Source: Eledone cirrhosa (lineage: Eukaryota). Taken from it: DNA of 64,000 nucleotides. The stretch spans positions 90,644,001 to 90,708,000 of the forward strand of contig OZ024740.1 in NCBI GenBank assembly GCA_964016885.1. The letters are read 5' to 3'. Below are positions 1 to 64,000 of this stretch, piece after piece. The notes below the pieces were generated by a model. It saw only the letters and a list, made by a program, of their open reading frames with translations, made no database searches and had not been told where the DNA came from. Position 1 is the first letter of the stretch. Each line of letters opens with the position of its first letter. The position numbers and the translations under genes are program-made.

Positions 1-655
1 TCGTCTTGTAAACATAAATTACACAAAACTTTCCTGTATTACAGCCCCACATTATACCCTAACGGATTGTACGATCTATACGTGGATATTTTACGTCTTG
101 ATGTGGTAGCTAAGTATATGTTATGTTTATACCATTACTTATTTGCATAGGTAAGTATATATTACCTGTATGTTTTGTGAAGGTTCGTATAATTTATCGT
201 ACGTATATTTGATTGTATATGTTATGGCGTATATTTTTATATATTCTGGTACATATGTTTTTGTTTATGTGTATACGGGAGTTTTGTGTCTGTGTGAGTA
301 TGCGGGTTCGTACGTATGTTTGGTGTCTCTATATGTTTGGTTGACGTGCGTCTCCGAACATTTGTGTATTTACATGTAGGTATATGTGTGCGCTTGTTAT
401 ATACGTATTTATTTATTTATATACGTTCATTTAATTCCTTATTTATTTGTATACACGCACACACACACACATACACACATATGTATATGTGCGTGGTTTT
501 GTATACCTATGGCAACTGTTTTCGCGTATGCTTGTGTATGTACGTATTTGGATGCATGTATGTATTTATTTAATTTCAATTACCTCTGTATTGTATTTTA
601 TGTACTTTATTCTTAACACTGAAGCGGAGATAATTCGGTTTCCTAGTTAGAATTT

Positions 656-940
656 TAGTCTACGACTTCAGCTATACCATTTACGTGGTTTTGTCTTTGC
701 GTGCAATTGTTCCCCGCGTTCCACAGATGACGTCTTATCTTTGTTTTTTTCCGTTCATTGCCAGAGAACGTCTCTATGAACCACCTAAGAGAACATTAGT
801 CTACTACTTCTTTTATACCATAAGCCTGGTTCTGTCTTTGCGTGTAATTGCTTTTACTGCTCCGATTAATGACGTATTATATTCGTTTTTTCCCGTTCTT
901 TGCCAGGGAACGTTTGCACGAATCAAAGTATCGTCTTCCT
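656..940. repeat. Two-copy ~140-bp diverged tandem duplication, probably in the 3' UTR of a PLE ending near 1080
   Basis: tagtcta..acttc..tatacca..tggtt.tgtctttgcgtg.aattg begins at ~656 and again at ~797. Confidence 0.6.
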
Positions 941-1003
941 TTCTACCTCCGGTTGCAACGTTTTTTGAAATTTCCACATCTGCGTTTACAGATTGACTTT
1001 GTT

Positions 1004-1054
1004 AGTTTCAGAAGATCCCGTTAAGGTTGAAAGCAGCGATTCTTTGCTTAAACT
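1004..1054 (+). ncRNA. Degenerate type-I hammerhead ribozyme motif
   Basis: agttt-CAGAAGA(one change from CUGANGA)-short stem II-GAAA-gca..tgc-TT-aaact; stem I agttt/aaact; AATAAA shortly downstream. Confidence 0.5.
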
Positions 1055-1092
1055 TTAATCTTTTATTTTAATAAATTAATATATATATTTAT

Positions 1093-1745
1093 TAGACAGA
1101 ATTGTTTCTTTCCTCATTCACTCTTATCCGGAAACAGTTTTATATGGCTTCAGTTTGTGATTTGAACTCGGGAATTTTATATTCTCCGAGCGAAAAGAGC
1201 CTTCTGAAGAGACTCCCCTTCTCAATGGAAATTCCGCTTGGATTAGCCGTTTATTTTGGGATTCGAAACCGCGCGGTAAAGGCACATATAGTAAGTGCAG
1301 CGAACTTTTTAAAAATTTATTTTAAAACTTTTTCTCTATTTGCTAGACCTTGGTTTTATAAGTTCTGGCTTGTTAATTTATTAACCCGCCATAGAACCAC
1401 ATTTGCATACGGTTGGATAATATTTGTATCCTTATATGTATTTATTACACGTTGGAACACATACTATATTATTATTAATCTCCCCTAAGTTTGAGATAAC
1501 ATTTGGTCGTTTGAACTGCTGCTATTTCTAGTGGCAGGGCATTGACCTGTCCACCCTGCCTTCTGTCTTTATACACGGCACTAGACAGAATTGTTTCTTT
1601 CCTCATTCACTCTCATCCGGGAACAGTTTTGTATGGCGTCAGTTTGTGATTTGAACTCGGGAATTCTATATTCTCCGAGCGAGAAGAGAGTCCCCTTCTC
1701 AATGGAAATTCCGCTTGGATTATCCGTTTATTTGGGGATTGATCC
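1093..1745 (+). mobile_element. Partial-tandem non-coding pLTR/retrozyme-like unit (~490-bp period)
   Basis: 1093-~1265 repeated at 1582-~1742; first copy has an intact HHR, second has lost stem I and the start of the core. Confidence 0.7.
1199..1283 (+). ncRNA. Type-I hammerhead ribozyme (intact core)
   Basis: gcctt CTGAAGA gactccc..gggattc GAAA ccgcgcgg TA aaggc; stem I gcctt/aaggc, palindromic stem III. Confidence 0.85.
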
Positions 1746-1749
1746 GGTG

Positions 1750-2305
1750 CTGAAGAGAGAGATTTAAGGGAATGTAGAATGCATTGTATAATGTGTAGAG
1801 GAATGTAGGAAAGAGCGTAAACATAAAAATAATAACACGAGATGTAAGGGAATGTAAAATGAGAAGTAAAGTGTGTGGAGAACGTAGGAAAGAGCGTAAA
1901 ATATAAAAATAATAACACGAGATAGAGTTACATCTGGAGAGATTTAATTGTCCCTATATTTCGGATTCGCACCCATCAAATGGGGGGTTTACTGGGGGGT
2001 TGTCTGTCGGAGAGGAATGGAACGTGTCCTCTGCCGTTCGCTGTCGTGACTAATTGAGGTAATCTGCAGTGGCGCGCGTGCGCGCGGAATTGGTGCGGTC
2101 AAGCAGAGGTCGAAGTAGTTATTTTAATTGTGTGAGTGGGATGGCTTTAGCTGTCATTCCATTCTACTATTTATCTGTGTTGGTTTTTTGGTACTGGCAG
2201 TATAGTATAGTCGTCTGTTTGTGGTATTCTGGTTTGTCTCTTTAGTTTTTTTACGTCGGTGGAAGGTGGCGGTGCTACACACACAAAAACAACCGTTCGA
2301 AATTC

Positions 2306-2337
<32 letters not shown>

Positions 2338-4070
2338 GGTGCCTCGTTAGTTTACACCAACAACCTCATCTCGCTTCTCTCGGATCGGTTATTTATTTGT
2401 GGCCCTAGGCGTTTGATCCAAAGTGCTTCCTTGATTCGCACCGTGCCCAAGTTGCGTTCTGTCGCTAGCACTGTGACAATGGGCCTTCCGTCTTTGATTC
2501 CGCATTTGGTGATGTGTTTCCGGAAAGACAAGACGCTGGTGTTGATGTGCTCCTTGAACAGGATATGTAGCGGCCGGATTGTGCTACCGATATAGCAGTC
2601 GTTGCACTTGTCACAATCCACCTTTTATACCATGTATGTGCGTAAGCAACAGTTAGTATGGAGCATCGGACAATTTACGAGGGAACACGCGACAGTCGAT
2701 TTCTCGGGTTTCCTGGAGAGGCATTTCCACAGGGAGAGGCACGAGTGGGCCAGGTGAATGTTGAGGCCCTCTCTCCGTATAGCCCTGCGTATAATGTTGG
2801 TGGTGTTCTCGCCCAGGTGTGGTATTTTAAGGAAACACTTGCCTAGGGTGTTTCTCAGCCTCTTGCGTCTGGTGTCTCCTACTCTGTTTGTGAGCGGGGC
2901 AGGGTACCCGTTCGTCTCCAACACTTTGAGGAATCGATTGCTGTGGGTGACACCACTCTCGGGTTCGCTGCATCTGTTTTTAATTCGCGTGATCTCGTTC
3001 GTAATGTACCCTATGTTAGAGCTGGTAGGGAGGCCAAACTTGTAGTGGAAGAACAAGTCCCTGTAGGCTGCCTTGTAGTAGAAGTTGGTGTGAACCCCTC
3101 CCTGGTCCGTGATGTTGATTCGGAAGTCGAGGAGAGCAAGTTAGCCGTCGTCGCTGAGGTGTTCAACACAGAAATCAATGGTCTCGTCCGTGTTGTTGAA
3201 CGTCTCAAAAATGATGTTCGCCATCACCTGGGAAGACGTGAGGATGAGGATATCATCAACGTACCTTAAGAAAAAGGTGACGGCGTTGGAGTGGGAGGTG
3301 TTGAGTGCCTTGCCCTCGAGGCTGTCCATGTATGAGATCGCTAGCACACCCGACAGGCCTGAGCCTGTGGGCAGCCCCGAGGTCTGCCGGTATGTTTGGT
3401 CGAGCAAACAGAAGTATGTGTTGTCAACGACGACGGATAGGAGTTGGTAGATATCAGTGGGGATGAGCCCGAAGCAGTGGAGGTCGGTAGATCGGACGCG
3501 TTCTATCAGTATATCAACGGGCGGGAGCGCCGGGATCGAGGTGTAAAGAGCGATCACATCAAGACTGAAGGCATAACTGTTAGACTTTCTGGTGTCGGGA
3601 TCCATTTGATGCAGGCGCTCCAACACCTCGGAGCTGTTTACGTGTCCCGGCAAGGTGTCTAGTATGGGCTTGAGTATTCTGGCTAGGAGCCATGATATTT
3701 CGTAGAAGGGTCTTTCCAGGCTCGATACGTTGGGCCTAATCTTCAGGTGGGGTTGCTTTTTGTGTGTTTTCACAAGGTGGTAGAAGGCGGGTAGTCTGCT
3801 GTTCCTCGTGAGGAGGTTGTATATGAGATTCTTAGGGAGCATCCGCCGGTCACAGATGTTTGTCCAGGTGGCGTTGAAGTGTTCCTCGATCTGCGCGGGT
3901 GTGATTCCTGTGACTTTGAAGTAGAATTTATCATCGTCAAGGTGTTGGAGAGCCAGGGTGTTGTCGGCCTCTGTGCTGATGACCCATAATTATTTCCCTT
4001 GTCCGAGGGGAGGTGGATGAGATTCTTCGATTTCAGGTTGGAGAGTGTGGTGCGTTGAGAATTACTGAGG
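1750..4070 (-). mobile_element. Penelope-like retroelement (RT + GIY-YIG), frameshifted, 5'-truncated at a (TA)n array; clade uncertain
   Basis: ORF 3141-3842 has FYHLVKTHK, SLDVIALYTSIP, RQTSGLPTGS, FLRYVDD; ORF 2625-3056 thumb plus Cys-rich linker; ORF 2352-2621 has CDKCNDCYIGSTIRPLH..EH and KEALWIK..PQIN. Confidence 0.9.
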
Positions 4071-4095
4071 GTTGTGTGTTGTGCGTGTGTTTGTT

Positions 4096-4169
<74 letters not shown>

Positions 4170-4438
4170 TATATATAACAATAATAATAACAAGAACAAC
4201 AACTAGAGATGGGCTTGCCTCAGGACGAATTTCTATAGACTTTTGAATGAGGAATGTTCTAACAACTGACCAATGAGAGGAGAAGAGGCCCTTTGACACT
4301 GAAATTCGTTTGTTTGAATTCATATGATTCCAGTTCCTCAGTGAAATAACAACCCAACCAGGAACTGGGCATATCAGGGTATTGAAAAAGTTGTACACCT
4401 CAACAGCATATGTACTTGTCTATACCACACTAATTCGG

Positions 4439-4493
4439 ACTGCCTGAAGAGGTCACAGCCAAAGATGGTTGTCACCGAAATATATATAGCAGT
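4439..4493 (+). ncRNA. Type-I hammerhead ribozyme (intact core) in a short PLE 3' fragment (~4180-4548) between TA arrays
   Basis: actgc CTGAAGA ggtcacagcc-aaagat-ggttgtcacc GAAA tatata TA gcagt, then AATAAA at 4494. Confidence 0.85.
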
Positions 4494-4544
4494 AATAAAC
4501 GAGGCTAAATTTTAAACATTTGGCTTATTTATTTTAATTTACTT

Positions 4545-4591
<47 letters not shown>

Positions 4592-4594
<3 letters not shown>

Positions 4595-5192
4595 GGAGGT
4601 GAGTTTTATTGTAGTACAATAAAGCAATGCAGATATTGGATAAGAAGCACTCTACAGTTTGTAGGACTGGAGTATACATAATATAAGATCAAAAGATGGT
4701 TAAAGGAGTTCCATGTATTTTAGTATGCGCATTTCAAAACAAACATCATCATGCAATAATATTTGTGTTTTCATGAGATAAAACAGGAGAACATGATATG
4801 AAGGCTAATTTTCGCTAATTTTCAAATTCTTTTAATTCATACATTATCTTCCAACGGTTCTCAACCTCTCTATGTAAAACAATATATCTTCTCTCAGTTA
4901 TAAAAACTATCTCTTTCTCTCTATCACCCATCTCTCCCTCTCATCTCCTCCCCTTTATTCATCCTTTCCACCCCCCCTCTCTAAATAAAATATTTTTCCC
5001 AATATCACACATCAATCTAAAACCACTTTTCATATGTTGATTTAAAACTGCACTATCCACAAGTGTTTTTTAGCCTTCATATCATGTTCTCCTGTTTTAT
5101 GTGATGAAAACACAAATATTATTGCATGATGATGTTTGTTTTTGAAATGCGCATAATAAAATACATGGAACTCCTTTAACCATCTTTTGATA

Positions 5193-5198
<6 letters not shown>
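4592..5198. mobile_element. Fold-back pLTR element with mirror HHRs
   Basis: Inverted arms ~4682-4808 and ~5070-5198; HHR-like 5095-5161(+) ttttat GTGATGA..GAAA tgcgca TA ataaaa and 4718-4783(-) with CTCATGA; flanked by (TA)n. Confidence 0.8.
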
Positions 5199-5568
<370 letters not shown>

Positions 5569-5699
5569 TGTTGCATAAAGACATGATTTATGATATATTG
5601 CTCTGATTATTTAATTTATTAATTCGTCATAGAGCCACAAAGTGACCGGTTGCAACATATATATCTATAACTTTATGTATATGTAAACCTTTATATTTA

Positions 5700-6245
5700 A
5701 TAATCTCCCGTTAGGGTGAGATAAAATTTGGCGTTTTTGGCTGCGCTTTCTAGCAACAAGCCTACCCGCCGTAAGCAACCAATGCCATTCTTTCTAACTT
5801 GACCACTGCCAAATTGCGGTTCTTAGCCATTTTTTAATCTAATTTTGGCGCGATCACTTTGGAAAACTAAGTGTCTAATTTTGAGTTTGTCTCCCGATGA
5901 ATCCGAAATCTGGGCATTTCCTATTAATTGGATGTTTAAAAATACGGATGAAATCATGGTAGAGATATAATTACGGTATGTACACATTTGTTCTGAGTTT
6001 GAATTCACACCTAATTGTGTATAGTTGATGGTTTATTTAGTCAGTTTCTACATGCTGTAGAAATGTTGGATACATACTCTATTGGGGCCTCCGCGATGAG
6101 GCCACTCTCGGTTATTTGTCGGAGATTTCTTCATAAGAGCCTTTATTCTTATAGCTTGGTCTGATTGATTTTTTATATGGTTAATTATGCTGATTGGGAG
6201 AGGAAATGGTATATATTTTATCTAATAATTCTAAAGACATAATTT
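5700..6245 (+). mobile_element. Interspersed repeat related to the 35371-36145 element, ending at (TA)n
   Basis: gggagaggaaat..atatattttatctaataattct at ~6196-6230 matches ~36083-36121; cttagccatttt is the reverse complement of aaaatggctaag at ~35818. Confidence 0.5.
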
Positions 6246-6248
6246 ATG

Positions 6249-6341
<93 letters not shown>

Positions 6342-6343
6342 TT

Positions 6344-6398
<55 letters not shown>

Positions 6399-6497
6399 TT
6401 GTATCTATATATATGTATATATATATATTTGTATATATATATATATATATGTATGTATATATATATATACATTTGTGTATACATATATATATACATT

Positions 6498-6534
<37 letters not shown>

Positions 6535-6545
6535 TTGTATATATT

Positions 6546-6581
<36 letters not shown>

Positions 6582-6640
6582 TATACATCCGTATATATAT
6601 GTTTATATATATGTATATATATTTATATATATATATATAT

Positions 6641-9049
6641 GGAAAAAAATTAAACGAAATTTCATTGCTCGCTCTTCGTACGGCTGATACTTAAATATGA
6701 ATACTTATGTATGTATACGTACATACATATATGTATACAGACGTACAGTAGTATGTATATATATTCATACATGCACACATATATATACGTACGTATGGAT
6801 TCACCGAACATTTATTATAATGCTCGGTTTGTTTGTAAACACACATCCCGAATTAAGCCGTACAGTGTACATCAACCACCGTTGCCCTTTTGTTCAACAC
6901 TGACAAAGCAACAATGTACTAGTTCCAAGCTTATTAGCTATTGTCAGCACCGAATACGTACTTGCCAGATGATTGAACGTCTGAAACTATATACTTTCCT
7001 TATGCATGTTAACAGCTGAGCATCCTAATTTGCATATCGAGTGAGTTAATCGGCCGGGTGCAGCGAAAACAGTGAATGGAAAAAATGAAACGAAATTTCA
7101 TTTCTCACTCTTAGTACGGCTGTACTTAAATATAAGAATGTACATGTAAATACATATATGTATACAGATGTACAGTAGTATCTCTATATATATATATATA
7201 TATATACATATCTATATATATATACATACATGCACACATATCTATATATGTACGTATGGATTCACCGAACATTTATTATAATGCCCGGTTTGTTTATAAC
7301 CAAACATCTCGAATTAAGACTACAGGGTTTAGCAGTGTTTAAGCCGTACAGTGATATGCAAATTATGCTGCTCACCTGTTAATATGAATAAGGAAAGTAT
7401 ATACTTTCAGACGTTCAATCATCTGGCAGGAAGGTATACGGTGCTAACGATAGCTAATAAGCTTGAAACTAGTACATCGTTCCTTTGCCAGTGTTGAACA
7501 AAAGGGCAACTTTATGGTGACTATCTATAATACACTTAAACTTTTTCATAACAGCCACCTTCAGCAAATTATTTAACTAAATCTCAAAACTTCAAACCTA
7601 AATCTAATTTTTCTAATTTCATCTTAAATGGCATCTTCTAACTCTAAACAACAATTTAACGTTTCTAATTGTTAATCGTAATTTCTGTCCATATATTATA
7701 CCATGCAGATGCCCACTATATATTACTATATACATATTTGTTAAGATATATGTTCTTTGATAATTTTTTCGCCGAAATTCTAGCACGCACGACCAGCATG
7801 ATTGTGACCTGACCTCAACGGTTGCCTCTGTCTTTGACGGGGTGGTAGTAGCACATTATAAGCCGACACCCCTTCACCGGAAGGACATAAATATTCTTAA
7901 TAATCACCATTTGAGGGCGGCCGACTGGGGTAGAAGCTGCTAAATGTTCGGTCGCCCTCATGTCTATGATTTTCAGCCTCATGAATTTTGTCTATTATAT
8001 TCCTTTGTTGTATTTCGAATACCTGATGTTGTCACCGGATTCATACTGAACCCGGTCATTGAAATGATCATAGTATAATAAACATTTTAAGGAATAACAC
8101 CAGTCCAGCCTCCTGTTATTTTATAATAATTAACTCCATACTCACACCACCATTTGCATACCGAGTGAGTTAGTCGGCCGGGAGTACCGAAACCGATGAA
8201 TGGAAAAGAATGAAACGAAATTTCATCCCTCACTCTTAGTACAGCTGATACCTAAATGTAAGTATGTATACGTACATACATATATGTGTACAGGCGTACA
8301 GTAGTATGTATATATATATACATGCATGCAACACATACATATATATATATGTACGTATGGGTTTACCGAACATTTATTATAATGTCCGGTTTGTTTGTAA
8401 ACAAACAGCCCGAATTACGCCGTTTAGTATTCGAACACCATCGTCGCCTTTTTGTTCATAACTGACACAGGAACGATGTACTAATTTCAAGCGTATTAGC
8501 TATCGACAGCATCGTATACCTTTCTGTCAGATGATTGAACGTTTGAAAGTATATACTTTACTTATGCATGTTAACGGCTGAGCAGCCTAATTTGCATATC
8601 GTGTACATATACATACGTACATATATATATACATGTGCATTTATGTATATATATGTACATATAACTGTACGTCAGTACACATATATGTATATACGTATAC
8701 AAACTTATATTTAGATATCAGCTGTACTAAAATGGAGAAATGAAATATCGATTCATTCTTTTCCATTTATCGGTTTCGGTACGCCCGGCCGACTAACTCA
8801 CTCGGCATGCAAATTGGGCTGCTCAGCCGTTAATATGCATAAGGGAAGTACATACTTCCAAACGTTCAATCATCTGACAGTAAGGTATACGATGCTGATG
8901 ATACCCAATAATCTGGAAACTAGTACATCGTTCTTCTGTCAGTGTTGAACAAAATATCGATGATGGTTGCCGGACAATGTACGGCTTAATTCGGGCTGTT
9001 TGTTTACAAACAAACCGAAAATTATAATAAATGTTCGGTAAACCCATAC

Positions 9050-9096
<47 letters not shown>

Positions 9097-9660
9097 TGTG
9101 TGCATGTATGTATATATATACATACTACTGTACGTCTGTACATATATATGTATGTACGTATACATACTTATATTTAGGTATCAGCCGTACTAAGAGTGAG
9201 AAATTAAATTTCGTTTCATTCTTTTCCATTTATCGTTTTCGGTAGCCTTGCCGACTAACTCACTCGATATGCAAATTAGTCTGTCCAGCCGTTAATAAGC
9301 ATAAGGAAAGTATATATTTTCAAACGTTCAATCATCAGACACGACGGTATACGATGCTAACGATAGCTAATAAGCTTGAAAGTATTACATCGTACCTGTG
9401 TCAGTGTTGAACAAAAATGCGACGATGGTTGGCGAACACTGTACGGCGTAATTCGGGCTGTTTGTTTGTTTACAAACAAACCGAACATTATAATAAATGT
9501 TCGGTAAACCCATACGTACATATATATATGTGTGCATGTATGTATATAGACACATACTACTGTACGTCTGTACACATATATGTATGTACGTATATATACT
9601 TATATTTAGGTATCAACCGTACTAAGAGTGAGAAATGAAATTTCGTTTCATTCTTTTCCA
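6641..9660. repeat. Cluster of ~440-bp satellite-like units in direct and inverted orientation
   Basis: Units at ~6641-7077(+), 7078-7350(+ partial), 7353-7510(-), 8151-8600(+), 8660-9230(-), 9230-9660(-); shared gaaacgaaatttcat, ccgaacatttattataat, atttgcat. Confidence 0.9.
8019..8076 (+). ncRNA. Hammerhead ribozyme with one core mutation, at the end of a PLE 3' fragment (~7510-8150)
   Basis: atac CTGATGT ..caccgg.ttca/tgaa.ccggt.. GAAA tgatca TA gtat, then AATAAA. Confidence 0.7.
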
Positions 9661-10011
9661 TTTATATATATACGTATATATAAATACTTATATCATGCTA
9701 TGTACGTGAGAATATATACTTATGCATATATGTGTGACCAGTATCGTGAGCATGTATACACATAACACGAGTTAATATTGCATAATGATATATCAAGAAG
9801 TTTCTTACTTTTAAAACTATGTAAATATATAAAATCATTCTTCTTGAGTTGAAACGTCAGATTCGATTCTTTTCTTAACATTTATTGATTGAAATACTTA
9901 ATGCCATATATAGACACAAGTTATACATACACTTGCACACGTGCACACGCGCGCGCACATACGCACACACACAAACACACACACACACACACACACATAC
10001 ACACGCACACA

Positions 10012-10044
<33 letters not shown>

Positions 10045-10051
10045 ATACACA

Positions 10052-10157
<106 letters not shown>

Positions 10158-10644
10158 CATATGTGTGTATGTGAGTGTGTGTATAAGTATATATTATTCA
10201 TGAATACATACATGCATATATACGTATGTATTTGTATGAAACCATCAGATGAATGAGAGCGTAAGCAAAAAAATAGCAATAGAGGTGAAAGGAAACTTTT
10301 AGTGTTCAAAATGAAAAAACAATGTCTCATATGTCTCCAATTATTCCATAGATTCTTGGCTTACTACACATCCAGTATCACGTTTCCATAATGCAATCTT
10401 ATTAAGATTCTGTAGAAACAGCGAGTCACTATCAGCCGTCATCATAATATTAGTTCAGAAGTAAGATACTGCTGGTCAATAGTTCAGCAAATCTGAACTA
10501 TTCACTCAAATCATGCAGCATAAATATATTTGCATGACGTTCCACCTAGAACGTCATGCTTCACTATTACGTGGTGTATGTATAATAATGTAGAATTTCG
10601 TATATGCAAAACGATTTAATATACGATTGAATGTGAATATCTGC

Positions 10645-12660
<2,016 letters not shown>

Positions 12661-12816
12661 GTGGAGTGTGTGTGTGTTTATATATATTATTCATATATCG
12701 TGCACAAATCGATCATGTTCACTTATGTGTATATCTGATTTCTGCAAAGTTGATTATTAATGCAAGATGACTATGACTATCGGTTACGTAAACTTACATA
12801 TGTGCACATACATGAC

Positions 12817-12868
<52 letters not shown>

Positions 12869-13232
12869 CATGTGCGTGTGTGTGTATGCAGGCATGGGTA
12901 TAGTTCTGCTTCTCTTAGTATGTGGATGTGTGTTACATTATATATATTTGCACATGTCTATATCGTTTTTGTACTCTCACACATGCGTTGTAATTATGTA
13001 TATCTACAGATTTTATTGACTACCCGCATTGGAGCAGTCATCATCTTTGCAATATGTATGCCTGGGTCTGATCCTGAAAGCTGTATATTCAATAAAAGTT
13101 TATATCTTTTACATATTCCACCCTGTCCAATTACAGCTTTTTTTTATGGAGAAAAATTATTATGTTAGTAAATATTATATTTTTTTATATCGCTTATTTA
13201 ATAAATATATATATATGTATATATGTATATAC

Positions 13233-13385
<153 letters not shown>

Positions 13386-13390
13386 CGTGA

Positions 13391-13548
13391 CCTCGACGGC
13401 TATTTCTTAGTCCAGAAATAGCCGTCAAAACGACCTGAGCTCTGCCGTCAGGGTGATACATTTTCCTATTACCCACTCTATTACACCAAGTATTGAGTAC
13501 ACTGGTGCGTTATGGTCCATCTGGTACCTTACCACATTTCGTTCGTTA
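13391..13548 (+). mobile_element. Short pLTR-like repeat (hairpin + GAAA-like motif + tail); other copies at 16575-16632(+) and 52471-52642(-)
   Basis: gacggctatttct..agaaatagccgtc hairpin; tail aagtattgagtac..tggtgcgttatggtcca..cttaccacatttc shared with the reverse complement of 52471-52550. Confidence 0.75.
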
Positions 13549-13615
13549 TATATATATATATATGAGAGACGTAAAATAAGATAATTATAAAATGAACCTA
13601 CTTACTAAAATATCA

Positions 13616-13695
13616 CTTCCAACTAATTAGTTTCTGGAATGGAGTAAATATATTTTCCGAAGAAGATAAATAGAAACATTCCGTCGTCAGGGAAG
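13616..13695 (-). ncRNA. Type-I hammerhead ribozyme (mirror copy)
   Basis: Reverse complement of the 14317-14396 motif. Confidence 0.8.
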
Positions 13696-14316
13696 ACTAT
13701 TCTCATCTAAGTTTCCAGGCAAAGCGAGGAATCTGGAAACTTATTAAAAAATAATTCAGTGGATAGGAAATAGCAAGGCGTGGACTGAATTCCTAGCCAT
13801 TGAGAAAATCACTGTATCTGCGTCTGTGGCAAATTCAAAAAGAATCAATCACGTGACATCGAGGTCAATCAGTAGAAAGTGGTTTGCTAATAAGAGAGCG
13901 GCCTGCCTACTACCATAGCAACAGTCATGGCCAATATTGCTCGACAAATAATTTGGAGATAATTATAAAGAATTAATATTTAGTAACATATTTAGTAACA
14001 TATATACATACAGATGCATATCAATGTTACTAATAATTAATTCTTTATAATTATCTCCAAATTAATTGTCGAGCAATATTGGCCATGACTGCTGCTATGG
14101 TAGTAGGCAGGCCGCTGTCTTATTAGCAAACCACTTTCTACTGATTGACCTTGATGTCACGTGATTGATTCTTTTTGAATTTGCCACAGACGTAGAGGCA
14201 GTGATTTTCTCAATGGCTAGGAATTCAGTTCACGCTTTGCTATTTCCTATCCACTGAATTATTTTTTAATAATTTTCCAAATCTTCGCTTTGCCTGGAAA
14301 CTTAGATGAGAATACT

Positions 14317-14396
14317 CTTCCCTGACGACGGAATGTTTCTCTTTATCTTCTTCGGAAAATATATTTACTCCATTCCAGAAACTAATTAGTTGGAAG
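14317..14396 (+). ncRNA. Type-I hammerhead ribozyme
   Basis: cttcc CTGACGA cggaatg..cattcca GAAA ctaattag TT ggaag; first stem II pair is C-A. Confidence 0.8.
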
Positions 14397-14568
14397 TGAT
14401 ATATTAGTAAGTAAGTTAATTTTATAATTTTCTTATTTTACGTCTCTCACATTATTGTTCTGCAACCCCATGCATTGAACCACAATGTTACTAAGACAAC
14501 ACCTATATATTTGCTAGCATTGATATGCATCTGTATGTATATATATATGTTACTAACTATTAATTATT

Positions 14569-14605
<37 letters not shown>

Positions 14606-14662
14606 ATACATATTTATATACATATATATATTTATTTATATATATATATATATATATACTTA

Positions 14663-14807
<145 letters not shown>

Positions 14808-14894
14808 TTATATACTTATATATATATATATATATATACTTATATATATATATATATTTATATATATATGTATAGATATATTTATATATTTATA

Positions 14895-15515
<621 letters not shown>

Positions 15516-15559
15516 CTAGGTGGGTGAACATGCTCTAAAATATATCGTTGCCGTTATCA

Positions 15560-16036
15560 CAGTGATGGATGTTAAGTAACAGAATTCAGTTCAAGAACTG
15601 GAGTATTCCGTCATCAGAATAAAGTATGCAAGTTGTAAAGGCGAAACTGACTAACCCCAATTCGTTAACACGTAAGCCCTTTCGTATGGTCATGAAGCTT
15701 GGGTAATGAACGAAAGAAAATCGTGAATAAAAACGTTATGAAATGGGACCTTCGAAACTTATTTATATAAATTAATTCGAGCGAGTGCGTAGCTTGGAAA
15801 ACAAGAAGTAGGTCCAAGTAGATCTTCTACTTTGCGGACAAACTACCCGGCAGTAGATAGGGGCAGACACCAAACAAGGTGTGTAAATAATATCCTTCAG
15901 GGTCTTTGGTCACACTTAAGGATCCGGGCAGTTAAGGATTCTGGCATGACCTGCTTGATAGCTTTGATGATTAAGCACACATGACACTCCCCAAGAAGAA
16001 GACGAAGAAGAAGACGAAGAAGACGAAGAAGAAGAA
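15560..16036 (+). mobile_element. RTE-clade LINE 3' fragment, decayed
   Basis: YGHEAWVMNE..EM motif at ~15685-15745; (GAA)n-type tail 15995-16036; similar to 38685-39400. Confidence 0.65.
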
Positions 16037-16126
16037 ATGCTAATCTTATTCCTGGCTTACTGTTGAATGTCAGACATGATCCGAAACCATATTTGCAGTT
16101 ACATTAATAACTCGTTAATTCGTGCA

Positions 16127-16246
16127 TTCCAGCATAGTTACGTCCATTTACGGTCTGAGTTCAAATCCCGCCGAGTTTACTTTGCCTTTCATCCTTACGG
16201 GGTCGATAAAATAATTGCTGGCCTTGTGCCTAAAGTAGAAACAATT
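16127..16246 (+). mobile_element. tRNA-derived cephalopod-type SINE, 5'-truncated
   Basis: gagttcaaatccc (B-box), actttgcctttcatccttacggggtcgataaa core, aaagtagaaacaatt tail. Confidence 0.9.
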
Positions 16247-18286
16247 ATTTTACATAGTTGTTTGTTTGTTTTTCTTTATACATTTCATTAATTCTGTAAG
16301 AAGATCCTATATGAATGAACTTATTTATCAAGTTATTGCTAACTTCTACTTGATAATATTCTCTGGTTCGTAATATATACGGCTAGTCTCCTTCTAACAA
16401 AAAAAACATAAAAGCATTGGAAGGGATATAATTGACTACATACCTTGAAAATAAACCACATGCATTGTTTCCTGGTGTAATTCAGCTCAAAGAGAATGTA
16501 TAGAATCATAATAAATCTTTATTATGAAATAACCACATACAAAAGTGTCAAATGATCCTCTACAGAAATATTTCGTCCAGAATTAGCCGTTGAAACGGCT
16601 TGAGCTCAGCTGTCGGCGTCCTACTCGTTCCTATATATATATATATATATATATATGCCATTAAATGTAAAGGATGCAATGAAGATTATATAGGACAAAC
16701 TAAACTCACACTCAGAAACGAATGACAGTTCATCGCCAACAATTACAAGATCCAACCACGAGACAGATACCACTAAGTGCATATCTAGACATTTGCGTAA
16801 GTAATAAGACACCCAAATTCCAAGTCTTCCCATTTTACATTTGCGCTAACAATACAAAAGAACAAATGCGAATAAATAAGGAAAATATGTTTATTCAAAA
16901 ATATAGACCAACATTAAATATGGTTTAATATACATTATGTCAACACCATAATATGACATACACACACACACATAACACCTTCTACTTTAGAAAATAAAAA
17001 CCCGAACTAAATAAACCTTAACATACGTTTGCACTGACAATACAACAGCAAACACGAATAAGTAAGGAAAATATGTTCATTCAAAAATATTCCTACTAAA
17101 GGAATCACTTTCCTACACACACACATACACACACACACAATATATATATACATATATTCTCTTCATCTTAACATGCTAACCATACTCCCACACACATAAC
17201 ACCCATACACACACATAACAACCCCCACACCCACAACTCCCTCCCCATTTCTACTAATAGAACCACTTTCCTACACACATATATATACACACACACAAAA
17301 TATATATTCTCTCCATCTTAACATACTCGCACACACGCACATAACATCCATATACACACACACACAACTCCCTCCCCCATTTCTACTAATAGAATCATCT
17401 TCCAATACACACACACACACACAGATACACACACACAAGAACACAAATAAACATACATATCTTCACTTCAATAGAAAATCTGAACTCTGACACCCCAGCG
17501 AACTAATCATATTCACTGAACCAGAACAATTCTCCCAATCCCATTTCTCTTGACCACTATCTTTCCATTGTCATAACATTCGCTATAAAGACTACAGAAT
17601 AGTTTTCCAAATAAGGGCGCAAAAATGTAATGAAAACTTGTTCACGTGACAGCCAAATTTCATTTATAACCAATCAAATCACGTTTATTAAAAAAAAGCC
17701 TTCGTGAGCCACCTTTTTTTAAAGTAAAGAAATTCAAACACACACACACACAAACGCACACACACACACAAGCACACAAATAAACACACATATCTTTACT
17801 TTCTTTATTCAATAGAAAATCTGCATTCTGACACCCCGCGAACTAATCATACTCACTGAACCAGAACAATTCTCCCATCCCTTTCTCTTGACCATTATCT
17901 TTCACTTATAAAAAAATTCTCTAAGAAGGCTACAGAATTGATTTCCAAATAAGGGCACACAAATTTAATGAAAATTTGTTCACGTGGCAGCCATAATTTC
18001 ATTTATAACCAACCCCAAAAAAGCCTTCGTGAGCCTCCTTTTTTCAAGTAAAAAGATATTCAAACACTCATATATGAAAAAAACAACCTGTGACAACCCC
18101 CCCCCCTCTTATTTGAAGAACTATTGTAACGCGAACTGGCGCGAAATTTATTATAATTATTGACAAACCAATCAAATAACTTCTCGAAAAACCTGGCATT
18201 TTCGAGCCACATTTTCCATATAAAAGAAGTAACATTCAGAGATCAACCAGATGTGAGAAAAACCACAGACACTCCATCTCAACTGA

Positions 18287-18324
18287 CCTTTTGAAAAGCA
18301 GAAGAACTGCGAAACCGGTAAAGG
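18287..18324 (+). ncRNA. Variant or degenerate HHR in the 5' pLTR (second copy 23260-23297)
   Basis: cctt TTGAAAA gcag-aagaa-ctgc GAAA ccgg TA aagg; all stems pair but the core deviates from CUGANGA; the 3' copy also has GAAA->AAAA. Confidence 0.65.
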
Positions 18325-18489
18325 AACCAAATAAATATATATATTTAAAAAAAAAATAAGACTCCAGTTGTATTTTCGATTTCATCTCTTTTTATTTATA
18401 ATTTCACTCGTGTAGGACACCTCGGTTATTTTTCATTTTGTAAAAAAAACCTCACTTTCTAATATATACCCACCACACAAAGACCGAAA

Positions 18490-21400
18490 ATGCCACCAAA
18501 GTCTCAACAAAACAACAACTCATTGAACCAGGACATCTTAAATGAACTCAAAGAGATTTCCTCTAAACTCTCAATTTTGACCAACAAAGTGGAACAAATA
18601 CACATCTATAAAACAGTACCCCACGAAGAAACAGAAAATACCCAAGAGACGAATATTACTCCAGTATTAACTAAGCTAATCGAAACCATTGAAACAGCAA
18701 TGCTCCAAAAGCTAGAACAACCGTTAGAACCCAATCTACGAGATGTCTACTCAGTGAAAAACACCTTAATCAACATATGGTCTCAAAAGCTCACATCCCG
18801 CAAATTCGGTATTTGGAAACTCCTAAAAAATAATGGCAAGGCAGACATATATGAAAAGTGGCTAAACTCTACCCCAATCATCCTCCCCAAAAAACTCCAA
18901 ATAAAACCCATCCCGAATGAACCAGAAAACCAACAAAGTCTTAGGGAAAAGAATGGCATTGGAAAAATGTTAAACATAAATAGAACTGTTGTGATTAAGA
19001 GCCAACTCCAAAGAAGAAAAATTCAAATCACTCGACCAACTGATGGACACAGAAATCTCAAAGCACTCTGAAGGCCTACTCTATAACAAACCCCTAAAAC
19101 TTTGGAAAGAAAACTGTGATGATGAAGAACTAACTTCCCTCCAGCGATGGGAAAAAAAACGCCACCTGGTTCAACAACTATGAAATGGACTTCAAAAATG
19201 AACAACATACAGGTAACCCATTTTTAAAACAAACTAAAACTCACACACCACATGCACAACAAATAACAAAAAAAGTAACAAAACGTCAACATACCCCCAG
19301 CAAAACTATAACGATAATCCCAGAAACCATAGACAAAACTATAACCCTACTAACAAAAACCAAAGATCCCCGAACACAAGGCAGGACCTGATCCGCAGAT
19401 CACAACCCACACAAAACCTATTCCAAAACCGTAGACCCTGCCCACACAGAGCCTGTTCAAAACCGTAGATCCCAACCCACACAAAAGAACAAAATCTACA
19501 ACCCGGACTATCAACAAACCGAACCTCAATACGCCCGAAACTTCTATACAAGACCACACAACAACAGGGGAAATACCATTAGATATAATAATACCATTGA
19601 AAAAACATTCCAGAAAAATCATTTTTTAGACCAATGCTGCAGGACTCACGACACCCGGTGGCACAAACCGATATTGAAAAACCGAAAATAATTAACATTT
19701 CAAATACAAACCTCTCAGCCCAACAAGTAAAAATTCTCTCCAAAGGTCTGAAATTCACACCAACACCACAATACCCTAACCCCAACGAGATAAATGACGA
19801 TATCTCACACTTCTGTAGAAAATTACGTCTCACAGAGGAATTCTTTGACAAGGAGAATAACGACGAATCAATTGTACGGAATAAAAGCAGCTACAACCCA
19901 ACAAAAGGTAGAAACAGAGTTCTGGACAAATTTTGTGACCACATAGCTACCGTCCCATACCATCAACTACCGCAACCTAAACCCAAACCCAACACGAGTC
20001 GAAGGGAATGGGAGATTATCCATGAACTAAAAAACAATACGGACATTATAATTAAGGAAGCGGACAAGCGAAGTACTGTTGTCATTATGGATGCTGAAAA
20101 ATATAAAAATTCTATGTTCTCTCTCTTACAAAATACTAATTACTATGAAAGAGTAAAAAACTACCAGGAATCAAAAATAATGACCAAATTAAACACACTG
20201 ATTTATCGATACCAGGAAGACCTAACTAAAAAGGAACGCGATTATCTAACAAATTTTGAATACAAAACCAGCAACCTTTACGGACTTCCGAAGATCCACA
20301 AGTGTAAAATAATCAACGATGCCTGTAAACAATCCACCTCAGCCTGCGTGAACACACAATACCCCACATACCTTAAATTAAGACCAATTGGAGCGGGCCC
20401 ACAATGTGAAACACACAGATTGAGCAACTTTATAGACATACTACTGAAACCAATACTGAAACACATACCAAGCCTTGTAAGAGACGATCTGGACCTCTTA
20501 AACCACCTCCCCAAACATGTCAACAACGACACTATTATTGTGTCTTTCGATGTAGTGAATCTCTACACAACGATCCCACGCCAATACGGACTAGAAACAA
20601 TAGGATTCTGGCTAGAGAAATATCCCAATGAGATACCTGACAGAATAGAAAAAAGCTTCATCACCGAGGGATAAAAATTCATCCTACAGAACAACTTTTT
20701 TGATTTCGATGGCAATACTTACAAGCAAATATCGGGGACTGCGATGGGTACAAAAGCCGCTCCAACTTATGCCAACTTAGTCATGGCATACTTAGAAGTC
20801 CAGATATATAAACAGTCCAAATCAAAATACATATTGAACTTCCACAAATATTTATCAGAGAATTGGAAACGCTACTTAGATGATTGCCTCATTATTTGGT
20901 CCCACACACTCGACCAACTGAAGGATTTCAAAAACTTAATAAACGGCATCAATAATCACATCCAATTCACAATGGAATACAGCCAAGATCAACTGCCATT
21001 TCTGGACATCTTAATCTTAAAAAAAGACACACATATCGAAACTGACATTCACTACAAACCAACAGATTCCAAACAATATCTGCTATTCACCTCCAACCAT
21101 CCAAAGCACACGAAGACGAACATTCCTTTTAACCTAGCAAGAATAATTTGCACAATTGTCTCCAATTATGAATCGCGAAATAAAAGACTTCAAGAATTAA
21201 AGGACATTCTACTCGAGAGAGAGTACCCACTATTACTAATAAATAATTGTTTCTACTTTTGGCACAAGGCCAGCAATTATCCCAGTACATTACTGGTACT
21301 TTATTTTATCGACCCCGTAAGGATAAAAGGCAAAGTAAACCTCGGCGGGAATTGAACTCAGATCGTAAAGGGACGTAGCTATGCTGGAAAGCATATCCTA

Positions 21401-22114
21401 CCCTCTGCCGATACTGCCAATTCATAATAAATAATGGAATAGAAAGGGCTAAAGCAATAGACATTGATGAATTACGGAAACAGAAACAAATTCAAGGTAC
21501 GTCCAATATTCTATCATATATCTAAACACACAACCCAAGAAATGCAGAAGCTTACGACACTACTCACAATAACATCCCACTACTAAAACAAAACCCAACA
21601 ATGAAAAAAGCCCTTGAAACATACAAAATAATCAAAAGCAAAAGACAACCAAAATCACTGAAAACATTACTCACCAATGCCAAATTACCTACTACAAACC
21701 CACAACCAAGTATAAAAAATGTGGTCGCTCTAATTGTGGAACCTGCACTCACCTCATTGAAGGCAACACGTATACATTTAAATCAGGACAAAATTTTTCT
21801 GTAAAAAATCATTTCACTTGCTCATCAAAAAATCTATTTTATGCCATTAAATGTAAATGATGCAATGAAGATTATATAGGACAAACTAAACTCACACTCA
21901 GAAACGAATGACAGTTCATCGCCAACAATTACGAGATCCAACCACGAGACAGATACCACTAAGTGCATATCTAGACATTTGCGCAAGTAATAAGACACCC
22001 AAATTCCAAGTCTTCCCATTTTACCTTTGCGCTAACAATACAACAGAGCAAATGCGAATAAATAAGGAAAATATGTTTATTCAAAAATATAGACCAACAT
22101 TAAATATGGTTTAA
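18490..22114 (+). pseudogene. Disrupted PLE polyprotein (N-terminal domain, RT, GIY-YIG)
   Basis: Several frameshifts and stops plus a SINE insertion; motifs as for the element. Confidence 0.88.
21248..21424 (-). mobile_element. SINE inserted into the PLE ORF, 11-bp TSD
   Basis: TSD taataaataat at 21237-21247 and 21425-21435; excision restores PLLLINNGIERAKAIDIDELRK. Confidence 0.93.
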
Positions 22115-22708
22115 TATACATTATGTCAACTCCATAATATGACACACACACACATAACACCTTCTACTTTAGAAAAAAAAACCCGAACTAAATAAACCTT
22201 AACATACGTTTGCACTGACAATACAACAGCAAACACGAATAAGTAAGGAAAATATGTTCATTCAAAAATATTCCTACGAAAGGAATCACTTTCCTACACA
22301 CACACATAGACACACACACACAACACCCTCCCCCATTTCTACTAATAGAATCATCTTCCAATACACACATACAGACACACACACACACACACATATATAC
22401 ACACACACAAGCACACAAATAAACATACATATCTTCACTTCAATAGAAAATCTGAACTCTGACACCCCAGCGAACTAACCATATTCACTGAACCAGAACA
22501 ATTCTCCCAATCCCATTTCTCTTGACCACTATCTTTCCATTGTCATATATTCTCTTCAAAGACTACAGAATAGTTTTCCAAATAAGGACGCAAAAACGTA
22601 ATGAAAACTTGTTCACGTGACAGCCAAATTTCATTTATAACCAATCAAATCACGTTTATTAAAAAAAAGCCTACGTGAGCCACCTTTTTTTAAAGGAAAG
22701 AATTTCAA

Positions 22709-22739
<31 letters not shown>

Positions 22740-23430
22740 CACAAGCACACAAATAAACACACATATCTTTACTTTCTTTATTCAATAGAAAATCTGAATT
22801 CTGACACCCCAGCGAACTAACCATATTCACTGAACCAGAACAATTCTCCCATCCCTTTCTCTTGACCATTATCTTTCACTTAACTCAAAAATTCTCTAAA
22901 AAGGCTACAGAATGGATTTCCAAGTAAGGGCACAAAAATTTAATGAAAATGTGTTCATGTGTCAGCCATAATTTAATTTATAACCAACCAAAAAAAAAGC
23001 CTTCGTGAGCCTCCTTTTTTCAAGTAAAAAGAAATTCAAACACTCATATATGAAAAAACAACCTGTGACAACCACCTCCTCTTATTTGAAGAACTATTGT
23101 AACGCGAACTGGCGCGAAATTTATTATAATTATTGACAAACCAATCAAATAACTTCTCGAAAAACCTGGCATTTTCGAGCCACTTTTTCCATATAAAACA
23201 AGTAACATTCAGAGACCAACCAGATGTGAGAAAAACCACAGACCCTCCATCTCAACTGACCTTTTGAAAAGCAGAATAACTGCAAAACCGGTAAAGGAAC
23301 CAAATAAATATATATATTTAAAAAAAAAATAACACTCCAGTTGCATTTGCGATTTCATCTCTTTTTCTTTATACGTTCACTTGTGTAGGACACCTCGGTT
23401 AGTTTTCATTTTGTAAAAAAACCTCACTTA

Positions 23431-23512
<82 letters not shown>

Positions 23513-23516
<4 letters not shown>

Positions 23517-26315
23517 ATAAAAGGTAAGCATTAAGAGAAGGATTTTATCCAGGTATTTACGACCGTTTCGTTAGTAAGTGCAGCCTTATATTGCTATACT
23601 GCAAATAGCAGCCATTCAATTATAATTGTTGTTTTCAGTCGAAATTTTCAAAATAGTGAGTAACTTACTCTTGAAATAATTCTTAATATATAGAGAAAAA
23701 CATTTATTTGGAATTGTATTTACCAGTGTAGAGAGGGAGGAATCAGAAGTTGAGGGGACAAACGGAATAGTATAGAGAGAGAGGGAGGGGGAAGGGGTAG
23801 GAAGTAGAGTGACAAATTGAGATGGAGAGAGGGGTAGAGGTGGAAGGATTCCTTGGTCAGTGTTGATAGCAGACTTCATATCATGGAATGTAGTGAGTTA
23901 AAGAGAATTAAATTGATCATAGTGGGAGGGATGTATAGAGAGAGAGGGGGGGGGGTTATGAAGAGATAAATATATATATATATAAAAAATAAAGATAGAG
24001 ATAATTAATGACATAAATAAAAGCAAAGAAGGGGGTGAGAAAGAAGAAAAAGAAAAATATAGCCAAGAAGGGGAGGGAAGGAAGGAAGAAAACGAAGAAA
24101 TAGAAGAGCAATGAGGGAGAAGAGGGGGATATATGTATTAGTTTTGTGGGTAATTAAAAGGATTTAGATACAACGAGAGGATATAAAGTCTAAGTATATG
24201 CAGTTTGTCAGTTGGTAGTAAGAGGTTAAGGGTTCGATTTGTAGTGCGAAATCTCTTTGAGTCTATGGTTACAATCAATTGATCTTTCGATTTTATTGTT
24301 GAGTAACTTATTCTTCGAACTCAAGATGTCGAACAGCTCAGGGTCGCATAATGGACAGCTTCTCATACCACTCCGATATGGGCGCGCGTTCGATAATTGT
24401 TTCCACTTCAGGGTGTATTGATGGCTACTTTTCCCCATTTGCCAGGTCTTGTTTGCAAAGGTAATTAAATAACGATGCTGGGAATGTTTCAATGCGTACG
24501 GTGTGTATACCAACGGGCTTGAAATGTATTCCCAGTCGCTCCGATGTAATACCATTTCTGGTTGTCTGATTCCACTGCGCATTGGTAAACCAGGTTAGAC
24601 TGCATACATTCATTATGTAACGGACAGGTTTCAGGTAGGTGGCAGATACAATTCTTGTCATGGGCAATTTTGGCTTTATTGGTGGGCTGCGATGCCTGCA
24701 CAAGTGTGTTACGTTTTGTTTTCCTATTAGCAGGTGGTTGTGTATTAGATATTATGTTGTGTTCGGTGGTGATTGTATTGTTATTGTTGTAAATTTGAGT
24801 TTTGGTGTTGATAAGTATCTTTTTAGCGTTAAGCATCTTAATGTGTGCCTCTATATTTGGTGCCGTGGAGTAAGATAGTCTAATAGATTTAGTGTTAAGG
24901 ATTTTTCTGTATCTATGTGAATCTTGAAAGTGCTTATTTATTATTCTAAAGAAGGTAGAGGGTAGCTTAGTATTAATAGAGGTGTTAAATATGGGGTTAT
25001 ACCAAATATATTTTCTACTGCGTGACTTGTTTGATTTCGATGTTGTATTTCTATTTGCCGTATACATTGCAGTTCTATGCGTAAGTGCGTGTGTGCGTGT
25101 GTTACCGGAGTTTGTGTTATGCGTGTTCGTGTGCGCTTCACGGAGTCTTACATCTATATATTTTACTCTATCTAAGTGGCCTGCCTTGTCTAATGCGGTA
25201 TTGTAGTATTCTGCATGTTCTTCAAAGATTTGTCGGTTAGACGAGAGGCGGGAGATCCTAAGGGATATGCTGCATGGAATGGATATAATTATGGATAGTG
25301 GGTGGTTTTAGTTACAGTTGATCTATGCTAAATGTTCATTAATCTTGTGAAAAGGACTTATAAGTCCCGTATTTAGCTTAAGCGTCGCGTCTAGAAAGTA
25401 AACTGTTTTAGTGTTATATTCATACGTTATGCTAAGGCCTATTTTCCCGAGAGTATTTCTAGTATTCTTACGGAGTCTTTCTATGCTCTGGTTATTTAGG
25501 TTCTTAACTAGGAGAAGGGCGTCGTCTCTGTAGATTCCACCGTGAAGGTCGCTAAACTCACTTTGAAAACTATGGGCTATGTAAATGCCTACTAAATCTG
25601 TGACTTGAGCCGAGTCGTTAGCCCCCATCGTGATGTCAAAGTTATTTAATCTATCCTTAGGCATTTTCAAATTTAATTATTGTTTTCCTAGCAGCTAATA
25701 TGATGTTTATCTCGTCGTCTGTTATATCAGAATTGGCGTTGGCGAATGCTAAGGCTTTATCCAAGGTGTTGGGAGATATAGATGAGTAATACTCGTTAAT
25801 GCTAAATTGTATAAATTTAGATACTTCTTTGTTAGCTATATTGTTAAACCACTTAATTGTTTCGGTAGCGTTACACCATAGTTTAATCACTAGTGTATTA
25901 TTCATTTGTGCTATCACTCTGTCTAATATATGTTTACTAATTTTCCCGATGTCCGATTTGGACGGGCATATAAGTCTAATTGTGGGGTTATAATCAACAT
26001 TTACCTTGTGGTCCTTGAGGATAAATGTGGGGGTACCTGGCCTAAGTGGCTCCCTTCTGTCGTCTATTCCAAGGTGTTTGACTATATTATGTGCCTCGTT
26101 GTTGATGTTTATCAGTGCCGCCTCATTAGTTTTTTTGTATTTCCTATGTAATTCCTTCCGTATGAAGCTATTGTATGTATTAATATCCATCGTATACACA
26201 TTTGATGTTTTGTCCGCCTTGACAATAATCCCATTGGTGGTTCGCAGCTTTTTTAGGAATGTATTTATGTCATTATGGAGTTTATTATTCCTCCGCTTTT
26301 TGAATTTGATATTCA
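23513..26315 (-). mobile_element. Hydra-clade PLE, disrupted, 5'-truncated at (TA)n, tail-to-tail with the Neptune-like element
   Basis: [62 protein letters not shown] (CxCx5Cx5C), YYIGAT, KW and CPLC. Confidence 0.88.
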
Positions 26316-26323
26316 TATATCTA

Positions 26324-26365
<42 letters not shown>

Positions 26366-26373
26366 AATATATG

Positions 26374-26443
<70 letters not shown>

Positions 26444-26461
26444 ACATGAATGTATACAGAC

Positions 26462-26516
<55 letters not shown>

Positions 26517-27122
26517 TGCACATTTTATTTCCGTTTACTTAGCTACATAATCGGTGCTCTTCTTTTATGCACCATGACATTTTCCATCGAATATTCTTCA
26601 TCAACCCTAAGTAATGAGGTATATAAACATTATATATAAAGAAATAAGGAAAGAGAATAAATAGAGGTTGATATTAATGGGAGAGAGATATGTGGGAAGG
26701 CAGAGAGAGAGACAAGCAGAGAGAGTGAGTGAGAGATAGAAAGATAAAGTGTCATCGATTAAGAGAGAAATATTGAGATTGTGAACGATATGCAAATCAA
26801 TAATGTATGAACATCTATGTTAGTCAAACAAAGCAAGATGTTCTATTAGATGAAGAGGGCAGGTGCTGCGGAATTCATTCTATATATTTTTCTAAAACGT
26901 AATGTATGCCGAATAAAAGATTATTATTTGGCGAGAGTACATTTAACTACTGAAGAAAACTTCATAGAAACCGTGTTCCTTTGTCATTCGTGTGGCCGTC
27001 GGACATGTGACAAACATAGTGAAGATAGAAATCACATTGAAATTTATATATGTAAAAATGGTGTGATCTTTCAAGACTAAAAATGAAGTTGCAATGACCG
27101 CATTGGTCTTACAAGATTAATA

Positions 27123-27330
27123 TCAAGTGGACTGTTGATTTCTACATGGGTGGTTCCAAATAACGATATCAGACCGGTTATGTTTGGTTTGGTGGCATAT
27201 TATATTTTTAGGTTCCAACTGTATTTTTTTTGAGCCGTCAGTCTCTATCGAATGGCCCACCTGAAAGGTGGCACTCAGCCTTTCCAGAAAACAAAAAAAT
27301 AACAAAGGCTCTATTATGTACAAAGGTGAA
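27123..27330 (-). mobile_element. Possible RLE (R4-type) non-LTR endonuclease fragment
   Basis: KHNRSDIVIW resembles the HNRPDIV motif. Confidence 0.35.
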
Positions 27331-27339
27331 CTAGGACAA

Positions 27340-28680
27340 AAACACCACGGTTAGTCGGTAGTAGATTACAAACATGATGTATGCGTTTACTACATCTGCC
27401 AGGATGTTCAGAGAAAGCTTCCTCTCGGCTCATTGCTGAGTGGGAGTGGCCAACCTTCTCGTTACCATATCCAAGTTTTTTGTCCATTTGGAAATCTGAA
27501 CTACCCAGACTCCGAGTAATTTAATTGGTCCGTCCGTCAAATACTCGGCGCCCTAACTGGCATGTACTTACCTTACTCTATGCCAGCCGCAGGACCACTG
27601 AGTTTTCCTAGTAAATGTTGCTCCTGTTGTCGCTTCATATGTTTCGAGAGTGATGCCGATCAATTCAATATACTTTTTGCTCGACACTACTGCGGTAATT
27701 TCGCCCGCATATGTAGACACGGATCCTTCACATCCTAGTTATCGTGGGATGCACTTCACAGTCTGCAATTTGTGTAGTAGTGGCTCGAACTTCAAGACGT
27801 AAAACAGAGGAGAGAGCAAACATTGCAGAAACAAGTGTATGAAGTTGAAGGGCTTTGAGAAGCAGCCGTTCACTCTAATCATTGTAAAGATGGTTGATGC
27901 TATCGAAAATGTTCCTCAGGCATCCTTTCAATGATGTATCGCATAATGTGGAGAATGTCGCGAATGGATCTATCCTGAATGGTCAATATTTCCGTTTCTT
28001 CTACTAGAACAACAACTGAAGCGTCAACCATCTCGCTTCACTACAGACATGGTCAAATTATTAAACTCAGCGTTTAGCAGATTTACGGGCCAGTAATTAA
28101 CTCTATGGCCCCTTTGTTCGGCACCATTCAGACCATTGTGGTAGGCACTGAAATCCATGATTCAATTCAACCCGTTATTACTCCCAAACTTTGCACGATG
28201 TGGCTCTGAAATTTCGCATGTATCTCCTTGGGATCGATTACCGTGTTCCCATCTTTATCCGCCAAGGATATATTTGTGGCGTTGAGGTCACGCTGCTAGT
28301 CCACCACAGCTAACTACTTTAATTTCATCGTATCGAAGAGCACGCACCCGTTCTCTGACATTACAGCCTTCGTTCTTCGCATTGAAGAATTTTTCGAGTG
28401 CCTATCTCGTTGAGTGAATGTCGACTGTGATGCTTCCTCTAATGGCCTCTTATTGATTTCTAAATATTTCTCCCTTAAATCTAGCTTTCTATAGCATTAT
28501 TTACTTATTATTGATTCTACTTTAAATGCCAATTCCGGGTGAAGCACCATCAGTTATTGACGATTACCCTTGTCAAGCACAGTTAACTAATTCACTAATC
28601 CGTCCTTCGTAATCTTCGCGTGCCGGGAATATCAAATTAAAGTCCCAGTTACAGGGTCGCTAAATTTGAAGCCTATGTGA
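27340..28680 (-). mobile_element. L1/Tx1-clade LINE RT fragment, decayed
   Basis: Minus-strand translations NYWPVNLLNAEF, DRSIRDILHIMRYII, RVNGCFSKPF..LSPLFYVLKFEPLL, STYAGE (YADD site), DGPIKLLGVW. Confidence 0.85.
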
Positions 28681-31322
28681 GTCAATTATGTATTATGCAC
28701 TCTGTCTAAACATACCATCTTGAATCAGAACGAAACAGGTTTAAACAAAAGAAAAAATCCTTTAATGTTATTGATGACATGATGATATCAATTGATGTAA
28801 ATTGGCATATGTTTCTGAAGCAAGGAAGGTAAACATTACATTCCGTGTCTTACATTTAAAATGCATGATTCAATAGTGCCTACATGTATATATATATATA
28901 TATATATAACCGCGCACGCGCGCGTGTGTGTGTGTGGTGGTGTGCGTTTGTGTGTGTACCTATTTATGTATCTTTGTATATATGTATATATATATATATA
29001 TATATGCATACATGGTTCTGTGTATGTTTGTGAGAATTTGATCATGTATTTGTTTCATACAAGATTATGTAAAGATTTTTGATATACAATATATATCAAG
29101 ATGGATTCTTTTCTTATGCATCATTCAATAAATGTAATACATGCGTAACATAACAACACTAAAAATTGAATTCCCATGAAACAAAGTAAATGCTGTTAGC
29201 TGAGCTAATTTCCACATATTAAACTGATAATAACATTGTTGCCAATATAAAGTACTATTAAATGTTGGAATTTATTTTTTCTTATATGTAAAACACATTT
29301 TCGTTTAGCAGCTTTCTTATATCTTATTATTCCATTCCTTGTGGAGACGTTAGAATTGTTGAAGATAAAGAATTGCATCTCTTTATCTCAAGATTACAGT
29401 TTTCAATAGAAATTGATGATTTTTTGGCTGAAAATGGAATTTCTATAATCGGCTTCAGATGCAAATAACATTGAATAATATTGAATATGGACAGGTAGAG
29501 ATTACTTACATTGCATGTATACTTTACTTTCGCAAGAGAAATTATTATGTAATCCTTATCAAATAATACAAAATAATAATGAATAAAAAAACAAAATTAA
29601 TCATTTGAAGCATGTATCAACGTAAGCCCTTTCCATATATAGATTTATATTATATATGTTTATTTAAATTTATAACAAAAGAAGAGAAGCCTTTAAAACT
29701 TTGTTTTTGATATACGATTAAATGACTTTTTTCCTGATGTCGTAATACGTTGTGAAATTGTTGTTTTCTTTTATTTAGAATGAGAATAGCAATGCGTTTC
29801 TATTGAAATTAATACAATTCCACTTGGGAAGTTAGTAAACTATTTTAGAAGAATATTTATCTGACTTTGAATACCAAATTAGACCTGACATTTTGAATTA
29901 ATGTTAAATGACTGAATGTAGCATCATGCGTTACTTATCTCCTCTTTGTTTTGTGGTTATTTACTTCAGAATTTTTAGGAATGCAATAAAACTTGGACAG
30001 TTTTGTAAATGACAGGTGTTCTTGTTATTTTACTGAAGCTATGTTACCTAATTTAGTCATGCATATATATTTATTTTTTGTATTGTATACCTTGAATTTT
30101 AAACATAAAATGTTTACGGCATTATGAAATACCAATGTTGAATGGTTCTAGTAAGATATATACAATTATTTTTCTTAACAATCAGTTTCTTCCATAACAT
30201 ATTGTGCATTGCTTTATAATATAATGTGAGTAATATTATAGAAGTTAATATAAAGTTAATTATACATCTATTTAAAACACGTAAGAAAAAGTAAACGGTA
30301 TATATTAACATTGTTGAACACGGGTGTAGGCTAATTAGAATATAGACATGTGTCTGGTTATATAGAAGTCACAACAAAATAAAATATGATGTATAATTTT
30401 ATATATCTGTATGTAATGTATATTATATAATATAATGGGGAATGACAAATACTTTCAATTCGAGGTGAATATGGAAATAGGTTGAATGTCAGGAAAATAA
30501 TTTATTAGCCTAAAACATGAAAGTGATTCGAAAACTATTGATTTTATTGAAGCAAGTCTGATATATTATCAATATTCTTTCTTTACGAATTTTCACCTAA
30601 ACAATATGTTATACACCTCCTGCAATTAAGATGTGCCTGGGCATTTTCGTTGTATTGTTTAGCAGTAATTCGCCACATGCGTGTGTGCCATCATCTGCGT
30701 ATCTTATTCAAAGTAAATGTAATATTATTTAAAAACTACGAAATATCTGGATATTCTCATGTCTATTTCGTCTTGAGGTCCTGCATCAGATAAATAAATG
30801 TACAATAGCTAATCAAATAGCATCATCAAGAAACAAGTTTAAAGCCATTGCTCCAATTTAATTATACTAATGTATTTATTTTCTCGAACAATTCCTAATA
30901 TCATTCATCAAGTAAGTAATGACGGATGAGCAATCTCCCAAACTAAAGATGGTTGGACACAACGGATGTATTTGCCGAAGCTGTGACATGCAAATAAAGA
31001 AATCTAAAACAGTTGACGTTATAACTGGAATGACATCAGGTTCATTGATAATTGTATTGATATAGGTGTGGTGGGGCATCACAACAATACAATATTATGA
31101 CAATATTTCGACTCGATTACAGATATTGTCAGAATCATTAGATGTTGTCAAAACAGACCATTATGTATCTTTTTCATAAATTTCACCCTAACAAGTTCAA
31201 AATATGTTGAAAAGATTCAAGACAACCACTGTATAAAGACTATAAAATGCAGGCAATCAATTGAATGTCCCTGAAATGACTGAAATAGGAAGAATCCATA
31301 TGCTCAAACTGTATGTAATAAT

Positions 31323-31426
31323 TGTTTCTACTTTTGGCACTAGGCCAGCAATTACCCAGTGCATTACTGGTACTTTATTTTATCGACCCCGTAAGGATGA
31401 AAGGAAAAGTTAACCTTGGCGGGATT
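31323..31426 (-). mobile_element. SINE, 5'-truncated, 11-bp TSD
   Basis: Core sequence; TSD tatgtaataat at 31312-31322 and 31427-31437. Confidence 0.9.
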
Positions 31427-34229
31427 TATGTAATAATAAAGATTCATAATAGTTCATTTTCACTTTTTGAGAGTGTTTACTACTTATATTTGATTATTGC
31501 TTTCCAACATAAATGTTATTGAACATTAGGCTGTTTTCGTAACCTATTATTCTTTCATTAATAGTTTGTTTGAGGTTACAATTTCGCCTTTTGTATATTC
31601 AATATAATTCCATATACATCATGCTTAATATCAAGAAGGATTTACATCAAGTATGAGATAGTTTCAAAAATCAAATATAATTTGTATTTAACAATTTCCT
31701 TTTATGTCTATATCCTTTATAACAAAGGCATAACGAATCAATTTGAATTCCAAACTTGACGATATATGTCTATATGTACGTAAGATATATATTTGAATGT
31801 TCTCCACGTTTGAAAGAGGTTTAATATACCTCTCATGCATTTTGAAGTTGGGGGTTGAGCATTGATATTGCTTTGAATTATTTCTCACCCTCGCATAATG
31901 TTTGGTAAATGGATTTGATTTCATTTAATTATGTTGCCAAATGTCATGGCATAGCCACAACGAAAAATTATAAAATTATTTAAAGATATAGCATGAAATA
32001 ATCTTCATAAGTTATGTCATATAATAATTGAAAACAAATATACCGAGTGTAACATCATATTGATATTACTAATTATATGATTATGTTAAAGTTTCGTTCT
32101 AGATTATAATTATGTAAATTATTGTCAAATGAGGTTGGGATATTTATGAACGTTAATTAATAGAGATAAACATATTTAATGTCGATTATAACTTCACCAC
32201 ATTTTTTTTTAATTTCCGTCCGCAGACAAACGTGTTTTATGACAAAACCATGATAATGATATTATCATATAACTGTTCTCATTATCAGCAGAAAAATAAC
32301 ATCTCATCATATTCATCATGCATCGATATAACCGAGTGTGCTATTCAAAATTTTGAAATATAGCTCTATCCTGTGCTTTTCCTACTGATTTTATTTCGAT
32401 TATAATAATATGTTTATAGTATTATCTCACTGAACTAAATATATGCTAAATATAAATTGCATACGTAATGCAGTTCATAGATTTCTTGTTAACATTGCCA
32501 TTTAATTACCTAATAATATCAGTTTAAAAACATGCCATAATGTATGTTATCATACATACATTCTCTCAAGAAAATGCATTGTAACAAATGATGTCAAAAT
32601 AATATTATATCACACATTTTCACCATATATATTCTTGAATGAGCTAACCATTTTTCGGCTATCTTGAGAAACGTAAACTATGTACACATCAGCAAATAAA
32701 TATACATCCAAACAGCAGGCATATTGTGAACATTCACATGGTATTTGCTTTGTTTGCTCATAAGATAGCTGTTACAGCATTAGCTCAATCATTCCTACAT
32801 GCCTACAACACTCTATCTTCAAGTAGAGGATTTTTTAATACATCAACTGATTTACAAGGCCTCTGGTATATTTATGTCTGTGTTTTCTTCTTATTTCATT
32901 TGATTCAGATATAGAATTTTAATCTGCTGGCTGTCTTATATATCTTGCCACAAATCGGAAACCTACTTATATCTGGAGATGTAGAGTGTTTGAAATGTTA
33001 TATATTTTGTCATTGTGTTATGATGGTTTTCATATGGTTAAAAAAACAGCCTTATAGAGAAAGGCAGAGTGAGAGATAGCGCAACATTTTCGATACCACG
33101 AAACTCACCCGTATAACTCGTTTCCGCCGTACTATTGAATGTTTCGGTTCATCCAATAATTTTCACACTGATTTCATTGTCTGTCATATATGAAGGCAGA
33201 CCTTTTCCATGTTTCTTAATACACACTTTAAATGTTTTCTCTGGCATATGCCTTGCTCTTTTTCCTTTAAAAATCTCACCATAAAAATAAAATATTTGGA
33301 AGCATTATCTGCTTCATGTGTCAGGATGCCATGACGAGCACACTTGACATTTATATAAAAGAAGATTGATTGTAACGCACTCCAATCGTTGCAAATTTAC
33401 ATATCGTATGCCATACTGTATGTTTTCTCAATAACTAGAACACTCGTGGTCTAGACCGATGCAGATGAAAACCATTCAATATGATTCCACATATGAATAA
33501 ATTACGTTCAGAACAGTCTTTTACACTTAGTTGTTTAATATGTGTCGCTTTCTATAGTCCCTTAACGATCTTATTTGAACTATTTATAACTTGGAGCATT
33601 AGGCATGATCGTTTGTCTTACAATGCGTGAAACTATTCTATTCAAATCGCTGTTGGCACGTAAATCATATAATAAAGAAATTATCTATATATAATCTGCC
33701 AATTACATTATCACCAATATACTATAAACTGTAAAAGTACTCCACGTAGAAAAAAATGTGCCCATATTCACACGCATACACACATAAATTCTAATTCATT
33801 ATTACGATTTAATCACTTCAAATCAGGATTTATCAGCTAGTGGTAACATTTAAGAATAGGTAGCAGTAAAACTGAAGTAGAACTAATTACCTATATAATT
33901 CTAATTATGCTGTCTACTTTATGATTCCGTTGTAGCTGAAACAAAAGAGCCTGATAATTGAAATTGGTGTTCTATAATGCCTGTATTCAACTCCGAGAAA
34001 GTTTATATCATTTCAATTTCTATGTCATACAAGCGTAAGAGTCTGAAATATTTAGATTTATAACATATCTTTCTCAGAAAATTAATTGAAGCATGATTGT
34101 TTATCCCTCTAAGATTATGTGACCGTAAATAAAATACATTGCAATTAGATTCTACCTGACATATTTAGGAGAAAATAAAACCCAAAACAATCACAAGACA
34201 AAATGTTGAAGGAATGTGGAATCCCACAA

Positions 34230-35030
34230 ACACCGGTAACTGTTATCAAATGCCTTAATGCAGATAAGCATCAAATCGTGTCCTTGGAATTCTCAATGCA
34301 CAAACTAAATGCACAAACTAAATAATTAGTAAAATAAACAAATTCCGGGAGAAGTTTGCACATGGCTATGTGAGACAAAATCCACAGACTATTGCGGGTA
34401 GTAAATAAATATTATGCCTGACATAGACTTACGACAATTTCATAATATCATAACTTTAAAGATGCATTCAGGAACAAGAAAACACCAAATATCTACTGCT
34501 TAAATGAAAGAGGTTATCAGTTGAAAATAAATGTAAGCTGTGCAATACAACGCCCGGTGATGTTAACCATAGAATTGCTAACTCTGAAATATTGTCATAT
34601 ATTTACTACCACCCCGTGAGACATGATGCGATAGCTATAAATATCTGGAATGAATTATGAAGGATGAAAGGAAAATCATATAGAGAGGAATAGACTGACA
34701 TTGCTGGGTCAAAGTGATACTGGTATAACCGAAACATATAGCCACTACCAAATTAAAATTAAAAAAATAATATTGTTGTTTGAGCTCACACTTTAAAAAC
34801 TTACTATGTATTAGGAGTCAATTGAACAAAATATGTAAAGGAGGTAGGAAAACTGCAGGACCATCGTTGAGGAGAACCAGATTATATACCAACATACCTG
34901 GATCGAAATCTAACCTAAATTGCATGTGTGAATAAAGAAAGTACTTCCTTAATTTATAAGTCAGAAATAGCCATGATATCTGAAAACTGCCAAACTCTGC
35001 AAAATATTCTTACGATTCAAATGATGTTCG
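34230..35030 (+). mobile_element. R4/Dong-like RLE non-LTR retrotransposon 3' fragment, decayed
   Basis: IQEQENTKYL and NKCKLCNTTPGDVNH..YHPVRHDAIA (CCHC knuckle/RHD) at ~34465-34640. Confidence 0.65.
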
Positions 35031-35370
35031 CTTACACAAATGAGGAGGACAATTTTATTTTACTTAAATTCCAGTAAACCGGACGTGGTTCGGTACAAAC
35101 GAAACAGAAAAATTAAGAGAAAAACAGAACACAGACGCAAATGTACATGCTAACATACATACTCTCATATATATATTCAATTAGACAGTTATGTAGTCAG
35201 AAGTATAGTGTGATCAAATGTATTTTTGTTACAACCCATATGTATATACAATTCAAAGGGATATATGTATATAATTAGACATAGTCACAGATATATCTAT
35301 ATGAGTTTGGCTACCTTTAACAGTGTGGCTCAATGAAGAATTAATTAAGCAAATAATTATTAATCAGAGC

Positions 35371-36145
35371 TATATATAAAATTGCAAGTTTGAAGAATTA
35401 TTAGATAAAATATATACAGTATTTCCTTTCCCTAGTCCGTAGAAATCAACCACATAAATAATCATTTAAACGAGGCTATACGTTTAAAATGTAACTATGA
35501 AGAAATAATAGACAAATGATACAGACTATCTTCCGCGAGGGATAGCCAGATAAAATTTAACTAGTCATTCCTTTTTAGCCCGTAGAAATGGAGTAGACAA
35601 ATAATCAACTCTATAGAGTTAGGTTTAAAATAGAAGTTTGAAGAAAAAATGAATATAAACCTAACCAACATTGCTCTGGTCTCGAATACCGGCAGTTTCG
35701 TTCCTTTTCTGCGAATATACCCGATCCTGGATCTATCCACGAGGCTTGAAACTCACCAAGAGACACCTCAAGTCTAGACCAAAATTTCTACCGTGATCCC
35801 CGCCGGAAGTGATTTCAAAAATGGCTAAGAACTATCACAGGGCTAGCGGTCAAGGCAGAAAGTTGTGATTGGTTGCTAGTCGGCGAGTCGGTTGGTTGCT
35901 AGGAAGCGCAGCCAGATCCTGCCTAATGTTTTACTTTTACAGGATTGGGTATATCCGCAGAAAAGGAACGAAACTTCCGGTAGTCGACACTAGAGGAATT
36001 TTGGTAAGGTTTATATGCATTTTTTCTTCAAACTTATAGCCTCGTTTAAATGATTATTTATGTGGTTGATTTCTACGGACTAGGGAGAGGAAATACATTA
36101 TATATTTTATCTAATAATTCTTCAAACTTGCAATATTATATATAT
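35371..36145. mobile_element. Fold-back element with long imperfect inverted arms
   Basis: 35371-~35729 versus ~35940-36145 reverse complement; left arm has ~150 extra bp; both arms end at TA runs. Confidence 0.75.
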
Positions 36146-36210
36146 GCACACACAAACACACACACACAGACACATACACACTCATACACACACACATATA
36201 TATATATATA

Positions 36211-36527
36211 TAGTTATGTAATAAACAACATAAGGCAATTATTTCATTTACCAGTGGTTTCTTAAAAGCAAACAAATTTTGCTTTCAATCATCAGAATGA
36301 AAAAAAATCATGGTGCATTTATTGTCATTGGATTTTTTCTAAAGTTCCAGTGTCAATAAATACACCAGGATTTTTTCATTTTGATGATTGAAAGCAACAT
36401 TTGTTTGCTTTTAAGAAACCACTCGTAACTGAAATAATTGCCTTATGTTATTTATTACATAACTATTAAGCTCTGTTACCTACATATAGCACTCCTTTTT
36501 CCTGGACCTTTCCGACGGAATTACTTC

Positions 36528-36530
<3 letters not shown>
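36211..36530. mobile_element. Fold-back pLTR mini-element with mirror HHRs
   Basis: Palindrome 36211-36465 centred ~36338 plus unique tail 36466-36530; between (TA)n and (CA)n. Confidence 0.85.
36243..36301 (-). ncRNA. Type-I hammerhead ribozyme (intact core); mirror copy 36375-36433(+) has TTGATGA
   Basis: ttcatt CTGATGA ttgaaagcaaa..tttgcttttaa GAAA ccactgg TA aatgaa. Confidence 0.85.
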
Positions 36531-36607
<77 letters not shown>

Positions 36608-36649
36608 ACACACACACGCACACACACATATATATATATATATATGTAT

Positions 36650-37014
36650 GTAAAAGGTAAACAGAAAAAAATAACACAATCGGTACAGTATATGGAAGGG
36701 ATATATTAGGTTCACGCTTGATATAGCAGGAAGAGGGTTTTAACGTTTCGGACGCTGGTCCTTCATCAGAAGAAAGAATGAGAAATAAGATAGATTGAAG
36801 GGACAGGCTGGTGGTAATTGGATAAATGTCTTTAGATAAACATAACAGACCCATTTGTTGAGATCTCTTGTCAAACAGTTGGTGCTGGAGTTCTGTGTAT
36901 GATTTATTTTTTTAGCAAAGTGGATGATGGAGCGTCTCTACCTGAAATGGAAAAAAAAAAACGTTTCGTAAAAAGAGCTATACTTGTGCACGTGCATAAA
37001 CATTGTGTGTGTGT

Positions 37015-37092
<78 letters not shown>

Positions 37093-37995
37093 GTGTGTGT
37101 GTTATACGTCCGTATGACGCTAAGAAGAAATGTGTGTGTATATGTGAGTGAAAGAGTGTGTGTGCATATAAGTAAGAAGCTATGAGAAAAAGTATGTTAA
37201 TATAAGGGTGTGTATACAAACCAGTGGAGGGAAAAGTGGAGTGAGCCCATATAGTCGGACTGTATTAGTTGTAAGTGATGACAATGATCAAGAGAAAGCG
37301 ATAGGAATCTAGCAGTGTGATAATGGACGGTGTATTAGAGAAATTTGGGAGGTGAGTCCTAGAGGGGAATAGGACCCATAGCGATGAATCAGACTTTGTT
37401 CAGTCCCGGTGCGCGAGGCCTGTGATCCATGATGTAAAAGGACACCCAGGACTGAAACATATAGGGAAGAATACCCAGGAGAACAGAAATGACAGGCGAC
37501 AGGTGTATCCAAATCGAGTCCTATGTCCCTCAAATGCTCGGCAAAATGATCCCCCATACGGCGTCGCGTTTGTCCGGTATATAATGACGAGCAAAGGAAA
37601 CACCAGAGCGCATAGACAACGTGAGTGGATGTGCAGGTGAAAGAGTAGCAGATCAGGAAAAAGCCCGTTAGGGCCTGTCAGAGTGGTGACGGTGGAAATA
37701 TAGAGACAGGTGTTGCAGTGAGAACGGGAACAAGGATGAGAGCCGGATGGGGTCGTGGGAGAGGACGAAGAGGAACTGCGAACCAGAGGTAGGGTGATGG
37801 GGTGGTATGTGAGAGGGAAAGGAACGTGGGTGTTGGGAGGGCGGGGTGAGGTGAGAGGGCTGTGGTACAGTCTGTTTCACGGGCGCGAGTGAGAGCAGCT
37901 TCGATTATCCAGGCTGGATGAAGCAAGAAGCCATGGGTAGTGTTGGGGTAAGGTGTAGGGCGTAAGTCTAAAAAATGTTGGAGAGATTGGAGGCC
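36650..37995 (-). mobile_element. PLE 3' fragment (GIY-YIG + pLTR) with HHR-like motif at 36738-36773
   Basis: VVYALWCFLCSSLYTGQTRRRMGDHFAEH..PVACHF..PLGL; CTGATGA aggac-cagc-gtcc GAAA cgt TA with weak stem I. Confidence 0.82.
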
Positions 37996-38247
37996 AACAT
38001 CATGATGTATGACGGTATCTTTTTATAACATCCGATTCCATCACCATGATCTACTTCACCAATACATAACTATACACCGGCACTGCATCAACAAATTGTC
38101 TCCAATGCAATACATACTGAATTTGCGTATATACGGAAATGGTGGTATTCCGTTGGGTAAAATTGTGTGAAAACTTCAGAAACGAATAGATATACGTGCT
38201 GCTTTCTCTTCGTGCCAATAATCCAGGGTCATTATTTTTCTTAGAAA

Positions 38248-38431
38248 GGCGGTGGATTAGCAGTATCGGTAGAGGGTCGGACGCCATGCTTTGCAGCATA
38301 GTTACGTCTCTTTACGATCTGAGTCCAAATCCCGCCGAGGTTGACTTTGCCTTTCATCTTTACGGGGTCGATAAAATAAAGTACCAGTAATGCACTGGGT
38401 AATTGCTGGCCTTGTGCCTAAAGTAGAAACA
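38248..38431 (+). mobile_element. Full-length tRNA-derived SINE, 17-bp TSD
   Basis: A-box-like tagcagtatcgg, B-box-like gagtccaaatccc; TSD attattt(t/g)tcttagaaa at 38231-38247 and 38432-38448. Confidence 0.93.
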
Positions 38432-38684
38432 ATTATTTGTCTTAGAAATAAAATAAGGCACCAAATATACATAGATGTAAGTACAACATAAATAAAGGCT
38501 TGGCTGAGAAGGCCATAAGCTGATGAGGATACTCTCTTAGAATGACAAAATGAAGTTTATTTTTCAACAAAGTCCCTGGAAAGTGACAAAGCACATATAA
38601 ATAAGAACATTTGAAATTTATTCATGCAATATTTCATAGCTCTATAATCATTCCTCATAATCAAGTTACCCTCGAAATCTCTCT

Positions 38685-39400
38685 TCTTCTTCTTCTTCTT
38701 CTTCTTCTTCTTCTTCTTCTTCTTCTTCTTCTTTTTCTTCTTTCCTGAGACATTCTAACCACATGCTCATCGTATCGGAAATATAATCTCTCAATTCGGA
38801 GAAGTAGCGGTTCTACCTGGAATGACTCTCTGATTGTTTAGTTACGCACATTATTCAGTAACGTTATCCCAAATACCCTTTGGAGGAATTCCATTTCGGC
38901 CGCTTGTATTCGTGATCGTCTTCTTTGGTTCATTACTCAAGACTCATGATTGACATGAAAACCGAATTCAAGATGGCGGGTTTGGTTTTTACGCCTATCT
39001 CCCTTCTGATTTCTGAATAGTAGAGTTGGCACATTACTGCACCAGCTTTTGCAATTCTTGAACTTTATGCAGCCTCATGATTTCTATAAATCGTGAACAC
39101 GGCTCCGAGATGCTCGAACTTCTCTAGCTGCTTCGTGGAACTCCATTCCAATGTAGAGTGCATTCTACAGGATTATTATCTGACTACAGTTCTAAGCAAG
39201 TTGATTAGGAATTACGTAAATCTTAGGTTTCATTTCATAATTTCCCTGTATTAGAATAAGAGTCATAAAAGGTTAGAGATATTCACTCAAGGGGCACATA
39301 CCCTAGGCCCTCTGCCACGTCAGCCGTATTTCTGAGTTACGGCGCATAAATCTGTTGTCATAAATATGACTGCGTTATCTCATCTATTCCAGTATTAAAA
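38685..39400 (-). mobile_element. RTE-clade (Rex3/Expander-like) LINE fragment
   Basis: SRIAKAGAVM..RSRIQAAEMEFLQRVFG..IRESFQVEPLLLRIER..HVVRM; (GAA)n tail. Confidence 0.85.
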
Positions 39401-39901
39401 GCAAATATACCGTTATCCTATATGAATTGCTATGCAGTCGTATGTTATCATACGTATTCGTGTAATCTGGGATCAATATTATGGAATATCACGCTTATAC
39501 AGGAAATGTCATTGCCCATCGTGTGGCTGATGTGGTATATATGTATTTTTTCATTTGTACCTGTGTGTAAAATTGATGTTGATTAACAACGTAAAATCCA
39601 GCCTGTCCTGTCTCTAGTTGTAAGAAAAATTATTTATATATATATTTATGTTTTACATCGGTGTACACCTCTGCTTTGGTGTTTCTTGACTCTGTGCTGT
39701 TGTGATATATCAGATACAACTTTCAGGACGTTGTTTCAATCAGTCACGAACCTGGATTTAAATTCATGCAATAACCGATTTGTTCTCGAAATTGCTTTCC
39801 CTAGAAGATGGCTGCTGAAGAGGGTTATAGATTTGTTTGTTCATTCATTCCGCACATTTCATTAATTTTCACGTCCTAAATGTATGTACCCCCCTCTCCC
39901 C

Positions 39902-39941
<40 letters not shown>

Positions 39942-42900
39942 AGAGAGAGAGAGAGAGAGAAAGAGGGGGGGGGGGAATTGAAAATTATACGGAAAATATA
40001 AGGATCAGCTTTTCTTTTTTTCTTCTTTGATTCTTCAATCCACTTTTTCTCTATAACCCTTCTTTTGTATAGAACCTTATTCCCTTTTCAAATATATATA
40101 TTTATATATATGTATATATATAAGCATGCACACACAACATAATATATATGTGTTTATATGTGTGTGCGTGTTACACGTTTGTTCTTCAAATTCTAGTTAG
40201 CTACATATTACATTGAGTGACATATGTAAATTGTGGTGAATGCTACACGCCTATGGACAGTTTGTCTATGAATAAAATATTAGATAATAATGTTAATCGA
40301 CAGGGTTACAAATTAATAGTTTCGTATCTGTTTCATTTCATGTTCAATACGGCGATAAACGATAACGTAAGAGCGATATTAATTTTCGAATTAATATGAT
40401 TAGAATCAAATAAACTGATGTCGCGTCACTCCTGCATATGAAACTCAAAGAATATATTTCTGCCCCTGGCTATAAATATGCGAATTAGATTTGGTATTAG
40501 CAGATTGACGTAAGAGCAAATAAAAGACATAATTTCAATTCACAATACATAGCAATTCAGTATCATATAATGTGAGCGAAAAGCAGCTGATTTGCTGGAA
40601 AACCCAATTTCTCTTCATATGAGGTTTCTATAGTATCCGAGAATATTAGGCTTAACATTGACCATTTCCCACATGTTATAAACATCATTCTTTATTCCTA
40701 AGTCTCTTTCAGAAAACTGTTTATAATGTATATAATCATCAAATGGCGGTCACGAGAATTTCTATTTTATACTTCTCTAAATCATTAACATTTTACATGG
40801 CTGATTTTACGAGATCAAAATGTATGCATATAACATTTGGTTCCCTCTGATTGATTTAAAGTGTGTTTGTGTGTTTGTGTATGTGTGCGCGCGCTTGTTT
40901 GTGTATACGTATAACCCGTGTCATAAATGTTCCAAAGTGCTTCAGTCAAAAGATCAGATTTCGTTTTGTACATAATTCATTTATAAGTATAAGATTAACT
41001 GTAATATTTACGTCTGTGAATGACAATCCATTGGCATTACTTCCATGAATAGATATATTTAATGATTTATTTGTGCAGTATCATACGCGCAGATATCTTT
41101 TCGTATGGTTTTTGATTATTGACATCTGAATTTAGTACTCAATAGCTTCCTGTGTACATGTTTACAAAACATTGTATCAGTAGCTTCGGGAATGTATATT
41201 CTATTCACAGGAACTATTTGTACTGCGTTGACACATGTTAAGGTTTCCGTCCCCATGTATTTATCGTGGTAACAATCTTTTTAAATATAATGTTGATGGG
41301 CTTTTTTTTTATCTCTATCAATTCTGGGTTATATGCAAAAGTAATTCATCTAACCATTACTCTACCAAATAAAATAGACGAAATGTTTGCGTAACATATT
41401 GAAAAAGGTAGATTGTTCGATCATTGGTATTCTTAAAGAAAATCTTTAACTAATGCATGTAATAAACACATGTGTTTACAATTTCACCTGCAGTGTTGAT
41501 CCAGTATATCGGATTATATTTACGGCATTGCTAGAGCGATATCTTTAGATCTTATGCGAAAACAAATATGTATCATAATTCTCTAAATTATTTTAAACAA
41601 AATGTCCTTTCTTTGCTAGTGTCAAATATATCTTATGTTTTTTTAAGTTAATGTCAAAGCTGTTTCATTGAATACTATCATGTATAGGCTGTTCCATCGA
41701 AGTACTGGACCGCTGATATTGAATATCAGGTTCCACTTTATATCGGTGAAACTCTCTGACAATAAGTTCGTATCAATACTGGAGGACAAATAACATGAAT
41801 CTAAATGTAAAGTTGAACGAAACAGATTAATGCATTGATTTAAACGCATGGTTTATGAAAAAGGGAAACGGCTATTGCAATAGAAATCCCAATAGGAAGT
41901 TGTATAAGAAAACAACTGAAAGTAATCAATTTAATTAAAGAGATATAGTATGAAATGTAAAGAAGGTATATTGTTCAAATATTATTGTCACGGGCATAAC
42001 AATGTCAATACAGAAATACGTCGAATGTTATAAGGAAAAAACAAACATAAATAAAATAAAATATTTGGAAGAGAAAATATGAAATTCTATGGAAACCACG
42101 AACGTGGCAATGTAAATATGTAGATGATTATACAGGAAATTTGACTAACTGCTCATGTGAAAATGAATATAAATCACATCAGACACGTATCAAATGTGAA
42201 TTATGAAAAGCAATAAAAGAAAAGTATAACAAGTGCAGACGAAACAAGAAGGAATACAACATATCGATATTTCATATGTAAGCCTATAGTAAAGAAATTC
42301 AACTGAATAATATGAGGAACATTATATGAGGACACAAAAGAAAAAAAATACGATTAAAAGAAAACCCTGAAAACACAGACGTTTGCTAATTTGAGAGATT
42401 ACACTTTGCTTAAAATGAAACACTGTCTTCTGAAAGAAAGAGAACCATAAAACTGAACCAGAATATTATTTTCAGACAGAACGAGGAGACTAGAACATAT
42501 TATTTAATCATTAAAATAAAGGAACAAGTTATTTGCGACAGCAACAATAGAAATCCTATAACATCGCAGAAATAATTAATATAAACATAATAATAGTGAA
42601 CATGTAAGTTATTCACAAAATAAAATAGGATGTTATGAGTTGAGTTAATGTTTGTTGATTTAATTTTATATATACAGACAGAAAGAGAGACTATATAGAA
42701 ACAAAAAAGGTGTATGGGAATTAAAATGCAGTGCAAATAAGGGGAGGGCAAATCTTAAACACTAGGCTAAATGGATAATCTCAAAGTGATCCGTGGAAAA
42801 TAATTCTACTTCATACTCGGGTATGCACATTTTGCAGAAGAGATCGGATTTAGCATTATGTTATATACCATTATATTAGCATTATGTTATTTACCATTAT

Positions 42901-45559
42901 GTTAGTATTATGTCATTTCAGTTATGATGTGTGATGTCATTCTATCAGAGTATATTGTTATCAGGAATGATAAAAGCAATTTTGGAAATCGAATTTCATA
43001 TTCGGAATCTACTTTTTCAAGATAAATACAATGCCATTTTACTAATTCGCATGTATCTGCGAACTTATTTGTGTCTGTATGAGGAAAACATGCCATCTAA
43101 CTCCCTTAATTGTAAGTATGTTTTGTTAATGATCATATGAACATTATAAACTAATAACGAAGTACGCAGGAAACATAGGACATCATCTGTTGCCAGTTGA
43201 AAACAAACACGTTGGCATTGAAAATAAGCCAGGTTGATTATACGGTAAGAGCATGGACCTGTATTTTAGAGTAAATTCGTATGAAATAGTATATTTCTAC
43301 ATAATTTTTATCTATACAGAACGACAATCTTATCAACGGACCCATATATAAAATAACCGTCCCTTCAATTGTCATCATGTTATACATATCTCTGTAAGAT
43401 TTTAAAATCAATCAATCCAAGGGAAAACTATAGGTTTCATATTGATTAGATTTAATGTAAGAAACAATTCCAGCAGCTACTAAATATTTAACTTACATGT
43501 AAATCTAAGGAAAAAATAACATTCATATATATATGTATGTGTGTGTGTGTGTGTGTTATTCATTTATTTATTTATTTTCTATCTGCACATGACTGCCATA
43601 CTAAATTGTTCTGATCTTACTCATACTATTTGAGATGTATCTTGCATTTATACGTAATTTTGCGTAAAAAAATATCAAAATATCTTTTCACGCTAGATAT
43701 TGATTTTTGCTATGAATAATATTTGGCGTAATTAAAGATGCTATTATATTTTTAATATTTCATTATGTTACTTAGATTACTGGCCGAATGACTGTTTAAT
43801 GAGTATAATTACTGCAAGACATTTAAATCAGGCAATATCAAAGTGGAATAAAAATTCTTAGTGTATTTCAATTACGTTATCTTCGATGGCTATTATGTCG
43901 AACAGCTTAAGTGGTCTGAAATCTTCATAAAACAACATTTTACGTATTAAGCATGCAGAATCTGAAGTACTATTTTATGAGGATGAAATAGAAGTAAATC
44001 ATTTTTTTTTTATATTTTTCATATTGAAATATGACATAGCCGGAAATTATATATTTGCTTCTTTTTTCATGTTTGAGGCAACATGAGATTAAAACAACTC
44101 CGTTTCTTGTTGAGTATTTGTATTTTTGGACTGCTACATATTGCTATATTCCGAACAAGAATATATAATAGAACACTGTTGAAGGTCAAATTGAAAGTAG
44201 AATATAATATTATAAGCATATACAAAACTAGTAATACAAGGATTACTAATATTTAATGAATATCTGTAAACGATTTGTTTTAAAGTGATAGAAGTGTGGA
44301 GTGAAATTATACTAATTTCATAATTGCAGTATATATTTATCAAAATATTTCTGTGAAAATAAAATAGTTTCGTTGATAATATAAAATGCTGCGTATGCAC
44401 TACTTTTATCACCCAAGTTGCTCTCATAATTTATTCGTCCATAAGGGACTATACTTCAAAACACATATTTATCCTACTATGCAGTGGAAACAACTCCATA
44501 GCACAGTGGAATCTCCAACCACATATAACTGCCGATGCCAGTAATATATACATTTAATAATTTGTTTTGTTTGAACTGGTTGCAACGTGTGTAATTCATA
44601 GGGAGCTGACATATACAACATATGAATGATAATAGCTTTTTTGATATTAGGGACAAAAAACTGTAAACAAGAGACTTTACGGATAAGTGAAATACATATC
44701 TATCAAATTCCAATTGCGAATGTAAACCACTATACCAAATGGTGGCTGACAACATAATCACACAAATTAAGCAGATATTCTTAACAGCATAAAGCAATTA
44801 AACAACCCATATGATTTTGGATGATCTGAAATTTAATATGTGGTAATTCAAATATAGAAAATAGTTGTAATAACAATTAATCGATAAAACATAATAAATG
44901 GATACAATATATTTCGAGACAGAAGAAAACGTTGCCACCAATGAGTAAGGAGTAATTCCGTATTTCTCAAAATTTGTACGGGTTTCTTAGTTTTTACCCA
45001 GGTGGCAGCTAATGAATTATTCTGTCCAATGAGGGAGTCTAATTGCTTGCGACTAGAACCGAATGAAAAATAATCATATGGATTATCGAGTCGTTTATAT
45101 GATTTGAAATATGAAAAATATGCATCCGGTCGTAGAAAATAACTGTAAGAAAATCGGATGTATATAAATAAATGTAGCCTTTCAAATATTGTCTAAAATG
45201 TATATTACAGTCTAAAATGTAGTTACAGACAAAAATGCTCCAACATTTACTAAGAAGAATAGAATTCCAGTCATGGAAATTAATCAATATGTTAAATAGA
45301 GGCTGACAACAGGTAGCAGGTATGAATAGCAAAATGTAAGGTGGGAATTTACGAAACGTCATGTAATTTAGATGTGTATAAATAAATTTGACTGTTACCT
45401 TCAATTAAATGACTGGGCCGTCTGTAACCTATATTTTAATGCATATAATTGTAAAAACTAATCATATTCTATGTTTATGTCATCTCAAGTGAGTGAAACA
45501 AGATGATAATGATAGTAGTACGAGACATTTTATATTAATTTGACCACTGGAAGTAACTC

Positions 45560-47190
45560 CGCATTCCTAGTTTTGTTGCCCCTGCAAATTAGTACGAAAC
45601 GATTGTCCATCTATGTACCACAGCTCAACATATCATGTACTTCATTTTCTACATGAATCACAGTAGAAGGCGAATGGAAATCCGACACATTCAGAGAAGA
45701 AATCAAGTCTTTCATTAAGCTAAGCTGGGTAGACCCAGACAGTGAAAGAGTAGGCATCAAGGATCTAAGAAATAAACTACGGGAACGTTGTTACATACAC
45801 TGATGAAGACGAGTGATGACAACGATCTGTTTATTGAAGGCATAATTTGATTCACCGGATCACGTTTAGGGGAACTGAATCCCGGTAGGCGAACCAACTC
45901 TAGAGATGACATGAAGGAGTTTTTGAGGGAGACCCACAATGACCAACACAGAAACCAAGCTGTGAGCACAAACCAACTCTATCAGTAGAGCTGGAACACC
46001 CAACGAAAAACTCAAACACAGAGGACCATTCTGCAGGGTAGTAAGAAAAGTACAAAAAAGCCAGAAGGGCATCTGCTCTTGACCTAAATGGTATGACTTA
46101 CAACATGTATAAGAAATGGTCATTCCTCCTTCAGAATGTGTTGGGGGGGGGGGGGGGGACTTCCTGGTGAAAGGGAACAATTCTATCGTGCTATTTTGTG
46201 TAAAAGAAAGCTTTTCAGTCAAAAGACAATTTCGAATGATCTAACTCTTACGTCTGTATGGCAGGATCTTCTACTAAGTACAGGAAAAAGGAATGACCTC
46301 ATACATGACTGAAAATAGGTGCATCAAAACCGAACTCAAAAAGTGTAGAATACCGGGTTTTCATAGATGTGTGGTACAAACTGGTGTCGGCAGCCAGATG
46401 GCCCGTGTGGCTAGAAAAAGCATAAGCGGGCTACAAGTTGTCTGGCTGCATTTAGCCAAAATGTATGTAGCAATCGCTCATGCAACACTATATCATTATC
46501 ATATCTCGTCGCATCAAGGAAACATCAGCAGCTACTTTGGAGGTTCCCTATTACGTTTCATGTCAGCTCATTTTATAAATTATGGGCAGGAACTGGAAAA
46601 AGGAATTGTAACTAGCTGCACATTTTCACCAATTCTCTTTATCATAGAAATTAACATTGAAAGATGTCTTTACCTGCATGGTCTGAGGCTGAGACAAATG
46701 TTGCTGCTAACCGTGTACGAGGACGCTATGCAAAGGATAAAGCGAGTGGAAAGGAAGATCAACAAATACATCAGACGGTGGTTGGCATTCCGTCCAAGCT
46801 TCACATCACTTGTCCTCTATATAAGATCAGGTCAAATTCAACATCACCTGTCATCTGTCGTGAAAAAAATTAAGGTGGCAAAGAAAAAAAATAACGATGA
46901 TGTTTAACAACTGACAGGATTAACAAGTCAGATATTCTATCACTATAAGACAAGGAAATAGACAGCTGCCGCTTCTGTCACACAAACAGAGAGCAGGTTG
47001 ATGCTACGTGATGTAATCGGAATAACATGCAAGGGAAGAGAAGGTCTTAGAACTTCCCATATACATCTATAGGGAAAAGTACACAAAATAAGAGGAAGTC
47101 TATGCTGTAGACGGAAGTGCTATACCAAGAGGTGCAAGGATGTAAATCAGAGGTTACCGAACTAGCATCCCAGGAAAGCTGTTCTTAATG
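45560..47190 (+). mobile_element. HERO-like RLE non-LTR retrotransposon RT fragment with internal deletions
   Basis: ORF 46293-46907: IPGFHRC, LQVVWLHLAKMY, LEKGIVTSCTFSPILF, ERKINKYIRRWL..LYIRSGQIQ; downstream ESRLMLRDVIG..GREGL. Confidence 0.75.
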
Positions 47191-48357
47191 CTTCATAATT
47201 GCAGAAATTATGTTTATCTTTGGTTTGCTCACATCTTTCAATCAGTACGTTCTTAGACATCGGAAACGATTTTGGCCAGCTCTAAATCAAGAAATGCTTC
47301 ATTTGAAATCTGGAAATTTGATTCACAATAAAATATTATATTTTGATTTATTTCAAAACGATTAAATGATAAGATTTCAAATGATAACCATCATAAATAA
47401 CCGAAGTATTTTCCATTGCTAAATCTAGGTAGCTGAGCTGAATGTATAGGAATTCATATTATTAATGTATACGTTGTAGAATTTCAACTGAACATGTATA
47501 GTCATTTACATATGTGCAATATACACTTTAGTCAACATTGTACATTGTCTAAAGGACAATAATTTGAATTGCTTTCTAATGATGATACCATCATTTTTTA
47601 TGGCTTTAACTCACATGAAGCCAATTTATCTGCAGAAATTTCATTCCGTTCAAACAATCAACAGATTGTATTTAATTGTCTATAATATACAAGCCGTGCA
47701 TATTCGCATTTGTTAATTACTAGTCATTAGTACATTTGTGTATGTGTTGTTGTGTACGTGCACTGACTCTTGACTAAGAACAATCAAAATAGATTGAATA
47801 TAAAGTCAAACTACATTTATATCGTTTCAAATAAAATCAGTAATATATCATCCGATATATTAATAGACCATTATTATTAGCGATGTAGTCAGAAGGTTGA
47901 TGCATTTGAAATATTGTATAGTGGTGGATTTTAGGTTAAATATGCATTAAGGATTTCAAGATACTGTAGGGCTGTGTAATAGTTTATCATAAATTTTGTG
48001 TAATTTAAATATGATCTCATTTAAAAGAGGGCATATTCTCAGCACTCTATAAATATTATCCGTTTCTAAATAATTGCCTACTCACAAATATACCTCCTAC
48101 CATCAAATTCATCACCCTCGATTAAATGCATACAGATGGGCACCATATTCAATGCTCCGACAACCACAGCAGCTTGTGTTTTCAAATACGCAGGTGCATA
48201 TGCTCCCGAACATTATGGTTGCGGCACTCCTGGCAAGAAAGACAGAGAGTACTGAGAATGTTGATCATGTACAAATAGGAAAGTGTGTATATAAAAGCAC
48301 ACACACGCAAATACTCACACACACATACATATATATATATATGAGTGTGTGTTTGAG

Positions 48358-48395
<38 letters not shown>

Positions 48396-49351
48396 GGCGT
48401 GTGTGTGTGTTTGCATGTGTGTACCTTCGTGTGTGTCTGTGTATATATGAATGTTTGTATCAATATAACAAGAGAGGAAACCTAGAAAATTGATGTAATT
48501 ATTACCTTTGAAATCTTCATAACGTCACATTAGATTTCAGAGCTAGGCCCATATTGGAAATGCAGTCCTTAAAAGTCAGCTCTTCTTCATGCAAGAAAGT
48601 GCAAGTAATCTAAATAACTGGTGTAGGATACCGTAGGAAAATTTGACGGGTATAGCAACAACAATATTACATTCCTTTTTAAATAGTCGAAAGGAAACAC
48701 CTTTTGTAATCTCTACTTGATATATAGCACGGGATTTGAAAAAAATTATTTAAGTGGTACCTCAGTCTTTCAATTTCCAAACTTGATTATCAGGGGCAAT
48801 AACTTTCTTTACTGCATGTTGTCTAAGGAACGAGATGTGTAAGGATATTTATGGCTTGAATTTGTCATTCACCATATTTTAATGATCATGGCTAGCCTAA
48901 ACATACCATAACTTTGGCTTTATATGATATGGACGTAATTATTAAAGTTTGATTGCAGCATACATTAATCTTTCAAAGACATCTTAGATCGTTTTCGGTT
49001 TCTCGTCTTCTGTTATAGATTTGTTATACGTGCCTTGGGTTGGAAAATGTTCCTTTTTTTGGGGTCTAAGAAATGTTTATGTTAGTGTTTACGTTCAAAA
49101 AATAAGGTGTCAACTTAATTATACTTATATTCCTTTTATTAGGTCAAAGGTAGACATATAGTCAATTTACATTTGAAGCCGGTTTCTAGTAAAGCCCTAT
49201 TGTATGAACACTATCCATAAAATATGATTTCTTAGAAATCTAACAATTAATACTAGGAACTAATTTCTTAAAAGCTACATGAGATGGCAGAAAACTAATT
49301 TATACACATTTCTTTTCTTCATCATGATCATAAAGATATCTATAATCGATG

Positions 49352-49476
49352 TTTTTATCGACCCCGTAGGGATGAAAGGCAAAGTTAACCGTGGCGGGAT
49401 TTGAACTCAAATCATAAAGGGCTGTAACTCGATGTTGCAAAGCATGGCACCCGACTCCCTACCGATACTGCCAATC
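49352..49476 (-). mobile_element. SINE copy
   Basis: atcgaccccgtagggatgaaaggcaaag..gatttgaactc. Confidence 0.9.
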
Positions 49477-50234
49477 GATTATCACGTTTAGGAAATTAGC
49501 ATTTGGGAATATAGTGATACTTAGTCCTAGTTTACGAAAGGTACTAATTAAATCTGTAGGGATCATATCTCATATATAGCCTGCGCAAATGTTCACCCTC
49601 TATGTATAAACCACATTTTATCCTCATGTGTATGATGAATACTTAACCAAACCAAGTCTTTATATCCGATTTGTCATACGACAATATTGAGACATCGAAT
49701 GAATCGTCTGTTTCAGATGCAAATTGTTATTCTAGTGTACAAAAAAAAAGGTATTTTATTATTGATGCATACATTAAAATATCTTTAAATATTTGTACTA
49801 TCTAGTATTATTTCAGTTCAATCTTCGTACAAACAACTATCATCAGCTGGGCTTCTTAGAAATGTCCCAAAGCATCACATTTATAGAAAGCTTTTGAAGG
49901 ATAATCAAACAAATAAAATCTTATAGGAAGATTTTTCGATATATCTTAGCATTTATATCAAGTAGATAACGATAGATAGAATCAAGATATACTAAATAAA
50001 ATCACAAATAAATGAGTGAATGCTGGATTAAATAATATTATGTTATTAAGAATATTCCTAAAGATATGAAAAATGACAAAATTGTAGCATACCTAGATAC
50101 ACCTGATTAAATTAGACATGCCATATTTTCGGTGTACGAATTTTAATAATATATATAAATTCGTCTTTAAGTACGTGTGTGTGTGTTTGTGTGTGTGTGC
50201 GTGAGTGAGTTAGTGTGTGTATGTGTGGGTGTGG

Positions 50235-50266
<32 letters not shown>

Positions 50267-50599
50267 GTTTGTTTCTGTGTGTGTGTATGTGTGAGTGTTT
50301 GAAATGTAGACTCATCGATAATAGACATAATCATCGGTCACTATATGGCACAATGAAGAAAACGCATAAAGTATCTCTAAATATGGTACGCTGTGATATT
50401 TTATATCCATAAACATATATGTAGGTATGGTATATATTTATTTCTGTTATATTGATAAAACAAATTAACATATAGAAAATGATGAATTAAAATGTTCATC
50501 GTTGTTTAATCCTGCGTTGTCAAATACATGTATTTCCCCACAAACACTCGCGTCTTTACGTACCATAATATGTAACTTTAAAAAAATGTTATATAACAG

Positions 50600-51960
50600 G
50601 TAACTCCATATTGCCATTCGGTGTGACTCAAACTCCGCAATTCCATACAGGGCCACACTAGCTCCACTGTGCCCTAGATCTGAAGTGCCTCTTTTTCTCA
50701 TTCTATCTTCGATATTGCATTACTACGACATCCTAGTTCCATATTTCCATGAGGTGTTACTAAAGCTTCCCAGTGATAAAGTGTGCCAGGCTAGGGTGCG
50801 ACAATGCCATAGTGCGGCACCATAGATTCAAAGTGTCATATTTTTCCACATTATCTCCCCATTTGCATAGAGGGTAATCCTAGCTCCATACCCCCACACT
50901 GTGCCACTCAAATTCCCCAATATCATACGATGCTACCCTAGGTCAACTGTGCCATACTGCGACACCATAGCTCCGAAATGTTATATATGTTGACCCTAGC
51001 TCCCCATTGCCATCCTGTGAAACCTTAGTTCCACATTTCCATACTGTGTCATCCTGGCTACCCATTTACAACGTATTCAAGCCTAGCTCCGCAGTGCCAT
51101 GTTGCACCACCCTAGCTTCAAAGTGCAATATTTTGCGATCTATCTCCCCATTTCCATAGGGATTCTCGATAGATTCATAATCTGTCACTAAAGCTCTCCA
51201 GTACCATAATGTACCACCCTAACTCCGCTGTGCCATACTGCGGCACCCTAGCTCCGAAGTGCCGCATTTTTCGAATCTATTTTGTCATTGCCATACAGCA
51301 ACATCCTAGTTCCTTATTTCCATACACTGTCGCTCAAGTATTCCAGTGCCATAATGTGACAGTCTAGCTCCGCAATGTCACACTGCGCAACCCTAGTTTC
51401 AAAGTACCATATTTTGCTACACATATTCCCATTGCCATAGGCTTTCATCATATTTCCATATTTCTATTTGGTGTTAGTGAAAGTCCAAATTCTCATAGTG
51501 TACCACCCAAGCCCCTCAGTGCCATACTGCGGCTGCCTAGCTTCAAACTGCCATATTTTCTTACAACATCTCTCCATTACCATAGGGGCTACTAAAGCTC
51601 AATATCTCATTACTGTGTAACGTTATCTTCCCTGTTCCATACTGTGATACCCCAGTTCAGCAGTGCTTAGCTTCAAAATACAGTAATTTGCCACCCCACT
51701 GCCGTTCAGCGACATTCTAGTTCCATATTTCCATAATGCGTCACTCAAGCTCTCATTGCCAGAATGTACCAGCCTAGCTCCGCTATGCCATAGTTCGGAA
51801 CCCTAGCTCCGAAGTGCCTTTTTCTGTCACCCCATTTCCCCATTTCCATACAGCGATATGCTTGTTCCATATTTAAATATGACATCACTCAATCATCTCT
51901 GTGTCATCGTGTAAAACCCTTGCCTCGCAGTGCATAATGCGGCGCCCTAGCTCCGAGTTG
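50600..51960. repeat. Diverged 29-bp minisatellite with ~145-bp higher-order period
   Basis: Monomer ~cctagctccgcagtgccatactgcggcac; marker motif recurs at ~50806, 50950, 51094, 51230, 51375, 51519, 51786, 51930. Confidence 0.85.
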
Positions 51961-52093
51961 CAAAAGTTGAAACGGTGTTTGAGTCTTTTTCCGTAGAAAT
52001 TTCACCATCCCACTTCCTTAGTTTTAAATCATTCATTTCAATTTGACTGATACGCGGACGGACATGATTTTATGTGTTTCTAATGTAGGTTAT

Positions 52094-52139
<46 letters not shown>

Positions 52140-52142
<3 letters not shown>

Positions 52143-52436
52143 TGTTATGCTTTGGGAGTGTCATGTTGCAAATAAGAATAACACGGACCAGTTGGTTTCA
52201 CTCAAATTTATTAATAATTAAATTTATAAATTTAAGAATTTATAAATTTCCGGTTGGTTGGTTGGTTCCACAACTGGACGGTTGTTCATATTTTGTCAAA
52301 GTTATTTCGTCACACATTCTGTGACCTCTTCAGTATGTTTCTTATTGGCAACCAACATAACCCTCCCAAAGCATAAAAATATCGGTTTCCACACACGTTT
52401 TCAGATAAAGAATCTTGCTAAACAAATTCAGAAACG

Positions 52437-52440
<4 letters not shown>
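52140..52440. mobile_element. Short fold-back pLTR element related to the 56941-59900 PLE termini; HHR-like 52287-52337(-)
   Basis: ttatgctttgggag.gtcatgttg / caacataaccctcccaaagcataa; cata CTGAAGA ggtcaca..tgtgac GAAA..tatg with stem III and NUH damaged; remnant also at 52757-52808. Confidence 0.7.
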
Positions 52441-52760
<320 letters not shown>

Positions 52761-52801
52761 CGTTTCTGAATTTGTTTAGCAACATGACCCTCCCAAAGTA
52801 T

Positions 52802-52912
<111 letters not shown>

Positions 52913-53434
52913 CAATTAGTTACTTAATGTGTTGATTATTCAAAACATTTAGTTCATAAAAGTTCAGAAGCACTTAACAGTTTCTTCAAGAGTATAATAT
53001 CAATAATATTAATAAATGGAAACTTTCTTTATAAAACCATATTTATTTTATTATATATATTTCATGGCTACCAACATTTTAGTAGGCCCTTATCAGATGA
53101 AATACGAAAGTTGGTTTACAGATAGTGACATATTCAAACTAGAACTTAATGTTGTGTGTTCTACTTGAATAGTGAAGAACAACTTCAAATCACAAGATGA
53201 ATGTGCCAATGAGGATAATTATTACGATTTATTTTCATAAGAAAGGGAAACAGAGTTTATTATTAGGTTGGAAGAACATTTAAGGAAATATTTTAAGAAA
53301 AAAATATCTTATTAACAGACTATTTATAAGAATATACGTACATAATTGTACCGAGCATATTCGTGAGGGTGTAGAGAGATGAAAGAATGAAATAAAGATC
53401 CGCAGGCATGGTATACATTTCCAATCATTTTAAA

Positions 53435-53506
53435 CACGACACATGTTTCAATAAGAAATAGATCGATCCCGTAGACATGATCGATTATCACTGATCTCGT
53501 CAGGTG
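53435..53506 (-). ncRNA. Type-I hammerhead ribozyme (inverted pLTR copy)
   Basis: cac CTGACGA ..atcgatc/gatcgat.. GAAA catgtg TC gtg. Confidence 0.8.
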
Positions 53507-56500
53507 AAAATGAATTGTCTTCAATTCCTTGATATGAGAGAGAAAATTAACGGTGTTCACTCACAGTGTTTAGTCCCCCATATGAAGATCAAGCAGTCAG
53601 AACACGGCGACTGCTATCGTCCTCAGTTAGGGTCATAAAACTATAAGTTTCTATCTCCCAATAGCTGTCAAAGACGCTGGACATCAATCAAATCTGTAGA
53701 ATTACAGTCGGTCACAGTTAATGTGAGTGGGTACATTAGGACTCTTCCAACCCTACCACAAACTCAACGAAAATCTAAATTATGTCAATGCAAAATCGAA
53801 CGACCCTAGAATAGTCACTAACGGAATTACCAAAAGCGTCTATAGTAGAATTTCAGGACTATCTTCCAATGAAGAAACCTTTGATAGGATATCGAATTAC
53901 TATAATAGCGCCCTGGAACGCGCGGGGCATAACGAGGGAATTTCATTCAAACGTCCATTAAATAGTAGTAGCAACATTGCCTGCGATAGCTTAGGCCAAA
54001 CTAGTGACACTTTAGTTAACAGCAGACGGGATGCGAGGGAGGATCAATATAGACTTTATGTTGTATTGCCTCCTAGTCCCAATGTCGATGGTACCAAGGG
54101 AACCAATAACCCAGGTACAAACCGGGGTTTGAGCACCTTAATGCCAGCGGAAACTCTAATTGTTACCTTAATTGTAGAACTGATAAAACAACCGTTGAAC
54201 GTAAAATGGAACGAGGGCCGGGTAGAGGGAATAGGGATAGATGTAGCAAGCGTATAGTGGATATAATCCCGGTTATCTAGGGTAATCCCAATGGCTGCAC
54301 GGGGGGTATACCGCCCCGGAGACATGGGACGATTACGAACAAAATCGGGACACCCCAGGAAACCATTTCACCCACAGGCAATTTTTCAGTTATAATAGAC
54401 CAGTAGCTAATAGGGAGATAGGTAACTCTAGTATGGATAGCAAGAACAAGAGGCATCGGACCAGAAAAATCCTGTGGTATAACCCCCCTTACTCCACTGA
54501 CCTGACCACTAGTATAGCTAAGCTTTTCTTTAGGGCCTTAGACAAATGCTTCTCTAGATCACACAAATACTATACAATATTCAATAGGTATACCATTAAG
54601 CTGTCCTACTCCACAACCAGTAACATAGCTCAGAATATAGCTAAGAAGAATTATAGTAGACTTAGGACAGCTCAAAGGGGATGAGACATGGCAGAACTAA
54701 TGGCAGCTCTATGGATGAACGAACTCATACACGTGAGGTGAGTCAGGTCACCCCAACTCCTGGGAACTTACCCATAGAGCAGACAAGAACTGAGACCCGA
54801 CCCCAGAGGTACCGTGGTTCCTCTGGGACTACCCAGGCCGATAGTAGAACATGTAATTGCAGGGATACCGCCATTTGCCCCTTGGCTGGGAAATGCCTCA
54901 CTAAAAACATAGTCTACGACTGTAAGGTCTCCACTTTACATAGAACCTTTAGGTATTTGGGGCAACTGCCACTGCATTTTAGGATATATGGTATAATAAC
55001 CGCCATACCTTTAATAGATTAGATAGCACGGCGCTTTCTGAATTAGTCTGGATGCTTAAACAATAGAATATAGAGCACTCCTTATCCTGGTCCATAATTT
55101 TCTCAGCCCAGCCAGAAAACGGCAGCACTGGCGTTTATAATTTGTGTATAGCTGAAACGTTTAATATTATTATAGGCGGCCCCCAATTAATTAATAGGAG
55201 AGTGGACCTTTTCATCAACTGCCAACATAGAACCTCGAAAACCTTCCGTTGAATTTTTGGAAAGTAACCTACCACAAACTCCTCCCTTTTGGAAAGTAAC
55301 TTACCACTAACTCTATACCTTAGCCATAGAATTATCTCAATTAGCAAAAACCAGACAATCACACACTCAGGTAGTTAGACAGCGAAGATCGTTTACGCAC
55401 TCACAAACGGTACTCGGTCCGTTTCCACAGAGTTCTCACAGCTGAGTGCACATTAGAGTACCTAGTTAGTAAATAGATAAAAAGATTACACGCTCGGGTA
55501 AGACCGATGACGCACATTCACCATTACCTTAGGATACCCTAACACACTGAGTTCTCTCGGTTAGGATATAGCTAGGCGTATTACACACTCAGTTAAGACA
55601 TATTGCGCTATCTATACATAACTCTACACACAGTACCCGATTTCTTTCGACACTGAGTTCCCACAGTTATTACTTGTCACGTTCCTATCGATTGAACACT
55701 ACACTAGGTTTTGATCCGTGATCATCTAACCATCGAGTGCTCACAGTTACAGATTGGAAAATAATACTTACACACCATTAATGGGCCTACACACATTCTC
55801 TGGGTTTTGCTATTATTTGTTATTTTATTTTGCCATTTATGTTGGATAACACACCTTCCACCACTCAAACACCTATCTTAAAAGCCCAAGGGCCCATATG
55901 ACGGAAACATCGCACATACTGACACCTTAACCCAAAATCCCAACCCTACACAGAGCCCCTTGGTGGCCTACATAGTGGTTGCTTGCACGCACAGATTTGG
56001 GGACTCAGATTCTCAATGGGACAACGGCACATACTGAGTTCGATATGAGCTGACTACTTGCTCTTCACAGAGACGTGTATATACCTAAACATACACTTTT
56101 TTGGACGATACGGATGTGTATATACCATAACATACACTATTTAGAGCTACCGATGTTACAATTCAATCTATACACGTATAGCAGATCATTGAACTGAACT
56201 TACTTGCGTGTTTATAGGGTTGCGGTTGACCCATTTTTTCCAATTTACATCGTCAAATTGAGATTTGACCAATATAACATTTGTTGTTTTATGAACCAAC
56301 TTTCGGTGAATACTATGTTGGTATATTTGTATTTTTCTTTTTTTCTTTAACCTCGTGTCGGTGGGTGTGGGTGTGTGTGTGTGCATTCACTCACAATAAC
56401 TGTGACCGTCTATAGTTCTACAGATTTGATGCTGTGTTCGTATGTGTATATATATATGTTTTTCTTTGACCTAGAGTCAAGTATGTGTGATTGTGTTTAC

Positions 56501-56674
56501 CCACTCACATTAACTGTGACCGACTGATAGACATTTGATAGTTTTATGACCCTAAATGTGGACGATAGCAGTTGCCGTGTTCTGACTGATTGATCTTCAT
56601 ATGAGGGACTAAACTCTGTGAGTGAACACCGTTAATTTTCTCCCTCATATCAAGGAATTGAAGACAATTCATTT

Positions 56675-56748
56675 TCACCTGACGAGATCAGTGATAATCG
56701 ATCATGGCAAGAGGATCGATGTATCTCTTATTGAAACATGTGTCGTGA
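56675..56748 (+). ncRNA. Type-I hammerhead ribozyme with GUC cleavage triplet
   Basis: tcac CTGACGA [long stem II] GAAA catgtg TC gtga. Confidence 0.82.
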
Positions 56749-56940
56749 TTAAAATGATTGGACATTTATACCATGGATTCGGATGTTTATTTTGATACAA
56801 ATACTCCGTTTTACATCATCTACCTGTTCCCATAAATGGAATTGGAGATATACAAAAGCATGGAGAATTTAATATTGCTAACAAAAATGTCATTGGACCG
56901 CTTGACACAACCAATAATACACCTTACTATATATATATAT

Positions 56941-59900
56941 TGTTATGCTTGGGGAGGGTCATATTGTTGTAATAATATTGCCAGAATCAATAACAGAACA
57001 CACTCACTGTTTGGTTGGTTTTCGCTTCTCTATCTTTTATATCAGTTAATTCATTCGGTCCTCAATGTTTACCATTGAATGACCAACGGTCAAAAATACA
57101 GATATTATATAGACACAAACACATATATAAATATATAGTCTAAAAAAGTTCTTACCTTGAACATCTGCAACATCGTCAGTGGTGCTATTATGTCCCTTAT
57201 GTTGTATTGTATATCTACGCCATCTTTTTTTTATGTGTTTATTTATTTACTTATTTATTTTTTGTCTTCTCTGCCCATGCGTTTGCGTGTGTGTATATTG
57301 TTCGCATTTGGGCGACTGTATTTTGGTTATTGTATTATATATTAGTTTACTAGTGTGTGTTTATATGTGTTTGTTGTTATTGTGCTTGTGTATATATTTA
57401 TTTATATTTCTCTTAAGTCAGTATTGTTTGTTTGGGTGTTGTTATTATTCAATTCATTTTTTTCTATTTAGCTTTGGTCTTCTTATTTCTATTTCGCTGG
57501 CCTCTCTGATTTGCCTATCTGCTGGGTCATTTCTATGTTTAGATATTATTTTAATGTCTATGCTGTCTATGTTACCGTCATGTTGTTGTCTGGCGTGTTC
57601 ATATAATAGTGAATCGTTTTTTCGTCCTTTTAGTTACCCCAGTGTTGGTCTATCCTTTCACCTATGCTACAAGCTGTCTCGCCTATGTATGTTGTTGTCA
57701 TGTTTCTGCATGTACCCTCTGCACACCTTATGCTATAGACTACGTTTCTAGTTTTACTTTACATATAATATATTTCCTATTAGTACAGTGGGTTTTCTTA
57801 AAAGGGTATGTTTTGCTGATCTGGGATTTTATGGTATTTCCTGGCTTTTTTACCACCTTAAACTTTAAGTGGGTCGTACTCAGGGCCTTTCTACACTGGT
57901 TAGCTAATTTCCCTCCAGGGGTAGCTTCCACGAACATGATGCTATGGTATCTCTGGTTGTCGTACCATGAGGTATCGTTCCCTATATTTTGTTTAGAACT
58001 ATCTAAGATATTCCATGATTTGCTCCTGTATAATGGGCAAATTCCTTTCATATCCAGTTCTATGAGGGTCTTATACTTCTCCGTGGCTCCTTCGTATACT
58101 CTGATTCTCTATCTTTGGTTGTAGCCAGAGAAATGCATGCGGTTAATGAAGTGTTTGATGTGTCGTTCCATTTCTGTTGGGTCGCATATGCGGGACACGT
58201 TCTTCATCACTCATACCATGCCTGCGATCATAATATTAAACTTAGCACTACTGGACATTGATGAGTTTTTGAGTATCAGGTATTTGGAATCCAAGGGTTT
58301 AGCGTAGTGTGAGTGGAGAATTTGGTCCCTCACGCCTATTGTCTTAATCCAGAGTTCCGTGTCTAATACATGTAGTCTATTGTTATGGTGTTTGGAAGGG
58401 TAGTCGATAGTTACAGTTATACTCTGGGGTATGGAATCTGCTGGATGCTTTCCATTGTGCTGCATTCTAAATCATACTTCTTAGTACTCTTTTGTGCGGG
58501 TTTTCTTATTACTGTGTTAGTAGCGTCTACGTAACGAGAGTACATAATGAAGTCTATGGAGGTCTCATCAAGGAGATATTTGAGTCTCCTTTCCCACCAT
58601 AACATAGAAAGTTTGGCAACGTCACCAGCTATGCGGACGCCAATCGCCGCTCCCTTATTTTGGGTGTAGATCTTCTCGTTGAATTTGTATATGTGGCCCT
58701 TTAGGGTAGTTTTAATATTAGCCCCTATTGCATGTGCGACCATTCTTCTTACGTGATCATTGTCTTCGGGGGTCCGTATGGTTTTGGTTCACCCATCCAC
58801 CTTGCCATGGGAGTCTTTTTCGCCATTGAGGTTATGGTGGGGGGTGGTCTACTTCTTATGGGTCTACTGGTGCAGAAACGTCTAAGGTCATGGCTGTCTA
58901 GGTAGTCAGTGTCATAGGTAAGTCTAAGTAGGAGGCCCAGTTCATCTGTGTCGAGGTTGCAGAACTCCACCTCACTCTCACTGACCATCTCCAATCATTT
59001 TCCCACGGCAAAATCATTGTTAATGGATGGGGATAGTGATACCACGTCCATACCGTCTATTATGCAGTTATATAGGTTTTTGTTTTTGTTGCATTCATTG
59101 ATTCTGCTGAGGAGGTCCTCTGTACTGTCATATACATCTGGGAACATCTTGAGTCTGGAACGTATAACCATTGAGTGAATGTAGGAGATCCTGTAGTTGC
59201 TAGCGACATTTCACCGTATACAGGTCTTGTTGGTGGTCCTGTTCTCGGGTCGTCGACATCTTATGGTCTTTGCGGAGCCCATACAAGGGTGGTATGTCAT
59301 TGTTAGACGCCTGGAAGACGTTGGCAGTGCCTCTGCTTGGCATTAGGATGTCGGTCCACGTCAACATGCGAGCGTTGAGGATCTTCTCTCTCCTCTCATG
59401 TATTTGCTGTGTAATTTTGCTCGTCTTGGTGATGTGGGTTTGCATAGCCTTGATGTTGTTCAGCATGCTGTCTATTGACATACTACCAGACTTATCTGTG
59501 GGTATACATAATACCTCACCTTCCCTTTTTCGCTGCTTGAGGCTAACTAAGGCTTCTACAGGTTTCCTCCCGAGATGTTGGACATCTGGTCTGCTTTGTC
59601 TCTTAGTATATCCGTCTACTGTTTTGTCATCTATTTGTTGTGGTATACAAACCTTTTTATTAAAGGGTAAACTCGGAGAATAAATTTTACTCATTTGATA
59701 TGTTTTGTCAGCTGGAATGAAGAATAGTTTCTCTAAAGGGTTGTCATTATGTCTATCGTCATAGTTGTGTGTTTTGATATTATTGTTATTATGGTTCTTG
59801 TTATAAATTCTGTCAATATTATTACAACAATATGCCCTCCCCAAGTATAACAATATGTGTTTCGACGCAAGATTTCATATCAAAAGCCACGAAAAGCAAA
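56941..59900 (-). mobile_element. Divergent PLE (RT + GIY-YIG), disrupted, with inverted termini
   Basis: PPLYGLRKDHK, GAAIGVRIAGDVA, YSRYVD, LHVLD, HYAKP, FVEATPGGKLA, TYIGETACSIGERIDQH; 56941-57000 inverted at ~59795-59853. Confidence 0.85.
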
Positions 59901-59947
59901 TATATATATATATATTTAAAAGAATAGAGGTGTAACACACAAGTTAT

Positions 59948-60329
59948 TATATATTGGTAAACGGAATAGAAAATGCTGACAAATTGTTCACAGTTTAAAA
60001 TAGTTTAATTAGGAATAAGTGAGAATTAGTAATTGTATTGGCTAGTATTCAGTTTTGATTTTAAGCTTTACCGGTTGCGCATTTCTAATGCTTTTCAAAA
60101 ATAATTTTGAGATAGAGCGTCCGTGATGTTTGCCCTGATCAGAGCAAACATCACGGAAGCTCTATCTCAAAATTATTTTTGAAAAGCATTAGAAATGCGC
60201 AACCGGTAAAGCTTAAAATCAAAACTGAATACTAACCAATACAATTACTAATTCTCACTTATTCCTAATTAAACTATTTTAAACTGTGAACAATTTGTCA
60301 GCATTTTCTATTCCGTTTATCAATATATA
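59948..60329. mobile_element. Spacerless ~190-bp-arm palindrome made of pLTR-like ends with mirror variant HHRs
   Basis: Axis at ctga|tcag (60138/60139), few mismatches; TTGAAAA gcat-tagaa-atgc GCAA ccgg TA aag at 60179-60211 and mirror ~60066-60098. Confidence 0.85.
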
Positions 60330-60347
60330 TATATATATATATATGTG

Positions 60348-60403
<56 letters not shown>

Positions 60404-61122
60404 ACATATATAGTTGTGTATAGTGGTAGCTATGCAGCTTCCACAGGTGGTACCACAAAATTACCACTCGATATTTATCGGAGTAGAGTGTAGATATTAT
60501 GAAGGAAACGAAAAATCAGTGATGCATCTGCATATAGTATATTTCGTGTTACAGATGTTCGCCGGCATGTAGCTCGAGTTATGGTCCTTGTATGGATCTC
60601 GCTGATTCTACTTCTGCGGGTTCTTTCAGACACGGGTGTTACGTCCGGAGCAAATTTTATCAGTGGGGTGTTATCATCAAAAGTCACCCTCAGAAAACCC
60701 TATTTCCACTCTTGGATGTTTTTACTTTATCTCATCACAAGTTCTGACACTATCTGCTGCCACACGGTTCATCAACCATTTTTCTTCCGACACATTTCAA
60801 TGGAGTCATGCTGGGATCAGTACTTCACATGTCTGGTCACACTTAGGAGTAATCACCCACACATACGAAAATACACACATAACGACATACACACATGCAG
60901 ACATATACGCATCTATGCATACACACACGTACGCCTACATGCGCAGATACACACACCCACATACATACATCGAATAATATATACTCACCCACCGTCTCGC
61001 CCTCACTTACACGGATCCTTTCACACCCACTTGTTGATACATACCGCCACGAGCCTTCTGACGGCTGTTTACTTCGCGCTCTGTATCAATGGGATAAGCA
61101 TATCCTACCCAAACATTCATAT

Positions 61123-62078
61123 ACTAGACATGAAAAATGCGCAAGCTCAAAAGTGCCACAGAATGTTATAATAAACCTTCAAAAGTGTGGGACTAGAGTT
61201 GTTGCTAAAAAATATTGTAATCATTATATATCGTACATCTGTGGCATCCTTTATAAAAATAGCTTAAACCAACGAAGCCTTTATTTTTACGCTATTTCAC
61301 TTAGTTAATTCTTAGAGTGTAACATATAAAAATATGATTTACAACTATAAAATAAATTAATTAATATAATAACAGAGCTGCGGAGCTGAAATTTAGGAAA
61401 TAATGGAGTATCGGATCCTGAGTTGGAGCCAGTCAATTTTTGGCCGATTCCGCAGCCCTGTATAATACATTTCATATTAAAGTTATTAATAAACCTATTT
61501 TACACTTCATGCAAATTACCACGAGATATTGATATTAGATATAAGATACAGCGCAATATCTACAGCTGTAAAAGTACGAAAGCGAAGTAATAATAAGTGG
61601 CTTAAGGTAATTCCAATATGAAAGTTTGTAGTGATAAAAATTTGATAATGCAATACGATTGTTAATATTATAGTTCTATGAAAATGTAACAATAGATAAC
61701 TAAATTAGTTTACTATTAGTATATTTAAGAAATTATCATTATAGATTTGATCGTTCATATAAGCATAATATTAAGTTTCAACACAATTATTTTGTTACTA
61801 TGAGTATATGATAATAATATTACGTAATTATTTATAGCTGTTATTACATTAAACATAGATGTATTTATTTTTATATGTTACACTCTAAGAATTAACTAAG
61901 TGAAATAGCGTAAAAATAAAGGCTTCGTTGGTTTAAGCTATTTTTATAAAGGATGCCACAGAATGTACGATATATAATGATTACAATATTTTTTAGCAAC
62001 AACTCTAGTCCCACACTTTTGAAGGTTTATTATAACATTCTGTGGCACTTTTGAGCTTGCGCATTTTTCATGTCTAGT
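61123..62078. mobile_element. MITE/fold-back DNA element with ~210-bp near-perfect TIRs
   Basis: 61123-~61333 is the reverse complement of ~61866-62078; no clear TSD, no HHR seen. Confidence 0.85.
61373..61460. mobile_element. Nested 88-bp hAT-like MITE
   Basis: TIR cagagctgcgga/tccgcagccctg; 8-bp TSD tataataa/tataatac. Confidence 0.75.
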
Positions 62079-62644
62079 TTAATATTGTTTTAAGGCAACG
62101 CTTGTAATAACTCTAGTTAAACAGGATATATATTAATAATAAATTATCGTTGTAATGTAATTAGATTATGTAATTGTTATTATAAATTATCTTATAAATA
62201 TTAGTGTAAGATGTATAAAAATATTTTCAGACTTTTAATATAAACAACTACAAAAAACAATCAATATTAAATCAATATATTATACATAATAGAAAACATA
62301 AAATATACAATACAAAAACAAAATATTTACATACAATTGCAATTATCAGTGTATATACATTTTCTTTATATTCCCTGAGCAAATTAATAAGATTTGTTTT
62401 TATTGTACATAATTTGATGACTTGTTGGAGTGTATTAAAAGATAGCAACAGTTTGTGATTAAATTGTTATCTTAAGCAACTCACTTTTTAATAGTTGTTG
62501 GCTGAGCGAAATTGTAAAAGCCTATGAGCAAATATAAAAAAAAATACACAAACAACATTTCCTTGTGTTATTACAACATTAGATAAAATAATTGAGCAAT
62601 GTCGTTATATTTTGCTCTTATTGCACATTAATAGTGTTTCTATT

Positions 62645-62800
62645 TTTCGGCACAAATCCATTACGGCAGTCCATTACTGGTACTTTATTTTATCGAATTA
62701 GTAAGTATGAAAGTCGAAGTTAACCTCGGCAGGATTTGAACTTAGAATGCAAAGGACCATAACAATACTGCAAAGCATGGTGTCTGACGCTCTACCAATA
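62645..62800 (-). mobile_element. Diverged SINE copy (another fragment at ~63790-63836)
   Basis: tactggtactttattttatcga..tgaaag.c.aag..aacctcggc.ggatttgaact. Confidence 0.85.
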
Positions 62801-63304
62801 CTTGTGTTGAGCTGGTCATTAATTTATGGTGGTCGTGCGTGGAGTAGAGCAATCGCTAGTTGAAATATTATGAACAAAACATTTTTATTTGCCGAAGAAC
62901 ATATTTTCAATACTGTTTGTGAATGTGACGAAGGAAATACATTCTGATATGGAACAGTGTACAAAGTGTGTCTGTGAATAACATAATGTTACCTCATGTT
63001 GTTGTCAAGACATAATGGATTTCGTATATCCAGTTAGAAGATGAAACCTAGCCATCTCGGATTAGTTATATTTCATGCCATGTGTAAACGTGTTTGAGGA
63101 TAGCAAAATATGCGTGTTTCTTGTCTGGAAACTTTCTGCTAAACTGATTGGTTTCAGTATATATTTAATATAATATTAATATATTTTGTAATATTATTAA
63201 CTAATTATTATAATTAGCGCTTCAGGCTTTGTCTATATACTGAAACAAATTTGTAAGTCATTACCTAATTAAACTCTTTGCTTGAAATGTTATCATTCTT
63301 CGTT

Positions 63305-63428
<124 letters not shown>

Positions 63429-64000
63429 TCTAGTCCTTCGCTCAAGATTAATCTATAAGTTTAGATGTCTGCCTTCGTTTTAGTAAATATTACAGTAAGA
63501 TTTTTAATATAAACAACTACAAAAAACAATTAATATTAAAACGAAAAAATTATCAATGATAAAAGAAGCGGATGCAACTTTTTTTTTTATAAAGTTATAT
63601 TCCTGTTTCTTTAAAGAACATTTCATTTTTGTTCTATTGTAGGCGAAATAATGCAATGGTTTAATAGGGAAGATATAACTTACGAATTATGTCTCTAACC
63701 GTGTAACGCTTTTTAAGTAGATAACTACAATTGAAAATACTAAAGAAATGGAACCAACAATTCAATTTGAAAGTCGTCTAGTGACAGTGTATTACTGGTA
63801 CTTTATTTTATCGACCCCGTAACGATGAAAGGCAAAAATGCAAATGCTTAAAATTTAAATTGCCTTAATTCTATCGTCTGCTGTTTCATTAAAGGGAGAT
63901 TCTCGTCTGTATTTAATTCTATCGTCTACTGTTCCACTAAACAGATATACCTCCACTATCGTCTCTATTTATACATTTTAACTTATAACTTATACACATT

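Follow-up and report, generated by a model that had tools for sequence, protein, structure and literature searches.

A UUGAAAA hammerhead-like core inherited across related Penelope-like elements of Eledone cirrhosa, one family of which is probably cleavage-dead yet mobile

The window, by which we mean the whole 64,000-nucleotide stretch of the Eledone cirrhosa genome analysed here (G000:C1:90644001-90708000), holds a Penelope-like element (PLE) with the order pLTR-ORF-pLTR at 16654-23440 (family A) and, near 60 kb, a short palindrome that we assign to a second PLE family (family B; Table 1). The upstream repeat of the family A element takes in the EN C-terminus and the 3' UTR of a tandem partner. 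In the coding region the RT motifs GLKF, DK-R and YLDD can be read, together with frameshifts, stops (the window copy also has one in the EN) and an inserted repeat, and the RVT_1 match (E=0.0013) falls under the Pfam cut-off. The inserted repeat, of ~185 nt at about 21240-21424 in the RT-EN region, is abundant and matches many unrelated loci. GxKF, DKG and, at the C-terminus, a GIY-YIG with CCHH are read directly in ORF2 of a full-length family B copy (L116). Both families have a CX2-5CxxC linker between RT and EN (CGRSNCGTC in A, CDRPNCGIC in B), which marks PLEs of the Neptune or Nematis type (PMC8557442), and pLTRs, inverted 5'-truncated copies, a one-sided tail and (TA)n targets were all found, as for EN+ PLEs. 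By these motifs, the basis of the label 'Neptune-like', A and B class as Neptune/Nematis-type EN+ PLEs. The heptamer at the ORF1/ORF2 overlap, with its NHFLD / FFR overlap, is in phase and common to both families (L105, L116 and other B copies), and we regard it as a candidate programmed -1 frameshift site; a frameshifted ORF1 in PLEs is mentioned in the Fig. 1 legend of PMC8557442, the available text of which leaves the clade unnamed. Two further stretches, 57740-59874 (-) and 53727-55022 (+), resemble fragments of two other PLEs (a DKS motif with pieces of RT; a cysteine linker that precedes a stretch similar to GIY-YIG), without a Pfam match at E<=0.01.

Table 1. Features of the family A element and of the family B palindrome in the window.
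Feature	Position	Strand	Basis or remark
5' pseudo-LTR, family A	16654..18468	+	93-97% identical to 21840-23440
Family A type I minimal hammerhead (motif)	18287..18324	+	complete U3-A8 core at 18291-18297
Broken family A coding region	18490..22114	+	ORF1 from ATG 18490, then RT, linker, C-terminal GIY-YIG
TTTTTTA heptamer at ORF1/ORF2 overlap	19622..19628	+	ORF2 in -1 frame; same in family B copies
3' pseudo-LTR, family A, (TA)n at end	21840..23440	+	alignment to 5' copy
Family A hammerhead, second copy: U3-A8, G12A at 23284	23260..23297	+	pattern scan
~40-nt PLE 'tail', one arm only, beside (TA)n	59908..59947	-	alignment with L116, a full-length family B copy
Left arm: 5'-truncated family B 3' end, inverted	59948..60138	-	alignment and fold
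Family B hammerhead-like motif, mirror copy, U3-A8 with A13C	60066..60101	-	pattern scan and fold
Right arm: 5'-truncated family B 3' end, (TA)n at end	60139..60329	+	93% identical to L116 pLTR
Competing hairpin TCAAAA/TTTTGA (predicted)	60167..60182	+	spans 5' arm of stem I and U3-A6
Family B hammerhead-like motif	60176..60211	+	U3-A8, stem II GCATT/AATGC, GCAA, C13 at 60200, ACCGGT

Non-LTR retrozymes are non-coding tandem repeats with a type I hammerhead in each unit (10.64898/2026.07.22.740005), an identity that the RT-EN ORF and the dispersed copies of A and B rule out. Elsewhere in the genome, tandem arrays of a ~310-nt unit (G000:C1:1239858-1244283 and 5388707-5392669), each unit with a canonical core and an ACGCGT palindrome, do resemble such retrozymes.

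The full U3-A8 pattern occurs at exactly four sites in the window, 18291 (+), 23264 (+), 60179 (+) and 60098 (-), and in none of 100 shuffles; the 10-letter core alone, with one mismatch allowed, is found nine times, near chance (shuffle mean 5.4). An earlier note on this DNA had described TTGAAAA, a covarying stem II and G(A/C)AA at all of these places. The four sites stand and stem II indeed covaries (GCAG/CTGC versus GCAT/ATGC), but the shared G(A/C)AA does not: the 23264 copy reads AAAA, through G12A, and both 60-kb arms have GCAA; this A13C change affects an invariant core position and had been absorbed by the notation. One of the four copies, that at 18291, has the complete core. It is built of a 4-bp stem I (CCTT/AAGG), a 4-bp stem II (GCAG/CTGC), GAAA at 18311-18314 and the palindromic ACCGGT. 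Its core agrees throughout with Y3 U4 G5 A6 N7 R8 A9 / G12 A13 A14 A15.1 / U16.1 H17 with a Watson-Crick 3-8 pair, stem II contains G10.1-C11.1, the palindromic stem III permits a dimer, and the motif lies inside PLE pLTRs. Standard hammerhead numbering predicts a cut after 18320. A family A subfamily (L008, L010, L020) has ACTT/AAGG in stem I, with three pairs, instead of CCTT/AAGG. The second copy in the window is likely inactive, as G12 is the general base of the hammerhead (PMC6155905) and would be lost. Stem I of the 60-kb motif has three pairs only (TTT/AAG in the window copy).

Rfam returned no hammerhead family at E<=10 for either motif, which bears out the suggestion that standard searches miss the variant; with the whole window at E<=1, no hammerhead stood among the matches listed (150 of 191). 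Hairpin look-alikes, such as miRNA models placed on the palindrome, were dismissed, because a perfect inverted repeat produces such matches artefactually. Other repeats in the window have hammerhead-like motifs with the canonical CUGANGA, at 14322 (+), 13690 (-), 52333 (-), 36769 (-), 36295 (-) and 3746 (-), and the 36295 motif has a mirror at 36381 (+) with a single C3U change.

What had been called a 60-kb palindrome does lie at 60 kb, but extends over only ~380 bp (~59948-60329), with its centre at 60138/60139. Aligned to other copies, it reads as a family B insertion, 5'-truncated and inverted, that sits in a (TA)n tract. The one-sided tail recurs in other copies, and a one-sided tail of ~40 nt with an inverted truncated copy is the usual PLE arrangement (PMC8557442). 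We also considered the 60-kb motif as a pLTR of the minus-strand RT fragments at 57740-59874 and rejected this, as it matches ORF-bearing family B copies and is bounded by (TA)n. A transcript of the whole palindrome would fold as one long hairpin, with no hammerhead. A GATC ~40-45 nt upstream of the core marks the point of truncation or inversion in many B insertions (L035-L041, L049, L053, L058 and the window at 60137-60140); the shared GATC is a possible preferred snap-back site, in a sample whose query itself starts at GATC. Contigs of two runs compared with 60140-60330 revealed no alternative letter in common at position 3, 8 or 13; short contigs mask differences close to their ends.

Exact matches to the motif were counted across the whole 3.0-Gb assembly, with the stem III context GAAACCGGT fixed and reversed-pattern controls of 0-2. 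U3-A8 occurs 15,103 times, U3-G8 52, C3-A8 78 and C3-G8 twice, both C3-G8 matches being unrelated to family A sequence. The single changes make up 0.3-0.5% of matches and ~0.3 doubles would be expected, which fits neutral change from U3-A8 masters. Six C3-A8 copies at ~9.6-kb spacing (G000:C1:348863669-348911674) are a segmental tandem duplication, which inflates the single-change count. Among top-scoring copies, all 41 alignment rows, drawn from 30 family A loci and with some places repeated, show TTGAAAA. The earlier proposal that C3U and G8A are a compensatory swap and not decay is upheld, family-wide: the double change far outnumbers either single one, and a CTGAAGA consensus with independent single mutations, named in advance as the contrary outcome, is absent. 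That the core arose by decay of a CUGAAGA family, with C3U and G8A acquired independently, is refuted by the genome counts and has next to no probability left, even if one-change decay of a canonical core exists in the window (CTGATGA at 36295, TTGATGA at its mirror). The counts themselves reflect descent from U3-A8 masters and carry no signal of selection on the pair. Elsewhere in this genome, families with canonical cores gave 53,723 matches versus 1,066 in the reversed control.

Families A and B are kin. Their ORF proteins are 52-59% identical in the RT and 43-56% in the EN, and the DNA around the motif is 73% identical over 122 nt; the motif itself keeps 28 of 32 letters, versus 66% identity of the ORF DNA. 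The two insertions are therefore separate events, as had been claimed, but not independent witnesses, because A and B are sister families that share U3-A8 by descent. A third, more diverged family (C; 156 matches) has the stems AATAT/ATATT and GATTG/CAATC or GATG/CATC, and lies downstream of related Neptune-like EN remnants in three of 16 fetched loci. By hand count, 100 listed of its 156 matches comprise 85 U3-A8, nine U3-G8, four C3-A8 and two C3-G8. Ten well-stemmed U3-G8 matches, at first sight an intermediate family, proved to be minority variants of the U3-A8 family C (nine of the 100 listed). Since family C has the same core and canonical cores abound in other families of this genome, U3-A8 is lineage-specific and probably had a single, inherited origin.

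The swap as such is already published, and the Eledone motifs fall in that variant class. A natural covariation to U3-A8 was described in 2011 (Perreault et al., PMC3088659), and in PLE pLTR hammerheads in 2014, with ~1,300 matches in Schistosoma mansoni (Cervera and De la Pena, PMC4209133). Like the latter, the motifs described here are type I and minimal, lie in pLTRs, have U3-A8 for C3-G8, G10.1-C11.1 and a palindromic helix III, are missed by a CUGANGA descriptor and occur in many single and opposite-strand paired copies. Unlike them, they number ~27,000 near-identical copies where the earlier matches were heterogeneous, helix II is 4-5 bp without an unpaired base at its 5' end, and the host is Neptune-like; a sister family with fixed A13C has no counterpart described in the part of PMC4209133 available.

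Does the family A motif cleave? According to PMC3088659, which cites the exchange mutants of Przybilski and Hammann 2007, hammerheads with covarying 3-8 pairs are active in vitro, and the swap is the same as here; full stems and tertiary contacts are present in those constructs, whereas the present motifs lack both and need a dimer. In the family A dimer the hammerhead fold has a predicted energy of -18.9 kcal/mol versus a minimum of -20.3 (1.4 above, in a constrained prediction). By analogy with the PLE hammerheads already known, a pair of transcripts or of pLTRs could join through the palindromic ACCGGU as stem III, each 5' arm would then pair with the partner's 3' arm as stem I, U3-A8 would stand in for the C3-G8 tertiary pair, and the cut would follow UA at 18320, possibly with help from the element's protein. 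Among the loci compared, one of 41 occurrences is truncated at the cut site, in a sample picked for motif presence. The earlier note's suggestion of a functional variant has plausibility, among the motifs in the window, for 18287-18324 alone; the 23264 copy (G12A) and the 60-kb family (A13C) are unlikely to function. For 18287-18324 we lean moderately towards activity.

Alternatively, no U3-A8 motif may cleave at all. Stem II and the palindrome could be kept for a non-catalytic job, be it RNA dimerisation, attachment of the element's protein or, immediately upstream of ORF1, a signal for transcription, and A13C could be tolerated because the job is non-catalytic. Indeed, in a complete double-mutant scan of one type III hammerhead only the G3-C8 swap restored activity (PMC9901934); the other doubles of that region were low and would include U3-A8, which counts against family A activity. 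U3 can also mispair with the cleavage-site A17 and so extend stem I: this is seen in the minimum-energy A dimer, and in the monomer U3 is predicted to be paired with a probability of 0.8. Moreover, family B with its C13 is as abundant as A, and the anole PLE, in which RNA reads do not terminate at the cut site and hammerhead mutants leave in vitro insertion unaffected, does not need cleavage for this insertion (PMC11167929). Nevertheless, A and C have both kept the catalytic residues G5, A6, A9, G12, A13, A14 and UH, together with Watson-Crick 3-8 pairing, while both stems turned over fully, a pattern that selection on catalysis would give, and we hold a wholly non-catalytic motif to be unlikely.

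We favour, with reserve, the reading that UUGAAAA is an inherited, family-wide minimal hammerhead of related PLE pLTRs, of which A is likely a weak dimer self-cleaver and B likely cleavage-dead via A13C yet mobile. The A13C change in B is not confined to the window. Genome-wide, U3-A8 with GCAA gave 11,782 matches, and B-type stem II with another letter at position 13 gave 130, with a spectrum suggestive of decay (a hand count of 100 listed matches: ~50 T, 34 A and 16 G). A search anchored on the flanks only found 9,403 family B copies; among the 100 matches listed, all have U3-A8 and 98 have C13. Changes at A13 are reportedly damaging to the hammerhead (Ruffner, 1990). In addition, the hammerhead dimer of family B is predicted to lie 9-10 kcal/mol above the minimum, and the competing hairpin to pair U3-A6 with a probability of 0.90-1.0. 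On A13C, the 3-bp stem I and this predicted hairpin, we consider inactivity of the B motif quite probable, and we treat it as a hammerhead homolog that is not classed as a working member. Cleavage of B in trans by A through the shared palindrome seems unlikely, with a predicted heterodimer 8-10 kcal/mol above the minimum and a stem I of 2-3 bp.

It could be argued that B is active too, C13 being tolerated beside U3-A8 or with the help of a protein, in which case U3-A8-C13 would be a new functional core. Every B subfamily seen retains the rest of the core, a longer stem II and ACCGGT, and energies of naked RNA may mislead, because the hammerhead of the anole PLE requires protein to cleave (PMC11167929). 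Yet three lesions concur in family B, namely A13C, a 3-bp stem I of U-A pairs throughout and the hairpin over U3-A6, and A13 belongs to the strict hammerhead core list (PMC3088659); we regard an active B as improbable, even more so than a class of motifs that never cleaves. In the B subfamilies the other core residues, stem II and the palindrome persist while flanks differ by ~5-10% (by eye, in a pattern-biased sample), which fits either a recent loss of cleavage or a kept non-catalytic role. An ancestral A13 subfamily of B was sought and rejected: A13 copies are rare and occur on both loop types, and are therefore read as back-mutation. A search of the literature by title returned nothing relevant on A13C (or A13U/G) in hammerheads and, among the matches listed, no title on dispensable or degenerate PLE hammerheads. 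Lunse et al. are said to have surveyed PLE hammerhead variants on a large scale in 2017, which might cover A13C and may also bear on U3-A8; the same may apply to the 3-8 exchange mutants that Przybilski and Hammann reportedly made in 2007.

Family B has nonetheless multiplied as an autonomous element. We sampled 39 loci by RT similarity, from the best 40 of 1,478 candidates and hence biased towards young copies. GCAA is present in 41 of 43 family B motifs from 31 of these loci, and the full pLTR-ORF-pLTR copies (L101, L116, L127) have C13 in both repeats. ORF changes present in at least four copies comprise 14 synonymous and 6 replacement, against 164 and 391 among singletons (Fisher p=3e-4): the family B ORF evolved under purifying selection. 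Its median private divergence is 0.75%. By this ratio among shared changes, the low divergence and C13 in the full copies, the masters of B were coding-competent and recently active while bearing C13. A relaxed scan of three full-length family B copies turned up no replacement hammerhead whose stem III is valid. By a narrower margin of belief, then, we see in family B a natural ribozyme knockout: autonomous, recently active and at ~12,000 copies after loss of a core base and refolding by a competing hairpin, beside a similar-sized family A with a complete core.

Two systems invite comparison. PAc Poseidon of Anolis carolinensis likewise carries a hammerhead in its pLTR close to where the ORF starts, inserts at AT-rich targets and has a one-sided tail; its core is the canonical C3-G8 and its evidence comes from in vitro work, of which family B would be the genomic, in vivo counterpart (PMC11167929). 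Canonical hammerheads are lacking in Naiads, which proliferate nonetheless (Craig et al. 2021, PMC8557442). Naiad and Chlamys have an N-terminal EN and, as far as the available part of that paper goes, no recognisable full motif, whereas family B has a C-terminal EN, a nearly intact motif and a sister with the complete core.

The U3-A8 swap itself adds little, being in print for this element class. Censuses restricted to CUGANGA nevertheless miss a large lineage, because ~27,000 U3-A8 motifs (15,103 + 11,782) stand beside ~53,700 canonical matches in one genome. The part worth a test at the bench is family B, likely ribozyme-dead yet autonomous and young, beside an intact sister. If this holds true, canonical PLE retrotransposition would be seen, in a living genome, to do without hammerhead cleavage, and the A/B pair would be a matched test of the motif's job. 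The role of the PLE hammerhead, still in question (PMC8557442, PMC11167929), could thereby be tested on naturally matched sequences, those of B, young, autonomous and with its core lesion fixed, and those of the intact family A.
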